From positions 1 through 60,004 of the forward strand of contig CAIPXZ010000765.1 of assembly GCA_903869075.1 (NCBI GenBank): a DNA stretch of 60,004 nucleotides, written 5' to 3'. The DNA comes from an uncultured Myxococcales bacterium. Lineage in GTDB: Bacteria > Myxococcota_A > UBA9042. The position numbers and the translations under genes were made by a program. The notes under the pieces are model-generated. The model had not been told where the DNA came from and made no database searches. It saw nothing but the letters and a program-made list of their open reading frames with translations. This document shows positions 1-60,004 of the stretch, piece by piece (position 1 is the stretch's first letter; each line of letters opens with the position of its first letter).

Positions 1-478
1 CAAGAACTACGAGGCGTTCCACCTGTTCCGCGAGGTCTGCAAGTCGGCAGCGACAAACCGCCGGGTCTGCGATGGCGCGCTGGACGCTATCATTGCCGCC
101 AACCGCCCGGACGAGGCGCTGGCGTACGTCAATTCCCGCGGGCCGTTCATGCAAGCGGCGACCGACCAAGCGGCCATCTTTTGGTACAGCAAGGGCCGCA
201 TCGCCATGCAGTTGGGCCGTCAGGAAGACGCGCTGGAGGCTTTTCGCCGCGCCCACGGCTTCGCCCCGGACTTCCACGACGGCACGCTCGCGCTGGCCAA
301 CGCGTGCATGGAACTGGGCCTGCGCGACGAGGCGCGGTCGCTGGTGGACGAGGTGCTGGCCAAGCTGCCGAGCTCGCCGACGGCGCAGCAGATGTCCAAG
401 GAGCTGGACCGCGATGCGCACCACGCGATTGACGCCGGCCGGCCCGCGGCGCCGACGCCTTCGATCCTCGACCAGTAG
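1..478 (+). CDS. TPR-like repeat protein, C-terminal part (5' end outside window; first full codon at 2)
   Basis: The frame of ORF 149..478 is open back to the window edge (KNYEAFHLFREVCK...). It contains helical Ala/Leu-rich TPR-like pairs (AIFWYSKGRIAMQLGRQEDALEAFRRA; LALANACMELGLRDEARSLVDEVL). Confidence 0.6.
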   Translation, partial: KNYEAFHLFREVCKSAATNRRVCDGALDAIIAANRPDEALAYVNSRGPFMQAATDQAAIFWYSKGRIAMQLGRQEDALEAFRRAHGFAPDFHDGTLALANACMELGLRDEARSLVDEVLAKLPSSPTAQQMSKELDRDAHHAIDAGRPAAPTPSILDQ

Positions 479-532
479 CGCTTGACCGCGCGGCGCATGT
501 GCCACGCGTGACAGATTCGTGGCCTGAAGTCG

Positions 533-561
533 TTGACAGGTTCTGAAGTCGTCGCTAGGTT
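533..561 (+). promoter_or_regulatory. sigma70-like promoter candidate for etfBA (TTGACA-17 nt-TAGGTT)
   Basis: TTGACA at 533..538, a 17-nt spacer, then TAGGTT at 556..561, about 160 nt upstream of etfB in a 240-nt intergenic region. Confidence 0.35.
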
Positions 562-719
562 GCCGCGCGCTTGCCGCCTCCGGTTGCGGGGTCGACCAGC
601 GCTGTTGTCCACCCGATGTTTCGAGCGATCCAGCCGCGATTCTGACCCCGACCGCGTATCCGCACGTGAACGCGAGTCAGGCCACCCAGCCCCAGTCAGG
701 CACTACAGAGGAGTACCGC

Positions 720-1475
720 ATGAAGATCCTGGTCTCTGCCAAGCGCGTCAGCGACCCCAATGCCAAACTCGCCATCGCCAAAGATGGCAAGTGGATTGAG
801 GGTGACGTGGAGTACATTCTGAATCCGTTCTGCGAGAACGCCATCGAGGCGGCGCTGCAGATCGCGGAAGCCAATGACGGTACGGAGACCGTGGCCATCG
901 GCATCGGCGACGACGAGACTGCGCGGTTCATCCGCCAGGGCGCGTTGGCGCGCGGCATCGATCGCGGCATCCTGGTGAGCGCCGAGGAGGAGACCATTGA
1001 CTCCGACCTCATCGCGCGCATCTACGCCGGCGTCGTGCACCGCGAAAGCCCGGACATCGTGCTGCTGGGCAAGCAGGCGATTGACGGCGACTCCAACCAG
1101 GTCGGCCAACTGCTGGCGGAATACCTGGGCTGGCCGCAGGCGACGTTCGCTTCGAAGATCGAAGTGGCGGACGGCAAGGCCATCGTCACGCGTGAAGTCG
1201 ACGGCGGTCTGGAGACGCTGGAAGTGACGCTGCCCGCGGTCATCACCGCGGATCTGCGCCTGAACGAGCCGCGGTTCGCATCGCTGGCGGGCATCATGAA
1301 GGCCAAGAAGAAGCCGTTTGACGAGCTGGAGATCGACGATCTCGACCTCGACGACACCGGCACCAAGGTGCAGGTCGTGGGCTTGACCACGCCGTCGGGC
1401 CGCAAGGCTGGCGTCATCGTCAAGGACGTCGAAGAGCTGGTCCAGAAGCTGCGCTCGGAAGCGCGCGCCATCTAA
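720..1475 (+). CDS. etfB: electron transfer flavoprotein beta subunit
   Basis: 251-aa product starting MKILVSAKRVSDPNAKL with LGKQAIDGDSNQVGQ, the classic ETF-beta pattern. GAGGAG SD lies 6 nt upstream of ATG 720. The track start at 666 only adds 18 unconserved residues. Confidence 0.93.
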   Translation: MKILVSAKRVSDPNAKLAIAKDGKWIEGDVEYILNPFCENAIEAALQIAEANDGTETVAIGIGDDETARFIRQGALARGIDRGILVSAEEETIDSDLIARIYAGVVHRESPDIVLLGKQAIDGDSNQVGQLLAEYLGWPQATFASKIEVADGKAIVTREVDGGLETLEVTLPAVITADLRLNEPRFASLAGIMKAKKKPFDELEIDDLDLDDTGTKVQVVGLTTPSGRKAGVIVKDVEELVQKLRSEARAI

Positions 1476-1507
1476 GCAACACTCCAACGGAAATACGAGG
1501 CAAAATC

Positions 1508-2473
1508 ATGAGCAAAGTGCTGATTCTGGCCGAACACGACAAGGGCGCGCTCAAGAAAGTGACGCTCAACACGTTGGCCTTTGCGCGGCAGTACGTCGCG
1601 AAATTTGGTGGCAGCTACGACTTCGCAGTGCTCGGCCACAACGTCGGCGCGGTGGCGACGGCGCTGCAGGGCTTTGGCGCGGGCGCGGTGCACGTCGCGG
1701 ATCATGCGGACCTGGCGCATCCGATCGCTTCGGCGTGGGGCAAGGTGCTGGCGGATCTGGCCAAGTCGATCGGCGCCGACGTCGTCGTCGGTCCGGCTTC
1801 GACCACCGGCAAGGACGTGCTGCCGCGGACGGCGGTGCGGCTGGGTGCGGGCATGGCCAGCGACATCATCGCGCTGACCGACTCGGGCGCGTTCGCGCGG
1901 CCGATGTGGGCGGGCAACCTGACCGGCAACGTCAAGATCTCGACGGCCAACAAGGTCATTTCCGTGCGCGCCTCGGCGTTTGACGCCGCGGAAGCGACTG
2001 GCGGCAGCAGCCCCATCCAAGCCGTCGCCGCCGATCCGGCGCTGGCGGGCTCGCGCGTCAAGTTCGTGTCGTTCGACGGCGTGCAGTCGTCCCGTCCGGA
2101 CCTGGCGGAAGCGGCGATCATCGTCGCCGGCGGCCGTGGCCTCAAGGATCGCTTCGGTGCGGTGACGGAGCCGCTGGCGGACGTGCTCGGTGCGGCGATT
2201 GGCGCCTCGCGCGCGGCGGTGGACGACGGCTTCGCGCCGAACGACTACCAGATCGGCCAGACGGGCAAGGTCGTGGCGCCGCAGCTGTACTTCGCGATCG
2301 CGATCTCCGGCGCGGTGCAGCACCTGGCGGGCATGAAGAACTCGAAGGTCATCGTGGCGATCAACAAGAACGCCGACGAGCCGATCTTCAAGGTCGCGGA
2401 CTACGGTCTTGTCGCCGATGCGTTCGTCGCGGTGCCGGAGCTGACGGCGCAGATCAAGGCGCTGCGCGGCTGA
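1508..2473 (+). CDS. etfA: electron transfer flavoprotein alpha subunit
   Basis: 321 aa starting [18 protein letters not shown]-terminal FAD-binding signature [31 protein letters not shown]. Sits 32 nt downstream of etfB. Confidence 0.95.
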
Positions 2474-2499
2474 TCGCCGGCTGAGCTTGGGATGTCGAT

Positions 2500-2534
2500 G
2501 CAACGGCGGGCTCCGGCTCGCCGTTGCGCGTTTT
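2500..2534 (+). terminator. rho-independent terminator candidate after etfA
   Basis: 9-bp stem GCAACGGCG / CGCCGTTGC (2500..2508 and 2519..2527) with a 10-nt loop, followed by CGCGTTTT. Confidence 0.45.
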
Positions 2535-2561
2535 GCCGGCCGCGGCCAACTGTGTGACACT
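2533..2561 (+). promoter_or_regulatory. promoter candidate for mnmE (TTGCCG-17 nt-GACACT)
   Basis: TTGCCG at 2533..2538, a 17-nt spacer, then GACACT at 2556..2561. Same TTGCnn-N17-nACACT layout as five other sites in the window. Confidence 0.3.
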
Positions 2562-2652
2562 TTTGGCGGTGCCGCGGCAAAATTCGCCGGGACGCGATAA
2601 TTCGACACGCCCTCCCGACACAGGGTGGGCTGCCCCTTTCCCCGGAACTGGC

Positions 2653-3984
2653 ATGGACACCATCGTCGCCCTGGCCACCGCGCCCGTGCCTGCCGGCCTC
2701 GCCGTGGTGCGGCTGTCCGGTCCGCGCGCGCACGCGATCGCCTGCACGCTCGCGGGGTTGCCGGCGCTGGCGCACGCGCGGATGCGGCTTGTCGCCCTGC
2801 GCGACGGCGCGGAGCTCATCGACCGCGGCTACGTCGTCGCTTTCCACGCGCCGCGGTCGTTCACGGGCGAGGACGTCGCCGAGCTGCAGGTCCACGGCTC
2901 GTTGGCGGTGACGGATCGGCTGATTGCCGTGTGCGTCGACCTGGGCGCCCGCACGGCGCGACCCGGCGAGTTCAGCCAGCGCGCGTATGAGCACGGCAAG
3001 CTCGATTTGCTGCAGGCGGAGGCGCTGGCGGACCTGATCGGCGCGCGGGCGGAGTCGGCGCGGCAAGCGGCGCTGCAGGCGCTGGACGGCGTGCTGTCGC
3101 AGGCGCTGGCGGCGGTGCGGCTGCCGCTGCTGCACGCGCTGGCGGACATCGAGGCGCGCATCGATTTTGCCGCCGAGCCACATCTGGCCGAGGTGGATCG
3201 CCCGGCGCTGACCCAACGGCTGGTGGCGCTGGCGGCGCAGCTGCAGCTGCTGCTGACGACGACGACCGCCGGGCGGATCCGCCTGCACGGCGCGCGGGTA
3301 GTGCTGTACGGCGCGCCGAATGCGGGAAAATCAACGCTTTTCAATGCCTTGTGTGGCGCCGATCGCGCGCTCGTGGACGCCCGGCCGGGCACGACGCGCG
3401 ACACGGTGGAGCTGCAGACGGCGCCGGACGGTGTGCTCGTCACCTGGATTGACACCGCCGGGCTGCGCGATGCCGTCGATCCGGTGGAGCAAGCCGGCCG
3501 CGCCCGCGCCGAGGCCGAAGCACAGCACGCGGATGTGGTGCTGTGGCTGGAAGACCGCGCGCAGCCGTTCTCCGGCCTGCCGCCGCCGCCCGCCGCGACG
3601 GTGCTGCGGGTGCTGAACAAGACCGACCTGCCGGCGCATCCGGACTGGCAGCAGCGGCCAGAGTGGCAGGCGGCGCTGGCGCTGAGTGCCCAGCATGATC
3701 AAGGCGTTGCGGCGCTGCGTGCGGCGGTGGTGGCGGCGGTGCGGCAGTCGGCGGCGGGGACGCTGGGCCATGTGGTGCTGAGCCGGCAGCGGCATGCTGC
3801 CGCGGTGCAAGTGGCAGTGGCGGCGCTGGAGCGCGCCAACCACGCGGTTCAACATGGTTTTCCGCTGGAGCTACTGGCCGCCGACCTGCGCGATGCGGCG
3901 CTGGCGCTCGATGAGCTGACCGGCGCGATTGTCCCGGACGACGTGCTGGACGCGGTGTTTTCGCAGTTCTGCATTGGCAAATAG
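2653..3984 (+). CDS. mnmE: tRNA uridine-5-carboxymethylaminomethyl(34) synthesis GTPase MnmE
   Basis: 443 aa from MDTIVALATAP. G-domain motifs GAPNAGKSTLFNAL, DTAGLR and NKTDL. Diagnostic C-terminus FCIGK. Confidence 0.93.
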   Translation: MDTIVALATAPVPAGLAVVRLSGPRAHAIACTLAGLPALAHARMRLVALRDGAELIDRGYVVAFHAPRSFTGEDVAELQVHGSLAVTDRLIAVCVDLGARTARPGEFSQRAYEHGKLDLLQAEALADLIGARAESARQAALQALDGVLSQALAAVRLPLLHALADIEARIDFAAEPHLAEVDRPALTQRLVALAAQLQLLLTTTTAGRIRLHGARVVLYGAPNAGKSTLFNALCGADRALVDARPGTTRDTVELQTAPDGVLVTWIDTAGLRDAVDPVEQAGRARAEAEAQHADVVLWLEDRAQPFSGLPPPPAATVLRVLNKTDLPAHPDWQQRPEWQAALALSAQHDQGVAALRAAVVAAVRQSAAGTLGHVVLSRQRHAAAVQVAVAALERANHAVQHGFPLELLAADLRDAALALDELTGAIVPDDVLDAVFSQFCIGK

Positions 3985-4051
3985 CCGCGAAACGTGAAAG
4001 CCGCGGCGATGGCGCTATACTGGCAGCGGGTCCACTGGCCCGGGGGCGTGC

Positions 4052-4483
4052 ATGACAATCCACAGCGACTGGGTTACGGCGTGCTCCACGGCGCTCGTTG
4101 ACCGCCTGACCAACCGCGTCTCGCTCATCCATGTGCTTGAGCACGTCCAGGTGCCGCGGCTGCCGTCGGTGGTGCCGGCGTTTCACATCGTGGCGCTGTG
4201 GCACAACACAGTGGACATGGCGGTGGATGGCCGGCTGCGCATCGAGGTCGAAGAGCAGAGCGGTGAGTCGTCGTCCGTGCTTTCCGAGGAGACGATCACG
4301 TTCGCCGGGCGCATCAGCCACCGCACGATCTGCATCGTCCACGCGATGACCGTGCTGCGGCCTGGCGCGTACCGCATCGTCGCGCGGCTGCAAGTGCCGG
4401 GTGCCGACGGCTGGATCGAGGGCGCGTCGCACCCGTTTCAGGTGCAAGTGGCGCAGGCGCCGCACGAATCGGCGCAGGCGTGA
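4052..4483 (+). CDS. hypothetical protein (143 aa), translationally coupled to the downstream lipoprotein
   Basis: Codon bias matches neighbours and no motif is recognised. Its TGA stop overlaps the GTG start of the next gene (GTGA at 4480..4483). Confidence 0.6.
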   Translation: MTIHSDWVTACSTALVDRLTNRVSLIHVLEHVQVPRLPSVVPAFHIVALWHNTVDMAVDGRLRIEVEEQSGESSSVLSEETITFAGRISHRTICIVHAMTVLRPGAYRIVARLQVPGADGWIEGASHPFQVQVAQAPHESAQA

Positions 4484-7400
4484 AACCAGGTGCCGTGCGG
4501 TGGGCGCTGATCGCGGCGTGGCTGGCAGCGCTGGCCGGCTGTGGTGATGGCGCGGTGGACGCTGGCGATGACGCGGCGGCAGACAGCGCACCGGCCGAAA
4601 TAGATGCAGCCGGTGCCGCCGACACGGCCGACGCCGCCAGCGACGCCACGCCAGCGGCGGACGTCGTCGCCGTGCCGGACGTCCTTGCCGACACGCCCGA
4701 TGCCGACGACGCCGCAGACGCGCCCGCCGACACAACGGCGGATGCAGTGGCGGACGCCGCCGACGCGCCGGATTTGCAAGACGCGCCAGATGTTCCTGAC
4801 GCGCCCGACGCCGCACCGGACGCTGCGCCAGACGTTGCCCCAGACGCCGCGCCCGATGCCACCGTCGACGCGCTGGACCCGACGTGTCCGTACTACCCGC
4901 AGAGCATTTGCCTGCACTGGGGCGTCTGCAAGGGCGCGAATATCAAAGTGTATTGTATCGACGGCGAGCCCAACTGCGACTACAGCCAGGTCGCCGGCTA
5001 CGAGCCGGTCGAGAAGTCCTGCGACGGCCTGGACAACGACTGCAACAACCTCGTGGACGACGACCTGAAGCTGCCGCCCGCGTCCAAGCAAGCCGGCATC
5101 TGCGCGGGGCAGCTGCAGAGCTGTGGCGGCAAAAACGGCTGGCAGGATCCCAACTTTTTGGCCCTGCCGCTGTACGAAACCGTCGAGACGGCGTGCGACG
5201 GCGTGGACAACGACTGCGACGGGGCGATCGATATTTTCAGCCAACCCAATAAACTAAAAGGGCTTTTTGGCGTCTGCGCCGACGCCGAGTATGTGTGCGA
5301 CGGCGCGCTGGGCTGGGAGGTCCCGCCGTGGAACACGCTGCCGTTTTGGGAGCCGGTCGAGACCATGTGCGACGGCCTGGACAACGACTGCGACGGCCTG
5401 ACCGACGAGGGCATGGACGTCGCGAATTTCCTCGGCTCCGGCGTCACCGTCAACAGCGCCGGCGTCTGCGCCGACGCGCTGATCCGCTGCCTGCAAGGCG
5501 TCTGGAGCCCGCCGGATTACACAGCGCAGCCGGGCTGGGAATCGCCCGAGGTCAGCTGCGACGGCCTGGACAACGACTGCAACGGCGTCACCGACGACGT
5601 GCCCGCGGCGTTGGCGTCCAAGCAAGCCGGCGTCTGCGCGGGGCAACTGCTCGTCTGCAACGGCACAATCGGCTGGCAGGACCCCGACTGGTCGCAGCTG
5701 CCCGGTTACGCCACCGACAGCGAATGGCAGTGCGACGGCCTGGACAACGACTGTGACGGCTTGACCGACGAGGACGCCGCCTGCCCGCTTTGGCAAGCCG
5801 GCGGCCACGGCAGCGGCCAGGTAGCGCTGAGCGCGGACGGCCAGCTGCTGGCATGGACAACCGAACAGGGCGCGCAAGTGCTCGACTGGCAAAGCAAAAC
5901 TGTGGTGCGCGACTGGTTTGGCCACGACCACGCGGTCACCAGCCTCGCGTTCGCGCCCGACGGCAAGCAGCTGGCGACGACAGGCCAGCTGGACGTGCTG
6001 CAGGTCTGGGCGCTGGCGCTGCCGGCGGATCCGAGCGCGGTGGCGGTGCCCGTGCTGAAGGTGGGCGGCCTGGGCACGACGTTCGCGGCGGTGGCGTTCT
6101 CGCCCGACGGCGGCCAGCTGGCGGTGGGCGACGCGACGGGGGCTGTGCGCATCTACGCGCTGTGGAGCGGGCTGCAGGTCGCGGCGCTGATCGCCCACAA
6201 ATCGGAAGTGACGGCGCTGGCTTGGCTGCCGGGTCCGCAGGGCCAGAACGGTCCGCTGCTGAGCGGCGACAGCGGCGGCGTGGTGTGGCGCTGGCAGCCG
6301 GCGGCCAAGACCGGCCAGCAAATGGCGCTGATGACGGGTGGCGTGCGGGCGATCGCCGCGCTGCCCGGCTCGACGCAGACGCTGCTTGTGGCGGACGGCC
6401 AAGCGGTCGTGCTGGACGGCGCCGATGGCACGCCGCTGGCGCAGCTGGTGGGCGGCAAGGCGGCGTGGACCGGTGGCGCGCTGCGGCCGGAAGGCGGCGG
6501 CGAGGCGGTGGTGGTGGAGCAGACCGGCGCGGTGCGGCGCTACAGCCTGCCGCCGCCGAGCGCGCTGGTGCCCGACGTGACGCCGGTGCAGTCGGTGGCG
6601 CCGCCGCCCGAGGTCGCGGGCGACGTGGCGGCGAGTCTGGGTGCGCGCGGCGGGCATGTGGCGGTCGGCTTCGCGGCGCAGGGTCCCTGGCAGCTGGATC
6701 TGGCGACGGCGACGTGGACGCGCGCGGTAGTGCGGCATGACGGCGCGGTGCGCGACGCAGCGGTGACCGGCGGGCTGCTGCTGAGCGGCGGCGACGACAG
6801 CGCGATTCGCCTGTGGCGCCTGCAGGACGCGCTGCCGCTGACGGCGCTGTGGGGCCATACCGGCGCGGTGCTGGCGGTGCAGCCGCTGACGCAGCTGCCG
6901 GGTGCGGCGCCAGGCAGCGATCTGGTGACGCTGCTGGGTGCGGGCCTGGGCCTCGCCTCGGGCAGTGACGACTTTACCGTGCGGCTGTGGACGCTGACGC
7001 CGACCCCGGGCGGTGCCGGCGTGCTGACGCCGAAGATCTTTGGCTTGGGCGGGCCGTGGCCGCAGGATTTGGCGCTGACGGCGGATGTCGCGGGGATCTG
7101 GGCCGCCGGCGGGCCGACGCTGAGCAAATTCTCCACGGATCCCGAGACGTTGGGTAAGAAGCTCAACGCCTACCCGACCAAGCTTGGCAACGTGATCGAG
7201 CGCGTGGTGCCGAGCCCGGACGGCAAGCTGCTGGCGCTGGGCATGACGGGCGACGGCGCTGCCAGCTTGGTGCACTACCGGATCCTCAACGCCAAGACCT
7301 TCGCCGTGGTGCGCGAGTGGAGCGACCTGCCGGTGCCCACGCACGCGCTCGCGTGGTCGCCCGACAGCGCGCGCGTGGCGCTGTCGAGCCCGGACGGCAC

Positions 7401-7716
7401 CATCACGGTGGCCGACGTCGCAACCGGCGCGCTGCTGCAGACTTTGGCCGGCCACACCGCCGCGATCACCGCGCTGGCGTGGGCGCCGACGAGCCGGCTG
7501 TTGTCGACCTCCGCCGACGGCACTGCGCGCGTGTGGTCCGGCGGCGCCGGCCTGCCCAGCTTGCCGCTCGCCACGTTCAGCCGTCATTGCCCGGCGCCGT
7601 GTAGCGCGCAAATCGCCGTCCTCGGCGGCTTGTGGCAGGATGCCGCGGGCCTGCGCGTCGTCACCTGGGCGAGTGACGGCAGCCTGTTTGCGTGGAAAGC
7701 GCCGCTAGGCCCTTGA
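4480..7716 (+). CDS. lipoprotein with acidic tether, five MopE-like CDGxDNDC Cys motifs and a C-terminal WD40-type beta-propeller region
   Basis: 1078 aa. Signal peptide and lipobox LAALAG|C, then a roughly 110-aa Asp/Ala/Pro tether. C[D]G[LV]DNDC[DN] motifs at aa 181, 239, 297, 360 and 418. WD40-like repeats follow (GHDHAVTSLAFAPDGKQLAT; SGSDDFTVRLW; GHTAAITALAWAP...STSADGTARVW). Confidence 0.85.
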   Translation: MKPGAVRWALIAAWLAALAGCGDGAVDAGDDAAADSAPAEIDAAGAADTADAASDATPAADVVAVPDVLADTPDADDAADAPADTTADAVADAADAPDLQDAPDVPDAPDAAPDAAPDVAPDAAPDATVDALDPTCPYYPQSICLHWGVCKGANIKVYCIDGEPNCDYSQVAGYEPVEKSCDGLDNDCNNLVDDDLKLPPASKQAGICAGQLQSCGGKNGWQDPNFLALPLYETVETACDGVDNDCDGAIDIFSQPNKLKGLFGVCADAEYVCDGALGWEVPPWNTLPFWEPVETMCDGLDNDCDGLTDEGMDVANFLGSGVTVNSAGVCADALIRCLQGVWSPPDYTAQPGWESPEVSCDGLDNDCNGVTDDVPAALASKQAGVCAGQLLVCNGTIGWQDPDWSQLPGYATDSEWQCDGLDNDCDGLTDEDAACPLWQAGGHGSGQVALSADGQLLAWTTEQGAQVLDWQSKTVVRDWFGHDHAVTSLAFAPDGKQLATTGQLDVLQVWALALPADPSAVAVPVLKVGGLGTTFAAVAFSPDGGQLAVGDATGAVRIYALWSGLQVAALIAHKSEVTALAWLPGPQGQNGPLLSGDSGGVVWRWQPAAKTGQQMALMTGGVRAIAALPGSTQTLLVADGQAVVLDGADGTPLAQLVGGKAAWTGGALRPEGGGEAVVVEQTGAVRRYSLPPPSALVPDVTPVQSVAPPPEVAGDVAASLGARGGHVAVGFAAQGPWQLDLATATWTRAVVRHDGAVRDAAVTGGLLLSGGDDSAIRLWRLQDALPLTALWGHTGAVLAVQPLTQLPGAAPGSDLVTLLGAGLGLASGSDDFTVRLWTLTPTPGGAGVLTPKIFGLGGPWPQDLALTADVAGIWAAGGPTLSKFSTDPETLGKKLNAYPTKLGNVIERVVPSPDGKLLALGMTGDGAASLVHYRILNAKTFAVVREWSDLPVPTHALAWSPDSARVALSSPDGTITVADVATGALLQTLAGHTAAITALAWAPTSRLLSTSADGTARVWSGGAGLPSLPLATFSRHCPAPCSAQIAVLGGLWQDAAGLRVVTWASDGSLFAWKAPLGP
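4885..5784 (+). repeat. five roughly 60-aa Cys-rich modules each ending in CDGxDNDC(D/N)
   Basis: Protein-level periodicity of about 58-63 aa. Recurring ...KQAG(I/V)CAGQL..C.G..GWQDP... plus the CDGLDNDC core. Confidence 0.7.
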
Positions 7717-7760
7717 AGCTCTGGCTCGCGAGTTGCACACTCCGCTGCGTGAGGTTTGCC

Positions 7761-8444
7761 ATGAAGCGTCTTTTGCCCTTGTTGTTTGTCCTGCCGCTTG
7801 GCTTGGCGTGTGCGCCGCACGTGCGCGCGCCGGCGCCGCTTTCCGACATCAACTCCGCCCACGAGCTGGACGCGCCGGACCGCGACACATGGCAGTTGCC
7901 GCACGCGATCGTCCAGGCGCTGGAGATCAAGCCGGGGATGAAGGTCGTCGATCTCGGCGCCGGCACGGGCTACATGCTGCCGTTCCTGTCCGAGGCCTCG
8001 GGCGCCGACGGCAAGGTCTACGCCGTTGAAATTCAGAAAGATTTCGCGACGATGCTGCGCTATCGCAGCCACCACGAGCAGCTGGCGAACGTCGAGGTCA
8101 TCGAAGACTCGGCGACAGCGCTCAACCTGCCGGAAAAAGTCGACCGCGTGCTGCTGCTGAACACGTACCGCCAGCTGGAGCAGCCGGTGGCGATGCTCAA
8201 GGCGATCCGCGCGGCGCTCAAGCCGGGCGGGCTGATCGTAATCGTCGACGTGCGGCCGGACCCGCACGTGGAGGGCCCGCCGCCGGAGCAGCGCGTGCAC
8301 CCGGACACCGTGGAAGCGGAGGCGCGCGGCGCGGGCCTGGCGGTCATCGCCGACTCGACGCACCTGCCGCGCGATTACCTGCTGGTGCTGGCCGACGAGG
8401 AAGAGGCCGCCAAGCTGCCGCCGGTGACGCCGGCAAAGCCGTAA
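7761..8444 (+). CDS. class I SAM-dependent methyltransferase with N-terminal signal/lipobox-like sequence
   Basis: 227 aa from MKRLLPLLFVLPLGLAC. SAM motif I VVDLGAGTGYM with VYAVEI after it. The track start at 7692 overlaps the upstream gene. Confidence 0.8.
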   Translation: MKRLLPLLFVLPLGLACAPHVRAPAPLSDINSAHELDAPDRDTWQLPHAIVQALEIKPGMKVVDLGAGTGYMLPFLSEASGADGKVYAVEIQKDFATMLRYRSHHEQLANVEVIEDSATALNLPEKVDRVLLLNTYRQLEQPVAMLKAIRAALKPGGLIVIVDVRPDPHVEGPPPEQRVHPDTVEAEARGAGLAVIADSTHLPRDYLLVLADEEEAAKLPPVTPAKP

Positions 8445-8454
8445 GGTCGGATTC

Positions 8455-9096
8455 ATGCGCACATTTTGGCTGATCATCGCCACGACCTGCTTGGGCGCCT
8501 GCGGCGGCACTACCGCCAGCAGCAGCGGCACGGACGCGGTGATCACGGACAGCGGCAGCGACGCACTGGTGGACGCCAGCGCCGACGCCACGGCCACGGA
8601 CGCCAGCGCCGGCAGCGACGCGGTGAGCAACGACGCGGACAGCAGCGACGGCGCAGGCTCGCCGTGGACCGGCAAGCTGTTCCTCAATGAAATCCAAGCC
8701 GGCGGCAGCAAGAAGCCGATCGTCGCCACCGACGCCGACTGGATCGAGCTGTACAACGCCAGCAGCCAGGCGATCGACCTGAGCGGCTGCAAGGTCGGCG
8801 GCATCACCAACGGCATCGGCGGCGCCAGCGCGCTGCCCAGCGGCACGCAGGTCAGCGCCAGCGGCTTTCTCGTCGTCTATTTCAACCACGCCAGCCTCGG
8901 CACGCCGGTGATCGACGCCGGCATCAAAAGCGACGGCAGCATGGCCATTTGGGACGCCAACGGCCTGCAGATCGACGCCGTCGACTGGAACGAGGGCGAC
9001 AGCCCCGCCGGCTCCACCTACGACCGCACGCCCGACGGCGCCGCCACGTGGAAGACCGTCAGCCCGCCGACGCCCGGCGCGGCCAACAGCAAATAG
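8455..9096 (+). CDS. lamin-tail-domain (LTD) lipoprotein
   Basis: 213 aa with lipobox CLGAC|GG and a Ser/Asp-rich tether. LTD-like pattern LFLNEIQAGG...DWIELYNASSQAIDLSGCKV...GFLVVYF. Confidence 0.75.
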   Translation: MRTFWLIIATTCLGACGGTTASSSGTDAVITDSGSDALVDASADATATDASAGSDAVSNDADSSDGAGSPWTGKLFLNEIQAGGSKKPIVATDADWIELYNASSQAIDLSGCKVGGITNGIGGASALPSGTQVSASGFLVVYFNHASLGTPVIDAGIKSDGSMAIWDANGLQIDAVDWNEGDSPAGSTYDRTPDGAATWKTVSPPTPGAANSK

Positions 9097-9104
9097 GCCC
9101 GCCC

Positions 9105-9770
9105 ATGCACCCGATTCTCATCGCGCCATCGATTCTGTCTGCGGATTTTGCGCACCTGGCCGATGAAGCGGCGTCGGTGGCGGCGGGCGGCGCGGACCTG
9201 CTGCACGTGGACGTGATGGACGGACACTTTGTCCCGAACCTGACGATCGGCGCGCCGGTAGCGCATTGGCTGAAGAAAAACACGACCTTGCCGCTCGATT
9301 GCCACCTGATGGTCGAGAACCCGGACCTGCTGCTGGCGGATTTTGCCAAGGCGGGCACGACCTGGCTGTCCGTCCACGTCGAGGCGTGCCGGCACCTGCA
9401 CCGCACCGTGCAGAACATCCGCGCGCTGGGCATGAAGCCGGGCGTGGCGCTGAACCCGCACACGCCGTTTTCAGCGATCGAGCCGATCCTGCCCGACGTC
9501 GACTTTGTGCTGGTGATGAGCGTCAATCCGGGCTTTGGCGGCCAGAGCTTCATTGGCAGCGTGCTGGACAAGGTGCGGCACATCGACGCCTGGCGCAAAG
9601 CCCACAAGCCGAGTCTTTTCATCGAGATCGACGGCGGCATCCACGCCGGCACCATCGCCGCAGCGCGCCATGCCGGCGTCGACTGGTTCGTCGCCGGCTC
9701 CGCGGTGTTTGGCGAGACCGACCGCGCGGCGGCGATCGCCAAGCTGCGCAGCGCAGCGCTCATCGGCTAG
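9105..9770 (+). CDS. rpe: ribulose-phosphate 3-epimerase
   Basis: 221 aa from MHPILIAPSILSADFAHL...LHVDVMDGHFVPNLTIG. ATG 9105 lies 8 nt after the upstream stop. The track start at 8949 overlaps the LTD gene. Confidence 0.95.
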   Translation: MHPILIAPSILSADFAHLADEAASVAAGGADLLHVDVMDGHFVPNLTIGAPVAHWLKKNTTLPLDCHLMVENPDLLLADFAKAGTTWLSVHVEACRHLHRTVQNIRALGMKPGVALNPHTPFSAIEPILPDVDFVLVMSVNPGFGGQSFIGSVLDKVRHIDAWRKAHKPSLFIEIDGGIHAGTIAAARHAGVDWFVAGSAVFGETDRAAAIAKLRSAALIG

Positions 9771-9776
9771 CACCGG

Positions 9777-11585
9777 TCAGTGGTGATGGTGGTGGTGATC
9801 GTGGCCGTGCGCGTGGCCGTGATCGTGGCCGTGATCATGCGCCGGCGCCTCGTCGTGGCGCTCGCGGTCGTTGAATTCAAGCACCTGGCTGAAGAAACCG
9901 CGCGCGCCCTGGCGCAGCACCGACGCCGCAAACAGCAGCGCCAAGCCCCATGCCGCCGCGACCTGCACCGCGTGCAGGGTCTCGTGGCCCGCCGCCGTCG
10001 CCACCGGCACGTGGTACTCGCCCAGCGCCAGGTTGCACAGGTAGCCCGCCGCCACCGCCAGCAGCGCCATCACCACGCCAAAGCGCAGCGCCACGGGCGT
10101 GCCGTGCAGCCGCGCCAGCACGCCGAAGGTCGAGACGTTCGTCGCCGGTCCGGTCAGCAGCAGCGCCAGCCCGGCGCCGGGCGACACGCCGTTGGCCACC
10201 AGCACGGCCACAAGCGGCGTCGCCCCGGAAGCGCAGACGTAGAGCGGCATCCCCAGCAGCGCAAACAGCGGCACGTCCCAGCCCGGCGGCAGGTGCGCCA
10301 GCAAACCGGCCTTCAGCTCGGGCTCCGCCAGCGCCGCCAGCACCAGCCCCAGCAACAGCCACGGCGCTGTGTGGTCGACGATTTCACCAAAGCCCAGCGC
10401 CAAGCCCTGCCGCAGCCGCGCCGGCCACGCCTGGGTATTCTTGTGCGGCAGGGCGCCATGGCTATGATTGTCGTGTAGCGGCGGCAGCTTGCGGCCGACG
10501 AGCCAGCCAACGCCCAGCGCCACCGCCGCCGCCGCGACGAGCCGCGCCAGCGCCATGTGACCGCCCAGCAGCGGCCAGGACAGCAGGATCGCGTCGAGCC
10601 CCAGCTCCGGCGTCGCCACAAGGAACGCCAGCGCCGCCGCCGCCGGCACTCCCTGCAGCACAAGGCTGCGGTAGACCGGCACGACGCCGCAGGAGCAAAT
10701 CGGCAGCGGCAGACCGAACAGCACGCCGCGCAGCGCCTGCGACAACGGCCCGCCGCGCTGCATCCACGCCGTCGACGCCGCCGGCAGCATCGCCTGCACG
10801 AGCCCAGCGGCGAGGTACGCCAGCAGCAGCGCCGGCGCTGAATCGAGCAAAAAGTGCAGGAAGCCCTGCGCTGCCGCGGCGCCATGCGGGTCGTGGCCCA
10901 GCAGCGCGATGACAACCGCCGCGCCCGCCAGACCGCCCAGGCCGCTCGCCAGCCGCCCGCGGGCGCCGTGCGCGAGGTGCACAAGCGGATGCGGGCGGTG
11001 CATGACAACGTGCAGCAACGAACCGGCGACGAGCGACTCGATCAGCCCCAGCGCCACGCCATCGGGCACCGTCGACGGCCCCGCCGACATGCCGAGGATC
11101 GTCGCCGCCGCCACCAGCCCCAGCGCCAACCCGGCGATCACCCGGCCGTAGGTCGGCCGCAGCAGCCACCAGATCGTCAGGCCTTCGGGCAGCCGGTGCA
11201 GCAGTACGGCCGTCGCCAGCTGCGGCCGCGCGTCACCACCCGCCAGCGCCACGCCGTCCAGCGTCGCGTGCAGGACGAGCCCGGCCATGCCGAGGAACAG
11301 CGCCAACGCGTGCACCTGCTCCGCCGCGCGATGCAGCCCGCGCTCCGCCAGCGACGGGCCGATCAGCCCCAGCAGCACAAGCGGCACCGCCCACATCCCC
11401 GCTTCATCCAGCGCGTGCGGCAGCACGTCGGCGACGACGATGCCGGCCACCGACGTCAACACGAAGCCGTCAAGCCCCTGCAGCGCCGTGGTCTGCAGCC
11501 ACAGCGGCGCCCGCTGGACCCAGGCGAGCAAAGCCGGACCCAGCAGCATCACGCCGAGACTCAGGAGCCAAAGCTGCACGCTCAT
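9777..11585 (-). CDS. fused metal transporter: ZIP-like N-terminal segment plus ArsP/DUF318 (SO_0444-type) permease with His-rich tail
   Basis: 602 aa. N-terminal motifs HATLDGVALAG and HRLPEGLTIW. Permease motifs PICSCGVVPVYRSL and YVCASGATPLV. C-terminus HDHGHDHGHAHGHDHHHHHH. Confidence 0.8.
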   Translation of the reverse strand: MSVQLWLLSLGVMLLGPALLAWVQRAPLWLQTTALQGLDGFVLTSVAGIVVADVLPHALDEAGMWAVPLVLLGLIGPSLAERGLHRAAEQVHALALFLGMAGLVLHATLDGVALAGGDARPQLATAVLLHRLPEGLTIWWLLRPTYGRVIAGLALGLVAAATILGMSAGPSTVPDGVALGLIESLVAGSLLHVVMHRPHPLVHLAHGARGRLASGLGGLAGAAVVIALLGHDPHGAAAAQGFLHFLLDSAPALLLAYLAAGLVQAMLPAASTAWMQRGGPLSQALRGVLFGLPLPICSCGVVPVYRSLVLQGVPAAAALAFLVATPELGLDAILLSWPLLGGHMALARLVAAAAVALGVGWLVGRKLPPLHDNHSHGALPHKNTQAWPARLRQGLALGFGEIVDHTAPWLLLGLVLAALAEPELKAGLLAHLPPGWDVPLFALLGMPLYVCASGATPLVAVLVANGVSPGAGLALLLTGPATNVSTFGVLARLHGTPVALRFGVVMALLAVAAGYLCNLALGEYHVPVATAAGHETLHAVQVAAAWGLALLFAASVLRQGARGFFSQVLEFNDRERHDEAPAHDHGHDHGHAHGHDHHHHHH

Positions 11586-11591
11586 CCGGAG

Positions 11592-12578
11592 CTACTCTTT
11601 GCCGGCCAACCAGCGCGCCGCCTGATGGGCGTAGTACGTCAGGATCATGTCCGCGCCGGCGCGGCGAATCGCCAACAGCGACTCCAGCGCCGCCTTTTTT
11701 TCGTCCAGCCAGCCATTTTGCGCCGCGGCTTTGAGCATCGCGTACTCGCCGGACACCTGGTACGCCGCGACCGGCAGCACCGTCGCCGCGCGCACTTCGG
11801 CGATCACGTCCAGGTACGGTCCCGCCGGCTTGACCATCACCATGTCGGCGCCCTCGGCCTCGTCCAGCGCGACCTCGCGGCGCGACTCGCGGCGGTTGCC
11901 TGGGTCCATCTGGTAGGTCTTTTTGTCGCCAAATTTCGGTGCAGAATCCAAGGCATCGCGGAACGGGCCGTAAAACGCCGAGGCGTACTTGGCGGTGTAG
12001 GCCAAGATCGCCACGTCCTGGAAGCCTTCGGCGTCCAGCGCCGCGCGGATCGCGCCGATGCGGCCGTCCATCATGTCGCTGGGGCTGACGATGTCGGCGC
12101 CGGCGCGAGCGTGGCAAAGTGCCTGTTTGCACAGGATATGCACCGTCTCGTCGTTGATGATGCGGCCGTCTTCGCTCACGACGCCGTCGTGGCCGTCGCT
12201 GTTGTACGGATCCAGCGCGACGTCGGTGATCACGCACAAATCCGGCCATTTTTGCTTGAGGAGCCGCACGGTTTGCGGCACCAGGCCCTGGGCGTTCCAG
12301 CACTCGTCGGCGGTACGGTTCTTCAGCGCTTCGTCGATCGCTGGAAACAGCACGACCGAGGTCACGCCGTCAGCGACGCCAGCCGCGACTTCCTTGAGCA
12401 ACTCCGCGACGGACAAGCGAAAACAGCCGGGCATGGACTTGATGGCCTGGCGGCCCTCACCGGCGTGCAGGAACAGCGGCCAGACCAGCCGGCTGGCTTC
12501 CAGCGTCGTCTCGCGGGCAAAACCGCGCAGCACCGCGTTTTTGCGGTTGCGGCGGGGACGGATCGGCATGTGCAGCAT
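11592..12578 (-). CDS. hemB: porphobilinogen synthase (delta-aminolevulinate dehydratase)
   Basis: 329 aa from MLHMPIRPRRNRKNAVLRGF. The metal site reads DVALDPYNSDGHDG, the Asp-rich Mg-type rather than the Cys-rich Zn-type. The conserved PSDMMDGR and KPAGPYLD regions are present. Confidence 0.93.
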   Translation of the reverse strand: MLHMPIRPRRNRKNAVLRGFARETTLEASRLVWPLFLHAGEGRQAIKSMPGCFRLSVAELLKEVAAGVADGVTSVVLFPAIDEALKNRTADECWNAQGLVPQTVRLLKQKWPDLCVITDVALDPYNSDGHDGVVSEDGRIINDETVHILCKQALCHARAGADIVSPSDMMDGRIGAIRAALDAEGFQDVAILAYTAKYASAFYGPFRDALDSAPKFGDKKTYQMDPGNRRESRREVALDEAEGADMVMVKPAGPYLDVIAEVRAATVLPVAAYQVSGEYAMLKAAAQNGWLDEKKAALESLLAIRRAGADMILTYYAHQAARWLAGKE

Positions 12579-12819
12579 CGGAACCTCGTGGCGCTGATGG
12601 ATGGTCGTAAACCAGCGCGGGCAAGATGATAACCGGATGCGCGCGGGCTGGCGAGGCGAATCCATCTGCGGTTTGTCACGGCATGTCATCAATTGGCGGG
12701 TTGGTCAGTCCAACGCAGCGGGGCGGGTATGTGGCCCGCCCGGAAGCCACAGCCGTCGCCCTGACCCGTTATTTTTCGCCGCTGTTTTGCAGTGCGCCAC
12801 ACCCACGATCGGAGGAATT

Positions 12820-13200
12820 ATGCCGCGCAAGAAAGAGGACCGTGCCCAAGCCCAACGCATCGCCCAGCGCCTCGGTGGTCGCCTGCGCGGCTTGCGCAAA
12901 GCCGGCCATCGCACGCAGGACGAGATCAGCACGGCCATTGGCCTGACGACCGAAGCCTACGCGCGCATCGAGCGCGGGCTGTCTTTGCCCAGCTTTCCGA
13001 CGCTCATGCGCCTGTGCGCCGCGCTGGACACGCGCCCGGACGCGCTGCTGCTCGAGGAGCCGGCGCTCGAAGGCGGCGCTGAGGACGTGACGAGCGAGCT
13101 CGCGGCGTTGAACGGCGAGCTGCGCCACCTGGACGTCAAGGTCGTGCGCGACATCAGCCGGCTGGCGCGGACGCTGCGCTCGGGTGGCTCGCTGGCCTGA
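12820..13200 (+). CDS. XRE-family helix-turn-helix transcriptional regulator
   Basis: 126 aa. GGAGG SD lies 4 nt upstream of ATG 12820. HTH pattern LRKAGHRTQDEISTAIGLTTEAYARIERG. Confidence 0.8.
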   Translation: MPRKKEDRAQAQRIAQRLGGRLRGLRKAGHRTQDEISTAIGLTTEAYARIERGLSLPSFPTLMRLCAALDTRPDALLLEEPALEGGAEDVTSELAALNGELRHLDVKVVRDISRLARTLRSGGSLA

Positions 13201-13233
13201 GGCCACCGCGCAGCGATCAACGCTTGGATTCTG

Positions 13234-13262
13234 TTGCGTTCGCCGCGCATTCGCCGTACACT
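13234..13262 (+). promoter_or_regulatory. promoter candidate for rpsB-tsf (TTGCGT-17 nt-TACACT)
   Basis: TTGCGT at 13234..13239, a 17-nt spacer, then TACACT at 13257..13262, about 175 nt upstream of rpsB. Confidence 0.4.
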
Positions 13263-13404
13263 TTCGCCCCCGACCGCGGGTTTCGCTTGGGCTGTCCACG
13301 CGCAAAACACGGTCGAACCTCGTGAAACGCAAGCGTTTTTCGGGAAAACTTCACGCTTTGACGCCTCCGTGCTGGGATTTCCCGGTGCATGTCAAAGCGG
13401 CAGC

Positions 13405-13420
13405 GCATCCGCTTGGATGC
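13405..13420 (+). promoter_or_regulatory. 5'-UTR stem-loop immediately upstream of the rpsB SD
   Basis: Perfect GCATCC-GCTT-GGATGC hairpin ending 8 nt before GGAG (13429..13432). Function unknown; it could be an r-protein feedback site. Confidence 0.25.
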
Positions 13421-13438
13421 TGGTAAACGGAGCTCGAA

Positions 13439-14305
13439 ATGGCCAATTTGAACGTCACAATCAAAGACATGCTCGAAGCCGGCGCGCACTACGGTCACCA
13501 GACCCGCCGCTGGAACCCGAAGATGAAGCGCTACATCTACGGCGCGCGCAACGGCATTTACATCATCAACCTCGGCAAAACCGCGAAATTGCTGAAGGAT
13601 GCCACCAACTTCCTGTCGCGCATCACCGCGCACGGCCAGCAGGTCCTGTTCGTCGCCACCAAGCGCCAGGCCCGCGACATCGTCCGCGAGGAAGCCGGTC
13701 GCGCCAAGCAGCCCGTCGTCGCCCACCGCTGGCTCGGCGGCACGCTGACCAACTTCCGCACGGTCAAAACGTCGATCGAAAAGCTCAATGAAATCGAGCG
13801 CATGATGAGCCCAGAAATGGCCCATCGCCTGCCGAAGAAAGAGCTGTCGCACCTCGCCAAGCAGCACGCCAAGCTGATGCGCAACCTCGGCGGTCTGCGG
13901 ACGATGCCGGCGATGCCGGGCGCGATCTTCGTTGTTGACCCGGTCGAGGAGCACATCGCGATCGCCGAAGCGCGCCGCCTGGGCATTCCGGTCGTCGGCG
14001 TCTGCGACACCAACGCCGATCCGGACCTCGTCGACTACATCATCCCGGCCAACGACGACGCCATGCGCTCGATTCGCCTGTTCGTCTCGACGGCGGCGGA
14101 AGCGTGCATCACCGGCGCGGCGTCCAGCAGCCAGGCGTTCAGCCGCGACTTCGACGGCAGCGTGAGCCCGACCGGCGCGGCGCTGGAGAACGTCGAGATC
14201 ATCCGCAAGCCGCGTCACGCGGACGCGGTGGTTGAAGCCGTCAGCGACATCGATGTGGACGCGGAAGAAGCCGCGATCGACGCCGCGGACGACGAGGAAG
14301 CGTAA
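13439..14305 (+). CDS. rpsB: 30S ribosomal protein S2
   Basis: 288 aa, MANLNVTIKDMLEAGAHYGHQTRRWNPKM..., with an acidic C-terminal extension. Confidence 0.97.
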   Translation: MANLNVTIKDMLEAGAHYGHQTRRWNPKMKRYIYGARNGIYIINLGKTAKLLKDATNFLSRITAHGQQVLFVATKRQARDIVREEAGRAKQPVVAHRWLGGTLTNFRTVKTSIEKLNEIERMMSPEMAHRLPKKELSHLAKQHAKLMRNLGGLRTMPAMPGAIFVVDPVEEHIAIAEARRLGIPVVGVCDTNADPDLVDYIIPANDDAMRSIRLFVSTAAEACITGAASSSQAFSRDFDGSVSPTGAALENVEIIRKPRHADAVVEAVSDIDVDAEEAAIDAADDEEA

Positions 14306-14399
14306 GCCCGCCCTCCGCCTCAGAAACCAGCGTTTGACGCTCAACCAAAAACTTTGACGAGGGACCGGCCGAGCGCCGCGCCCCGACCTGGAGACCACC

Positions 14400-15065
14400 A
14401 TGACTGTCGCGATTACCGCAACGATGATCAAGGAACTGCGCGATGCCACCGGCGCGCCGATGGGCGACTGCAAAAAGGCGCTGACTGAGAGCAACGGCGA
14501 CCAGAAGGCCGCTTCCGAGTACCTGCAGAAGAAGTCGCTGGCGACCGCGCAGAAGAAGTCCGGCCGCGTCGCGGTGGAAGGCCGCGTGTCCAGCTACGTG
14601 CACCACGACGGCAAGTCGGGGGCGATCATCGAAGTGAACTGCGAGTCGGATTTCGTCGCCAATACGCCGGAATTCGAGGAGTTGGTGCGCAGCTTCTGCC
14701 TGCAGATCGTGGCGATGCGGCCGGAGTACGTGCGCAAGGAGGACATCCCCTCGGACGTGCTGCGCAACCAGCGCGCGATCTTTGAGCAGCAGGTCCGCGA
14801 GATGGGCAAGCCGGAGAACCTGGTGCCGAAGATCGCCGAGGGCAAGCTCGCGGCGTGGTACGGCGACATCTGCCTGCTGGAGCAGCCGTACATCAAGGAC
14901 GAAAAAGGCACGTCGATCGCCAAGTTCCTCGCCGAGCGGATCGCCAAGACCGGCGAGAACATCGTCGTGCGCCGCTTCTCGCGCTTTGAGCTGGGCGAAG
15001 GCCTGGCCAAGAAGGAAGACGACTTTGTCGCCGAAGTCGAGCGGATGGCGCAGGGTCAGGCGTGA
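14400..15065 (+). CDS. tsf: translation elongation factor Ts (short form)
   Basis: 221 aa, ITATMIKELRDATGAPMGDCKKAL..., with a UBA-like N-terminus. Immediately follows rpsB. Confidence 0.95.
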   Translation: MTVAITATMIKELRDATGAPMGDCKKALTESNGDQKAASEYLQKKSLATAQKKSGRVAVEGRVSSYVHHDGKSGAIIEVNCESDFVANTPEFEELVRSFCLQIVAMRPEYVRKEDIPSDVLRNQRAIFEQQVREMGKPENLVPKIAEGKLAAWYGDICLLEQPYIKDEKGTSIAKFLAERIAKTGENIVVRRFSRFELGEGLAKKEDDFVAEVERMAQGQA

Positions 15066-15100
15066 GCGTAAGTTGGCGTTGACCTGAAGAAAATGCCGGC

Positions 15101-15132
15101 GCAGCATCCGATCCGAGGTGATTGGATGCTGC
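15101..15132 (+). promoter_or_regulatory. 9-bp perfect inverted repeat enclosing the SD and start codon of the next gene
   Basis: GCAGCATCC (15101..15109) and GGATGCTGC (15124..15132). The loop contains GAGGTG and the 3' arm contains ATG 15126. Confidence 0.25.
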
Positions 15133-16982
15133 GTTGGCGTTTTTGGCTGTGGGCGACGGCGTTGGCGGCTTGCGGGTCACCAGCGCCGGCAGCGATCGGC
15201 GATGCGCTGAGCGAGGATGCGCTGGACGTGGCCGCGGTCGTGACGGCGGACGCCGCGTGTGCGCCGCACCTCGCCGTGGACCCACCGGCGCTGACGTTTC
15301 CCTACCTGCCGGCGGGCTCCGAGACCCTCGGCGTCGTGACGCTGCGCAACCAGGGCGACTGCCCGCTGGTGTGCTCGGCGTTCACGTTCACGGCGAGCGC
15401 GCCCGTGTTCGCGGTTGTGCTGGGCGCAATGACGGAGTTCCTGCCCGCTGCCGGCCCAGTGACGCTGGCGCCACCGCTGACCGTTCCCGCGGGCAGCGTG
15501 CTTGACGTCCAAGTCACGGCCAAGGCGACCGACGCCAAGCTGCAGACCGCGACGCTGACGCTGTTTTGCGACGATCCCAGCCAGCCCAACGGCACGCCGG
15601 TCGCGATCCAGCTCAACTCCGCGCCGTCGTGCCTGCAGCTGGTGCCCAGCGACGTAGTCTTTGGCGGCACGACGGTCGGCACGCAGTCCAACCAGACGGT
15701 GCAGCTGATGAACCCGACAGGCGCCAGCCAGTGCGTGACAGCGATCGCGCTGGCGGGCGCCACGACGGCCACATTCTCGCTTGATTTTAAGCAGTTGCAG
15801 AGCGCCTGCCCGCAGCTGGACCCGGCTGTCGGGCCAACGAGCGCGCAGCCGTGCTGCCTGAGCGCGGGGGCGAAGGCGGCGCTGACGGTCCGCTACGCAC
15901 CGACAATTGCCAGCGCGGCGGGCAAGGACGACACGGCGACGCTGCAGGTCACGGTTGCCGACGCGGCGTGCCCGCCGGCGGTGGGCAGCGTCGCTGGCTT
16001 TACGGTGCCGGGTCCGGCGTGTCCGGTGGCGGTGATCACGGTGGCTGAAGGCGACGAGGTCGTGCCGCAGTCGACGCTGCACTTGAAAGGCGATGCCTCG
16101 ACCGGCGCCAACGGCGCGGCGATCAAGAGCTACACGTGGACGGCCAAGCAGCCCGCCGGTTCGGCCAAGGGCTTTGTGCCCAGCAGCACCTTTCCCAACC
16201 CGACGTTCACCCCCGATGCTGCCGGCGAGTACGAATTCTGCCTGGACGTGGTGGATGCCAACGGCGTGAAGTCCTGCCAGCAGACCTGCCAAAAAGTGCT
16301 TGTGGTGCCGAACAATGCCGTGCACATCGAGCTGCTGTGGGACACGCCGGCGGACCCGGATCAGACCGATACCGGCCCCGCGGCGGGCGCGGACCTGGAC
16401 CTGCACTTTGCCAACTACCTGGCGACTGGCGTCGATCTGGACTGCGATGGCACCGGCGATCCGTGGTTCAACGACCCGTTTGACTGTTTTTGGTACAACC
16501 CGATGCCGCAGTGGGGCTCGGCCAACACCGCGATCAAAGATGACCCGACGATGGATCTGGACGACACCGACGGTGCCGGTCCGGAGAACCTGAATTTGGA
16601 GCATCCGGAGGGCGATCCGTCGCTGCCGCGCTGGTACGACATCGGCGTTCACTACTGGAATGACCACGGCTACGGCGTTTCGTACGCGACGATCACCGTC
16701 TATCTATTTGGCGCCGTGGCGCTGAAGATCGACAAAATCTCGATGAATCCCTTGGACATGTGGAACGTCGGCAAGCTCAACTGGCCCAACCAGCTGACCG
16801 GCACCAGCATGCCGCCGCTGACCGTTTGCTACCAGACCCCGGGCAGCAAGCCGGGCGACGTCTGCGCCGGCACCGCCAAGATGTGGCAGCCCAAGGGCGA
16901 ATGGTGCATCACGCCGTGCTACGCCAACCCGAAATTCGTCAAGTCCGTCGGCGGCGGTGCGATACCCGCGGGCTGCCCGTGA
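15126..16982 (+). CDS. secreted lipoprotein with Ig-like (ASH/choice-of-anchor-D-type) modules, a PKD-like module and a DUF2135/YfaP-like C-terminal domain
   Basis: 618 aa from MLRWRFWLWATALAAC|GS. PKD-like YTWTAKQP...GEYEFCLDVVDANG. C-terminal pattern VHIELLWDTPADPDQTD...DLDLHF...DLDDTDGAGPENL. Confidence 0.8.
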   Translation: MLRWRFWLWATALAACGSPAPAAIGDALSEDALDVAAVVTADAACAPHLAVDPPALTFPYLPAGSETLGVVTLRNQGDCPLVCSAFTFTASAPVFAVVLGAMTEFLPAAGPVTLAPPLTVPAGSVLDVQVTAKATDAKLQTATLTLFCDDPSQPNGTPVAIQLNSAPSCLQLVPSDVVFGGTTVGTQSNQTVQLMNPTGASQCVTAIALAGATTATFSLDFKQLQSACPQLDPAVGPTSAQPCCLSAGAKAALTVRYAPTIASAAGKDDTATLQVTVADAACPPAVGSVAGFTVPGPACPVAVITVAEGDEVVPQSTLHLKGDASTGANGAAIKSYTWTAKQPAGSAKGFVPSSTFPNPTFTPDAAGEYEFCLDVVDANGVKSCQQTCQKVLVVPNNAVHIELLWDTPADPDQTDTGPAAGADLDLHFANYLATGVDLDCDGTGDPWFNDPFDCFWYNPMPQWGSANTAIKDDPTMDLDDTDGAGPENLNLEHPEGDPSLPRWYDIGVHYWNDHGYGVSYATITVYLFGAVALKIDKISMNPLDMWNVGKLNWPNQLTGTSMPPLTVCYQTPGSKPGDVCAGTAKMWQPKGEWCITPCYANPKFVKSVGGGAIPAGCP

Positions 16983-17882
<900 letters not shown>

Positions 17883-17900
17883 GCCAAGGACGAGGACGAG

Positions 17901-18449
17901 ATGGAACAGGAAATCCTGGATGAGCTGCACGACCGCCTGAACCAGGCGTTTGACGCTTTCAAGCGGGAAACCAATAAGTTGCGGACCGGGCGCGCCAACG
18001 CCGGGCTGCTCGACGGCGTGCGCATCGAGTATTACGGCCAGGAGTCGGCGCTGAGCGGCGTCTCGACGATTTCCGTTGTCGACGCGCGGCTTTTGCAGGT
18101 CAAGCCGTGGGACCGGAACATGTGCGGGCCGATCGAGAAGGCGCTGCTGGCGGCCAATTTGGGCTTGACGCCGGCGAACCGCGGCGACGTCGTGCTGGTG
18201 CCCGTGCCGGCGCCGACGGGCGACCGCCGGCGAGAAATGGTCAAGATGCTCAAGCACTTGGGTGAAGAGGCCAAGATCTCGATCCGCAACGCCCGCCGTG
18301 ACGCGATGGACATGATCGAGTTGGTCGAGGACATGCCGGAAGACGACGTGACGCGCGCCAAGAAAAAAGTGCAGGACACGATCGACGCCGGCGGCAAGCG
18401 CATCGACCAGTTCATCATCGAGAAAGAGGCCGAGATCCTCGAGGTCTAG
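17901..18449 (+). CDS. frr: ribosome recycling factor
   Basis: 182 aa, ...LRTGRANAGLLDGVRIEYYG...ISIRNARRDA.... Confidence 0.96.
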   Translation: MEQEILDELHDRLNQAFDAFKRETNKLRTGRANAGLLDGVRIEYYGQESALSGVSTISVVDARLLQVKPWDRNMCGPIEKALLAANLGLTPANRGDVVLVPVPAPTGDRRREMVKMLKHLGEEAKISIRNARRDAMDMIELVEDMPEDDVTRAKKKVQDTIDAGGKRIDQFIIEKEAEILEV

Positions 18450-18452
18450 CCG

Positions 18453-19187
18453 TCAGGACGTGCGCGCCTCGCGCCGCAGCGCCGCCAACCAAAGCTCAAT
18501 AAATTCAGCGAGTCGCTGATGACACGCGCGCTGAAACGCCGTCGCAAATGGGTGGCCCTGGCGCATCGCCGCGTACAGCCCGGTCAGGCCAACGGTGCCA
18601 AAACGATCATGCCACGCCGTGAACAGGTGCGCCGCCAGCGCGTACGCTGCCGCCGGATCGCGGGCGATCTGCGCATCATCGGCGTTGGGCAGCTGCGGCA
18701 AGTCCGGGTGCTTGGCCAGCGCGCGGCGCGCCTGCGGCTCCGGCCGACCGTGCGCGACATAGAGCGCCAGGCCCTCGCGAAACCACGTCGGCAGGTACGG
18801 CACGCGGCCGTGCGGCGGCGTACAGCGCTGAAAACATTGGACATGCGCCAGCTCGTGCAGCAGCAGCACCCGCAGCTCCTCCGGCGCTTCTGGCGGCCAC
18901 AGCACAACGCTGTCGAGCGCCGCGACGGCGCGCAGCTCGGTTCGCGACGGCTGGGTCAGCTGCGCGTGCAGCGCGGCCGGGTCGGCGACCGTCTGAATCC
19001 GCACCGGCTGGCGAAAACGCCCCCACGGCCGCAGCGGCTCGGTCAGCGCCTCGACATTCGCCAGCAGATACGCGCGGGTAGCCGCATCGAGGTCGTCCGG
19101 CAGCTGCAGCACGCAGCCCGGCGCAGCGGTGGCAAGGGTTTGGAACGCGTCGTTGGGTTTCGCCTGCATGGTCGGCAATGCTAGCAT
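18453..19187 (-). CDS. putative zinc metallopeptidase-like protein (HExxH)
   Basis: 244 aa. LLHELAHV with downstream FREGLALY, MA-clan like. No signal peptide is evident. Confidence 0.55.
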   Translation of the reverse strand: MLALPTMQAKPNDAFQTLATAAPGCVLQLPDDLDAATRAYLLANVEALTEPLRPWGRFRQPVRIQTVADPAALHAQLTQPSRTELRAVAALDSVVLWPPEAPEELRVLLLHELAHVQCFQRCTPPHGRVPYLPTWFREGLALYVAHGRPEPQARRALAKHPDLPQLPNADDAQIARDPAAAYALAAHLFTAWHDRFGTVGLTGLYAAMRQGHPFATAFQRACHQRLAEFIELWLAALRREARTS

Positions 19188-19229
19188 CCGCCGCGCGCGG
19201 AGCGATACAAGCTGGCGCAGGGAGTGGCG

Positions 19230-20303
19230 ATGGCGGTCTCAGGGACGCGGATTGCGCGGGTGGAGAGTGATTCCTGGCAGCTTGTGCGCAAGGCGGACGG
19301 CACGGTGGCGCGCATCGGCGTGACGCTGGGCGACGCGGCGGGCATCGGCCCGGAGGTGCTCATCCAGGCGCTGCTGCACACGCACATGCACCGGCGCGTG
19401 GAGCTGCAGCTGTTCGTCGCCGCCGAGCTGGCGCCGTGGCTGCGCGCGGCGTGCGAGCGCTTTGGCCTGCCACTGGTGCCGCGCAAGGGCCTGCCGGGGC
19501 TGGCGCTGATCGCCGTCGGCCAACCGGGTGAGCCGGGGACGGCGGTGCCGGAGCCGGGCATCAGCACGCTGCGCAGCCGCCAGCAGGCGTTCCAGGCGCT
19601 CGAGGCGATGGCGCACGCGGCGCTGCGCGGTGAGATCGACGCGATGGTGACGGGGCCGGTGCCGAAGGGCATTTTTGACCATCTGGATCCGCGGCCGCCG
19701 GGGCAGACGGAATTCCTCGCTGACACGCTGAAGGCGCCGCGGTTCGCGATGATGCTGGCGGGGCCGCGGCTGCGCGTGGTGCCGGTGACCACGCACGTGG
19801 CGCTGCGGGACGTGGCGCGGCTGCTGACGACCGAGCGCATCGTCAACTGCGGGCTGGCGGCGGCGGACGCGCTGACGCGCTGGATGGACATCCGTGAGCC
19901 GCGGCTGGCGGTGTGCGGCCTCAATCCGCACGCGGGCGAGGGCGGCCGGCTGGGCGACGAGGAGGCGCGCATCATCGCGCCGGCGGTGCACGAGCTGCGG
20001 ATGCTGGGGCTGGAGGTAGACGGCCCGGTCGTCGCCGACACGGTGTTCCATCGCGCCATCACGGGCCGCTACGACGCGGTGCTGTGCATGTACCACGACC
20101 AGGCGCTGGGGCCGCTGAAGACCGTGCACTTCCACGACGCCTGCAACTTGACGTGCGGGCTGTCCGTGCCGCGCATCTCGCCCGATCACGGCACGGCGTA
20201 CGACATCGCCGGCAAGGGCATCGCCGATGCCGCGAGCATGATCCAGGCGCTGTTGCGCGCGGAAGCCATTGCCGTGCCGCGCGGGCCGACGGCCAGCACC
20301 TGA
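19230..20303 (+). CDS. pdxA: 4-hydroxythreonine-4-phosphate dehydrogenase
   Basis: ITLGD-AGIGPE-type motif (GVTLGDAAGIGPEV), GLNPHAGEGG, and SPDHGTAYDIAGKG. ATG 19230 has a GGGAG SD. GTG 19224 or GTG 19305 are alternative starts. Confidence 0.9.
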   Translation: MAVSGTRIARVESDSWQLVRKADGTVARIGVTLGDAAGIGPEVLIQALLHTHMHRRVELQLFVAAELAPWLRAACERFGLPLVPRKGLPGLALIAVGQPGEPGTAVPEPGISTLRSRQQAFQALEAMAHAALRGEIDAMVTGPVPKGIFDHLDPRPPGQTEFLADTLKAPRFAMMLAGPRLRVVPVTTHVALRDVARLLTTERIVNCGLAAADALTRWMDIREPRLAVCGLNPHAGEGGRLGDEEARIIAPAVHELRMLGLEVDGPVVADTVFHRAITGRYDAVLCMYHDQALGPLKTVHFHDACNLTCGLSVPRISPDHGTAYDIAGKGIADAASMIQALLRAEAIAVPRGPTAST

Positions 20304-20383
20304 CAAAGCCGGTGAATCAGGACTTGACCGCAGCGCCAACGGGCGCAAAGTACACCGACAAGCGCGCTGCGCAGGGGGAAAAG

Positions 20384-21574
20384 ATGACAAAGCGGATGGT
20401 TTCCACGCTGAGGCCCGTGCTCGCGACGGTCGTGGTGGGCGCGCTGGCGCTGGCCGGTTGCAAGCGCAACGACGCGGATACCGCCAAAGGCCACGGTCCG
20501 GTCAAGTCCGGGCCGCAAGCCGATGTGCCGCCGCCCCGGCCGACGGAGCGCGTGGCGGAGCTGGAGCAGGACCTGCTTGTCCAGCCGGCGCGCTCGACGG
20601 CGGACGCGCGGCTGCCGCTGCCGTGGCAGGACGTGACGCCGACGACGCGCACCGACGCGGGCAGCCCGGCGCCGGTGCGGACCTGGATGGCGCCGGCGGT
20701 GCTGATTGGCCGGACGCAGCTGTGGCTGCGCGACAAGGCGATCGCGCCGGTGCACTGCCAGAGCAAAAAGCCGGAGAGCTGCGCGCCGGAAGCGACAAAG
20801 CAGGCGAGCACGGTGGCGCAATTTGGCTTGGATGCGGCGCAGCTGGTGGACGGCAAAGTGCCGGCGCTGGCGAACGTTGCCGCGGAGCTCAAGGACAAGG
20901 ACGTTCCGGTGATCGCCGATCGCCGGGTCAACTGGCAGACCGTGGACGCCGTGCTGGCGACCTTGCGCGCGGCGGGCGCCCGGCCACAGCTGGCGGTGGG
21001 CAGCCATGAAGGCGAGCTTGTGGACGCGCTGGGGATTGGCACGGCGCTGCCGGATGCGCCGACGCTGATCACCGCGCGGCGCGCCGCGGAGCCGGGCGAG
21101 AGCGTGCCGGGCGGCCTGCCGTCCGACGCGACGGCGCTGACGGTGAACGTGACGGAGAGCGGCGTGAGCGTGGAGATCGGCCGGCTGGCGGGCGAGCCGA
21201 CCTACCCGGAAATCCTTGGCAATATTGTGGAATCGCTGATCGCGTTGGCGGAGCGGCTGCAGGTGGCGGCGCCGAAGATCACAAGCGCGACGATCCGCGT
21301 AGACGGCGACGTGCCGATGGAGCAGGTCGTGCAGGTCATCGACGGCCTGCGGGACACGTGCGGCAAGACGGCGCGCGGTCAGCAGTGCGTGGCGCGCTCG
21401 CAGCTGTACACGACGCTGCACGTTGTGCTGGCGCGCGCGGCGCCCGAGGCGACGAAGGCCGGGCTGGACGCGCCGCTGCACCTGGACGCCGCGCCGGCGA
21501 CCGGGCTGCACCTGTCGGACACGCCCGATCCGCTGGGCAAGCCGGCCGCGCCGGGGCTGCACCTATCGCCGTGA
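20384..21574 (+). CDS. lipoprotein, hypothetical (weak ExbD/TolR-like segments)
   Basis: 396 aa from MTKRMVSTLRPVLATVVVGALALAG|C. Segments VPVIADRRVNWQTVDAVLATLRAAG and ATIRVDGDVPMEQVVQVIDGLRD. C-terminal triple LHL(D/S) motif. Stop overlaps the next start (GTGA). Confidence 0.7.
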   Translation: MTKRMVSTLRPVLATVVVGALALAGCKRNDADTAKGHGPVKSGPQADVPPPRPTERVAELEQDLLVQPARSTADARLPLPWQDVTPTTRTDAGSPAPVRTWMAPAVLIGRTQLWLRDKAIAPVHCQSKKPESCAPEATKQASTVAQFGLDAAQLVDGKVPALANVAAELKDKDVPVIADRRVNWQTVDAVLATLRAAGARPQLAVGSHEGELVDALGIGTALPDAPTLITARRAAEPGESVPGGLPSDATALTVNVTESGVSVEIGRLAGEPTYPEILGNIVESLIALAERLQVAAPKITSATIRVDGDVPMEQVVQVIDGLRDTCGKTARGQQCVARSQLYTTLHVVLARAAPEATKAGLDAPLHLDAAPATGLHLSDTPDPLGKPAAPGLHLSP

Positions 21575-22551
21575 CCGCTGCCCTGGAAGTCAGCGCGCTG
21601 GCGGTGGCTTTTGCCGGTGACCGCGGGCCAATCGTCGCCGTTGAGGATGTGTCGCTGCGCGTCGCCAAAGGCCGCACGCTGTGCGTCGTCGGCGAGAGCG
21701 GCAGCGGCAAGTCCGTGTCGATCCTCGCGACCATGGGGCTGCTGGACCCGCAGCGGGCGGTCGTGACGGCGCAGACGCTGCGGCTGGGCGACGTGGACCT
21801 GCTGACGCTGCCGGCGACGCAGCGCCGCGCGCTGAACGGCGACCGGCTGGCGATGGTGTTTCAGGATCCAATGACGTCGCTGAACCCGTATTTGCGCATC
21901 GGCCAGCAGCTGACCGAGGTGCTGGAGGTCCACCGCCAGTTGTCGCGACAGGCGGCGACGGCGCAGGCGGTGGCGATGCTGGAAGCCGTGGGCATTTCCG
22001 CCCCGCAGGCGCGCATGCGCGCGTATCCACACGAGCTGTCGGGCGGCATGCGCCAGCGCGTGGTGCTGGCGATGGCGCTGCTGTGCCAGCCGGACGTGCT
22101 GCTGGCCGACGAGCCGACGACGGCGCTGGACGTGACGATTCAAGCGCAGGTGCTCAAGTTGATTCAGGATTTGCAGGCGCGCAACGGCATGGCGGTGGTG
22201 CTCGTGACCCACGACATGGGCGTGGTGGCGCACATGGCCGACGAAGTCGCGGTGCTGTATGGCGGCCTTGTTGTCGAGCGCGCCGCCGTGCGCGACCTGT
22301 TTACGGCGCCGCGGCACCCGTACACGCGGGCGCTGCTGGCGAGCATTCCGGCGGCCGAGCACCGCGGCCAGCGGCTGCAGGCGATTGCCGGGTCGCCGCC
22401 GAGCCCGGTGGCGCGACCGGCGGGCTGCGTGTTTGCGCCGCGCTGCGCGTTTGCCGTGCCGCAGTGCCAAGCCGCGCGGCCGCCCGAGGAAGCGCTGGCC
22501 GATGGCCGGACCGTGCGCTGTTTTCGCCACGCGGAGCTTGCCGATGCCTGA
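21571..22551 (+). CDS. oligopeptide/dipeptide-type ABC transporter ATP-binding protein (DppD/OppD-like)
   Basis: 326 aa from GTG 21571. Walker A GESGSGKS, signature LSGGMRQR, Walker B LLADEPTTALD, and HPYTRALL oligopeptide-type C-terminus. Confidence 0.9.
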   Translation: MTAALEVSALAVAFAGDRGPIVAVEDVSLRVAKGRTLCVVGESGSGKSVSILATMGLLDPQRAVVTAQTLRLGDVDLLTLPATQRRALNGDRLAMVFQDPMTSLNPYLRIGQQLTEVLEVHRQLSRQAATAQAVAMLEAVGISAPQARMRAYPHELSGGMRQRVVLAMALLCQPDVLLADEPTTALDVTIQAQVLKLIQDLQARNGMAVVLVTHDMGVVAHMADEVAVLYGGLVVERAAVRDLFTAPRHPYTRALLASIPAAEHRGQRLQAIAGSPPSPVARPAGCVFAPRCAFAVPQCQAARPPEEALADGRTVRCFRHAELADA

Positions 22552-23545
22552 GGTGCTGGCGCAACTAACCGACGTGCAAGTGCATTTTCCGGTGCACAGC
22601 GGCCTGCTGCTGCCGCGCGAGGTGGCGCGGGTGCGCGCTGTCGACGGCGTGTCGCTGGCGATTGGCAAGGGCGAGGTGCTGGGGCTCGTCGGTGAGTCGG
22701 GCTCGGGCAAGTCGACGCTGGGACGCGCGCTGCTGCGGCTGCAGGACGTGACGGCGGGGCGCGTGCACTTTGCCGGCGCGGACATCACGCACTGGCACCG
22801 GCGGCAGCTGCAGGCGGTGCGGCGGCGGATGACGGTGGTGTTCCAGGACCCGGAGGCGTCGTGCAACCCGCGGATGCGCATCGGCGATGCGGTGGCGGAG
22901 CCGCTGCGGGTGCATGAGCGGCTGACGGCGGCGGAGCTGCAGCACAAGGTGCTGGCGCTGCTGGAGCAGGTCGGGCTGGACGCCAGCTACGCGCTGCGCT
23001 GGCCGCATGAGCTGTCAGGCGGGCAGCGGCAGCGGGTCGGCATCGCCCGCGCGCTGGCGACGGACCCGGAGCTCGTGGTGCTGGATGAGCCGATCTCGGC
23101 GCTGGACGTGTCCATTCAGGCGCAAGTCTTGAATTTGCTGGAGGATCTGCGGCGGCAGCGCGGGCTTTCGTACCTGTTCATCGGCCACGATCTGGGCGCG
23201 GTGGCGCACCTGTGCGATCGCGTCGCGGTGCTGTACCTCGGCCGCGTGGTGGAGGCGGGCAGCGTCGCCGACGTCATCGCCGCGCCGCAGCACCCGTACA
23301 CGCAGGCGCTGTTGCGCAGTGTGCCGCTGCACGACCCGGTCGCCGCCCGCGCGCGTGGTTTGCAGGTGCTGGACGGCGAGATCCCGAGCCCGCTGCATCC
23401 GCCGCCGGGCTGCGCGTTCCACCCGCGGTGCCGGCGCGCGCTGCCGGCGTGCCAGCAGAATCGGCCCGAATTGCTGGCTTTTGGCACGCGGCAACTGGCC
23501 TGCCCCGTGGCCACGCAAGACGCGCAACTGCCGATCGCATCTTGA
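22544..23545 (+). CDS. oligopeptide/dipeptide-type ABC transporter ATP-binding protein (DppF/OppF-like)
   Basis: 333 aa with GESGSGKST, LSGGQRQR, VLDEPISALD and HPYTQALL. The ATG overlaps the upstream stop by 8 nt. Confidence 0.9.
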   Translation: MPEVLAQLTDVQVHFPVHSGLLLPREVARVRAVDGVSLAIGKGEVLGLVGESGSGKSTLGRALLRLQDVTAGRVHFAGADITHWHRRQLQAVRRRMTVVFQDPEASCNPRMRIGDAVAEPLRVHERLTAAELQHKVLALLEQVGLDASYALRWPHELSGGQRQRVGIARALATDPELVVLDEPISALDVSIQAQVLNLLEDLRRQRGLSYLFIGHDLGAVAHLCDRVAVLYLGRVVEAGSVADVIAAPQHPYTQALLRSVPLHDPVAARARGLQVLDGEIPSPLHPPPGCAFHPRCRRALPACQQNRPELLAFGTRQLACPVATQDAQLPIAS

Positions 23546-23569
23546 CTTCTGCGCGGTTTCGGGTATCCT
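23542..23569 (+). promoter_or_regulatory. promoter candidate for rpsA (TTGACT-16 nt-TATCCT)
   Basis: TTGACT at 23542..23547, a 16-nt spacer, then TATCCT at 23564..23569. A 7-bp hairpin CCTTGCC-ACG-GGCAAGG follows in the leader. Confidence 0.35.
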
Positions 23570-23686
23570 CTTGCGCCCTTGCCACGGCAAGGCACTGCGC
23601 CTGATTCGCGAAATTTGAACAACCGAAACGCTGCGGGAACAAACGGGCCCGCGGACGTGCGAACGGCGGACACAAAAGGATTGGAA

Positions 23687-25384
23687 ATGGCTGAGCAAGA
23701 CAACACGATGGGATTTGCTGAGGACCTGGACTTCGAAGCCGCATTCCTGGATTGGGAAAAGCAGCAGAACGTCCTGGAGGGCGAGATCGTCCGCGGCACC
23801 GTCCTGTCGGTGAACAAAGATTTTGTCATCGTCGACATCAAGTACAAGTCGGAAGGTCAGATTCCCGTTCAGGAATTCATCGACTTGGAAGGCGCCGTCA
23901 CGGTCAAGGCCGGCGACGAGATCGACGTGTACGTCGAGAACCGCGAGAACGACAACGGCCTGGTTGAGCTGTCCAAGGAGAAGGCGGATCGCCTGAAGAT
24001 CTGGGACGAAATCGCCGAAGCCTGCGAGAACGAAGAGCTTGTCGAAGGCGTCATCACGGCGCGCGTCAAGGGCGGCTTGACGGTCGACATCGGCGTCAAG
24101 GCGTTCCTGCCCGGCTCCCAGGTGGACCTGCGCCCCGTGCGCAACCTGGAGAAGTACATCGGCCAGCGTTTCCACTTCAAGGTCATCAAGTTCAACAAGA
24201 AGCGCGGCAACATCGTGCTTTCGCGTCGCGCCCTGCTCGAGAAGCAGCGCGAGGCCCTGAAGAGCCAGACCCTGAACAAGCTGGAAGTCGGCATGGTCGT
24301 TGACGGCATCGTCAAGAACATCACCGAATACGGCGCGTTCATCGACCTCGGCGGCATCGACGGCCTGCTGCACATCACCGACATGAGCTACGCGCGGGTC
24401 AACCACCCGTCGGAACTCTTCGAAGTGGGCCAGGAAGTGAAGGTGAAGGTCCTCAAGTACGACGCCGATCGCGAGCGCGTCAGCCTCGGCTTGAAGCAGA
24501 ACAGCGAAGATCCCTGGATGAACATCGAAGCGCGCTACGCCATCGGCCAGCGCGTCAAGGGCAAGGTCGTCAGCCTCACCGATTACGGCGCGTTCATCGA
24601 GCTGGAAGGCGGCGTGGAAGGCCTCATCCACATCAGCGAAATGTCCTGGACCAAGCGCGTCAAGCACCCGTCCAAGGTGCTGTCGCTGGGCGACGAAGTG
24701 GAAGCGCAGATTCTGGAAATCGACTCCCGCGGCAAGCGCATCTCGCTGGGCATGAAGCAGATCGAGCAGAACCCGTGGGACGTGCTCGCGAGCACCTACC
24801 CGGTCGGTACGCGCGTCAAGGGCGTGGTGCGCAACATCACGAACTTCGGCATCTTCATCGGCATTGAAGACGGCATCGACGGCCTTTGCCACGTGACCGA
24901 CCTCTCCTGGTCGCACAAGGTCAAGCACCCGCAGGACATCTTCAAGAAGGGCGACGAGGTCGAGGCCATCGTCCTCAACATCGACGCCGAGAAGGAGCGC
25001 TTCTCGCTCGGCATCAAGCAGATGTCGGCCGATCCGTGGAACGACGTGCCGAAGAAGTACCCGCGCGGCTCGGTCCACGAGGGCACCGTCTCGAAGATCC
25101 TCGACTTCGGCGCCATCGTCGAGCTCGACGACTTCATCGAAGGCTTCCTGCACATCTCGGAAATCGCCGAGGAGAAGGTCGAGAACATCCACAACGCGCT
25201 GAAAGAAGGCGACAAGACGAAAGTCAAAGTCATCTCGATCATCCCGGAAGAGCGCAAGCTCGGCCTGTCGATCAAGCGCGTTGGCCAGGACGACGACGAC
25301 TACAGCTACGAGCCGGCTGCCGCGGGTCCGACGACCATTGGTGACCTCGTGCGTGAGAAGTTTGGCGATCTGAAGCTGTCGTAG
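23687..25384 (+). CDS. rpsA: 30S ribosomal protein S1
   Basis: 565 aa from MAEQDNTMGF. Six S1/OB repeats with the recurring G.V..I..(Y/F)GAFI pattern. Confidence 0.96.
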   Translation: MAEQDNTMGFAEDLDFEAAFLDWEKQQNVLEGEIVRGTVLSVNKDFVIVDIKYKSEGQIPVQEFIDLEGAVTVKAGDEIDVYVENRENDNGLVELSKEKADRLKIWDEIAEACENEELVEGVITARVKGGLTVDIGVKAFLPGSQVDLRPVRNLEKYIGQRFHFKVIKFNKKRGNIVLSRRALLEKQREALKSQTLNKLEVGMVVDGIVKNITEYGAFIDLGGIDGLLHITDMSYARVNHPSELFEVGQEVKVKVLKYDADRERVSLGLKQNSEDPWMNIEARYAIGQRVKGKVVSLTDYGAFIELEGGVEGLIHISEMSWTKRVKHPSKVLSLGDEVEAQILEIDSRGKRISLGMKQIEQNPWDVLASTYPVGTRVKGVVRNITNFGIFIGIEDGIDGLCHVTDLSWSHKVKHPQDIFKKGDEVEAIVLNIDAEKERFSLGIKQMSADPWNDVPKKYPRGSVHEGTVSKILDFGAIVELDDFIEGFLHISEIAEEKVENIHNALKEGDKTKVKVISIIPEERKLGLSIKRVGQDDDDYSYEPAAAGPTTIGDLVREKFGDLKLS

Positions 25385-25461
25385 TGCTTGGGACAGCGTG
25401 ATCGCCGCTGCCGCGCGCCCAGTCAGGGCGCTTGCCAGTTTGGCGATCTGAAGCTGTCGTA
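25359..25461 (+). repeat. 25-nt perfect direct repeat of the rpsA 3' end (25359..25383 and 25437..25461)
   Basis: AGTTTGGCGATCTGAAGCTGTCGTA occurs twice, 78 nt apart. That is in frame: the first copy ends in TAG and the second in TAA. Confidence 0.9.
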
Positions 25462-25483
25462 AGACTAGCGAAAGTCACGCTGG

Positions 25484-25524
25484 AGCCCGGTTCATCGCAA
25501 GGTGGACCGGGCTTCAGCACTTTT
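25484..25524. terminator. hairpin between convergent rpsA and LTD genes (weak terminator candidate)
   Basis: 8-bp stem AGCCCGGT / ACCGGGCT with a 14-nt loop. TTTT lies 7 nt downstream on the plus strand. Confidence 0.3.
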
Positions 25525-25528
25525 GCCG

Positions 25529-26239
25529 CTACTGCGACACCGCGCCGCAGTCCATGCCCTGATTCGCCAGGCACGCGCACGCCGGCAAGCCATTGTTGCA
25601 CAAGCCGATTGTCGTCGCCAAGCCGTGACCGTCCGGCCAATCCAGCTGCCGCGCCCAGTCAGCGGCCATGTTGCCATCCACCGATCGCGTCCAGCTGGAC
25701 GGCGCGCCGCCCTGCTCCGGCAGGTACTGGTGCCGAAACAGCAGCTGGTTGTCGGCCGTGCGCAGCTCCAGGCTCGCACCGCCATCGGGCAGCTTCAGCA
25801 GGTGGTCCAGCCGCACCTCATCGGCGCCCGGCGGCCAGGTCGTCAGTGCCGTCGTGCTGCCGACCAGCACGACGAGGTGCTGCGGATCGAGGCACGTCTG
25901 GCCGGTGATCTGGCCACGCACCTGGCCGTCCACAAGCAGTTGCGCGCCGCCCAAGTGCACCGCCGTGCCGCCGCTCGCCAGCGCCAGCTCCAGCACCTCA
26001 TCGCGGCCGTTGGACTTACCGTCGCCATCCACGTCCAGACCGCCGGGCCGCACAAGGTATTCGTTCAGCAGCACCTCACCGGCGTTGGCCGCGCGACATT
26101 CCGGCGACGGCGCCGCTGGTAGGCCGACGTTGTCCGGCGGTAGCGGCTGCAACCCCGCGGAATCCGGTGTATCCAGCGAAGCGGGACAGGCCACGCACAG
26201 CCAGGGACCGAGCAGACAAAGCCAAAGCGTGCGCACCAT
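25529..26239 (-). CDS. secreted lamin-tail-domain (LTD) protein
   Basis: 236 aa from ATG 26239, with GGAGG 5 nt upstream. Signal MVRTLWLCLLGPWLCVAC. LTD pattern EVLLNEYLVRPGG.DVDGDG...DEVLELA...LKLPDGGASLEL. Confidence 0.7.
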   Translation of the reverse strand: MVRTLWLCLLGPWLCVACPASLDTPDSAGLQPLPPDNVGLPAAPSPECRAANAGEVLLNEYLVRPGGLDVDGDGKSNGRDEVLELALASGGTAVHLGGAQLLVDGQVRGQITGQTCLDPQHLVVLVGSTTALTTWPPGADEVRLDHLLKLPDGGASLELRTADNQLLFRHQYLPEQGGAPSSWTRSVDGNMAADWARQLDWPDGHGLATTIGLCNNGLPACACLANQGMDCGAVSQ

Positions 26240-26324
26240 GAGCACCTCCAGCCAGCCGCGTGAAAGGGCTGGCTCATGGTGTTCGGTCGCTGGCGAATTT
26301 TGCCGCGGGCTGGGCTGAAAAAAC

Positions 26325-28208
26325 TTACGGCGCTTTGGGCGCGGGCGCGGGCGCGGGGGCAGCCGGAGCCGCGGGGGCCTTGGCCGGGGCAGCAGGTGCG
26401 GCGGGGGCCTTGTTGCCCAGCTGCTGCGCGAGCTGGTACAGCAACACGTCGAAGTCCCAGATCCACGGCTGCGCCGCCGGCAGATCCTGAATCATCAGCT
26501 GCTGCGTGTGGTAGATCGCCTTCATCAGGTCGACGTCCGGCTTGGCCAGGAACTTGATGCCGCTCATCGCGATCTGCCGCAGCGTCACGTCGTTGGCGGT
26601 CGTGCGCTCGATGGCGCCGAGCAGCTCCGGCAGCACAACCGCGCCCTTGACGCCCAGCTGCACCAGCATGACCGCAGCTTTCTCCTTGGCCACGGCATCG
26701 CCGTTCTTCATGAAGCCGGCGTAGCAACCGACAAGCGCGTTCTGCTTCTCGGCGGGCTGCGCGCCGTCCTCGACCTTCTTGCACTCTTCGACGACCTTGA
26801 TGCGCGCCGTGATCGTCGGGTCAGCAACCGCCGCTGTCACGTTCTTGTCGGCAGCAACAATCGTCGTCCATTCAGCCAGATGCGCGGTGTCGACGTTGTA
26901 CGCCAGCGCCGGCAGGAACTCGCCGCGATCGGTCTCGGACGACTCCTTGAAGATCTGCAGCAGCGTCTTCCACGCGTCCGGCGCGCCCGAGAACGCCAGA
27001 CCGAGCGCCGGGTGCACGCGCTGTTCACGCGCCAGGTTGCCGTTCTTGCCGATCGCGAGGATGTCCGGAATCACCGCCGTCAGGCCATCACCCATCGCCG
27101 ACAGCGCCCAAGTGGACAGCTGGATGCGGCTCGTCACGTAGCCCGCCCATGGCAGCGCCTTGTTGACAATCTTGAACGTCGCCGGGGTCTTGTCCTCGCT
27201 CACGTCCAGCGGCTTGCCGATGGACGCGAGGATCGCCGGCGCGGTCGACGGCAGGTGCAAGTCGGCAAAAACCTGCATCGCCTTCGGGCCTTCCTGCCAT
27301 TCCCACGGGAACAAGCCGGCCTTCTTGGTCCATTCCTCAAACGCCGGATCCTTCTGCGTGTAGATGCCCAGCAGCTTGTCCGCGACCTTCTGCTTGGGCT
27401 GCGTCGCCAGCGCGATGCGCGCCGCACCGTACGTCTCCGACCGCACCGCGTCGCGCTGGTACAGACCGTGGATGTAGGTGGCAAACGCCGCTTCGTTCTG
27501 CGTCTTGCTCTCGGCCAGGTACTGGATCGCCTTGATGTTCACGTCGACGGTCTGCTGCGCCGGATCGGTGTCCGCCAGTTCGATCAGCAGGTCCTCGTAC
27601 TTGGCCCGCGCGTTGGCGTCGGACAGGCACAGGAACAGCGCTTCCACCAGCGGCGCCCGGGCCGCGCCCTGCGTCACCTTCTTGATCGACGTCGCCAGCG
27701 CCGCCGCGACGTTCTCGCCCGGCACCCACGGGTCGGACGTGTCCATGCTCTCCAGGCGCCAGGTGCGGAACGTCGTGGCGATCTGGCTCGCCGCGTCGTT
27801 GTTGCTCAAGCCCGCCAGCAGCAGCTTCTCGGAGCGCTCGCGCAGCTTGCCGCCCGCACGGCCGACGTTCTCGACCGTCTCGATGACCAGCGGCCGGTAC
27901 TTCGGCTCGTTCATGGCCTTGCTCATGCGCTCAAACACCCGATCATCATTGCATTTCTGCTGATCCTTGGTGTTCAGCTTCTTGATCGCGTCCAGCGCGC
28001 CCTTGCGGTCCTCGGGCGACTCCGACTTCTCCAGCACCAGGCTGTAGTAGCGGCAGGACTTCTCACCGCGCTGGCAGCCCGTCAGCGCCGAGACGGCGGC
28101 GAGCGCCAAAATCGCCAGCACGCGCAACGGGTTGGCGATGCGCGACGGAACGGTGGAACGCGGGTGGGAGATCTCGCGGCTGGAAATCTCGAGACTGCGA
28201 AGGGACAT
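26325..28208 (-). CDS. helical-repeat (HEAT/ARM-like) lipoprotein with Ala/Pro-rich C-terminal tail
   Basis: 627 aa from ATG 28208. Signal and lipobox AVSALTG|C. Tail APAAPAAPAKAPAAPAAPAPAPAPKAP. A promoter-like element lies inside the longer track ORF. Confidence 0.7.
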   Translation of the reverse strand: MSLRSLEISSREISHPRSTVPSRIANPLRVLAILALAAVSALTGCQRGEKSCRYYSLVLEKSESPEDRKGALDAIKKLNTKDQQKCNDDRVFERMSKAMNEPKYRPLVIETVENVGRAGGKLRERSEKLLLAGLSNNDAASQIATTFRTWRLESMDTSDPWVPGENVAAALATSIKKVTQGAARAPLVEALFLCLSDANARAKYEDLLIELADTDPAQQTVDVNIKAIQYLAESKTQNEAAFATYIHGLYQRDAVRSETYGAARIALATQPKQKVADKLLGIYTQKDPAFEEWTKKAGLFPWEWQEGPKAMQVFADLHLPSTAPAILASIGKPLDVSEDKTPATFKIVNKALPWAGYVTSRIQLSTWALSAMGDGLTAVIPDILAIGKNGNLAREQRVHPALGLAFSGAPDAWKTLLQIFKESSETDRGEFLPALAYNVDTAHLAEWTTIVAADKNVTAAVADPTITARIKVVEECKKVEDGAQPAEKQNALVGCYAGFMKNGDAVAKEKAAVMLVQLGVKGAVVLPELLGAIERTTANDVTLRQIAMSGIKFLAKPDVDLMKAIYHTQQLMIQDLPAAQPWIWDFDVLLYQLAQQLGNKAPAAPAAPAKAPAAPAAPAPAPAPKAP

Positions 28209-28290
28209 CTGCAAACCTGCCGTGAATGGATGCGGTGACGGATTTTGGACGCACAAAAATCGACGATGGGGAGCCCGCATCGCGCGGGGG

Positions 28291-28319
28291 ATGATAGTCG
28301 GCACACGGCAAAGCGTCAA
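28291..28319 (-). promoter_or_regulatory. sigma70-like promoter candidate (TTGACG-17 nt-TATCAT) for the HEAT-like lipoprotein gene
   Basis: On the minus strand: TTGACG (28314..28319), a 17-nt spacer, then TATCAT (28291..28296), about 80 nt upstream of ATG 28208. Confidence 0.45.
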
Positions 28320-28425
28320 GGCATTGAAGCGCAGTGGTTTCAAATACTTACACGGTTGGCGATCGAATCACCCGCCGACGACGGCGGATCTTCCGCTCCT
28401 GTCACAAAAACGCTAGACTGCCGCC

Positions 28426-28929
28426 ATGCGCAACCCGTTGACCCACCTCGCCGTTGCCCTGTTGTTGACCGCCACCGCGGCCGGCACGGGCTATGCCCAA
28501 GAATCTGAAACGCCTGTGGAAACTGCCGAGCCGACGGTCACCCGCGGGCCGTTGGAGACTGCAGTGCTCTCCCTGGCGGAGCCGGTGACGCGCCGCGTCG
28601 TCGTGCGCAACGAGCAAAATCTTTACGACGTCTGGCTGATTTCCAAGCTTGCATTCGAGGCCACCGGCGAAGCGTTTCGCCAAGCCGTCAGCGCAAAACG
28701 CACACTTCCCGGGGGCTTGCACGTCGCGAGCCTGACGTGGATTGCGCCCGATCGCTCGTACGTGCTGGATGTTGTCGGCGGCGACAAGCCGTACCGGCTG
28801 CGGCTGACCCGGCACCTCGCCGGCTCGATGCTGGAGCTGGAGAACGCCGGCGTGGCGCGCGATGCGCCGCGGTGGGCGCCGCCGTACCGGCCGCGGCCGT
28901 TGCTGTTGCCACACGGCATGATGCGCTGA
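28426..28929 (+). CDS. secreted hypothetical protein
   Basis: 167 aa with cleavable signal MRNPLTHLAVALLLTATAAGTGYA|QE. No known motif. Confidence 0.6.
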   Translation: MRNPLTHLAVALLLTATAAGTGYAQESETPVETAEPTVTRGPLETAVLSLAEPVTRRVVVRNEQNLYDVWLISKLAFEATGEAFRQAVSAKRTLPGGLHVASLTWIAPDRSYVLDVVGGDKPYRLRLTRHLAGSMLELENAGVARDAPRWAPPYRPRPLLLPHGMMR

Positions 28930-28938
28930 GCCCGCGCC

Positions 28939-31900
28939 TCACGGCTGGCAAGCGTGGCGCCATTTGAGCCACACTGACCGCAAAACACCCGCAGTATCCG
29001 TCGGTTCCGCCAGCCACGCTAGGGTATCCTGCGGCCCGGTCAGCGCCGGGGCAAAGCCAAAGATCGCCGCCGCGGGCACTGGCTGCGCGGTCACGGCCAC
29101 ATCCACGCCGAGCGTCACATGGCGCACGCCCAATGGCGCCTGCAGGGACGTGGCGATCACCAAACGGCCGGTCTCACTCGCCGTCCCCAGCAATTGCAGC
29201 CGCCCGGTGAGGCCGAGGTTCGCCGCGCTCTGAGTCCAGCCTTCGCTCGGGCCAAAATCGTAGTGCCAGAGCGAGCTTGGCGTCCCCGCGCAGGCATACA
29301 CGACGCGCCCCCACGTCGGGTCCCAAGTCAGTGCGCTGCCGGCGTGCCACTGCGGCTGTCCCGGCACCGGTCCCAGCGCCGGGTCAGGGCCCTGCCACAC
29401 AAGCGTCTTGCTCGGCTTGGCCAGGTCGATGAGCCACAGCTGCGGGACGTCCGTCGCCGGCTGGTTGCCCAGCACAAACCACTGCCCCGGCAGGGCGCCC
29501 GCCGCCACAGCCGCGTCCGGCCGCAGCGGCGGCAGCGCCATTTGCTGCTGCGGCGTCGCCACCTGCCACGTCCCTGTCGTCAGGTCCAGGTGTTCCGCAC
29601 CCGGTGCCGGCAGCTGGGTCTCCAGCGCGCCTTGCCAATCGCCAGTCGTGGGCGCCGCCGTCAGCCCGCCCCATTGCAGCAGACCCTGGCCGTCCGGGTC
29701 GCCGATCACCGTCGCAAATGCCCGGCCGGCGCCATACGGCAGCGGCCACGCGGTCCACTTTCCATCCTGATTGCGCCACGCTGTGCCTTCGAACACCGCG
29801 GCACCCACGCGCAGCGACGCGCCGCCCACCCGCACCACGCCGGCCGCCAGCGGGAACAGCCGCGCGCCCACCACCGGCTCGGGCGCCAGATCGGCGGAGG
29901 TCCACGCGCCCGGCAGGCCGATCCAGCTCGCCGCCAAACCATGGCCGTCTGGCGTCTGCCCCAGCGCGACGATGAGCTTGCCGCCAAACGCCGCCACCGC
30001 CGGCGCCACCGGACCCGGCCAGGAATCGCCGTCCGGACCAGGCTGAACGCCCGGCGGCGCAACCGTCGTCCAGGTCTGCGAGCTTACAGTGAATTTGCGC
30101 ACTGGCTGCGGCGCATTGCCCTGGCTGACGCCGCCCACAAGCCAGACCTCGTCGGCGCTCACGTCGCACAGCAGTCGCCCCGGTTGGCCAGTCTTGCCCG
30201 GCACGTCCGGCAACGCCTGCCACGCCGCCGCGCCGGCCGGCAGCACGGCAAAGAATGCCTCGCCCAGCAGCGTCTGGCCGTAGCTGTACAGATCGCCCGC
30301 GGCATTGGCGCACGCCGCCACCGGCCCCACCGCCGGCGCCGGCTGCGGCAGCGTCTCCGCCTGCCAGGTGCCTGTCTGCTCGTCCAGCCGCTGCACCACT
30401 GCCGCGGTGCCGGACGCCACGCCGCCAAATAGCCACACCTGCTGCGCCGGTCCCAGCCGCACGACGGTGGGCGACAGCCGCGGCTGCGGCTGGGTCTTCC
30501 ACGGCGGCACCGTCACCGCGCCGGTCGTCAGGTCCAGCTGCGCCGGCGGCGACGCCACACCCGCGGCATCCTGCCCGCCCAACAGCAGCAGCCGCGGCCC
30601 GGCGTTGGCGTTGGCCGGCAGGATCACCGCTCCGGCCGCACGTCGCGCCAGCTGTGGAGCATGCGCCAGCAGCGACCAGGTCCGCGTCGCCAGCTGCAGA
30701 CGCCAGACATCGCCCGAGCTGACCGTCCCAGTGCCCGGAATCAAGCTATCGACAACGCCGCCGGCGACGTACAGCGCCTCCGCATCGGTCGCCATCGCCA
30801 GCTCCGTGCGCGCCACCGGCCGGGTCACCCAGGTCTCGGTCGGCTCGAGCCACGCCAGCGGCAGGCCTTCGTCGGTCAGGCCGTCGCAGTCGTTGTCCAA
30901 GCCATCGCACGTCGTTTCGGTGATCTGGAAGGCCGGGTTGGTGAAGGTGCATTGCCAGCCGCCGCCCGCGCAGACGAGCAACGGCGCGCCGCCCGCGCAC
31001 ACGCCCGTGGTCGGGCATGGCAGCGGCGGCGTCACAGCGATGTCGTTGTCGACTTGGCCGTCGCAGTCGTCGTCCAGGCCATTGCATATCTCAGCGTGCG
31101 TCTGTGGGCTGCTGCCGTCGGGGTTTGTGGAGCATGTCACCTGGCCGGCGCTGCCGCACTGCACGACGCCGACGCCGCACGCGCCAGTGCCGTCGCACGC
31201 CGCGCCCAGCGGGTTGCCGAGCCAGCTGAGCTGTTCGTCGGTCTCGCCGTCGCAGTCGTCGTCCAAGCCGTTACAGACCTCCGTGCTGGCTTGGCTGGCG
31301 TGGCTGGAGCACGTCGCCGTGCCGCTGGCGCCGCAGACAACCGTGCCGGCGCTGCAGACGCCGGTCGCCGGGCAGGTGCCGCCGAGCGCGATGCCGGCGA
31401 AGTCAAAGCCCTCGTCGGTGGCGCCGTTGCAGTTGTCGTCGAGGCCGTTGCAGACCTCCGCCTGCGCTTTGCTGTCCGCGTTACCGGGGGCCGACGAGCA
31501 CACCGCCTTGGCGTCCGCGCCGCAGACGACCGTGCCACCGCCGCAGATGCCGGTGCTTTGGCAAGCGCCGCCCAAAGCGATGCCGTTCCAAGCCAGGCCG
31601 TTGTCGGTGACGCCGTCGCAGTCGTCGTCTAGGGCGTTGCAGACCTCGGGCGCGACGTGGGCGCTGCTGCCGCCGGGGTTGCTGGAGCAGCGCGGCGCGC
31701 CGTTGCCGCTGCATTCGACGATGCCCAAGCCGCACTCTCCGTCGCCGAGGCACGGCGAGCCGATCGCCAAGCCATTGAACGCAAAGCCTTCGTCGATCTG
31801 GCCATCGCAGTTGTCGTCGATGCCGTTGCACAGCTCCGGCTTGGACTGGTCGTGGCTGGCGCCGGGGTTGCTGGAGCAGTCGGCCTGCGCGCCGTGGCAC

Positions 31901-32565
31901 TCGACGACGCCCATGCCGCACGCGCCGGTGCCGCTGCAGCGCTCGCCGATGCCGCCGCCGGCGTAGGCAAAGCCCTCGTCGACCTCGCCGTCGCAGTCGT
32001 TGTCCTTGCCGTCGCACGTTTCGGAGACGGCGAAGCCGGGGACGTTGTGGTAATCGCAGCTCAGCACGTCGTTGGTGCAGACGGCGACGACGTCGGCGCC
32101 CGCGGCGGCGCACACACCGACGTGGCCGCAGCCGATCGCCGCCAGCACGTGCGTGTCCGTCTCGGGAACGGTGTTGTGGGCATCGACCTCATCGGCCAGA
32201 CAGTCGCGATCGACGTCCGCCACCGCCGATTCCAGCACGTCCGCCAGCGCATCGTCGTCGCCATTGAGCGGGTGCGCCAGGTCCGGACCGACCTCGGCGC
32301 CGTCCGGTTTGCCGTCATTGTCGGTGTCCGCCGCCAGCGGATTGCTGCCCAGCGCGTGTTCGGTGGCGTTGTCCAAGCCGTCGCCGTCTTCGTCGCGGCC
32401 CGGCACGAGGCAGACGTTGACGTAGCACAGCCCGGTGCCGCACTCGCTCGACGCCCGGCACGGCGCGCCGGCCGCGCTCTTGTCCGCGGTGCAGCCGGCA
32501 ACGGCGCAGACGGCGATCAGCGCGATCGTCCAAAGTGCCCTGACTGCTTGCGGTTGAGCGTGCAT
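28939..32565 (-). CDS. lipoprotein with TSP3-like Asp loops, seven roughly 60-aa Cys modules ending in C(N/D)GxDDxCDG, and a C-terminal Kelch-like beta-propeller region
   Basis: 1208 aa from ATG 32565 (MHAQPQAVRALWTIALIAVCAVAG|C). DEDGDGLDNATEHALGSNPLAADTDNDGKPDG. Cys motifs at aa 184, 246, 309, 372, 431, 494 and 553. Propeller-type GG motifs (LYVAGGV, LLLLGGQD, VWLFGGV, VWLVGGV). Confidence 0.85.
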   Translation of the reverse strand: MHAQPQAVRALWTIALIAVCAVAGCTADKSAAGAPCRASSECGTGLCYVNVCLVPGRDEDGDGLDNATEHALGSNPLAADTDNDGKPDGAEVGPDLAHPLNGDDDALADVLESAVADVDRDCLADEVDAHNTVPETDTHVLAAIGCGHVGVCAAAGADVVAVCTNDVLSCDYHNVPGFAVSETCDGKDNDCDGEVDEGFAYAGGGIGERCSGTGACGMGVVECHGAQADCSSNPGASHDQSKPELCNGIDDNCDGQIDEGFAFNGLAIGSPCLGDGECGLGIVECSGNGAPRCSSNPGGSSAHVAPEVCNALDDDCDGVTDNGLAWNGIALGGACQSTGICGGGTVVCGADAKAVCSSAPGNADSKAQAEVCNGLDDNCNGATDEGFDFAGIALGGTCPATGVCSAGTVVCGASGTATCSSHASQASTEVCNGLDDDCDGETDEQLSWLGNPLGAACDGTGACGVGVVQCGSAGQVTCSTNPDGSSPQTHAEICNGLDDDCDGQVDNDIAVTPPLPCPTTGVCAGGAPLLVCAGGGWQCTFTNPAFQITETTCDGLDNDCDGLTDEGLPLAWLEPTETWVTRPVARTELAMATDAEALYVAGGVVDSLIPGTGTVSSGDVWRLQLATRTWSLLAHAPQLARRAAGAVILPANANAGPRLLLLGGQDAAGVASPPAQLDLTTGAVTVPPWKTQPQPRLSPTVVRLGPAQQVWLFGGVASGTAAVVQRLDEQTGTWQAETLPQPAPAVGPVAACANAAGDLYSYGQTLLGEAFFAVLPAGAAAWQALPDVPGKTGQPGRLLCDVSADEVWLVGGVSQGNAPQPVRKFTVSSQTWTTVAPPGVQPGPDGDSWPGPVAPAVAAFGGKLIVALGQTPDGHGLAASWIGLPGAWTSADLAPEPVVGARLFPLAAGVVRVGGASLRVGAAVFEGTAWRNQDGKWTAWPLPYGAGRAFATVIGDPDGQGLLQWGGLTAAPTTGDWQGALETQLPAPGAEHLDLTTGTWQVATPQQQMALPPLRPDAAVAAGALPGQWFVLGNQPATDVPQLWLIDLAKPSKTLVWQGPDPALGPVPGQPQWHAGSALTWDPTWGRVVYACAGTPSSLWHYDFGPSEGWTQSAANLGLTGRLQLLGTASETGRLVIATSLQAPLGVRHVTLGVDVAVTAQPVPAAAIFGFAPALTGPQDTLAWLAEPTDTAGVLRSVWLKWRHACQP
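30868..32016 (-). repeat. seven tandem roughly 60-aa Cys-rich modules (protein-level repeat)
   Basis: Period of 59-63 aa: G..C.G.G.CG.G.V.C......CSS.PG.S......E.CNGLDDDCDG..DE. Confidence 0.75.
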
Positions 32566-32573
32566 CCCGTCAC

Positions 32574-32602
32574 AGCCTAGCGGTCGCCGCCCGTACCGGC
32601 AA
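32574..32602 (-). promoter_or_regulatory. weak promoter candidate (TTGCCG-17 nt-TAGGCT) in the 49-nt gap before the Kelch lipoprotein gene
   Basis: The -10-like hexamer ends 8 nt before ATG 32565, which would give a near-leaderless mRNA. Co-transcription with nnr is the alternative. Confidence 0.25.
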
Positions 32603-32614
32603 GAACCGTTGCGA

Positions 32615-34159
32615 TCAGCCTTCCAGCGCGACGATCGCCGCCGGCAGGTGCTCCAGCAGCTCAGACGCCAGCCCCGCGCGCGCGCCCGCCTGCGCCCGCA
32701 GCCGCTGGCCGGCGAGGCTGTGCAGCGCCACGCCCAGCCGCGCGGCGTCAAACAGCGGCAGACCTTGCGCCAGCAGGCCGCCGATCAGCCCCGTCAGCAC
32801 GTCGCCCGTGCCGCCTTTCGCCAGCGCCGCATTCGCCTCCGGACACAGCGCCCACTGGCCGTTCGGCGCCACAACCAGCGTCCGCGCGCCCTTGAGCACC
32901 ACAACCGCCTGCAGCTCCGTCGCCAGCTGCCGCGCCGCGCCCAGGCGATCGGCCTCGATCGCCTCGATCGGCTTGCCGACGAGCACCGCCATCTCGCCCG
33001 GATGCGGCGTCAGCACCAGCCGCCCCGCCGCCGGCGCCGCCATCTCGCGCTTGCCGGCCAGGATGTGCAGCGCGTCGGCATCCAGCACCACCGGCACGTC
33101 GGTCATCGCCAGCACGCGCTGGATCAGGTCGACCTCCGCCGCGCTCGTGCCGAGCCCCGGTCCCGCGGCGACCGCCGACTTCTTGTGCAGCAGCTTCTCG
33201 ATCCGCTTGATCTCCGACGCGCCGCCGCGCACCGCCTCGACCATCAAATCCGGGATCGACGCTTCCAGCCGCCCGCGGATTTCCCCCGACGTGCCCAGCG
33301 TGCACAGCCCGACGCCCGAGCGCAACGCCGCGCCGCTGCTCAGCAAAGCCGCGCCGCCCTTGCCCGGCGAGCCGGCCAGCACAAACAGGTGGCCAAAGCG
33401 GCCTTTGTAGCCTTGGTCGTCGCGCACCGGCAGCAGCTGCTTGGCCAGCGCCGCGTCGATTGTCTGGCCGGACGGCTCACTGGCTGCGATCCATGCCGCG
33501 GGCACGCCGATCTCGGCGATCTCCAGCTCTTGCCAGTACTTGGGCCCATCGCCGAGGAACAGCCCGGGCTTGGCCGCCGCCATCGTGACGCACAGCTGCG
33601 CCACGACCGCCACGCCCTGCACTTTGCCGTCCACCGCCGACAGCCCCGACGGGATGTCCGCCGCCACAACCAGCGCCCGGTAGCGCCCGTCCAGCTGCGC
33701 CGCCAGCGTCCGCACCGGCTCGCGCAGCTCACCCGCCAAGCCGATGCCCGCCAGCGCGTCGACGATCGCCGCCGACCGCCCCAGCGACCGCCGCAGGTTC
33801 TGCAGCTCCGGACCGCGCGGCGGCTCCTTGACCACGCGCACGTCCACGCCCAGCCGCTTCATCGCCTGGAAGTGCAGCGCCGTCTCCGGCGTCATCTTGT
33901 CCAGCTCGCCCGCAAGGAATATTTCCGCTTTGAAACCGCGGTCTTGCAGGATGCGCGCGGCGACAAAACCGTCCCCACCGTTGTTGCCCACGCCCGCCAG
34001 CACGGTGATGTGCCGGCCATTGGCCGCGCCGACCCGCCGCACGATGGCGTCGGCGATCGCCCGCCCGGCGTTCTCCATGAGCACCGCCGCCGGCAGCCCC
34101 AGCTCTTTCATCGCGCGGTTGTCCAGCGCCCGCACCTGATCTGGCGAGAGGATCTTCAT
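32615..34159 (-). CDS. nnr: bifunctional NAD(P)H-hydrate repair enzyme (epimerase / ADP-dependent dehydratase)
   Basis: 514 aa. YjeF N-terminal region MENAGRAIA...VLAGVGNNGGDGFVAAR. Kinase-like C-terminus GPGLG...GGTGDVLTGLIGGLLAQG. Its ATG abuts the pdxJ stop (TAGATG). Confidence 0.92.
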   Translation of the reverse strand: MKILSPDQVRALDNRAMKELGLPAAVLMENAGRAIADAIVRRVGAANGRHITVLAGVGNNGGDGFVAARILQDRGFKAEIFLAGELDKMTPETALHFQAMKRLGVDVRVVKEPPRGPELQNLRRSLGRSAAIVDALAGIGLAGELREPVRTLAAQLDGRYRALVVAADIPSGLSAVDGKVQGVAVVAQLCVTMAAAKPGLFLGDGPKYWQELEIAEIGVPAAWIAASEPSGQTIDAALAKQLLPVRDDQGYKGRFGHLFVLAGSPGKGGAALLSSGAALRSGVGLCTLGTSGEIRGRLEASIPDLMVEAVRGGASEIKRIEKLLHKKSAVAAGPGLGTSAAEVDLIQRVLAMTDVPVVLDADALHILAGKREMAAPAAGRLVLTPHPGEMAVLVGKPIEAIEADRLGAARQLATELQAVVVLKGARTLVVAPNGQWALCPEANAALAKGGTGDVLTGLIGGLLAQGLPLFDAARLGVALHSLAGQRLRAQAGARAGLASELLEHLPAAIVALEG

Positions 34160-34888
34160 CTACGCCAACCGCATCGCGTCGATCATCTCACGCACCGCCC
34201 GTTCGAGACCCACCAGCACGGCACGCGCGACGATCGCGTGGCCGATGTTCAGTTCCACCATGTACGGCAAGCGCGCGACATCCTGAACATTTTTGTAGTC
34301 CAAGCCGTGACCCGCGGCGACCCGCAGGCTAAGCTCATGGGCCTGCGCCGCGGCGTCCGCCAGATGCGTCAGCCGTTGGTCGCGCAGCAACGCCGTCCGC
34401 GCCTCACAGTAGTCGCCGGTGTGCAATTCCACCGTGTGCGCGCCCAGTTCCGCGCTGCGCGCCACCTGCGCCGGATCCGGATCGATGAACAGCGACACAA
34501 CGATGCCCGCGTCCCGCAGCGCCGCGATCACCGGCCGCAGCGTGTCGGTATGGCCCACCACGTCCAGCCCGCCTTCGGTCGTGCGCTCTTCGCGCTTTTC
34601 CGGCACGAGCGTCACGGTATCGGGGCGCTCGCGCACGGCGATGCGCACCATCTCCGCCGTCGCCGCCATCTCCAGGTTCAGCGGCACCTGCACCGTCTGC
34701 CGCAGAATCGTCACGTCGCGGTCCTGAATGTGCCGGCGATCCTCGCGCAAATGCACGGTAATCTGGTCCGCGCCGGCCAACTCGGCCAGGCTCGCCGCGA
34801 GCACCGGATCGGGAAACCGCGTGCCGCGCGCCTGACGGAGGGTCGCCACGTGGTCCACGTTGACGCCGAGCTGAAGTCCCACAGGCAT
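34160..34888 (-). CDS. pdxJ: pyridoxine 5'-phosphate synthase
   Basis: 242 aa, [16 protein letters not shown]...[12 protein letters not shown]...ELHTG. Confidence 0.95.
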
Positions 34889-34903
34889 CCTATCCTCCTG
34901 AAC

Positions 34904-36262
34904 TCACACGCCAATCGACGCAATGACCGTGTCGGCGATCCGCTGCGCGTGCGACTCCACGAGCTGGCGGTTCTGGCCTTCCACCATCACCCGGCACTTG
35001 CGCTCGGTGCCGCTGTAGCGCACGAGCACGCGGCCAAAGCCGGCAAGCTCGCGTTCTGCCTCGCTAATCGCGCCAGACACCGCGGGCATGCTGACGATCG
35101 GCGGCTTGTCGCGCACCGGCAGGTTGATGAGCACCTGCGGCACGTTTTCCATCACGTGCGCCAGCTCACTGACGCGAGCGCCCTCGCGCACGGCGATCGC
35201 CAGCACCTGCAAGCCGGCGAGCACGCCGTCGCCCGTCGTCGCGTGGTCGAGGAACACGAGGTGGCCAGACTGCTCGCCGCCGATGTTGAAGCCGCCGCGC
35301 CGCATCGCCTCGACGACGTGGCGATCGCCGACGTCGGTGCGCAGCAGCGTGATGCCGGCGGCACGCATGGCGATTTCAAGGCCGAAATTCGACATCACGG
35401 TTGAGACCAGCGTGCTCTTCTTGAGCGTGCCAGCTGCGTGCATGCGCAGCGCGACCAGCGCCATGATGCGATCGCCATCGACGATGTGGCCCTTTTCATC
35501 AATCAGAATCAAGCGATCCGCGTCACCGTCCAGCGCCAGACCCATGTCGCAGCCGTGCTCGACGACCGTGCGCGCCAGCTCCTGCGGGTGCAGCGCGCCA
35601 CAATTCTCATTGATATTCACGCCATCGGGCGCGGCGTTGATCGTCACGACCTTGGCGCCCAGCTCCTCGAACACCATCGGCGCCACTTTGTACGCCGCGC
35701 CATTGGCGCAATCGATGGCGATCTTCACGCCGTCCAGCGTCAAATCATTGGGGAAAGTCGTCTTCAGCTTGACCACGTACCGGCCCCACGCGTCGTCGAT
35801 GCGGTGCGCCCGGCCGATGTCCGCGCCCTGCGCCAGCGCCGCCTGCAGCGCCGGCGGATCCTCGACCATCTCCTCGATCTTGCGCTCGAGATCGTCGTCC
35901 AGCTTGAAGCCGTCGGCGCCGAAGATCTTGATGCCATTGTCAAAAAACGGATTGTGCGACGCCGAAATGACCACGCCCGCGTCAGCGCGCATGCCCAGCG
36001 TCATGAACGCGATGCCCGGCGTCGGCAGCGGACCGACGAGGTACGGCTCCGCGCCCACCGAGCACAGCCCGGCTACCAGCGCATTTTCAAACAGGTAACC
36101 GCTGCGCCGCGTGTCCTTGCCGATCAGCACGCGCATGCCGTCATGGCGCCGCCGGCACAGCACGCCCAGCGAGCGACCGATCTGCAGGGCGTTTTCCACC
36201 GTCATGACGCCGGAATTCGCCTCACCGCGCACGCCGTCCGTTCCAAAAAGCTTCTTGGCCAT
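34904..36262 (-). CDS. glmM: phosphoglucosamine mutase
   Basis: 452 aa, KLFGTDGVRGEAN...ISASHNPFFDNGIKIF...GGEQSGH. Confidence 0.96.
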   Translation of the reverse strand: MAKKLFGTDGVRGEANSGVMTVENALQIGRSLGVLCRRRHDGMRVLIGKDTRRSGYLFENALVAGLCSVGAEPYLVGPLPTPGIAFMTLGMRADAGVVISASHNPFFDNGIKIFGADGFKLDDDLERKIEEMVEDPPALQAALAQGADIGRAHRIDDAWGRYVVKLKTTFPNDLTLDGVKIAIDCANGAAYKVAPMVFEELGAKVVTINAAPDGVNINENCGALHPQELARTVVEHGCDMGLALDGDADRLILIDEKGHIVDGDRIMALVALRMHAAGTLKKSTLVSTVMSNFGLEIAMRAAGITLLRTDVGDRHVVEAMRRGGFNIGGEQSGHLVFLDHATTGDGVLAGLQVLAIAVREGARVSELAHVMENVPQVLINLPVRDKPPIVSMPAVSGAISEAERELAGFGRVLVRYSGTERKCRVMVEGQNRQLVESHAQRIADTVIASIGV

Positions 36263-36280
36263 CGCTCCCTCCAGATCAGT

Positions 36281-37648
36281 TCAGGATCGCACAACGCGCA
36301 AGGGCACGGGCGGTTCCAGCCCGGTCTGGCGCGGCGGGTGCAATTCACGCTGCAGCACCCGCATGATCGTCTTGTCGTCGTAGCCGCTGGCGCGAATCTC
36401 CTCGACCCGCTCCCGCAACCTGTCAAAATCCGTACGAATTCCGTAACTCTTCAGGATCGCCTCGACCCGCGTCGCGTGGCGCTCCAGCGCTTCGGTGGCG
36501 CTGATGTAGCCGTGCATCGCGCTCTCGGCGCGCGCCCAGAAGTTGAGCGGGTTTGTCTGGAAGAATTTCACATCGGTTTCAGACGGTTCCAGCAAAATCA
36601 CGTCGCCGTGAAAGTTCGGATTCATCTGCAATTTCTCGATGCCGAGCATCAGCCGCGTGTGCAGCAGCGTGCGAAACGCCTGGTTGATGACCGTCGCCAC
36701 GCCCATGTCGGACATGGACGTCTGGCCGTTGAGCAGCTGGTCGGCGTTGTAATTCACGAACGGCCGGAAGGGGTTATACGCGATGACGAGCTGCGCGCCG
36801 CGCTTGACCGCGAGGCTGATGTTGGCGGTGCGGCGCACGCCGGCGTCCAGGTAGTCCTTGCCGCGGATGCGCGCCGGCTTGTAGAAGCCCGGAATCGCTG
36901 AAGAAGCCTGAACCGCTTCAGAAATCGACACGCTGGCGTCCTCGTCGTGACCAAAAACCACGCCTTCCGCGGTGTCCAGATGCGTGGCGCCGATGTACAG
37001 CGACTTGCCGCGCTCCATGTGCAACAGCCTGAAATCGTTTGGCACGCCGTTCTTGCGCAGCTGCTCGCGGATGAACTCCTCGATGCCGGTGTTCACAAAC
37101 AGCCCGGACGGCATGTAGCTCAGCCCCGGGCGGAAGTTGGCGTCGCGCAGCATCTCGCGCACGAGCGGCTGCACCAGCGCCTCCGCGGCGTCAAAGCCGG
37201 GATCCTTCACAAAATCGCGGACCGCGTTGATCAACTCCGGGCGTTTTTGCAGCACATACCGGCCCAGCGTCATCGACGCCGACGGCAGGAACCCCGCGGC
37301 ATCGCGGCCAAAACGCAGCGGACGGGAGACAAATTCGCGCCAATTCGGCCGGTAGAACTGCGCCGGACGGAACTTGTCGATGCGCGTGCTCTGGCCTTCC
37401 AGGGACTTGAGCATCTCCTCAGGACCGACGCCCGCGGCCATCGGCGCGGCCAGAAAAGCGCCAGCAGAAATGCCGACGTAGATGTCGAGATCGGTGACCG
37501 AGCGGTTGGCCAGCAGCGTGTTGAGGGCGATCAAGCCGCCGATCTTGAACGCGCCGCCGGAGATCGCGCCGCCAGCCAGCACCAGGGCGACCTTGGCGTG
37601 CGGCCGCGGGCGGCTGCGGTCCCCTTTTTCGACAAACGTGATGCCCAT
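36281..37648 (-). CDS. patatin-like phospholipase family protein
   Basis: 455 aa from ATG 37648 with a GGAGGA SD. Oxyanion LAGGAISGG, nucleophile GISAG (GxSxG) and catalytic Asp in LDAGV. Confidence 0.85.
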   Translation of the reverse strand: MGITFVEKGDRSRPRPHAKVALVLAGGAISGGAFKIGGLIALNTLLANRSVTDLDIYVGISAGAFLAAPMAAGVGPEEMLKSLEGQSTRIDKFRPAQFYRPNWREFVSRPLRFGRDAAGFLPSASMTLGRYVLQKRPELINAVRDFVKDPGFDAAEALVQPLVREMLRDANFRPGLSYMPSGLFVNTGIEEFIREQLRKNGVPNDFRLLHMERGKSLYIGATHLDTAEGVVFGHDEDASVSISEAVQASSAIPGFYKPARIRGKDYLDAGVRRTANISLAVKRGAQLVIAYNPFRPFVNYNADQLLNGQTSMSDMGVATVINQAFRTLLHTRLMLGIEKLQMNPNFHGDVILLEPSETDVKFFQTNPLNFWARAESAMHGYISATEALERHATRVEAILKSYGIRTDFDRLRERVEEIRASGYDDKTIMRVLQRELHPPRQTGLEPPVPLRVVRS

Positions 37649-37718
37649 CTTCGTCCTCCGGCGACCGGCGCACATCTTGGCCGCGTTGCCGCGGATGCGC
37701 CAGATTCTGCATGCAACT

Positions 37719-38825
37719 TTACACCACAAGCTCCAGCAATTTCTGCGCCAGCCGGGACAGCCCACTCTCCTTGCCCAGCGCGTCCGGCAGCGCTTGCACC
37801 CGCAGCGCTGGATAGCCAAAAGCCGCCAGATCCGGCAGGGTTTCCAGCGCGCAGTGCACCGGCACCGCCAGCACCTCGTAGCGGCGGTGCGTCAGGATGT
37901 GGACGATCGGCCCCAGCGGCGGCTCCGGCGTCAGCCCGGCGGCGCGCAGCCGCGCGTTCAGCACGTCCAGGCAGTCGGCGCCTTCCACGCCCGGCGGCTC
38001 CCACAGCCCGGCCCAACGCACGTCCTCGGGCCGCCGCGCAAGCAGCACCCGCGGCGCGGAATCGGCCACGCCCGGCCCTTGCAGCGGCGTCCCGACGATC
38101 ACCGCATACGCCGCCCGCACAAGCTGCGCAGTCGCTTTTTGCCGCACCGGCGGGATCGCCTGCGTCAGGCCTTGCGCCCGCGCTTGGCAGTGCGTCGCGA
38201 CCGGACACAGCAGGCAATCCGGCGCGCGCGGCGTGCATACCGTCGCGCCCAGCTCCATCAGCGCCTGGTTCCACGCGCCCGGCTGCGCGCGCGCGACCGG
38301 CTGCTGCAGCCAGTCCTCGGCGACGCGCCAGATGTGATCGCGGCCCTTGGGCTGGCTGGGATCGCCGGCAAACGCCGTCCAGCGCGCCAGCACGCGCGCC
38401 ACGTTGCCGTCCACCAGCGCCGCTGGCTGGCCAAAAGCGATCGACCGCACCGCGCCGACCGTGTACGGCCCCAGGCCTGGCAGCGCCCGCAGCGCCGCGT
38501 CGTCGGCCGGCAGCACGCCCGCGTGCCGCGCCATCACCGCCTGCGCCGCCGCGTGCAGGTTGCGGGCGCGGTTGTAGTAGCCCAGCCCGGTCCACATCGC
38601 CAGCACGTCGGCCTGTGACGCTGCCGCCAGGTCGGCGACGGTCGGCCAGCGCGCCAGCCAGCGCTGGAAGTAGTCGATGACGGTGTCGACGCGCGTCTGC
38701 TGCAGCATCAGCTCGGAGACGAGCACCGCGTAGGGCGTCGGGTTGTCGCGCCACGGCAGGCGCCGCTGGTGCTGGGCAAACCACGCGAGCAGCGCGGAGA
38801 TGGCGGATTCAGTGTCGTTTGCCAC
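37719..38825 (-). CDS. mutY: A/G-specific adenine DNA glycosylase
   Basis: About 368 aa from GTG 38825; the start is uncertain. LMLQQTRV, HhH LPGLGPYTVGAV and Fe-S ligands CTPRAPDCLLCPVATHC. Overlaps the upstream gene end by 17 nt. Confidence 0.88.
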   Translation of the reverse strand: MANDTESAISALLAWFAQHQRRLPWRDNPTPYAVLVSELMLQQTRVDTVIDYFQRWLARWPTVADLAAASQADVLAMWTGLGYYNRARNLHAAAQAVMARHAGVLPADDAALRALPGLGPYTVGAVRSIAFGQPAALVDGNVARVLARWTAFAGDPSQPKGRDHIWRVAEDWLQQPVARAQPGAWNQALMELGATVCTPRAPDCLLCPVATHCQARAQGLTQAIPPVRQKATAQLVRAAYAVIVGTPLQGPGVADSAPRVLLARRPEDVRWAGLWEPPGVEGADCLDVLNARLRAAGLTPEPPLGPIVHILTHRRYEVLAVPVHCALETLPDLAAFGYPALRVQALPDALGKESGLSRLAQKLLELVV

Positions 38826-39885
38826 GTTTGTCTTTTTTGGCCGGTTCAGCAGCGTCTGGGGCCGCGGCGCGGGGTGCCGGCAGGGCCAGCGCCGGCGCTG
38901 GCAGCGCGGCGTTCGGCACGGCGGCGGGCGGCGCGGGCGGCGGCGCCTCGGTGGCGTCGAGCAGCCGCGCGTCGAGCACGGTCTGCCGCCAATTGCCGTC
39001 CGCGGCAGCAAATTCAAAGGCGATCGGCTTGCCGACGTCATCCGGACTCAGCCGCACTTCAAACGGATGCCAGGCGAAATCGGCCTTGTGCAGCACCAGC
39101 GACCAGACCTCGTGCGTCCCGGCCAGCGCGCGCACCGTCACGTCCGAGCCGACGTCATTGCGCACCGCCCACAGCCGCAGCCCCACGCGCCCCGCCAGCA
39201 CGCGCGCCGGCGCCGGTCGCGGCCAGGTGATGCGCGCGAGGCCATTCGCCGCGCCGGGCTGCACAAGCAGGCCGTTGTGCCGCGAGTTGCCGACCTCGTG
39301 CACGGCGTCAAACACGTCCAGCCACCACTCGCCGCCGCACAGATGCTTGCTGTCGCCGTTCCAGGTACAGCGCTTGAAGGTGCCGTCCGGCTGGCGGCGC
39401 TCGACGATGGCGTCGGCCAAGTGCTTGCGCAAATCGTACGCGGTCCGCGACGCGCCGAGGTCGTACAGCAGCAGCTCCGTGCCGTGATCGAGGTCTTCGG
39501 CGCGCAGCCGCCGCGCCGAAAGCTTGAGCGTGGACGCGCGGTTGTGCGTCGACACGACCCACAGCCGCTTGAAGCCGTCGGCGTCCCACAGATCCGTCGG
39601 GTCGCCGACGATCAGCGCGCTGTCGTACGCCAGCGCGTTCTTGCGGTACGCCTCGGCGAACCGCCATTTTTGGCTGGCCGACCACTCGGGGTGAAAGCCG
39701 ATCGCGTCGCCTTTTTGCACGTCCCGCGTCAGGATCTTCGCGGCGGCCGCCAAGCTGGCGTCATCGGGCGCGACGGCGTGGCGGTTGGTGCGCAGCACGA
39801 GCATCGCGATGGCCGTGGCGAAGATCGCCAGCACGCCCACGAAGGCTGCTGCCAAACTGCCGCGCGAGCCGGGCACGATGGACAT
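38809..39885 (-). CDS. membrane-anchored hypothetical protein with Ala/Pro-rich basic tail
   Basis: 358 aa with N-terminal TM LAAAFVGVLAIFATAIAMLVL. No known motif. C-terminus ...AEPAKKDKRGKRH. Confidence 0.6.
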   Translation of the reverse strand: MSIVPGSRGSLAAAFVGVLAIFATAIAMLVLRTNRHAVAPDDASLAAAAKILTRDVQKGDAIGFHPEWSASQKWRFAEAYRKNALAYDSALIVGDPTDLWDADGFKRLWVVSTHNRASTLKLSARRLRAEDLDHGTELLLYDLGASRTAYDLRKHLADAIVERRQPDGTFKRCTWNGDSKHLCGGEWWLDVFDAVHEVGNSRHNGLLVQPGAANGLARITWPRPAPARVLAGRVGLRLWAVRNDVGSDVTVRALAGTHEVWSLVLHKADFAWHPFEVRLSPDDVGKPIAFEFAAADGNWRQTVLDARLLDATEAPPPAPPAAVPNAALPAPALALPAPRAAAPDAAEPAKKDKRGKRH

Positions 39886-39897
39886 GATGGCCAGGCC

Positions 39898-41214
39898 TCA
39901 GAAATCGTGGTGGACGGTGAGCGCCAAGTGCCACGCGGCGCCTGACACGGACGTTGCCTGAACCGGATCGCCCGGATCGAGCTTAGCAACAGTTCGTCTG
40001 GAAAGCACGGTCGCCGCCAGCGCCAAGTCGACGTGCAGCGGCTTGCGCGCCACCGCCAGCGGATCGCCCATGACCCAGCCCGCGCCAAGGCCCAGCGTCG
40101 TCGCCGGCGCGTCCAGGTAGTTGGCGGCGCCATCCGCGCGCGGCAGCGGCGTCGGTCGGTATTGCGCACCGCCGCGCAGTACGAGCGATTCCAGCACCTG
40201 CCATTCCACGCCCAGCCGCGGCTCCAGGATGTCCTTGGCGCCCATCGCCACCGGCACGTTGTGCACGTCGACAACCTTGTCCGGCGTGGCGCTGCCCTGC
40301 TTGAGCGCGGCGTCATCGATGCTCAGCGTCACATCCGGTGCCAGCGGCGGCATCGCCGAGAACCGCAGCCAGGCCACGCCACCGGTCAGGTTCACCGCGC
40401 CGATGCGGTGCGCCGCCGCCAGCACGATCGTGTCCGGCAGCCAGAGGCCCACGCCCTGGATCTTGAATTTCAGGTTGCCGACGTCCTGCATGTTCACCGC
40501 CAGCGGGATCGCGTAGCTGACCTGCGAGCTCTGCCGCCACACCGCGCTGATCCGCCAATCGGCGTTGGGCTGCAGCGTCATGCCGAGGATCGCGTAGGCC
40601 TTTGTCGCCAGCTCCACGTCCATCGATTTTTGCGTGATGCGGTGGTCCAGCACCGACAGCGCGATGTCCGCCTGGCCGTTCAGCGCCGTCAGCACCTGCG
40701 CGCCCACGCCCAGCGACAGCCACGGCCACGGCCGGTACGCCAGGCCAGCGACGAGCGCCAGACGGTCGCCCAGCGTGTCGTACAGTGGCAGCTGCGGCTG
40801 ACGGTAATCGTGGGCGTCGAGCCGCGTCGGGCCGCCCAGCGGCACATGGATGGCGATGCCCAGCGCCATCTTGTCCTTGAGAATGCCGCCAAACGGCGTC
40901 GAAATCCCAATGTGCGCCAAGTAGTTATCGGCCGGCAGCACGCTCGGATACTGGCTCTGGCCGGCGACGCGCTGGATGTCGAAGCGGTTCCAGATCGCGT
41001 CGGCGCCAAAGCCAAAGTGGATGTGCTGGGCAAACGCGAGGTTGGCCGGGTTGGTATAGGCGGCAAAGTAGTCGTCTTCGGTCGCCTCGGCGGCGCCAGC
41101 CATGGCGATCGAGCGGGCGCCAAAGCCGTACAACTCCAGACTCGTGGCCTCCGCGCGCGCGGGCACCCACGCGAGGGCGACCAGAACGGCCAACAGCCAA
41201 CCGCGGGTCGTCAC
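39898..41214 (-). CDS. outer-membrane transport protein, FadL/OmpP1/TodX-like
   Basis: 438 aa. GTG start overlaps the upstream stop (GTGA). Signal ...WVPARA|EA. LELYGFGARSIAMAGA...NPANLAF. Aromatic C-terminus ...TVHHDF. Confidence 0.8.
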   Translation of the reverse strand: MTTRGWLLAVLVALAWVPARAEATSLELYGFGARSIAMAGAAEATEDDYFAAYTNPANLAFAQHIHFGFGADAIWNRFDIQRVAGQSQYPSVLPADNYLAHIGISTPFGGILKDKMALGIAIHVPLGGPTRLDAHDYRQPQLPLYDTLGDRLALVAGLAYRPWPWLSLGVGAQVLTALNGQADIALSVLDHRITQKSMDVELATKAYAILGMTLQPNADWRISAVWRQSSQVSYAIPLAVNMQDVGNLKFKIQGVGLWLPDTIVLAAAHRIGAVNLTGGVAWLRFSAMPPLAPDVTLSIDDAALKQGSATPDKVVDVHNVPVAMGAKDILEPRLGVEWQVLESLVLRGGAQYRPTPLPRADGAANYLDAPATTLGLGAGWVMGDPLAVARKPLHVDLALAATVLSRRTVAKLDPGDPVQATSVSGAAWHLALTVHHDF

Positions 41215-42089
41215 GCCAGACCGTCCAGAACCAGCGGCAAATCGCGCGGCGTCGCGGCGGCGACGTGCGCCAGCGTGCCAAAATGGAAGCGATCGAGCAG
41301 CATCGCCACCTTGTCCGCTACGCCGTCCAGACCGACGTAATACTTGAAGCGGCGCGCCAGCGGCAGGCGCATCCGCGGCTGGTCCGGGTCCAGCTCACGC
41401 GGGTGCAAGTACAAAACTGCAGGTGTTTTGCGCAGTTCGCAGGTCTGGAACGCGGCTTGCAGCACCGGCTTGGGCAGCAGCCGCAGGTAGCCGCCGCCGG
41501 AGAACGCCAGGTCGCGGTTGCCGACGCGCAGCGGCACCACCGGCACCTCAAGGATCGTCCGGCCATCACCCAGCACGATGTCGAACGGCCGGCTGCGCTC
41601 CAGCGGATAGCCGCCGTGCGCCCGGGTGGTCAGGAACAGCGACGAGTCCAGGCGGATGCCCCGCGACGCGAGGATCGGCAGCGCCCAAGTCTCATTGGGC
41701 CCAAGCGAGAAGCCCGGTGCGCGAAAAGACGTGATTTCACGCTTGGTTGCCCGCTCCAGCGCCGTCAGCGAGTGGTCGAGATCGCGGGCAAAATCGTCGG
41801 GACCGAGGTGCTGCAGCAGCCGGTGCATGTGGCCGTGCGAGCCGACGTCGTGGCCGCGCCGGGCGATCTCGGCGACCAACTCCGGCGCGACTTCCGCGAT
41901 CCAGCCGAGGACGAAGAACGTCGCCTTGACGCCGCGCACGTCCAGCGCGTCCAGCATCCGCTGCGTGCCGATGTGCACCCGCCGTTCCTGCCGCCGCCAC
42001 GCCGCCGGGTCGGGCGCGCGGTCGTACTCGAGGATGTGGAACCAGTCCTCGACGTCGATGCTCCAGCCGTGAAGAACGGGACTGCCCAT
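41211..42089 (-). CDS. polysaccharide deacetylase family protein (DUF3473-type, as seen in exosortase/EPS loci)
   Basis: 292 aa from ATG 42089. SIDVEDWFH, FFVLGW, HDVGSHGHMH, and a DUF3473-like C-terminal half. Confidence 0.88.
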   Translation of the reverse strand: MGSPVLHGWSIDVEDWFHILEYDRAPDPAAWRRQERRVHIGTQRMLDALDVRGVKATFFVLGWIAEVAPELVAEIARRGHDVGSHGHMHRLLQHLGPDDFARDLDHSLTALERATKREITSFRAPGFSLGPNETWALPILASRGIRLDSSLFLTTRAHGGYPLERSRPFDIVLGDGRTILEVPVVPLRVGNRDLAFSGGGYLRLLPKPVLQAAFQTCELRKTPAVLYLHPRELDPDQPRMRLPLARRFKYYVGLDGVADKVAMLLDRFHFGTLAHVAAATPRDLPLVLDGLA

Positions 42090-42095
42090 GCCGGG

Positions 42096-42124
42096 AGTGT
42101 CGGATCTGCGGGCTTTTCGCGCAA
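42096..42124 (-). promoter_or_regulatory. promoter candidate (TTGCGC-17 nt-GACACT) just upstream of the deacetylase ATG
   Basis: On the minus strand: TTGCGC (42119..42124), a 17-nt spacer, then GACACT (42096..42101). Only 6 nt lie between the -10 and the ATG, which would be leaderless-like. Confidence 0.3.
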
Positions 42125-42260
42125 GCGATCCACGCCGGCCGAATTTCGAGATCCGGCCGTTTTCATCCGCGGCGCCACCGAAGGTGGTCGCTCGTGGATC
42201 CAGTCCGAAATGCAACAGGTCTGACCGGCAGAAGTGGGCGCCGGACAGCGGTCAGCAGGC

Positions 42261-43469
42261 TTACTTGACCGCGTGGATCTTCACCGTCTCGCGCAGCTCC
42301 GTCTGGCCGATGACCGGCAGGCGGATCTCGATGGTCAAGCCGCCGCCTGGCCGCGCGAACGCCGCGACCGTGCCGTTGTGCGCCTCGACCGTGCGCTTGA
42401 CGAGGAACAGCCCCAAGCCGCTGCCGACGGCGATGCGCGCCCGCGCGCTGGGGCTGCGGTAGAAGGCCTCGAAGACGCGCGTGCACTCGTCGGGCGTCAG
42501 GCCGGGGCCGCGGTCCATGACGCGGATGACAGCGCCCGCCGGCTCGCGGTTCGTCTCGATCTGCAGCGACGGCGGGCATGGCTGGCCGTTGAGCGCCGTG
42601 TCGTGGGCGGCGTAGCGGATCACGTTCTCGATGAGCGTCGAGACCACGCGGTCCAGCGCGTTGGCGTCGCCGGAAACAACCGAGCCGAGGCTGTCCAGCG
42701 TCAGCTCAAACTGGAAACCCAGCCGCTCCAGCCGATGCCGCTCGCGCCGCAGCACCGTCTGCACCAGCGCGTCGATCGCCACCTCGCCGCGGTGCAGCAG
42801 CACCCGGTCGATGCCCACGCGCTGCGCTTCCAGCAGCCGGCCGATGTGATCCTCCAGCAGCCGCACTTCCTCGTGCAGCTCCTGCAGCAGCTCCTCGCCT
42901 TCGTTGCGGCGACGGTCCTTGCCCTGTGGTGCCAGCGCGCGCTCGCGTTCCAGCTCGATGCGGATCAGCTCGAGCGCCACCTCGATGCGCGCCAACGGCG
43001 AGCGCAGCTCGTGGGAAATTCCCGACAGCAGGTCCTTTTGCGCCTGCAGCATCCGGGCGATGCGCTCCGCCATCGCGTTCAGGCTCTGGCCCAGCGCGCC
43101 CAGATCGTCCATTGGCTCAATCGGCGCGCGCACGGACAGGTCCCCGAGGCCAATTTCCAGCGCCGCCTCGCGCAGCACGCGTGCCCGCTCGCGCAGGCGC
43201 TGGGTCAGCGTGAGCGCGATCGCCAGCAGGATCGCGGTGCCGATGCTCGCGGCAAACAGCGCCGCCAGCGCCGTACCGGCCAGCGACATCCGGCTCTGCC
43301 AGACGCTGACCGCCGCCGCACCCAACGCGCTCAAGGTGGCGATGGCCATGGCGACGGCAAAAATCTCGCCGCGCACAAGCCCCAACGGCGGCAGCGTCGG
43401 CCGCGCTGCTGGCTGCGCCAACGGCGTCATGCGCGCCGGCTGAATGCTCGCGTGCGGCTGGTCCTGCAT
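42261..43469 (-). CDS. sensor histidine kinase (TM-HAMP-HisKA-HATPase)
   Basis: 402 aa. H-box SHELRSPL, N-box ENVIRYA, G-boxes DRGPGL and GSGLGL. Two N-terminal TM helices with a short loop. Confidence 0.9.
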   Translation of the reverse strand: MQDQPHASIQPARMTPLAQPAARPTLPPLGLVRGEIFAVAMAIATLSALGAAAVSVWQSRMSLAGTALAALFAASIGTAILLAIALTLTQRLRERARVLREAALEIGLGDLSVRAPIEPMDDLGALGQSLNAMAERIARMLQAQKDLLSGISHELRSPLARIEVALELIRIELERERALAPQGKDRRRNEGEELLQELHEEVRLLEDHIGRLLEAQRVGIDRVLLHRGEVAIDALVQTVLRRERHRLERLGFQFELTLDSLGSVVSGDANALDRVVSTLIENVIRYAAHDTALNGQPCPPSLQIETNREPAGAVIRVMDRGPGLTPDECTRVFEAFYRSPSARARIAVGSGLGLFLVKRTVEAHNGTVAAFARPGGGLTIEIRLPVIGQTELRETVKIHAVK

Positions 43470-43484
43470 GCGCTGGGTCGGCCG

Positions 43485-44201
43485 CTATCCCGCCGCAGTC
43501 GGCTTGGCGCCGTCCGCCGCGAGCATGTAGCCCGTGCCCCAGATCGTCTTGATGTAGCGCGGCTGGCGCGAATCCGCCTCGATCTTGGCGCGCAGGTTCT
43601 TGACGTGCACATCGATCGAGCGGTCGTACGCCGCGTAGCCAACGCCGCGCAGCATATCCATCAGCGCGTCGCGGCTCAGCACCTGGCCGGGGTGACGCAA
43701 AAAGCAGCGCAGCAGGTCGAACTCCGTCGTCGTCAGCTGCACAACCGTGCCATCCGCCGAGACCTCGCGGCGCGCAGTGTCCATGATCAAGTCGCCGACG
43801 CGCAGCGTCTCCGTCACCGGCGCCGGCGCGCCACCGTCCGCGCGACGCAGCACCGCGCGGATGCGCGCCACAAGCTCGCGCGGGTTGAACGGCTTGGACA
43901 GGTAGTCGTCCGCGCCCAGCTCCAGCCCGACGATGCGGTCGCTGTCGCTGCCCTTCGCCGTCAGCATGATGACCGGCACCTTGGACGACGAGCGGATGCG
44001 CCGCAGCACCTCGAAGCCATCCATGCCCGGCAGCATCACGTCCAGCACCAGCAGGTCAAAAACTTCCGACGTCGCGCGGCGCACGCCCTGCAGGCCGTCG
44101 GTAACCAGCGTCACCTGGAAGCCCTCGGGCTTGAGCAGGCGCTCCAGCAGCGCGCCCAGGCGCACGTCATCGTCGATAATCAACAGGCGACCCATGTTCA
44201 C
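43485..44201 (-). CDS. OmpR-family response regulator
   Basis: 238 aa. LLIIDDD...DLLVLDVMLPGMDG...MLTAKG. Winged-helix end YIKTIWGTGY. Confidence 0.93.
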   Translation of the reverse strand: MNMGRLLIIDDDVRLGALLERLLKPEGFQVTLVTDGLQGVRRATSEVFDLLVLDVMLPGMDGFEVLRRIRSSSKVPVIMLTAKGSDSDRIVGLELGADDYLSKPFNPRELVARIRAVLRRADGGAPAPVTETLRVGDLIMDTARREVSADGTVVQLTTTEFDLLRCFLRHPGQVLSRDALMDMLRGVGYAAYDRSIDVHVKNLRAKIEADSRQPRYIKTIWGTGYMLAADGAKPTAAG

Positions 44202-44225
44202 TCCAGTACCGCGGGGGGTGTCCAG

Positions 44226-45182
44226 CTAGGGCGCTGGCTGCGGTTGTTTCGCGTCCAGCTGCAACTTCTGGGCGTTTGGCCCAGTCCACGCGGGCTTGGC
44301 GACCGGCTCCATCGCCAGCGCATCACCGGTCGACGCCAGAGCCTTTTCCGGCCCCCGCACCGCCAGCACCTGATACGCGATTTGGTGACCCTGATTCCAC
44401 GTGGCAAAGCCGACGTCGGTCAATTCATTGAGCTTTACGCCGTTCTTGGCGATGTCCTTGCCCGCGTCGATGTCCGCCAGCAGCGTGTCGATGTCGACCT
44501 GCCGGGCGTGGATCTGCTCGTCGTTGGTGTACTCCGGCGCCGGCGCAACGTAGCCGGCGATCTCCGGCTTGTCGGCGTTGAGCTTTTGACTCTCCAGCCG
44601 CCGCTGCACGCGCCCGGCCGACCACGCAAACAGCGCGCGTTCCTGGCCAGTCGTCGCCAGCGCCGCCGCAACGAGCTTCGCGATGTCCGCCTCGCCGCCA
44701 CACAAGCCCAGCGCGACGATCGCCCGCAGCCGCAGCAGGTCATCACCCGACTGGGTCAGCGGCCACAGCGCCGCCGCCGCCGCCGGCTTGCCGGTGCGAC
44801 CCAGCCCAGCCAGCGCCGTCAGCCGCACGCCGATGTCGCCGTCCTTCAGCGCGTCGGCGAGCGTCGGCACCACCCGCGGATCGTCGATGCCGGACAGCAA
44901 TTCCAAGGACTTGGAGCGCTCTGACGGCGAGTTGCTGGCCATGTCGCCCACGAGCGTCGGCACGGCTTCCGCGCCCAGGTGCGCGATGCGCGTGGACGTC
45001 ATGCCGACCTGGCCAACGGGATCGTGGAAGCGCTTTTGCAGCAGCCGCGGGTTCTCGACGAATTTCTCAAAGAAAATCGAGGACGCCCACACGAGCACCG
45101 CGACGATGCCGAGGCCGATGGCGTACAGCCCCAACTTGCCCCAGGCCTTGGGATTGAAGCTACGATCACTGAGGGCAGGCAT
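44226..45182 (-). CDS. membrane-anchored HEAT-repeat protein
   Basis: 318 aa with TM LGLYAIGLGIVAVLVWASSIFF. HEAT-like units (AVPTLVGDM...; DPRVVPTLADALKDGDIGVRLTALAGL; LRLRAIVALG). Confidence 0.7.
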   Translation of the reverse strand: MPALSDRSFNPKAWGKLGLYAIGLGIVAVLVWASSIFFEKFVENPRLLQKRFHDPVGQVGMTSTRIAHLGAEAVPTLVGDMASNSPSERSKSLELLSGIDDPRVVPTLADALKDGDIGVRLTALAGLGRTGKPAAAAALWPLTQSGDDLLRLRAIVALGLCGGEADIAKLVAAALATTGQERALFAWSAGRVQRRLESQKLNADKPEIAGYVAPAPEYTNDEQIHARQVDIDTLLADIDAGKDIAKNGVKLNELTDVGFATWNQGHQIAYQVLAVRGPEKALASTGDALAMEPVAKPAWTGPNAQKLQLDAKQPQPAP

Positions 45183-45256
45183 ACGGACGCCTCATGGCAA
45201 CAGCCGCGCGCGGGACGAACCGCCGCGGACACGGCTTGTGCACGCTGCTCGAACGA

Positions 45257-48200
45257 TCAGGGCGCGCACGGCTCGGTGACCTGGATGTCGTCGAGGAAGA
45301 CGCCCTCGTACTTGTCGTTCAGCGTGCAATCGCCCGTGTCGAAGTGGAATTCCACAATGATATTCAGGCCCTGCCACTTGGTCAGCGGCAGCACGATGTT
45401 CTGCTTGGATTTGAACTGCGTCGGCTTGAGGCCGGTCGTCGGGTCCGTGGCGTCCCAGATCATTTGCGACTGCGCGCCGTTCTTGATGATCACCTGGAAG
45501 TGCTCCGTCTGGAACGTGCCGACCGGCTGCTCGATGTCGGCGTAGATCGCGAACTGCAACTGCGCGCTTTGCTTGGGATTCGTGCCGATCTTCAGCACCT
45601 GCGTGTACAGGTCCGAAGTGACGGCGCCACAGCTGCCCGCCGGCGTCGTCGGGTCGTCGTAGTTCCACTTCGCCGGGTTGCCGAAGTAGGCCTCGTACTT
45701 GCCGTTCATGTACTTGTGCGGAATCGCGCTCCACGACGTCAGGATGCCCGGCGTCGCCGAGCCCGTCAGCGAACCCAGCGTCGCGTTCTCGAACGTCACC
45801 GCCGGCAACGGCGAGGTCGGCTGGCAGCAGCCCGGACCGGCCTTGAAGCCGGTGCCGCAGCTGAAGGTCTTGGCAGTCTCGTCCAACGCGCAGGCGTAGC
45901 TCTTGCACGGATCCGGCGTGGCGGGCGTGCAGTCGGCATCCGCGACGCACACGGGCGCGGCGCAAGTAGTCCACATGCTGATGGCGTCGATGTACGGGCC
46001 GATGTGGTTGTTGTTTTTCGGGTTGCCCGCGTCGAATTCCCAGACGAGCTGCACGGTCTTGCCGGCGACGGCGGCGGGCGCCTTGACCGAGATCGGCATC
46101 CACTGGCCGTTGGTCGTGCCGCCGATGTCGTACGAGCTCCACGCCCAGGTGATGTTGGTCGGATCGGTCGGGTCGACAAAGCCAAAGCGCAGGCGGTCGA
46201 CGGCGAAGACCGTGCCGTTGTACTGCGGCACAGCGAATACGGCCGGCGCGTCCCACTCGGTCGACAGGTTCAGGTGGAACGTGACGATGGTTGTGCCGTT
46301 GACGGGCACGGCGACCGGCGCGCTGTTGACCAAGCCGTACGGCACTTTCTGCGAGCCGGCGTCGTAGTTGCCCAGCGTGCTGCCGAAGTACAGCGAGTAC
46401 AGGTCCGGGCTGGTGCCGTAGAAATTGTCCTGCGAAATGTGCCACTTGAGCGTCGTGTCGTACGGGTCGCCGGTGGGCGACGCGGCGGCGGTCGCGAACG
46501 ACGTGGCCCAGCCCGTCGGCAGCGCGGTGCCGCCGGTCTTCTCAAACGACTCGCTGGGGATCTGCGACTTCTCCGTGCAGCAGCCCGCGGTCAGCACGCT
46601 GTCGCACTTGCCCTGGACGCAGGTGTCGACGGTGCAGCTGTCCTTGTCGTCGCAGTCGGTGTCGACGACGCAGATGCCGGACGGCTGGCAGCTGCAGATA
46701 CCGGCGCCGGTCGTCGGATCGCATTTGCCCTTTTCAACCGTGGGCTTGCACTTGCTGTCGCAGTCGCTGTCGACGGCGCACACGGTATCCTGGCAGGTGA
46801 TGTCCATCGAGAAGTCGTCGATGTTCGGACCGGCAAAGGCGTTGCCGCTCGGATCGCCGGCGTCGAACGTGAAGCAAACGCGGCCTTTCTTGCCGGCGAA
46901 CTGGTCGAGGTGCAGCTTGACGGTCTGGTAGTTGCCGTCGTTGCAGCCCTTGATCAGGTCGCTGGACCACAGCGGCGTCTTGATGTTGCCGACGACCTGC
47001 GTGCACTCGGTGGCGCCGCAGTATTGGCCGCCGGTCAGGAAGGTGACGGTCAGCTTGTCCAGCGGCGAGTTCAGCGCGCAGACGCCCAGCACCTTGTTGC
47101 AGCTCTCGCCCGCCGTCTTGCAGTCGGCGTCCGCCGTGCACGGCGCCTGCGAGCCCGGCGGGTTGTTGTACGTGGTCTGGCCGCACCACTCGGTGATCAG
47201 GCTGACGCTGAACTTCACAACGTCGTACAGCGTGCCCGACTGCAGCTGGATCTCCGGCGAGCAAATCGTGCCCTTGGGACCCTGCGTCGTCAGCTTGGGA
47301 TCGGCGTAGCTCTGGAACGTGCTGTCGCTGAAAACGAGCGACTTGCTGCCGGTGGTGCCGCCGGTCGGGTTGACCTTCCAGCCCACGGTCGTCGAGTTGC
47401 TGCCGACGTTCTTCCACGCCGAGATGCCGTTCTCGTAGCCGTCGGCGTAGAGGTTGGACGGCAAGCAGCACTGCGACTGCGACGCGTCCGGCACGTTGCT
47501 GCACAAGCCGGTGGCGGCGGCGCCGACAATCGCGCAACTGTCGATGGTGCAGGTGTTGTTGTCCTGGCAGTCCGCCACGCCGGCGCAGCAGCCCGGCGTC
47601 AGGTCGCCAAAGCAGATGCCCTTGTCGGTGACGTTGTCGTAGAACGTGCAGTCCGTCTGCGCGCAGGCGTTGCCGGTGGTGTTGGTGCACGCGGTTTTCG
47701 TGTCGCAGCCGCTGTTGTCGGTGGCGCAGAGCGTCTCGACTTCGATGTCGTCCAGGTACAGGCCCTCGTACTCGGTCGTGCCGGCTTTGCCGACAAATTG
47801 CCAGGTCACGGTCACCGAGTCACCGAAGCCGGCGAGGTTGATGACGCGGTGCTCCCACTTGCCGCCCGTGGACTTGTCGATCTTGACCGACGACCACACC
47901 GGCGTCGCGCCACTGGCGCCGTTGACGCTGACGGTCAGGACGTCGGTTTCCGTCATGCACGCGTCCTTGGCGCCGCCTCCAAAGTTCACGCAGACCTGGT
48001 CGATCGCGCAGGACGTGCAGGTGGTGCCGGCGTTGCCCGGGTTGAGCTTGACGAACGCCGGGCTGGCGTCCAGCCACAGCCAGTAGTGCAGCACGGTCGG
48101 CTTGGGCGCGCCGGTCGCCTTGTCCTTGGGGATGACGATTTCGGTCGACGTCAGCTTGCCGGTGACCTTCGCGGCGCCGCCGGTGGACTGGCAGGACGTC

Positions 48201-48904
48201 GCGGGGGTGGCGGACGTGTCGTAGTTGTAGCACTCGTTGCCAAAGTAGACCGACGACTTGCCGGTGTGCGCGCGCTTGTTGGAGACCTGCCAGTTCACCG
48301 TCGAACCGGTCGCGGTCGTCGAGACGTTGGTCGCGAAGCTGCTGAGCGTGCCGTCCTCGAACTTGACCTTGGGCAGCGGCGTCTCCTTGTCCGGGCAGCA
48401 GAGCGGCTTCACGCTGTACTCGCACTGGGCGGTGGCCTTGTTGCAAGCAGCGGTCTGGCACAAGATGTCGGCGCAGTCGGTGTCGGAACAGCAGACGTTG
48501 GCGCCGGGCTTGAGCTTCGGGTCGGTGCACTTGTTGTCGACGCAGGTGGTGACCTGGCACTGCGGATCGGCGTTTTTGACCTTGAAGCAGTCGTCGTCGA
48601 TCTTGCACTCCAACGCCACGTCAACCGGCGGCACGTCGGGCTGGATGTCGGGCTGGATGTCGGGACCGGTGTCGGCTGGTGCGGCATCGCTGCCGACGTC
48701 GGACGGGCCGGTGTCGCCGGCATCATCGGTGCTGACGTCATCGGAAGTGTCGTCGCCCGGGCCGGTGTCGGCAGGCGGCGTCACGGTCTTGGAACCGCAA
48801 GCGGCGAGCGCTGCGCTCAGGGCGAGAACCGCCAGAACGCGCTGAAATTTCAGGAGTTCAAGCACAGACTTCGGACAGCGATTCGACATCAGACTGCGAT
48901 TCAT
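45257..48904 (-). CDS. giant Cys-rich lipoprotein, paralog A: four beta-sandwich (MAM/choice-of-anchor-J-like) modules joined by Dictyostelium-type Cys repeats
   Basis: 1215 aa from ATG 48904 with a GAGGGGA SD. Lipobox LSAALAAC|GS and an acidic tether with PDIQPDIQPD. Module ends are YEGLYLDDIEVETLC, FAGPNIDDFSMDITC, HIGPYIDAISMWTTC and YEGVFLDDIQVTEPC. Confidence 0.85.
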   Translation of the reverse strand: MNRSLMSNRCPKSVLELLKFQRVLAVLALSAALAACGSKTVTPPADTGPGDDTSDDVSTDDAGDTGPSDVGSDAAPADTGPDIQPDIQPDVPPVDVALECKIDDDCFKVKNADPQCQVTTCVDNKCTDPKLKPGANVCCSDTDCADILCQTAACNKATAQCEYSVKPLCCPDKETPLPKVKFEDGTLSSFATNVSTTATGSTVNWQVSNKRAHTGKSSVYFGNECYNYDTSATPATSCQSTGGAAKVTGKLTSTEIVIPKDKATGAPKPTVLHYWLWLDASPAFVKLNPGNAGTTCTSCAIDQVCVNFGGGAKDACMTETDVLTVSVNGASGATPVWSSVKIDKSTGGKWEHRVINLAGFGDSVTVTWQFVGKAGTTEYEGLYLDDIEVETLCATDNSGCDTKTACTNTTGNACAQTDCTFYDNVTDKGICFGDLTPGCCAGVADCQDNNTCTIDSCAIVGAAATGLCSNVPDASQSQCCLPSNLYADGYENGISAWKNVGSNSTTVGWKVNPTGGTTGSKSLVFSDSTFQSYADPKLTTQGPKGTICSPEIQLQSGTLYDVVKFSVSLITEWCGQTTYNNPPGSQAPCTADADCKTAGESCNKVLGVCALNSPLDKLTVTFLTGGQYCGATECTQVVGNIKTPLWSSDLIKGCNDGNYQTVKLHLDQFAGKKGRVCFTFDAGDPSGNAFAGPNIDDFSMDITCQDTVCAVDSDCDSKCKPTVEKGKCDPTTGAGICSCQPSGICVVDTDCDDKDSCTVDTCVQGKCDSVLTAGCCTEKSQIPSESFEKTGGTALPTGWATSFATAAASPTGDPYDTTLKWHISQDNFYGTSPDLYSLYFGSTLGNYDAGSQKVPYGLVNSAPVAVPVNGTTIVTFHLNLSTEWDAPAVFAVPQYNGTVFAVDRLRFGFVDPTDPTNITWAWSSYDIGGTTNGQWMPISVKAPAAVAGKTVQLVWEFDAGNPKNNNHIGPYIDAISMWTTCAAPVCVADADCTPATPDPCKSYACALDETAKTFSCGTGFKAGPGCCQPTSPLPAVTFENATLGSLTGSATPGILTSWSAIPHKYMNGKYEAYFGNPAKWNYDDPTTPAGSCGAVTSDLYTQVLKIGTNPKQSAQLQFAIYADIEQPVGTFQTEHFQVIIKNGAQSQMIWDATDPTTGLKPTQFKSKQNIVLPLTKWQGLNIIVEFHFDTGDCTLNDKYEGVFLDDIQVTEPCAP
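48635..48682 (-). repeat. 12-nt tandem repeat in the tether-coding region (two perfect and two degenerate copies)
   Basis: The plus strand reads GTCGGGCTGGAT twice (48635..48646 and 48647..48658), then GTCGGGACCGGT and GTCGGCTGGTGC. Encodes PDIQPDIQPD. Confidence 0.85.
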
Positions 48905-48941
48905 GGGTCCCCTCATTGCGCGAACCGGGGTCGACACTGCT

Positions 48942-48957
48942 CCCAATGCCTGTGCCG
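48942..48957 (-). promoter_or_regulatory. degenerate sigma54-like element (cGGCAC-N5-TTGG)
   Basis: The minus strand reads CGGCACAGGCATTGGG. The -24 GGCAC and the spacing are correct, but the -12 GC is GG. Lies about 40 nt upstream of ATG 48904. Confidence 0.2.
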
Positions 48958-48975
48958 ACACGACCACGTTTCACC

Positions 48976-49004
48976 AGTGTACCTCTGGCCAACGGGTTTC
49001 GCAA
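48976..49004 (-). promoter_or_regulatory. promoter candidate for paralog A (TTGCGA-17 nt-TACACT)
   Basis: On the minus strand: TTGCGA (48999..49004), a 17-nt spacer, then TACACT (48976..48981). Confidence 0.4.
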
Positions 49005-49005
49005 T

Positions 49006-49015
49006 GTCACGTGAC
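49006..49015. promoter_or_regulatory. 10-bp perfect palindrome GTCACGTGAC abutting the -35 element (possible operator)
   Basis: Self-complementary decamer 1 nt upstream of the -35 hexamer of the paralog A promoter candidate. Confidence 0.3.
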
Positions 49016-49066
49016 CGCCGCGCGCGCCGGTTTTTCAGTTGTAGCGGTGGTCGCGGACCCAAGCGA

Positions 49067-51133
49067 TCACGGGCAGTTGCTGACGGCCTGACAGGTGCAC
49101 GCGGCGGCGCTGCAGACCGGCGTTTGGCAGGTCGCGCAGGACATGGCGGCGCAGTCGGCGTCCCAGTAGCAGTCGGCCTTTTGGCAGGCGATGCCGACGC
49201 TCAAATTGTCAATGTTCACGCCGGGTTTGTTGTTCAGCGTGCCGTCGCCCGCGTCAAAGCGCACGCAGACCTGCACGGACTTGCCGGTCCAAGCGTCCAG
49301 CGACACGGTGATGGGCTGCCACTTGCCCTGCGTGGTGCCCAGGATTGCATCGGACGACCACACGGTCTGGTACGTGCCACCGGTGAAGATCTGCACGGAA
49401 AACCAGTCGAGCTTGGAGTTGCCGGGGATCGGCGGGTTCAGGTACTGCGCCGCCGGCACATCCGACCACTCGGTGTCCATGTTCAGGTCGAATTTCAGCA
49501 GCTTGTAGTTCGTCCCCGCCGTCAGCTGGATCGCCTTGGCGCACGCCGCGCCGTGCGGACCTTGGCCGTCCGGCAGCGACGGGTCGTCGTAATCGGTGAA
49601 GATGGCGTTGCCAAAGTACAGGCTGCCGCCGCCGCCGCTGCTGCCGACGTTCGGGTTGCCGCCCTTGGGGTTGGAGCGCCAGAACACGCTGACCGAGTTG
49701 TTGCCGCTGTTCGCCCAGTTGGTCAGCGGCTGGGTGTCGAAAGCGTCGGTGAACAACAGCGACGGCGCGCAGCACGCCGGTTTGCTGGCGTCCGGCTGCG
49801 ATTTGCAGACGTTTTGCGTGCAGGTGTCGACGGTGCAGGCGTTGCCGTCGTCGCAGTCGGCGTCGCCCAAGCAGCAGCCGGCGATGTTGTCGTGAAAGCA
49901 GACGCCCTGACCGACGGCGTTGCTGTAGTCGGTGCAGGTGTCAGCCGTGCAGGCAAGCCCGTCGTCGTCGCAGCTTTGCGTGTCGCTGCAGAGGATTTTG
50001 CCGAGGTCGGGGCAGATGGTCTCGACGACGACGTCGTCCAGGTAGATGCCCTCGTAGCCGTTGTTGGCGTTGGTCTTGGTGGCGAACTGCCAGGCCAGCT
50101 GGATCGACTTACCCTGCCAACTACTTAAATCTACGGCAATATGCCGCCAGCCATCAGGATGCGCCGGGTCGCCGAGCGTCGTCTTGCCGATCTGCGTCGA
50201 CCAAAACACCGTCGCCGGCGGCGCGTCCTGCGCCAGCACTTGCAGCGACAGCAGGTCTTTCTCCGGCTCGCACACGGACGCGCCCGCGACCTCGATGCAC
50301 GACGACGCCGCGTTGCACGGCGGGTCGCACGTCCCCGCCGGCAGCGTCTTGGCGTACGGCGGCTCGGTGTCCAGCCACAGCCAGAAATGTGCCTGCGCGT
50401 TCTTGCCCTTGGGCAGCAGGTACGTCTTGGACAGCAGCGTCGTCGCCACCGGCTGGGTGTCCGTCACCAGCGGCTTGCACGCGCCGGCGGTCGTCTCGGA
50501 GTTGTCGTAGGTGTGGCAAGCGTTGCCAAAATACAGGGATTTCTTGCCGCCGTGCGCCCGCCACGTTGTCTGCTGCCAGCTGACGTTGCCGTTGGTCGGA
50601 CCGTCGGTGGCGACAAAGCCATCCTGGCCGGACTCGAAGGTCGCGTCCTGCAAAAGCACCTTGCCGGAACAGCAGTTGGCGATCGCGACGTTTGTGCACT
50701 TGTGCTGGACCTGGTCGCATTTGTGGGTGTTGCACTCGTTGCCGTCGTCGCAGTCGCTGTCGAGGCAGCACGCGTCGGGGTTCTTGACGGCGGCGCACAC
50801 GCCGGCGGTGCACTTCGGCAATTGGCACGCCGAGAGCGTCAGCTGCGCGGTGCAGTCATCGTCGATGGCGCATTGGCCGACGTCCACGATCGCGTCCACC
50901 ACGTCGGCGACGTCGGGCGTCACGTCCGCGGACACGTCCACCGGCACATCCACGGCGACGTCGGTCACCTCCGCGACCGGCACATCCGCCACCGTGTCGG
51001 CGATCGGCACGTCATCGCCCGCGTCGTCGGCGGCATCCCCCGCCGCGTCCTGCGGCACCGGCGTCACAGCCTGACCGCAAGCCGCCAGCAGCAGCCCCGC
51101 CATGATCGCCGTCGCACGCCTGAGCAGTCGCAT
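49067..51133 (-). CDS. giant Cys-rich lipoprotein, paralog B: two beta-sandwich modules plus Dictyostelium-type Cys repeats
   Basis: 688 aa. Lipobox GLLLAAC|GQ and an Asp/Val/Ala tether. CCLDSDCDDGNECNTHKC and CCLGDADCDDGNACTVDTC. Module ends YEGIYLDDVVVETIC and KPGVNIDNLSVGIAC. Collinear with the N-terminal half of paralog A. Confidence 0.88.
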   Translation of the reverse strand: MRLLRRATAIMAGLLLAACGQAVTPVPQDAAGDAADDAGDDVPIADTVADVPVAEVTDVAVDVPVDVSADVTPDVADVVDAIVDVGQCAIDDDCTAQLTLSACQLPKCTAGVCAAVKNPDACCLDSDCDDGNECNTHKCDQVQHKCTNVAIANCCSGKVLLQDATFESGQDGFVATDGPTNGNVSWQQTTWRAHGGKKSLYFGNACHTYDNSETTAGACKPLVTDTQPVATTLLSKTYLLPKGKNAQAHFWLWLDTEPPYAKTLPAGTCDPPCNAASSCIEVAGASVCEPEKDLLSLQVLAQDAPPATVFWSTQIGKTTLGDPAHPDGWRHIAVDLSSWQGKSIQLAWQFATKTNANNGYEGIYLDDVVVETICPDLGKILCSDTQSCDDDGLACTADTCTDYSNAVGQGVCFHDNIAGCCLGDADCDDGNACTVDTCTQNVCKSQPDASKPACCAPSLLFTDAFDTQPLTNWANSGNNSVSVFWRSNPKGGNPNVGSSGGGGSLYFGNAIFTDYDDPSLPDGQGPHGAACAKAIQLTAGTNYKLLKFDLNMDTEWSDVPAAQYLNPPIPGNSKLDWFSVQIFTGGTYQTVWSSDAILGTTQGKWQPITVSLDAWTGKSVQVCVRFDAGDGTLNNKPGVNIDNLSVGIACQKADCYWDADCAAMSCATCQTPVCSAAACTCQAVSNCP

Positions 51134-51142
51134 CGTCAGTTC

Positions 51143-54100
51143 CTACGGGCAAGCCGCGATGAAGTGCAGGTTGTCAACCGCGACGCCAAAGCCGCTGTTG
51201 GCCACGCCGTCGACGGTGTTGAAGGAGAATTCGAGGGTGATTTCCTGGCCGATGTATGGCGTCAAATCAATTGAAATCGTGGACCAATTTCCGACGGCAT
51301 AGCCATTGGCATTCTTTTCCCACACCTGCGTCGGCACGCCAGCGACGTAGACGTTGATGGTCAAGTCGTCGTAGGGCGGACCCTGCTCGGTGTCCATGAA
51401 CAGGTCAAAAGTGACCTTGCTGTTGACGTTGTTCGGCAGCGTGATCGGCGGCGTCGTTGCGGTGCCGCTGTTGAGGCCAAAGTTGTAATTGCCGGCGCTC
51501 GGGTCGCCGTAATAGAGCACGCCCGGCGGCGTCTTCGACTGCGGGCTCGTCAGCCACAGCTGCCAACCCTGCGTCGTGCCAGCGCTATTGACAAAAACCA
51601 TGCCCATCGCGTCGTTGGTATCAAACGTGTTGCTCCAGATGTCCGGGATGCAGCAGCCCGCGGCGCCGGTCGGCTTGTGCACGCACTTTTGCGCCACGCA
51701 GGTGTCGATCGTGCACTTGGTCTCGCCGTCGGAACAGTCGGCGTCGGCGCTGCAGCAGGTGTTCTGGTTGGAGCAGACGTTCTTGACGCAGGTGTCGATT
51801 GTGCAAGCGTTTTTGTCGTCGCAGCCGCCGTTGCTCTTGCAGCAGCCGGCGATCGCCGCGAACTGGCAGTTGGCGCCGGGTCCGGGGCACGAGTCGGCGG
51901 TGCACGGGTCGCTGTCGTTGCAGTCGCCGTTGCCCATGCAGCAGCTGGCGATCGGGCTGAACTGGCACTTTTGGTTCACGCACTTGTCGGTGGTGCACAG
52001 CACGTTGTCGTTGCAGTCGCCGTCGGCGGCGCAGCAGCTGTACGGCCACGTGCACTGGCCGTCCGAGCAGACGCCGGTGTAACAGTTGAGCGTGAACGAC
52101 GGCGCGCAAGCCGCTGTATTCGCGCATTTTTTTGGCTGGCAGGTGCAGTCGATATGCACATTGTCCAGGTACACCTGCGTGTTGGTGAGCGTGCCAAACG
52201 TCGAGCTCGGCGCGACCTCAAAGTGCAGCGCGAAGCTCTTGCCGGCCACGGCGGACAGGTCCACCGTCACGGTCTGCCACGCCACGACCGCCGAATTCAC
52301 GGTCTTGGTCACGAGCGTCGTGTCCACACCGTCGATGTCTGCGGAAACGCGCAGGTTCAAGCCGGACGACACGGTGTCGGCGCGGAAGCTGAAGCTCAGC
52401 GACGCTTCCTTGCCCGGCAGCAGCGTCAGGTACGGCGAGACGGCTGTCGCCTTGGGCTTGGTGTTGGCTGGAACGCCGTACGTCGTGGCGCCGGGCAAGC
52501 CAAACGCCAGCACGCCGGTGCCGCCGGTCGAGTCGGCGATCTTGAGTGCATACCACGTCGGTCCGTTCGCGCTCATCGGCGTGATTGTGTAGCCATCGTC
52601 GCTGCCGTCAAACGCGCTGCTGAGCACCGTCGGCGCGCAGCAACCGGGTGCGGTGGACGCGGCGTACGCGCACTGGCCGGCGGTGCAGGCGTCCTTGGTG
52701 CACGGGTTGAAGTCGTCGCAGTCGCCGTCGCTCTGGCAGCAAACGCTCTGGAACACGCACTGGCCGGCGCTGCAGCTGCCGGTGAAGCAGGAGTCGGCCG
52801 AGACGCACTCCGCGTCGGTCTTGCAGCAGGTGTTCTGGTGCTTGCAGCCGCCGCCGGGTGCGGCGCAGTCGTCGATGGTGCAGGCGTCCTTGTCGTCGCA
52901 GTCGGCGGCGGTCATGCAGCAGTCGATCTTGGCGCTGTGCTGGCAGTTGCCACCCGGCACCGGGCAAAGGTCCAGCGTGCACGGCTTGTTGTCGTTGCAG
53001 TCGCCGATTGTGTTGCAGCAGTCCGCCTTGGGCGTGTGGACGCACGCGGGCGTGCCGGCGGTCGTCGGCTGGCAGGCGTCCACGCTGCAGGCGTTGCCGT
53101 CGTCGCAGTCGGCTGGCGCGGCGCAGCAGCCAGTGGAGATCTCGACCTCGTCGATGTACACGCCCTCAAACGCGTTGACGTTGCCGTCGATCGAGTCGAA
53201 CGCGAACTGCAGCGTCACCGATTGGCCCGCCCAGGCCGAGACGTCCAGCGTCACCCGCTGCCACGAGCCGTGCGTCGTGCTGAGCATCGGGTCGGAATTC
53301 CACAGCGGCACCGTCGCGGCGCCGTCCAGCACGTTGACGGTCAGCATGTCGTAGCCGGCCGAGGCTTCGGTGTCCATCCACAGCCAGAACGACGCCGTCG
53401 GGTTGACGCCCGCGGTCTTGGGCACCGGCAGCGGCGGCAGCGTGGCGGTCCCGGCGACCTGCTTGCCGTTGGCGTAGGTCAGGCTGGTCGGGTCGCCAAA
53501 ATACAGGCTGACGCCGCCGGAGACGCTGCGCGCGCTGCTGAAATTCCACTGGATGCCGCCCTTGGCGGTGTCCTGGACCGACACGCCTTCGCCCTGGCCG
53601 TCCAGCGGCGCGATGCCGGCGACCGCGCTCAGCTTGCCGGTGGCGATCTTGGGCGCGCATGCGAGGCACGGCGTGACGTCATCGGCGAGGCCGGCGCCGT
53701 AGCACGCGACCTGGCCGTCGCCGTACGGCGTCAAGCAGACGTTGGCCTTGAGCGTGTACGTGCACTTGCCCTGGAAGCAGATGCCCTTGGCGCACGGGAT
53801 CTCGCAGTCGCTGTTGGCGCTGCAGGCCGTGGCATGCAGGGATTTGCCAATGCCGGCGGCGTCTTCGGGCGGCACGTCGACGGCAACCTCGGCGGCATCC
53901 ACGGCATCGGTGCCGGGCACGACGTCGGTCACGGCGTTCACGTCCGGCGCGTCGGGGCCGGTGTCCACCGTGGCATCGGTCACCGCGTCCACGCCAGCGT
54001 CGGTGGCGGCATCGTCGCCATCGGCCGCATCCGGTGCGGCGACGTCGGTTGCGACAGCATCGGTCTGCGCGTCATCGGTGGCAGCATCGGCGTCCGTTCC

Positions 54101-54211
54101 CGGCTGGGTCGTGTCGCTCGTCGCCACAGGCGCACCGCACGCCGCCAGCAGCAGGCACAGCAGGCACGCCGACTGCCACCGCCCCAAGCCCTTCGTCACG
54201 GCCATGTCCAT
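51143..54211 (-). CDS. giant Cys-rich lipoprotein, paralog C: three beta-sandwich modules separated by two blocks of Dictyostelium-type Cys repeats
   Basis: 1022 aa from ATG 54211 (MDMAVTKGLGRWQSACLLCLLLAAC|GA) with a purine-rich SD. Module ends FEGVYIDEVEISTGC, NTQVYLDNVHIDCTC and GFGVAVDNLHFIAAC. The track ORF to 55129 overlaps the OMP gene. Confidence 0.88.
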   Translation of the reverse strand: MDMAVTKGLGRWQSACLLCLLLAACGAPVATSDTTQPGTDADAATDDAQTDAVATDVAAPDAADGDDAATDAGVDAVTDATVDTGPDAPDVNAVTDVVPGTDAVDAAEVAVDVPPEDAAGIGKSLHATACSANSDCEIPCAKGICFQGKCTYTLKANVCLTPYGDGQVACYGAGLADDVTPCLACAPKIATGKLSAVAGIAPLDGQGEGVSVQDTAKGGIQWNFSSARSVSGGVSLYFGDPTSLTYANGKQVAGTATLPPLPVPKTAGVNPTASFWLWMDTEASAGYDMLTVNVLDGAATVPLWNSDPMLSTTHGSWQRVTLDVSAWAGQSVTLQFAFDSIDGNVNAFEGVYIDEVEISTGCCAAPADCDDGNACSVDACQPTTAGTPACVHTPKADCCNTIGDCNDNKPCTLDLCPVPGGNCQHSAKIDCCMTAADCDDKDACTIDDCAAPGGGCKHQNTCCKTDAECVSADSCFTGSCSAGQCVFQSVCCQSDGDCDDFNPCTKDACTAGQCAYAASTAPGCCAPTVLSSAFDGSDDGYTITPMSANGPTWYALKIADSTGGTGVLAFGLPGATTYGVPANTKPKATAVSPYLTLLPGKEASLSFSFRADTVSSGLNLRVSADIDGVDTTLVTKTVNSAVVAWQTVTVDLSAVAGKSFALHFEVAPSSTFGTLTNTQVYLDNVHIDCTCQPKKCANTAACAPSFTLNCYTGVCSDGQCTWPYSCCAADGDCNDNVLCTTDKCVNQKCQFSPIASCCMGNGDCNDSDPCTADSCPGPGANCQFAAIAGCCKSNGGCDDKNACTIDTCVKNVCSNQNTCCSADADCSDGETKCTIDTCVAQKCVHKPTGAAGCCIPDIWSNTFDTNDAMGMVFVNSAGTTQGWQLWLTSPQSKTPPGVLYYGDPSAGNYNFGLNSGTATTPPITLPNNVNSKVTFDLFMDTEQGPPYDDLTINVYVAGVPTQVWEKNANGYAVGNWSTISIDLTPYIGQEITLEFSFNTVDGVANSGFGVAVDNLHFIAACP
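51650..52036 (-). repeat. block of four CC-delimited Dictyostelium-type repeats (paralog C, aa 726-854)
   Basis: CCAADGDCNDNVLCTTDKC..., CCMGNGDCNDSDPCTADSC..., CCKSNGGCDDKNACTIDTC... and CCSADADCSDGETKCTIDTC.... Confidence 0.8.
52637..53128 (-). repeat. block of five CC-delimited Dictyostelium-type repeats (paralog C, aa 362-525)
   Basis: CCAAPADCDDGNACSVDAC...CVHTP, CCNTIGDCNDNKPCTLDLC, CCMTAADCDDKDACTIDDC, CCKTDAECVSADSCFTGSC and CCQSDGDCDDFNPCTKDAC. Confidence 0.8.
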
Positions 54212-54347
54212 GCGTCTCTCCCTCTGGCCACGCACCCATCGCGGCCTTTGACGGGCGATCGGCGGGCCTTCCGTGCGTTCCAAGGGCCTGCAGCCCAAGC
54301 AGTTCTTGGCGAAAGCTGGCCGGCAACGGCAGCGGACGCATCGGCCC

Positions 54348-54377
54348 AGTGTAACACGGGCGGCGCGGCACAGACAA
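54348..54377 (-). promoter_or_regulatory. promoter candidate for the paralog C-B operon (TTGTCT-18 nt-TACACT)
   Basis: On the minus strand: TTGTCT (54372..54377), an 18-nt spacer, then TACACT (54348..54353), followed by GG as in the paralog A promoter. Confidence 0.35.
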
Positions 54378-54405
54378 ATGACAGTTGCGGGTCGCGGTGT
54401 GCGGA

Positions 54406-56088
54406 TTAGAACTTGAAGCGCAGCGCCGCGTCCAGCCGCCACACCGACAACGCACGCGCGCCCGAGGGCGCATCCAGCGCGTCGCCCGGCAGCAGGTACG
54501 ACGCGCGCAGCATGGCGACCGTCTTGGCAGCCTTCCACCACAGCGACGCCTCTGGCTCCAAGCCGAGGAACGTGCCGTGGCCCGGCGTGGCGCCTTCCGA
54601 CGCGGCAAGCGCCGTCATCACGCCGACGTTGCCGAACAGGCCCTCGTCGGCGCCGGTCTCGAGCAGCGAAACGCGCCAATTCGGCTTGAAATACCAAGCA
54701 TTGGCCACGGCGCCGATGATGTCGCGAAACAGGATGCTGTCGACCAAGAAGCCGCGGTGAAAGCTGTAGCCGGTGATGAGCGAGCGCGGCGCGGCGTCCG
54801 GCGCGGCGCCGGTGCGCCAGTTGTCCTGGTCGTTGACGCCAAAGCCGCCACTGCTGTCGCCGGTGGCGAGGCCGAGGTCGAGGTTCCACAGCTGGCGGCC
54901 AAAGCGCCACTCGCCTTTGCCGGCAAAACCGCCGCCAACCAAGGTCTTGGACGTCACCGTGCTGGTCCGTTCGTCGGCGTTGGCGACGGTGCCGTAGCGA
55001 AACGCGCCTTCCAGCTGCAGCCGCATCGGCGCGTCGGCGACCTTGCCGCGCCAGTCCAGGTAGATTTGTGGCGTGAATTCGCGGACGGTGCGCGGGATCA
55101 GCTGGTCGCACGTCCGCTGCGCCGAGCAATCGCCGTGCTCGCCGTAAAAGCCGTTGTCCTGGCTCTGGTACATCAGCGCCGCGGCGAATTTCAGGCCCGG
55201 CGCCTCCGCCGGCTTGGCCGTCTCCGCTTGCAGCAGCCAGCGCGTCGCGTCGGCGCTGATCTCCTGCGGCAGCGGCTGGCCCTCGGTCACGGTGGCGTTG
55301 ACGCCCTTGGTCAGCACCGAGGTGCCGGTCAGGACCGTCGAGCTCAGCGGCCCTTTGAACACGATGTCGCGCGCCGCCATCAGGCGAAAACCGAACAGTT
55401 CCGCAGAGATCTGAATGCGGTCGACGTCCGTCTGGAAGTCTGACATCAGGTCGCGGCCGTCATTGCGCACCATGCCGAGGCCAAAATGGTCGCCCATCCG
55501 GCCAATGTCCAGCTCGCCCATGCCCAGCACGCGCACGTGGACCCACGCGCGCCGCACGCCGATCGCCGCCACCGATGCCACGCCGCCGGTCGGCGACGTC
55601 CACTGCGCCAGGTACTGCCCGTAATTGTTGGCAGTTGTCGCGTTCAGCCCGGTGCCGGTCGCCTTCAACGGCACCACCGACGCCGCCTGCGTATCCACGC
55701 CCAGCCGGCTCTGACCGCCCAGCGTCAGGTTGCTGACGCCGTCAATTTGCGTACAAATATCCGCCCATTCCGCGACGTGCAGCACCGGATCAAAGCGCAG
55801 GCGCAGATCGCCGATGCCCATCTGGCCATCGCTCGGCGTGGTGTTGGACTCGCCGTGGCGGACGTCCAGGTGCGGCGCAATGCTGGGATCCGACGTGGTA
55901 AAGCGCACGCCGTTCAGGTAATCCAGCCGCGTCCGCAGCTCACCGTGCAGATCCAGCGACACGAGCGGCGTGGCGGGCGGCGCGGGCTGGCCATCGGTCG
56001 GCGCTTCCGCGGCAAACGCCGGCAGCGCGCCCAGACCGCACAGGGTCAAGGTCAGGCCAAGGCGCACGCGCGAAAAGGATGACAGCAT
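54406..56088 (-). CDS. outer-membrane beta-barrel protein (family not recognised)
   Basis: 560 aa from ATG 56088. Signal LCGLGALPAFA|AE. Long run of alternating amphipathic strands. Terminal ...LDAALRFKF has an aromatic C-terminus. Promoter-like elements lie inside the longer track ORF. Confidence 0.75.
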   Translation of the reverse strand: MLSSFSRVRLGLTLTLCGLGALPAFAAEAPTDGQPAPPATPLVSLDLHGELRTRLDYLNGVRFTTSDPSIAPHLDVRHGESNTTPSDGQMGIGDLRLRFDPVLHVAEWADICTQIDGVSNLTLGGQSRLGVDTQAASVVPLKATGTGLNATTANNYGQYLAQWTSPTGGVASVAAIGVRRAWVHVRVLGMGELDIGRMGDHFGLGMVRNDGRDLMSDFQTDVDRIQISAELFGFRLMAARDIVFKGPLSSTVLTGTSVLTKGVNATVTEGQPLPQEISADATRWLLQAETAKPAEAPGLKFAAALMYQSQDNGFYGEHGDCSAQRTCDQLIPRTVREFTPQIYLDWRGKVADAPMRLQLEGAFRYGTVANADERTSTVTSKTLVGGGFAGKGEWRFGRQLWNLDLGLATGDSSGGFGVNDQDNWRTGAAPDAAPRSLITGYSFHRGFLVDSILFRDIIGAVANAWYFKPNWRVSLLETGADEGLFGNVGVMTALAASEGATPGHGTFLGLEPEASLWWKAAKTVAMLRASYLLPGDALDAPSGARALSVWRLDAALRFKF

Positions 56089-56097
56089 CGACGTCCT

Positions 56098-56114
56098 GGC
56101 AACGCGCGGGCCAA
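56098..56114 (-). promoter_or_regulatory. near-consensus sigma54 -24/-12 promoter element (TTGGCCCGCGCGTTGCC)
   Basis: The minus strand reads TGGCCC-GCGCG-TTGC. GG and GC are exactly 10 nt apart. Only one core mismatch to TGGCAC-N5-TTGC. The GC lies about 12 nt before ATG 56088. Confidence 0.45.
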
Positions 56115-56134
56115 CATGGCTCCGGGGACGGCGG

Positions 56135-56163
56135 AGTGTAGGAGTCATGGCCGGTCTGCGCAA
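56135..56163 (-). promoter_or_regulatory. promoter candidate upstream of the OMP gene (TTGCGC-17 nt-TACACT)
   Basis: On the minus strand: TTGCGC (56158..56163), a 17-nt spacer, then TACACT (56135..56140). Confidence 0.4.
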
Positions 56164-56205
56164 CCCGATCCGCACCGGTCGCGACCACGTCCGGCGCGAT
56201 TTGCA

Positions 56206-58632
56206 CTACTTCGCGCGCGTCGGCGCCTCGTAGACGGTCAGCATCGGCACGCCGTCCAGCGACCATTGCGCCACCGGCGTGCGCCATTTGTAGGCCTGCC
56301 ACAGGTCCAGCTCGTAGTCGTCGTGGTCTTTTTGGTGGTGAAAAAAGCCCAGCGCCGTCGGGGTATTGGCCTCGGACGTGTAGCGCAGGTCGCGGCGGAA
56401 CCAGCCCTCGCGCTGGTACATGACGTACGCCCCCCAGGCGGATTTATGGAACCAAATCAAGGCGTTTTGCGGCGCCCGGCGGTTCACTTCCTCCAGCAGC
56501 GCGCGCGTCGTGCCACCCCAGAACTGCCGCTGCATGCCGGCCTCGGCGGCGCCGGGAATGCCGCCAATCAGGTCGTTGTAGTACGCCGTGCCCTGCGGAT
56601 GCGCGTCCGCTGTCGCCTGCGCCGACGGCAGCAGCACCGCCAGCGCCATCGCCCAAGCCAGCAGCCCCGGCACCGCTTGGCCGCGCCACCAGGACGGCGT
56701 CGTCGGCGCGTACTGGCGCATCAGCGCCGCTTCCACGCTGCCGGGATTGACGCCCTCCATGTCGGTCGCGTTGCCGTCAGTCGGGGCGATCGCCTCCGCC
56801 AGCCGCCGCCACACGGCCTGCAGCCCGCGCGCGGCGATGAGCAGCATGAAGGCGAACGCCAGCATCCAGTGCTTGGTGCCGCCAAAAATCGGCGTGCCGG
56901 GCATGGAAATCAGCGCCATCGGCCAGATCGCGCTCAGCAGGATCAGCCGGTCCCAGCTGCGCAGCTCGGCGGTGCGGCCAAAATCGTCGAGTCCCAGCGG
57001 CCCCGCCCGACGCATCCGCGCCCGCACCGCCGCCACGACGGCCATCCGCCCCATCTCGCGCGCGGTGTCCTCGCGGCGCTTTGTCGCCACGTCCAGCGGC
57101 ACCGTCGCGTCGTGCTGCACTTCCACCGACTGCGACCGCTGCTGCCGCCACACCCGCAGGTCGTGCAGCACGTGCGGCAGGTGCCGCGGCCAGTACACGG
57201 CGACCAAGCCCAGCGCCACGGCGACAAGCAGCACCAGCGGCCACGTCAGCGCCGTCATCACCCAAGCAAACTGCGGCGGGAACGGCGGATAGGCCAGCAC
57301 CTGGCCAAAATAGGTCTGCATGTAGTGTTCATGGTGGAGGTGAAACTCCAGCCAGCGCAGGAAGTTATCCAGCGTGTCCACCCACAGCAGCGGCCAGCCG
57401 GCGACCAGGATGGCAAAGCCGACAGGCAGCATCACGAAAAACACCGCCGGCACCGGCGGCGTCGACACCTGCAGGAACCGCGTCAGCGGCAGCAGCAGCA
57501 TCGCCAGCGCCAGCACCGGGTGCAGGTGGTACGCCGGCGCCGCCAGCACCACGCCAGCCACCAGCCACGGCACGCGCCGCAGCCAGGAACCCGGCGCGAG
57601 CGTGATCTCGAACCGGCGCTCGGCGATCGCGTCCCACAGCCAGTGGCCGATCAGCACGACCGGCAAAAACAGCGCGTTGTGCTTGGCCAGCAGTGAAAAA
57701 CCCCAGAGCACGGCCGTCGGCAGGATCCAGCGCCGGCTGCGCAACGCGCGGTGGTAGCAGAGCGTGGTCGCAAACAGCAGCGTCGTGATCGTCGTGTCGA
57801 AACACGCCAAGTGCGCGTGGTAGAACGGCTGCGGCAGGCACAGCCAGCCGACGCCCGCGCACACTGCGAACGCGCGCGTCGCCTGCGCCGGACCCCACGC
57901 CGTCTGCGGCGCCGTGAACAGCATCCGCGCGGCGAGGTACAGCAGCGCCACAAGCAGGCCGGCAAAAACCGCGCCGGGAAAGCGCATGGCGTCGGACTCG
58001 CTCATCATGTACAGCTTGCGCTGCTCCACGGCCTCGCAGCCCGTGCGGCGGATGACGCCCTTGTCGCCCACGCCCGGCGCCAGGCACGCCGCTTTCAGCG
58101 CCGCGAGGTCCACGGACTTGTCCAGCCGCACCGTCGCGTGATCGTTCTTGCGCTCCAGCACCTTGCCCTGCACGAGCCGCCGCGGCCCCGTCTCCGGCGG
58201 CCCGCCGACAAGCTGCGGCTTGAGCAGCCAGATCCGGCTGTTCGGCTCAAAACCGTGCGCCGGACCCAGCTCGTTGATGTCCAGCGTCGGCTCGCCGTCC
58301 ACCACATGGATGTTGGAAACCGGGCGCAGCTTGCGGCCAAAAGCCCGCCACGACCAGCCAAACAGGATCTTGTCGAGCGGCGGGTGCTCGGAATTCGCCC
58401 GCCAGGTGTCGAGGATCGCCTTGCGTTCCAGCGCGTCCGCCCGCGCCTTGCCGCCCGCTTCCACTTTGACGAACCAGTCCTGATACGTCTCGGCGTGGCC
58501 AAAATAGAAGGCTTCGTCGCGGACAAAGCCCATGTCGTTGGTCATGACCAGCAGCAGCGTGGCCACGCACCACAGCGCCGCGGCGATGCCGAGGTCCAGC
58601 GGACGGCGCAGTTGGGGTTGGGGCGTGGTCAT
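56206..58632 (-). CDS. GT-C fold glycosyltransferase, protein O-mannosyltransferase (GT39/PMT)- or ArnT-like, with an inserted hydrophilic loop domain
   Basis: 808 aa with many TM helices. Loop-1 motifs VRDEAFYFGH (DE motif) and EHPPLDKIL as in PMT/ArnT enzymes. A roughly 115-aa insertion (aa 100-214) precedes the MRFPGAVFAGLLVALLYL helix. Confidence 0.85.
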   Translation of the reverse strand: MTTPQPQLRRPLDLGIAAALWCVATLLLVMTNDMGFVRDEAFYFGHAETYQDWFVKVEAGGKARADALERKAILDTWRANSEHPPLDKILFGWSWRAFGRKLRPVSNIHVVDGEPTLDINELGPAHGFEPNSRIWLLKPQLVGGPPETGPRRLVQGKVLERKNDHATVRLDKSVDLAALKAACLAPGVGDKGVIRRTGCEAVEQRKLYMMSESDAMRFPGAVFAGLLVALLYLAARMLFTAPQTAWGPAQATRAFAVCAGVGWLCLPQPFYHAHLACFDTTITTLLFATTLCYHRALRSRRWILPTAVLWGFSLLAKHNALFLPVVLIGHWLWDAIAERRFEITLAPGSWLRRVPWLVAGVVLAAPAYHLHPVLALAMLLLPLTRFLQVSTPPVPAVFFVMLPVGFAILVAGWPLLWVDTLDNFLRWLEFHLHHEHYMQTYFGQVLAYPPFPPQFAWVMTALTWPLVLLVAVALGLVAVYWPRHLPHVLHDLRVWRQQRSQSVEVQHDATVPLDVATKRREDTAREMGRMAVVAAVRARMRRAGPLGLDDFGRTAELRSWDRLILLSAIWPMALISMPGTPIFGGTKHWMLAFAFMLLIAARGLQAVWRRLAEAIAPTDGNATDMEGVNPGSVEAALMRQYAPTTPSWWRGQAVPGLLAWAMALAVLLPSAQATADAHPQGTAYYNDLIGGIPGAAEAGMQRQFWGGTTRALLEEVNRRAPQNALIWFHKSAWGAYVMYQREGWFRRDLRYTSEANTPTALGFFHHQKDHDDYELDLWQAYKWRTPVAQWSLDGVPMLTVYEAPTRAK

Positions 58633-58641
58633 CGGCGTCGG

Positions 58642-60004
58642 CTACTCGTCTTCGTCGCCGGGCTTGCCGGCAACCAGGTTGTATTTGCGGGCCAGCCGCC
58701 GGAAATGCTTGCGATCCACGTCCGCGTCGCGCGCCGCTTGGCTCAGGTTGCCGCCGTGGCGCGCCAGCACGGCAGCCAGGTAATCGCGCTCAAAAGTGCC
58801 CAACCAGCTCTCCTTGGCGTCGCGGAAGTTGCGATCCGCGTGCAACGGCAGCGCCGCCACCACCGGCTGGCTCGGCGCCAGCGGCTCCGTCAGCGCGTGC
58901 GCGTCCTGCCGGCGGCGCGGCGCGTCCGTACCGCGGATACTTTCGGGCAAATCATCGGCTTGCAGCAAGTCGCCGTCGGCAAAAGAGCACGCGCGCTCGA
59001 CGATATTGCCCAATTCCCGCACGTTGCCCGGCCAGTCGTAGTCGTGCAGCAGCTGGAGCGCTTCCTGGCTGATGCCCTTGACGCGCTGGCCTTCGGGCTC
59101 CCTCGGCCCGCCGACACCGCGGTTGAAGGCGCCGTTGCGCAGCAGATGTTCCGCCAAAAGCCGAACATCCTCGCGGCGTTCCCGCAGCGGCGGCAGGTGC
59201 AACCGCACCACGCCCAGGCGGTAGAACAGGTCTTCGCGAAAGCGCCCGGCCTTGACCTCGGCCTGCAGGTCGCGGTTGGTGGCGGCAAGGACGCGCACGT
59301 TGATCTGGATCGGCCGGTTGCCGCCCACGCGGCGAATTTCGCGCGTCTCCAGCGCCCGCAGCAGCTTGGGCTGCAGGTCCAGCGCCAGCTCACCGACCTC
59401 GTCGAGGAAGATCGTGCCGCCGTGCGCCAGCTCGAACAGGCCCTGGCGGGCGGCCAGCGCGCCGGTAAAGCTGCCTTTCTCGTGACCAAACAGTTCGGAT
59501 TCAATCAGGTTTTGCTGCACCGCGCTGCAGTCAAAGACGATGAACGGCTGGTTGGCGCGCGCAGAGAGGTGGTGCAGCGTGCGCGCCACGACCTCCTTGC
59601 CGGTGCCGGTTTCGCCTTCCAGCACCACCGTCGCGCCGGTTGGCGCCACTTTCTCGACCGCCGCCATCAGCCGCCGCATCGACTCGGATTGGCCGACCAA
59701 GCCGCCCAGCTGCGCCTCCGCGCGCGGCCGCAGGTCCAGCTTTTCGGTCACCACCGAGAACCGCAGCGACGTCGCGCCCAGCCGCACGGTGCAGCCGGAG
59801 CGCAGCCACGCCTCGCGCACGCGCACGCGGTCGACGTACGTGCCCGTGGCCGAGCGCAGGTCCTCGATCAGGAACGCCTCGCCATCGCTGAAGATCCGCG
59901 CGTGATGGCGGCTGACGCGGTCGTCATCCAGCACCAAATCGTTGTCTTCCAGCGCGCCAAGCGTCACTTGCGGCTGGTCAAAAATGTACTCGGTGGCGCT
60001 GCCA
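58642..60004 (-). CDS. sigma54-dependent transcriptional activator with N-terminal FHA domain (5' end outside window)
   Basis: The frame is open to the window edge ([40 protein letters not shown]-like). AAA+ motifs [14 protein letters not shown] and ELFYRL-like (DLFYRLGVV). Fis-type [24 protein letters not shown]. Stop lies 9 nt before the GT-C gene. Confidence 0.9.

Follow-up and report, generated by a model that had tools for sequence, protein, structure and literature searches.

Candidate envelope modules around a divergent GT-C glycosyltransferase gene in uncultured freshwater Myxococcota

Extracytoplasmic glycosyltransferases of the GT-C fold have been described with protein as well as with lipid acceptors. 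The PMT_2 clan includes protein O-mannosyltransferases acting on actinobacterial lipoproteins (PMC3460810), and the PMTs themselves (GT39) are represented by yeast Pmt1/2/4 and by actinobacterial Pmt. For the characterised Gram-negative extracytoplasmic GT-Cs named in PMC11194591, i.e. ArnT, GtrC and the pentofuranose side-chain transferase, the acceptors are lipid A or the LPS O-antigen; in the corresponding Arn, GtrABC and side-chain systems, the GT-C works at the periplasmic face and draws on a monosaccharide donor linked to a lipid (PMC11194591). Sigma-54 regulons, for their part, often concern cell-exterior functions (PMC3162934).

The locus described here lies in a 60-kb stretch (60,004 nt, hereafter the window) from an uncultured Myxococcales bacterium, in which six minus-strand ORFs were confirmed at 45257-60004. 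The original prediction had taken them for one system combining an activator, a glycosyltransferase, a barrel and three lipoproteins, with no described counterpart. A literature search on this gene combination found nothing, in agreement with the last point. The features are as follows.

58642..60004, minus strand: FHA + AAA+ (sigma-54 interaction) + Fis-type HTH enhancer-binding protein (Pfam, motifs; 5' end cut by the contig end)
56206..58632, minus strand: 808-aa divergent GT-C fold (PMT_2 clan) integral-membrane glycosyltransferase (relatives' Pfam matches, AF2/Foldseek)
56135..56163, minus strand: predicted sigma-70-type promoter of the barrel gene, TTGCGC-N17-TACACT (conservation, strict-motif match)
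54406..56088, minus strand: 560-aa 18-strand outer-membrane beta-barrel, TIGR04551 superfamily (NCBIfam below cutoff, AF2, Foldseek)
54348..54378, minus strand: predicted sigma-70-type promoter of the C-B lipoprotein operon, TTTGTC / TG-extended TACACT (conserved in 15/15 loci)
51143..54211, minus strand: lipoprotein C, 1022 aa (PF20773, PF00526, NF038128; lipobox, tether and Cys map; orthologs)
49067..51133, minus strand: lipoprotein B, 688 aa (PF20773, NF038128; lipobox; orthologs)
48976..49004, minus strand: predicted sigma-70-type promoter of lipoprotein A, TTGCGA-N17-TACACT (conservation, strict-motif match)
45257..48904, minus strand: lipoprotein A, 1215 aa (identity to B; NF038128 below cutoff)
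44226..45182, minus strand: membrane-anchored HEAT-repeat protein (HEAT_2 7.7e-17; beyond the six genes)
43485-44201, minus strand: OmpR-type response regulator, RR (Pfam; beyond the six genes)
42261-43469, minus strand: HAMP histidine kinase, HK (Pfam; beyond the six genes)

The ORF check bears out the consecutive order activator, GT-C, barrel and three lipoproteins. The genes and their places stand, the boundary does not: the conserved block continues past 45257 into the HEAT-repeat protein and the OmpR/histidine-kinase pair at 42261-45182. The reading that we prefer, with about an even chance of being right, is that of a conserved composite envelope neighbourhood of separable, sigma-70-driven modules on the core chromosome of a freshwater lineage of uncultured Myxococcota. 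The six genes look like two or three such modules and not like one sigma-54-controlled lipoprotein-glycosylation machine. In the first module, a dksA-like gene (past the window end), the activator and the GT-C would form one operon, behind a sigma-70-type promoter seen in relatives. The 18-strand AlgE/MOMP/OprD-like barrel, with its own predicted promoter, would form the second. In the third, Cys-rich lipoproteins of the MAM type, two or three paralogs predicted to reside in the outer membrane, would be grouped with the HEAT protein and the OmpR/HK pair, again behind predicted promoters of their own.

Searching related genomes, we recovered the six-gene order in about 16 distinct uncultured Myxococcota loci (GT-C identity 48-87%). 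Synteny is thus conserved, and the refutation expected from its absence is avoided. Yet the flanks are just as collinear in the same loci, with CTP synthase, UvrD, MoaE and Rce1 upstream and MutY, patatin, GlmM and PdxJ downstream, so that a region of ~30 kb, housekeeping genes included, keeps its order throughout the lineage. Moreover, two genomes split the cluster at different points, which does not agree with a single unit. In sample ERZ27310456, dksA-activator-GT-C stands alone (L001), while barrel, C, B, A and HEAT are found on another contig behind an ECF sigma/anti-sigma pair (L085). In the Baikal MAG GCA_009692425.1, activator-GT-C-barrel occupy one contig (L012) and C-B-A-HEAT-RR-HK-deacetylase the other (L089). 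In a further locus (L098), GT-C and barrel stand 5.3 kb apart, with unrelated genes in the gap. The HEAT gene always comes after the last lipoprotein gene and stays there in the split genomes (L085/L086, L089), in L092 and in a locus devoid of A; the RR/HK pair follows the lipoproteins in that last locus and in L089, whose GT-C and barrel genes lie on a separate contig.

The separation into modules is also visible in the promoters. Across 9-15 loci, dksA/activator, barrel, C and A are each preceded by a conserved sigma-70-type -35/-10 pair, that of the dksA/activator operon being found in relatives. In 120 kb of window sequence, the strict motif TTGnnn-N17-TACACT has four matches, at barrel, C, A and 177 nt upstream of rpsB, the last having the same form as the three others; in 287 kb of orthologous loci, it occurs almost only at the corresponding intergenic sites. 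The barrel promoter, as TTGnnn-N17-TA(C/G)ACT, is kept at the same position in most orthologous loci. Each of the 15 barrel-to-C intergenic regions (15/15) contains exactly one -35/-10 pattern match, for a background of 0.16 per kb, and the A promoter is kept in all nine further loci carrying the A gene. Barrel, C-B and A are therefore predicted, from these sequence patterns, to be three units each with its own sigma-70-type promoter. Both the barrel and the lipoproteins would be abundant surface components, made constitutively under the primary sigma factor.

FHA-type activators are unusually common in myxobacteria, and the first gene indeed encodes the FHA, AAA+ and Fis-HTH protein announced by the original prediction, with the FHA-AAA+-HTH architecture of the FHA-domain NtrC-like activators of M. 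xanthus. Pfam and motif evidence agree (FHA 1.6e-17, Sigma54_activat, PF00158, 1.1e-68, HTH_8 3.3e-5 and also AAA_lid_14; Walker A GETGTGK, a GSFTGA loop, Walker B DEVGE). With its Sigma54_activat AAA+ domain, GAFTGA-type loop and DNA-binding HTH, it is by its domains a bacterial enhancer-binding protein. Its reading frame is open to the window end and lacks ~25 N-terminal codons compared with orthologs of 465-479 aa. It differs from the M. xanthus proteins in having no assignable sigma-54 promoter here. In the intergenic regions of 14-19 orthologous loci, no conserved GG-N10-GC (-24/-12) element was found, a screen to which a sigma-54 promoter of unusual sequence would be invisible. Sigma-54 motif matches are at chance level over the window (90 vs 97 expected), and a single 10/12 match at 56098-56113 is retained only in the closest relative. 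The proposed sigma-54 control of the whole unit is therefore not borne out, each transcription unit having its conserved sigma-70-type promoter, and the sigma-54 targets of the activator are probably located elsewhere.

The 808-aa GT-C has no Pfam match, even at E 10, nor any NCBIfam match, nor a match among PDB sequences with the single sequence or with a profile. Its assignment comes from the Pfam matches of relatives, of which 19/45 match PMT_2 (PF13231) and 7/45, weakly, PMT (PF02366), and from its AlphaFold (AF2) model (pLDDT 87.6, pTM 0.88), whose best Foldseek matches are ArnT, STT3, AglB, Pmt4, DPY19 and PglB, with probability 1.00. The multi-pass fold of solved GT-C enzymes is accompanied by conserved acidic residues of the first loop: D39 and E40, invariant in 45 sequences, lie at the start of helix 38-59, after TM1. 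In the model, residues 103-205 of the first periplasmic loop form a beta-barrel insert, and the C-terminal end forms a domain on the periplasmic side. The enzyme would move a sugar from a polyprenyl-phosphate donor at the periplasmic face of the inner membrane.

With PMTs, this GT-C shares the fold, an Asp-Glu pair opening the first lumenal/periplasmic loop and relatives matching PMT_2 and weakly PMT; its genomic neighbours, moreover, include lipoproteins whose disordered tethers contain Thr and Ser. In contrast to PMTs, it matches neither Pfam PMT nor PMT_2, lacks a MIR domain (absent from 45/45 family members) and carries the beta-barrel insert in loop 1 instead. Its Foldseek E values to Pmt4 and Pmt1/2 (3e-3 to 2e-2) are no better than those to STT3 or ArnT, the host is diderm, and no polyprenol-phosphate mannose synthase is encoded near it. 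Thus the earlier description as PMT/ArnT-like stands at the fold and clan level, whereas a specific PMT kinship does not, given the missing MIR, the sub-threshold PMT scores and about equally weak structural matches to ArnT, STT3 and PMT. We class the protein as a highly divergent member of the PMT_2 clan, at least as near to ArnT or STT3 as to PMT.

The comparison with ArnT (GT83) leads to the rival reading that survives best. The GT-C would then be ArnT-like, using a polyprenyl-phosphate donor to add a sugar to lipid A, to the LPS core or to some other glycan or glycolipid of the envelope; the barrel would be a porin or a glycan exporter and the lipoproteins unrelated neighbours. ArnT is the top structural match (5f15, E 7e-5), and both enzymes are periplasm-facing with a C-terminal soluble domain; the membrane domain also has basic residues and a conserved pair of His (H272/H274) in common with ArnT. 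This reading agrees with the acceptors of the Gram-negative enzymes cited above (PMC11194591) and with the distribution of the family, which has at least 591 genomic matches and in Myxococcota is often found among housekeeping genes, e.g. UvrC, SurA and TrmD, as fits a general envelope function. The resemblance of the barrel to the alginate exporter AlgE points the same way. We nevertheless hold it for somewhat unlikely. The likeness to ArnT is structural only, STT3, AglB and PMT match nearly as well, and no ArnT NCBIfam match exists among 45 family members; the grouping with ArnT that had been named as a refuting outcome was not seen. The arn/pmr operon or PmrAB-type context is absent from the window and related loci, where the GT-C is instead translationally coupled to the FHA/sigma-54 activator; arn-type, GtrAB-type and polysaccharide-synthase genes are not found near it. 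Unlike the three-component systems, whose GT-C is served by a donor synthase and a flippase (PMC11194591), neither the cluster nor the 60-kb window encodes a polyprenyl-phosphate sugar synthase or flippase. Moreover, a lipid acceptor leaves the recurrent adjacency of the barrel unexplained.

The 560-aa barrel aligns with NCBIfam TIGR04551 over 502/519 positions (E 1.1e-50), its 173 bits being below the curated cutoff of 300 bits, which makes it a TIGR04551 homolog outside the curated family. No paper on TIGR04551 function was found in the literature search. The AF2 model has 18 strands and long loops at low confidence, and Foldseek relates it to AlgE (7.8e-15), C. jejuni MOMP (7.8e-13) and OccK/OprD (about 1e-12), so that AlgE, OprD (Occ) and Campylobacter MOMP all fall within E 1e-12 to 8e-15. 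With its 560 aa it is larger than these proteins. The window barrel has no Pfam match, including Alginate_exp (PF13372), which one homolog does match; no alg genes are nearby, and in contrast to the AlgE system no alginate synthase or AlgK partner is present. Judging from the model, it resembles AlgE/MOMP/OprD channels and not an Omp85-, TpsB- or Slam-type translocator. The barrel itself was rightly predicted, while its supposed role in lipoprotein display is favoured neither by the channel fold nor by the relatives of the barrel, most of which lack such lipoproteins nearby.

The three tandem lipoproteins were correctly recognized as lipobox-bearing paralogs: A and B share 34% identity over 686 aa (E 1e-96), A and C 27%, B and C 25%, and all have a LAAC lipobox, at Cys36, Cys19 and Cys25 in A, B and C, respectively. 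Their Cys content is 5.8-7.6%. C has an acidic tether of 105 aa together with Cys-rich repeats of the Dicty_CTDC type and three jelly-roll modules of the MAM/choice-of-anchor-J kind (PF20773 54.8, PF00526 35.4, NF038128 52.5 bits). B, which starts 9 nt after C, has two Cys-knot + MAM-like modules (PF20773 37.9, NF038128 38.8 bits) and A has four. In the profile check for MAM/choice-of-anchor J and Dicty_CTDC, C and B are above the curated cutoffs of PF20773/NF038128 (InhA-like MAM/choice-of-anchor J) and A is below (NF038128 23.1 bits). Orthologs of C occupy the same position at 39-82% identity and those of B show 44-76%; the A gene is missing in L010, L047 and one further related locus. The tethers (64-105 aa), described earlier as rich in Asp, Thr, Ser and Pro, are indeed Asp-rich (21-23%) with Ala, Val, Pro and Thr, but Ser+Thr make only 7-19%. 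Other large Cys-rich lipoproteins adjoin activator-GT-C in some loci, downstream in L004/L022 and upstream in L018.

A protein acceptor for the GT-C is a tentative idea that we find rather doubtful. If it holds, the preferred acceptors would be envelope proteins in transit, above all the barrel encoded next to the GT-C and perhaps also the tethers of the lipoproteins. That GT-C and barrel form a functional pair is best hinted at by the Lujinxingia-type Bradymonadales, where the two adjoin in reversed order at ~32% identity; in all, 10/50 distant loci, that of Lujinxingia vulgaris TMQ2 among them, have a TIGR04551-like barrel immediately upstream of a GT-C of 30-34% identity. On the other hand, 40/50 distant GT-C relatives and about 45 distant barrels show no mutual adjacency, and the pair may be coincidental. 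The Ser/Thr enrichment of the barrel loops is not kept in distant orthologs. The boldest form of the idea, which we regard as improbable, is a diderm-specific protein O-glycosylation: a deep-branching PMT_2-clan GT-C would bind its acceptor via the barrel insert and modify TIGR04551-type porin loops and lipoprotein tethers in the periplasm, and the co-transcribed activator would tie envelope glycosylation to Ser/Thr-kinase signalling.

Equally improbable in our view is the absence of any functional link, the genes being independent envelope and regulatory genes, neighbours only through collinearity in a slowly rearranging lineage. The conserved order of the housekeeping flanks, the breaking of the cluster in every rearranged genome and the predicted promoter of each unit would all fit. 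Against this, the activator is directly upstream of the GT-C in about 20/22 loci (GT-C identity >=45%), with 9 nt between stop and start here and a 4-nt overlap in one relative, GT-C and barrel meet again in the Lujinxingia-type genomes, and C, B, A, HEAT, RR and HK remain together when relocated. Least of all do we believe in a fully integrated system, with O-glycosylation of the three tethers by the GT-C, surface display of the lipoproteins by the barrel and an activator that switches the unit on via Ser/Thr-kinase signalling: it can claim the order conserved in about 16 loci, the various arrangements of Cys-rich lipoproteins beside activator-GT-C, the Thr and Ser of the tethers and the lipoprotein-modifying members of the PMT_2 clan, but against it stand the sigma-70-type promoters, the barrel fold, which is that of a solute or polysaccharide channel, the two breakpoints, the equally collinear flanks, the acidic tether also present on an unrelated WD40 lipoprotein of the window (4480-7716), distant MAM lipoproteins found without the GT-C and a GT-C family widespread without these Cys-rich lipoproteins.

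Taken together, these findings are annotations and hypotheses and not a demonstrated system. Under the preferred reading of separable modules, they delimit a GT-C family that is widespread and unannotated, together with a set of surface lipoproteins, probably abundant, that uncultured freshwater myxobacteria conserve. Should proteins be the acceptors of the GT-C, a Gram-negative phylum would have a PMT-like pathway of O-glycosylation, and TIGR04551 barrels would gain a first function. We know of no PMT-like O-glycosylation described in this phylum, in the literature searched or otherwise. Judged by their rpsB-like promoters, TIGR04551 barrels seem to rank among the major outer-membrane proteins in Myxococcota and Bradymonadales. 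The GT-C/barrel pair is also carried by a cultured organism, Lujinxingia vulgaris TMQ2.

The evidence favours a composite envelope neighbourhood over the single system originally predicted, in which lipoproteins would be glycosylated and displayed under sigma-54 control. Both the genes and their conservation are confirmed, and all components of the cluster belong to already known kinds of protein. The neighbourhood would comprise an operon of the activator and the GT-C glycosyltransferase, a second part formed by an outer-membrane barrel, and a separable block made of the lipoproteins, a HEAT protein and a two-component system. The six minus-strand genes themselves were all found as described, their ORFs occupying that strand from 45257 to the end of the window (60,004 bp, G+C about 68%):

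58642-60004, minus strand: activator, first ORF of the cluster, with matches to FHA (1.6e-17), Sigma54_activat (1.1e-68), AAA_lid_14 and HTH_8
56206-58632, minus strand: GT-C glycosyltransferase, 808 aa
54406-56088, minus strand: outer-membrane barrel, 560 aa, with signal peptide
minus strand: lipoprotein C, 1022 aa, LAAC lipobox; InhA-like MAM, choice-of-anchor J and Dicty_CTDC matches above curated cutoffs
minus strand, 9 nt after C: lipoprotein B, 688 aa, LAAC lipobox; InhA-like MAM and choice-of-anchor J matches above cutoffs
minus strand, ATG at 48904: lipoprotein A, 1215 aa, LAAC lipobox

Both Walker motifs (A and B) and a GSFTGA loop are present in the activator. Its frame stays open through the contig end, which cuts off about 25 N-terminal codons; the orthologs, of 465-479 aa, have a complete FHA domain. 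Since the GT-C gene starts 9 nt downstream of the activator here, and in one relative (the call-67 locus) the two genes share 4 nt, their arrangement indicates that they are almost certainly co-transcribed.

The scan for GT-C relatives, with one genome per GTDB species, gave at least 591, the best 78 of whose loci belong to Myxococcota or Bradymonadales only. Conserved synteny in related genomes, on which the original prediction first depended, was observed: among the 22 loci with GT-C identity of at least 45%, about 20 have the activator directly upstream, 16-18 have the barrel next in line, and 14 have orthologs of C, B and A in the same order. Further syntenic examples came from single-protein lookups and from a metagenome scan conducted from the barrel side. 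The meaning of this synteny is nevertheless weakened by the collinearity of the whole region and by the breakage of the cluster in rearranged genomes. When the window is compared with relatives at 48-56% GT-C identity, order is kept upstream (CTP synthase, UvrD, MoaE, Rce1 and a dksA-like gene) as well as downstream (HEAT protein, OmpR regulator, histidine kinase, DUF3473 deacetylase, FadL, MutY, patatin, GlmM and PdxJ), and all rearranged genomes break the cluster. In sample ERZ27310456, dksA, activator and GT-C stand alone (locus L001), and the barrel, C, B, A and the HEAT protein are on another contig (L085). In the Baikal MAG GCA_009692425.1, activator, GT-C and barrel (L012) are apart from C, B, A, the HEAT protein, response regulator, histidine kinase and deacetylase (L089). 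Elsewhere, 5.3 kb of unrelated genes separate GT-C from the barrel (L098), or the lipoproteins (L011, L013, L094), the barrel (L004, L022) or the activator (L015) are missing. These breaks, together with the collinear flanks, argue against a single integrated unit. The earlier interpretation is not supported in its most striking points.

The lipoproteins are always accompanied by the HEAT protein and, where it is visible, by the two-component system (HEAT protein and two-component system at 42261-45182 here), so the boundary first drawn at 45257 is too tight. Downstream of the two-component system lies another pair:

39898-42215, minus strand: DUF3473 polysaccharide deacetylase and FadL/TodX-type barrel, with a 4-nt overlap

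This pair is kept in the call-67 locus; in L089 the deacetylase likewise overlaps the next gene by 4 nt, but that gene is unannotated and encodes 438 aa. Ahead of the relocated lipoprotein block, the same locus has what looks like a peptide-modification cluster (521-6738), with three radical-SAM genes and one that is HxsD-like. In L085, the barrel is immediately preceded by genes for an ECF sigma factor and an anti-sigma factor of zf-HC2 type (7958-9895).

The regulatory sequences point away from sigma-54 control of the whole unit. The entire window was searched with up to two mismatches, all orthologous loci were scanned with a scored GG-N10-GC pattern, and their intergenic regions were aligned by eye. 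TGGCAC-N5-TTGC matches in the window are no more frequent than expected by chance (90 observed, 97 expected), the scans of the orthologous loci gave nothing conserved outside coding sequence, and no sigma-54 site is conserved in the aligned intergenic regions. What is conserved instead are predicted promoters of sigma-70 type: TTGACC-N17-TACCAT upstream of dksA/activator, TTGnnn-N17-TACACT or TAGACT for the barrel, and TTGCGn-N17-TACACT for lipoprotein A. In the spacer between barrel and C, exactly one -35/extended -10 match is present in 15 of 15 cases, for a background of 0.16 per kb. In the window, the predicted promoters of the barrel, C and A genes occupy 56135-56163, 54348-54378 and 48976-49004, respectively. 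On both strands of the window the strict motif has four matches, upstream of the barrel, C, A and rpsB, the last being:

13234-13262, plus strand: TTGCGT-N17-TACACT, 177 nt upstream of rpsB

The rpsB motif has the form of the barrel and lipoprotein promoters, which suggests that strong transcription by the primary sigma factor uses promoters of this type in the lineage. If the predicted promoters are used in this way, the barrel, C and A genes would be transcribed strongly and constitutively by the primary sigma factor, so that the sigma-54 targets of the activator would lie elsewhere.

Two individual matches to the sigma-54 consensus deserve mention. TGGCCCGCGCGTTGCC (56098-56113, minus strand; 10 of 12 consensus positions) lies in the barrel 5′ leader, between the -10 and the start codon; it is kept in L008, has TTGT instead of TTGC in L007 and is absent in more distant loci, and is probably a chance match. 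TGGCGCAGAAATTGC (37736-37750, minus strand), with one mismatch to the -24/-12 consensus, is located in the 3′-terminal part of the MutY gene, with the likely start of a patatin-like phospholipase gene about 85 nt downstream, and is the only one-mismatch match in the window with plausible position and orientation. Besides these, a palindrome overlaps the TTGACC -35 of the activator promoter in five of the retrieved loci, all lacking a recognisable dksA-like gene ahead of the activator:

TGGGG-N8-CCCCA: 8442 in L006, 8409 in L016, 8483 in L018, 8437 in L019, 8420 in L021

It is possibly an operator for some regulator; nothing ties it to the activator itself, as the rest of the cluster does not contain it.

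Profile searches, AlphaFold and Foldseek, run for both the glycosyltransferase and the barrel as first proposed, gave a GT-C fold for the former and 18 strands for the latter. Pfam, NCBIfam and PDB contain no sequence match to the GT-C protein, whether it is searched as a single sequence or as a 45-sequence profile, and it was consequently placed by relatives and predicted structure only. Its homologs, all from Myxococcota-type metagenome bins and some annotated as 'glycosyltransferase family 39', match PMT_2 (19 of 45), PMT (7 of 45) and STT3 (2 of 45). The AlphaFold model (45-sequence alignment; pLDDT 87.6, pTM 0.88) resembles ArnT (E 7e-5), STT3 (8e-5), Pmt4 (3e-3) and Pmt1/2 (2e-2), as well as AglB, DPY19 and PglB, with Foldseek probabilities of about 1 throughout and low TM-scores. 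The alignment shows no variation at D39-E40, where the first periplasmic loop begins. By these lines of evidence the protein is an enzyme with a GT-C fold and belongs to the PMT_2 clan. The prediction of a PMT-like enzyme thus holds for fold and clan; a specific PMT kinship does not follow, for the protein lacks a MIR domain and stands about as far from PMT as from ArnT and the oligosaccharyltransferases. A small beta-barrel insert, made up of residues 103-205, matches V-ATPase N-terminal and FlgT-like barrels and is absent from more distant relatives.

An alignment with TIGR04551 spans the barrel protein from end to end (E 1e-50), its score of 173 bits falling short of the 300-bit cutoff. In its model the strands are well predicted and the loops poorly. 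The best Foldseek matches are AlgE (7.8e-15) and Campylobacter MOMP (7.8e-13), then OccK/OprD porins, and one homolog has an Alginate_exp match. Nothing among them points to Omp85, TpsB or Slam-type translocators, which speaks against the proposed role of the barrel in displaying the lipoproteins. The barrel is probably a major porin and may partner the GT-C enzyme. A Wzp/PgaA-like polysaccharide porin as in M. xanthus was rejected, given the size of those proteins (about 415 aa; PMC9603273) and the position of PgaA outside the top 50 structural matches. Consistently Ser/Thr-rich loops were rejected likewise: the content, 17-31% in long loops, fades in distant orthologs, enrichment being found in close relatives only.

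The best evidence for a functional pair of barrel and GT-C is their adjacency in reversed order outside the clade. In loci with GT-C at 30-37% identity, the activator and the Cys-rich lipoproteins were not found nearby. A TIGR04551-like barrel (hhalign 97%, NCBIfam E 4e-22) lies 30-145 nt upstream of GT-C on the same strand in 10 of the 50 distant loci with enough upstream sequence. All ten are of Lujinxingia type, including cultured Lujinxingia vulgaris TMQ2, where the pair, at about 218.5-222.0 kb of NZ_VOSL01000054.1, is flanked by esterase and UvrC/SurA genes and GT-C exceeds the PMT_2 threshold. The adjacency does not extend to all barrels: some 45 of the more distant ones lack a nearby GT-C, and one adjoins rpsB-tsf. 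In locus L102, an activator homolog (2784-4043; FHA/sigma-54, 54% identical) is near two distant TIGR04551-like barrels (27-28% identical), without GT-C, a hint at a possible link between the activator and barrel families in which GT-C plays no part.

The three lipoproteins are paralogs, as predicted (A-B 34% identity, E 1e-96; A-C 27%; B-C 25%), with 5.8-7.6% Cys. PDB sequence searches with B and C gave no match, and more distant MAM lipoproteins are in unrelated gene contexts. Their disordered tethers (64-105 aa) contain 21-23% Asp, together with Ala, Val, Pro and Thr, for 7-19% Ser+Thr. An acidic tether specific to the cluster was rejected, for it also follows the lipobox of an unrelated lipoprotein, one of three further large putative surface lipoproteins in the window:

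4480-7716, plus strand: WD40 and MopE repeats, acidic tether as in A, B and C
15093-16982, plus strand: PKD-like
28939-32751, minus strand: Kelch and MopE repeats

The tether thus characterises the large lipoproteins of this organism and does not set the cluster apart. In L004, a Cys-rich protein adjoins GT-C and is followed by a WD40/MopE protein.

As for the acceptor of GT-C, a protein (the barrel and/or the tethers) can be proposed only tentatively, and a lipid or glycan is nearly as likely. GT-C extracytoplasmic glycosylation systems have been reviewed as three-component (PMC11194591); the cluster differs from these, as the 60-kb window encodes neither a polyprenyl-phosphate sugar synthase nor a flippase. 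An activator-coupled, barrel-associated GT-C enzyme without donor genes would be at most a variant of extracytoplasmic glycosylation. Literature searches (TIGR04551, GT39 in Myxococcus, choice-of-anchor J, PMT_2 with outer-membrane lipoproteins) retrieved no description of this gene combination, in agreement with the novelty first claimed for it. Finally, five loci from binchicken/TPA assemblies (L009, L010, L018, L019, L023) are titled 'uncultured Enterobacteriaceae bacterium' despite a clearly myxobacterial cluster, probably a taxonomic mislabel.

What the first reader, a model, noticed from the sequence alone, without database searches (positions are those of the whole stretch)
45257..54211. 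Nine copies of one beta-sandwich module joined by CC-delimited Dictyostelium-type Cys repeats across three tandem paralogs
Each paralog alternates two module types. The first is a roughly 170-200-aa module with conserved landmarks. These are (S/K)LYFGN near the start, F.L.(M/L)DTE(W) in the middle, a W..(V/I).(V/L)DLS..(A/W).G(K/Q) strand, and a terminal G.Y(I/L)DD(V/I).V...C. The second is Cys linkers of the form CC..(A/G)DC.D.N.CT.D.C, matching the Dictyostelium slime-mould repeat (CxDxNxCTxDxC). The module count is 4 (A), 2 (B) and 3 (C). Paralog B is collinear with the N-terminal half of A, which points to recent tandem duplication with module gain or loss. In A and B one sandwich carries an extra Cys-containing insertion (for example TCDPPCNAASSCIEVAGASVCEPE). 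This combinatorial architecture suggests a rapidly evolving binding or adhesion surface.
Basis: partly seen in the sequence, partly recalled or inferred. Interest (0 to 1): 0.65.

Follow-up and report, generated by a model that had tools for sequence, protein, structure and literature searches.

The report
Three modular cysteine-rich lipoproteins, conserved cluster
Three neighbouring genes of an uncultured lake myxobacterium encode lipid-anchored envelope proteins made of 4, 2 and 3 copies of a known lectin-like beta-sandwich separated by disulfide-rich spacers; the architecture is real, but it is old and stable rather than rapidly evolving, and its function is untested.

Summary
Three minus-strand genes, A (45257-48904), B (49067-51133) and C (51143-54211), encode predicted lipoproteins. 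Each has a lipobox, a 60-100-residue acidic disordered tether, and then 4, 2 and 3 homologous beta-sandwich modules separated by six-cysteine hairpin units.

The modules belong to known families: Pfam InhA-like_MAM (PF20773) and NCBIfam choice-of-anchor J. The spacers match Pfam Dicty_CTDC, above threshold only in C. An AlphaFold model gives MAM, Eph-LBD and reelin-type jelly rolls.

The evolutionary reading is not supported. A and B are only 34% identical. In more than 60 relatives, every A-type protein has 4 modules, every B-type 2 and every close C-type 3. All cysteines of the 38 aligned B-type sequences are invariant. dN/dS is 0.08-0.38, and no 30-codon window exceeds 0.84.

The trio lies in a nine-gene cluster conserved in about 20 freshwater Myxococcota MAG species: a sigma54 activator, a GT39-like glycosyltransferase, an AlgE/OprD-like barrel, C, B, A, a HEAT-repeat protein, and a response regulator with its kinase.

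My best reading is ligand-binding envelope lipoproteins, probably glycan-binding, held on rigid stalks and working with the barrel and the glycosyltransferase. That function is inferred, not shown. It is a new member of a known kind, of modest interest.

The parts
51143..54211 (-). Gene C: 1022-aa predicted lipoprotein (lipobox LLAAC25) with 3 modules and 10 six-Cys units
49067..51133 (-). Gene B: 688-aa predicted lipoprotein (lipobox LLAAC19) with 2 modules, 4 six-Cys units and a C-terminal 8-Cys cap. It starts 9 nt after the stop of C
45257..48904 (-). Gene A: 1215-aa predicted lipoprotein (start MNRS..., lipobox LAAC36) with 4 modules and about 7 six-Cys units
53828..54136 (-). C tether: acidic D/A/T/V-rich low-complexity segment (residues 26-128)
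   Evidence: 24% identity to orthologues; the equivalent segment of B is disordered in the model
53126..53656 (-). Module C1 (residues 186-362)
52640..53125 (-). C linker 1: five tandem six-Cys Dicty_CTDC-type units (30 Cys, residues 363-524)
52139..52639 (-). Module C2 (residues 525-691), the most divergent of the nine
51653..52138 (-). C linker 2: one atypical plus four canonical six-Cys units (residues 692-853)
51149..51652 (-). Module C3 (residues 854-1021)
50873..51076 (-). B tether (residues 20-87), pLDDT about 30
50672..50872 (-). B N-terminal pair of six-Cys units (residues 88-154)
50012..50671 (-). Module B1 (residues 155-374) with a four-Cys hairpin insertion at 269-288
49772..50011 (-). 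B linker: two six-Cys units (residues 375-454)
49184..49771 (-). Module B2 (residues 455-650)
49070..49183 (-). B C-terminal 8-Cys cap (residues 651-688), collinear with the start of A linker 2
48611..48796 (-). A tether (residues 37-98)
48398..48610 (-). A N-terminal pair of six-Cys units (residues 99-169)
47726..48397 (-). Module A1 (residues 170-393) with a four-Cys insertion; counterpart of B1 (39% identity)
47468..47725 (-). A linker 1: two Cys units (residues 394-479)
46793..47467 (-). Module A2 (residues 480-704); counterpart of B2 (44% identity). It carries a lineage-specific Cys-rich insertion
46580..46792 (-). A linker 2 (residues 705-775), the least constrained segment (omega 0.46-0.75)
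45962..46579 (-). Module A3 (residues 776-981)
45827..45961 (-). A linker 3: one six-Cys unit (residues 982-1026)
45266..45826 (-). Module A4 (residues 1027-1213)
54406..56088 (-). Context gene: outer-membrane beta-barrel with signal peptide and C-terminal ...RFKF; TIGR04551-like with an AlgE/OprD-like fold
56206..58632 (-). Context gene: 808-aa polytopic membrane protein, GT39/PMT_2-like GT-C glycosyltransferase
58642..59967 (-). Context gene: sigma54-dependent transcriptional activator; orthologues carry an FHA domain
44226..45182 (-). Context gene: 318-aa HEAT-repeat protein with one N-terminal hydrophobic helix
43485..44201 (-). Context gene: OmpR-type response regulator
42261..43469 (-). 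Context gene: HAMP-HisKA-HATPase sensor kinase

Best explanation
A, B and C are three anciently diverged paralogous lipoproteins of the cell envelope of an uncultured freshwater Myxococcota lineage.

Shown by tools: each has a type-II signal peptide with a lipobox and a long acidic tether. The tether is disordered in the model of B and is inferred for A and C from their similar composition. A chain of MAM-like ('InhA-like MAM' / choice-of-anchor J) jelly-roll beta-sandwiches follows, 4, 2 and 3 of them, spaced by six-cysteine beta-hairpin units of the Dicty_CTDC type. Module numbers and cysteines are conserved, and all parts are under purifying selection. The genes lie in a fixed nine-gene cluster with a GT39-like GT-C glycosyltransferase, an AlgE/OprD-like 18-strand-type outer-membrane barrel, a HEAT-repeat protein, an OmpR-type two-component system and a sigma54 activator.

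Inferred: every module starts at the second C of a 'CC' and ends at a conserved C, and the linkers hold multiples of six Cys. The two boundary cysteines therefore probably clamp each sandwich's termini, so that the sandwiches hang as side-beads on a continuous, rigid, disulfide-stapled stalk. The stalk is itself held to the outer membrane by the lipid and the flexible tether.

Most likely function, also inferred: non-enzymatic, multivalent ligand-binding scaffolds. The sandwiches would bind a polymer, most probably a glycan that is made, modified or passed through the envelope by the neighbouring glycosyltransferase and barrel. The lipoproteins would then retain or organise it at the cell surface. 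The S/T/P/D-rich tethers could in addition be substrates of the PMT-like enzyme.
For: Lipoboxes and tethers.
Domain identity: PF20773 in B (37.9 bits) and C (54.8 bits); NF038128 at 38.8 and 52.5 bits. The only sequence relative in PDB is the MAM domain of InhA (4yu5, E 1e-4).
Structure: model of B has mean pLDDT 80, sandwiches mostly above 90, Cys units form hairpins, and residues 14-86 are disordered. Foldseek hits are reelin repeats (E 1e-10), meprin, enteropeptidase and neuropilin MAM domains, Eph LBD, the Kgp adhesin domain, InhA2, CBM27 and SGBP-B. No enzyme fold aligns to the modules.
Conservation: all 45 Cys of B are invariant in 38 aligned B-type sequences. Cys parity is shown. Module numbers are fixed.
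Synteny: conserved in about 20 species at 35-80% identity.
Selection: omega 0.08-0.38 for A, B and C against 0.02-0.24 for the neighbours.
Barrel: the top fold matches are AlgE (E 6e-14, TMt 0.62), then Occ/OprD porins and ChiP. One orthologue hits Pfam Alginate_exp at 31 bits.
Glycosyltransferase: orthologues at 34-54% identity pass PMT_2 and PMT, and NCBI names them GT39. The motifs RDEAFYFG and EHPPLDK are invariant.
Neighbourhood: a polysaccharide deacetylase with DUF3473 follows the kinase gene.
Precedent: a lectin-like domain on a Cys-rich 'rigid stalk' was proposed for M. xanthus TraA, and the same paper notes a resemblance to Dictyostelium PF00526 proteins (PMC3325183).
Against: There is no experimental or expression evidence; no RNA runs hold the sequence. 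No ligand is identified. MAM and Eph-type sandwiches bind proteins as often as glycans. The cluster has no polysaccharide synthase, no Wzx/Wzy and no glycoside hydrolase, so a glycan pathway is not evident. The window's own GT39-like protein has no Pfam hit at E<=0.1 and no PDB sequence relative. The barrel scores 173 bits against TIGR04551, below its cut-off of 300, and its model is of medium quality (pLDDT 68.6). Conserved synteny could reflect co-regulation only. Three species keep the cluster without A. Surface versus periplasmic orientation is unknown.
Confidence: 0.55

Rival explanations
1. Nutrient-capture lipoproteins. The sandwiches act as CBM-like surface glycan-binding proteins that hand oligosaccharides to the OprD/ChiP-like channel for import, by analogy with the Bacteroidota SGBP/SusE/F proteins beside SusC.
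For: The barrel also matches substrate-specific import channels, namely Occ/OprD and E. coli chitoporin 7vtz. There are weak Pfam hits to the SGBP_B xyloglucan-binding domain (E 0.02-0.11) and a Foldseek hit to SGBP-B 7kwb. A two-component sensor sits in the cluster.
Against: The conserved cluster has no glycoside hydrolase, no TonB-dependent transporter and no inner-membrane sugar transporter. The best barrel match is the exporter AlgE. A GT-C transferase fits envelope biosynthesis better than catabolism.
Confidence: 0.15
2. Cell-cell or cell-prey recognition adhesins of the TraA type. The sandwiches would make homotypic or heterotypic protein contacts, with the Cys stalk presenting them.
For: The architecture is analogous to TraA, which has a beta-sandwich lectin-like domain, Cys-rich repeats and an adjacent outer-membrane partner TraB. 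MAM domains of meprin and RPTPmu mediate protein-protein adhesion (my own knowledge).
Against: There is no hypervariable region. The closest pair (dS about 0.2) has omega 0.08-0.12, and no window has omega above 1. This is unlike the highly polymorphic TraA variable domain (title and abstract of PMC6372800). TIGR04201 repeats and a MYXO-CTERM tag were not detected. The host is a planktonic lake lineage.
Confidence: 0.12
3. A purely structural envelope element, such as a spacer, coat or lattice made of rigid disulfide-rich rods, with no specific ligand.
For: Cys content is high at 6-8%, with invariant cysteines. There are three stoichiometric-looking partners in fixed order. The conserved residues lie mostly in core strands.
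Against: The module family is elsewhere attached to proteases and to surface-anchored proteins as an accessory binding domain. Long flexible tethers argue against a fixed lattice.
Confidence: 0.1
4. One reading: recently duplicated paralogs that are gaining and losing modules and evolving quickly to diversify a binding surface.
For: A, B and C are the fastest-evolving genes of the cluster, A most of all (omega up to 0.38; linker 2 up to 0.75). A is absent from three species. More distant relatives carry 1-8 modules. A2 carries a lineage-specific Cys-rich insertion.
Against: Paralog identity is 34% or less. Modules within a protein are 15-31% identical. Module number is fixed within every orthologue group. 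No window has omega above 1. There is no DNA-level repeat above about 80% identity.
Confidence: 0.05

Closest known systems
MAM-like domain of immune inhibitor A (InhA, M6 metallopeptidase; PDB 4yu5/4yu6; Pfam PF20773)
   Same: Same domain family by sequence and by fold. It shares the ...TT.GKW...DLS.F.GK...F.Y / ..DD..V signature.
   Different: There is no peptidase domain here. The domain is present 2-4 times per protein. Each copy is bracketed by conserved cysteines and interleaved with Cys-rich units. The anchor is an N-terminal lipid.
Choice-of-anchor J domain proteins (NCBIfam NF038128)
   Same: B and C pass the model's cut-off, and C residues 540-687 cover the full domain. The module profile finds 6528 cluster representatives at E<=1e-3, many with several copies.
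   Different: As I recall it, the family's name refers to partners carrying varied C-terminal sorting signals. A, B and C end right at the last module or at a Cys cap, and no PEP-CTERM, MYXO-CTERM or T9SS domain was detected. They use a lipobox instead.
Dictyostelium Cys-rich repeat proteins (Pfam PF00526; EcmA/EcmB, PsiA, DicA1)
   Same: The same C.D.N.CT.D.C repeat core. C passes Pfam's threshold with five matched stretches. PsiA and DicA1 also combine a lectin-like sandwich (PA14) with these repeats (PMC3325183).
   Different: This is a bacterial lipoprotein. The units are about 28-40 residues with six Cys and abut as 'CC'. They alternate with sandwiches instead of forming one long array. 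A and B fall below Pfam's threshold.
Myxococcus xanthus TraA/TraB
   Same: A lectin-like beta-sandwich is presented on a Cys-rich repeat stalk in a myxobacterial envelope protein, encoded beside an outer-membrane partner.
   Different: TraA has a PA14 domain, not a MAM-like one, and TIGR04201 repeats, which were not detected here. Its anchor is MYXO-CTERM, not a lipobox. It has one sandwich rather than 2-4. TraA is polymorphic, whereas these proteins are conserved. TraB is OmpA-like, not AlgE-like.
Reelin repeats (subrepeat A - EGF - subrepeat B; PDB 3a7q, 2e26, 2ddu)
   Same: These are the best Foldseek matches (E 1e-10 to 3e-8). They show the same order of jelly-roll, small disulfide-rich module, jelly-roll.
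   Different: Identity is only 11-14%. The global TM-score is about 0.18 with rmsd about 20 A, so the domain arrangement does not superpose. I read this as analogy or very remote relationship, with no evidence of shared ancestry of the whole repeat.
AlgE/AlgK-type polysaccharide export pairs and OprD/ChiP channels (for the neighbouring barrel)
   Same: The neighbouring barrel's best fold matches are AlgE, then Occ/OprD and chitoporin. One orthologue passes Pfam Alginate_exp. An alpha-solenoid (HEAT) protein and lipoproteins are encoded nearby.
   Different: There is no Alg8/Alg44-type synthase and no TPR lipoprotein. The barrel is about 100 residues longer, with long low-confidence loops. Any functional coupling to A, B and C is inferred from synteny only.

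Membership tests
Pfam PF20773 InhA-like_MAM | Whole-protein score at or above the gathering cut-off of 26.9 bits | tested here: met
   B scores 37.9 bits and C 54.8 bits. A alone gives no hit at E<=1, but its four modules match HMMs built from the B and C modules at E 1e-14 to 2e-21.
NCBIfam NF038128 choice-of-anchor J domain | Score at or above the cut-off of 30 bits | tested here: met
   B scores 38.8 and C 52.5; A scores 23.2, below the cut-off.
NCBIfam NF038128 choice-of-anchor J domain | Association with a C-terminal sorting signal (PEP-CTERM, T9SS CTD, LPXTG and the like), as I recall the meaning of the family name | tested here: not met
   No such domain was found at E<=1. The proteins end at ...EPCAP...SNCP and ...IAACP. 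Anchoring is by an N-terminal lipobox.
Pfam PF00526 Dicty_CTDC | Score at or above the gathering cut-off of 27 bits | tested here: inconclusive
   C scores 35.4 bits with 5 stretches, so it is met. A scores 15.9 and B 17.1, so they are not. Many orthologues carry a precomputed PF00526 hit.
MAM / jelly-roll beta-sandwich fold | The predicted structure superposes on solved MAM domains | tested here: met
   Meprin beta 4gwn: 204 columns, rmsd 3.7 A. Neuropilin-1 MAM 5l73: TMt 0.63. EphA7 LBD: TMt 0.61. InhA2 4yu6: 20% identity. The sandwiches in the model have pLDDT mostly above 90.
Bacterial lipoprotein (SPII substrate) | A lipobox [LVI][ASTVI][GAS]C after a charged n-region and a hydrophobic h-region | tested here: met
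   LAAC36 in A, LAAC19 in B and LAAC25 in C. A lipobox-like match is found in most orthologues. Acylation itself cannot be tested with these tools.
TraA-type receptors (TIGR04201 repeats plus MYXO-CTERM) | Matches to TIGR04201, a PA14 domain and MYXO-CTERM | tested here: not met
   None was listed at E<=1 in the NCBIfam or Pfam scans.
InhA / M6 metallopeptidase | A Peptidase_M6 catalytic domain with the HEXXH motif | tested here: not met
   No peptidase family was hit. The PDB match covers only InhA residues 454-562, which is the MAM domain.
GT39/PMT_2 GT-C glycosyltransferase (neighbour, 56206-58632) | A Pfam PMT_2 or PMT match above threshold | tested here: inconclusive
   The window protein has no hit at E<=0.1. 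Full-length orthologues pass: P0126 (54% identity, 29.6 bits), P0166 (37% identity, 30.8 bits), and P0170 (PMT_2 43.7 bits, PMT 29.9 bits). NCBI names three of them 'glycosyltransferase family 39 protein'.
TIGR04551 / AlgE-like barrel (neighbour, 54406-56088) | NCBIfam cut-off of 300 bits; an AlgE-like fold | tested here: inconclusive
   It scores 173 bits, E 1e-50, over the full model length but below the cut-off. JGI names orthologues as TIGR04551. The fold matches AlgE at E 6e-14 and TMt 0.62.

The most novel reading that the evidence does not exclude
The nine-gene cluster encodes a previously undescribed envelope machine specific to planktonic freshwater Myxococcota. A PMT-like GT-C enzyme and an AlgE-like barrel would build or export a surface polymer, or O-glycosylate the lipoprotein tethers. 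The three MAM-like, Cys-stalk lipoproteins would capture that polymer and display it as a multivalent cell coat. Control would come from an OmpR-type two-component system and an FHA-sigma54 activator. If so, this would be a new kind of glycan anchoring system. It would also add a bacterial example of the sandwich-plus-Dicty-repeat matrix proteins of social amoebae.
Probability: 0.15. Interest if true: 0.6.

Novelty: new member of a known kind. Interest (0 to 1): 0.3.

Why it matters
The value is mainly annotation. About 60 close relatives are unnamed or labelled 'hypothetical protein', and 6528 cluster representatives carry the module at E<=1e-3. These can now be described as lipoproteins built from choice-of-anchor J / MAM-like sandwiches on Dicty-type disulfide stalks.

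The conserved cluster gives a concrete, testable handle on envelope biology in an abundant but uncultured lake lineage. It also documents a second case, after TraA, of lectin-like domains on Cys-rich stalks in Myxococcota, with a parallel in Dictyostelium.

It does not open a long-standing question, and nothing here is mechanistically surprising.

Tried and rejected
- **Self-BLASTP.** Self-BLASTP gave no off-diagonal HSPs within a single protein, so I replaced it with leave-one-out HMMs.
- **Recent duplication.** DNA repeats are only 61-80% identical to the reference copy (85% in one short pair) and confined to Cys-unit cores and conserved strands. I rejected it.
- **Positive selection.** NG86 by region and in 30-codon windows found none. 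dS between the window and its nearest relatives is 0.55-0.9, so omega values are approximate. The closest pair, L004-L006 (dS about 0.2), is the most reliable.
- **Sigma54 promoters.** The consensus occurs no more often than chance (90 observed against 97 expected). One candidate upstream of the barrel is noted only in passing. Sigma70 and terminator scans were uninformative.
- **GT39 in PDB.** Sequence searches for the GT39-like protein, as a single sequence and as a profile, found nothing.
- **Literature.** Searches for TIGR04551, PF20773 and NF038128 found no paper. The papers on 'choice-of-anchor J' mention it only in gene lists, judging from their titles and abstracts.
- **Expression.** No RNA sequencing run holds the genes.
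- **Protease and toxin readings.** I rejected both because no catalytic or toxin domain was found.
- **Disulfide pattern.** I could not read it from the model because its coordinates are not exposed.

Full report
**What is there.** The window has about 68% G+C and comes from a lake-water metagenome. Three co-directional minus-strand ORFs fill 45257-54211. I call them A, B and C.
- A is 45257-48904, 1215 aa, starting at the conserved MNRS...
- B is 49067-51133, 688 aa.
- C is 51143-54211, 1022 aa.

C and B are 9 nt apart, and B and A are 162 nt apart. Each protein begins with a charged n-region, a hydrophobic stretch and a lipobox: LAAC36 in A, LAAC19 in B and LAAC25 in C. A 60-100-residue D/A/T/V/P-rich acidic segment follows. 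The proteins are 5.8-7.6% cysteine.

**Checking the observation.**
- HMMs built from the modules of two proteins find exactly 4, 2 and 3 modules in the third. Domain E-values run from 1e-11 to 5e-41, except for the divergent C2. Shuffled sequences score at most 5 bits.
- C2 is matched end to end by NCBIfam choice_anch_J.
- A residues 82-745 align with B residues 70-687 at 34% identity, E 5e-96. Module by module, A1 matches B1 at 39% and A2 matches B2 at 44%. All other pairs are 15-31% identical.
- The linkers resolve into units of six cysteines: C-x4-6-C-x5-9-C-x4-C-x3-11-C-x5-10-C. Their ends abut, which produces the 'CC' doublets.
- C has five such units between C1 and C2 (30 Cys), and one atypical plus four canonical units between C2 and C3. 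B has two units before B1, two between B1 and B2, and an 8-Cys cap. A has about seven units.
- Twelve unit cores are detectable even as DNA repeats, at 61-80% identity to the reference copy.
- The four-Cys insertion in A1 and B1 is real, and the B1 cysteines are invariant in B orthologues.

**What the parts are.**
- Pfam places the module in InhA-like_MAM (PF20773; B 37.9 bits, C 54.8 bits against a cut-off of 26.9). NCBIfam places it in the choice-of-anchor J domain (B 38.8 bits, C 52.5 bits against a cut-off of 30). A falls below both thresholds on its own.
- A profile of the nine modules finds one solved relative, the MAM-like domain of the Bacillus immune inhibitor A protease (4yu5, E 1e-4).
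- Dicty_CTDC (PF00526) passes in C (35.4 bits, five stretches) and is below threshold in A and B.
- An AlphaFold2 model of B was built on 38 aligned sequences. Mean pLDDT is 80, and both sandwiches are mostly above 90. Each Cys unit forms a beta-hairpin, and residues 14-86 are disordered.
- Foldseek against the PDB returns reelin repeats first (jelly-roll, EGF, jelly-roll; E about 1e-10). The global TM-score is only about 0.18.
- Next come the MAM domains of meprin (204 columns at 3.7 A), enteropeptidase and neuropilin, Eph ligand-binding domains, the Kgp adhesin domain, InhA2, CBM27 and SGBP-B.
- Every match at module level is a binding module, not an enzyme.

**How old and how stable.**
- Homologues occur only in uncultured Myxococcota or 'Deltaproteobacteria' MAGs, mostly from lakes such as Baikal, Erken, Mendota, Tanganyika and Zurich. 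They are either unnamed or named 'hypothetical protein'.
- Among 108 relatives, every B-type protein (about 37, down to 43% identity) has 2 modules. Every A-type (13, down to 25%) has 4. Every close C-type (about 20, down to 37%) has 3.
- All 45 cysteines of B are invariant across the 38 aligned B-type sequences. In C, the only non-conserved cysteine outside the signal peptide is the supernumerary C689. This brings the mature count to an even 74.
- In about 20 species-level genomes the genes lie in the same order: sigma54 activator, GT39-like protein, barrel, C, B, A, HEAT protein, response regulator, kinase. Identities range from about 80% to about 35%. Three species lack A.
- Nei-Gojobori dN/dS for the closest pair (dS about 0.2) is 0.12 for A, 0.12 for B and 0.08 for C. 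Against the window's nearest relatives it is 0.28-0.38, 0.18-0.23 and 0.19-0.23.
- For comparison, omega is 0.02-0.05 for the response regulator, 0.05-0.17 for the glycosyltransferase and 0.04-0.24 for the barrel.
- No region and no 30-codon window reaches 1. The maximum is 0.84, at the junction of A2 and linker 2.
The duplications are ancient, and the proteins are constrained. They are nevertheless the least constrained genes of the cluster, and A is the most relaxed.
- At greater depth the family is combinatorial. The module profile finds 6528 representative proteins at E<=1e-3, with 1-8 modules each.

**The neighbours.**
- The 808-aa protein at 56206-58632 has no Pfam hit itself. Its full-length orthologues pass PMT_2 or PMT, and NCBI calls them glycosyltransferase family 39. 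RDEAFYFG and EHPPLDK are invariant. To my knowledge these resemble the DE and HPPL motifs of protein O-mannosyltransferases.
- The protein at 54406-56088 has a signal peptide and ends in ...RFKF. It matches TIGR04551 over the full model length, at 173 bits against a cut-off of 300.
- Its model (pLDDT 68.6, pTM 0.68) is a large beta-barrel. The best structural matches are the alginate exporter AlgE (E 6e-14, TMt 0.62), then Occ/OprD channels, MOMP and chitoporin. One orthologue passes Pfam Alginate_exp.
- Downstream of A come a HEAT-repeat protein with one N-terminal helix, an OmpR-type regulator and a HAMP kinase. A polysaccharide deacetylase with DUF3473 and a FadL-family protein follow.

**How it most likely works.**
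- Shown: these are predicted lipoproteins with a disordered acidic tether. They carry strings of MAM-like sandwiches separated by conserved disulfide-rich hairpin units. No catalytic domain is present. They are stably co-inherited with a GT-C transferase and an AlgE/OprD-like barrel.
- Inferred from cysteine parity: each module's first and last cysteines pair with each other. This would make the Cys units a continuous rigid stalk from which the sandwiches project.
- Inferred from the fold family, the neighbours and the TraA precedent ('rigid stalk' presenting a lectin-like domain; PMC3325183): the trio forms multivalent ligand-binding scaffolds at the outer membrane. They most probably bind a glycan handled by the neighbouring enzymes and channel.
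- I put about 0.55 on this reading as a whole. I am much more confident in the anatomy (about 0.9) than in the glycan ligand (about 0.35).
The last of these is largely refuted.

**Comparison with known families and novelty.**
- The modules are members of PF20773 and NF038128, and the repeats in C are members of PF00526.
- The proteins are not InhA proteases. They are not TraA-type receptors, because no PA14, TIGR04201 or MYXO-CTERM was found. They do not carry a C-terminal sorting signal.
- The reelin resemblance is architectural only.
- No paper mentions TIGR04551, PF20773 or NF038128.
- I classify this as a new member of a known kind. It is a well-defined but uncharacterised lipoprotein family built from catalogued domains, inside a conserved and undescribed gene cluster. 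Interest is modest at 0.3.

Noticed in passing
window 56099-56114 (-): A sigma54-type -24/-12-like element, TGGCCCGCGCGTTGCC, lies 11 nt upstream of the barrel's ATG (56088). Similar TGGCCCG..C.TTGCC elements stand at the same place in L004 and L005. Window-wide, the consensus is not enriched, and the element may lie inside an N-terminally extended ORF.
   Followed up: partly
window 4267-7716 (+) and 28939-32784 (-): Two further large proteins contain Cys motifs. One has WD40 beta-propellers plus a MopE-type 'putative metal-binding motif' (PF11617). The other has a Kelch propeller plus six PF11617 motifs. This genome seems rich in disulfide-motif exported proteins of different kinds.
   Followed up: no
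window 46943-47185 (-), A residues 574-654: Module A2 carries a Cys-rich insertion (C574, 589, 595, 602, 609, 654) that is absent from all nine distant A-type orthologues examined. It is a lineage-specific elaboration of one sandwich loop.
   Followed up: partly
L011, L034, L036 (related loci): Three MAG species keep the whole cluster but lack paralog A; the HEAT gene follows B directly. At gene level there has therefore been gain or loss, even though module numbers are fixed.
   Followed up: partly
L007, L008, L011, L014, L017 (record titles): Public MAG records titled 'Klebsiella pneumoniae' or 'uncultured Enterobacteriaceae bacterium' carry this Myxococcota-type cluster at 45-48% identity. 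The organism labels of those records look wrong.
   Followed up: no
window 15072-16982 (+): A 636-aa ORF with only weak PKD/ASH-like Ig-fold hits sits between tsf (14358-15065) and an amino-acid-kinase-family gene, probably pyrH (16983-17882). It lies within the otherwise classical rpsB-tsf-pyrH-frr block.
   Followed up: no
window 41211-42215 (-) and 39898-41394 (-): A polysaccharide deacetylase with DUF3473 and a FadL/TodX-family outer-membrane protein lie directly downstream of the kinase gene. Both are also syntenic in distant relatives and may extend the functional cluster.
   Followed up: partly
P0204 (homologue of the barrel): A 905-aa protein, named by its source as from Kofleriaceae, fuses an alpha/beta-hydrolase to a TIGR04551-like barrel region (27% identity, 89% coverage).
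   Followed up: no
window 26325-28367 (-), 7584-8876 (-), 38809-39897 (-): Three ORFs have coding-like GC3 (0.80-0.88) but no Pfam match at E<=0.01.
   Followed up: no
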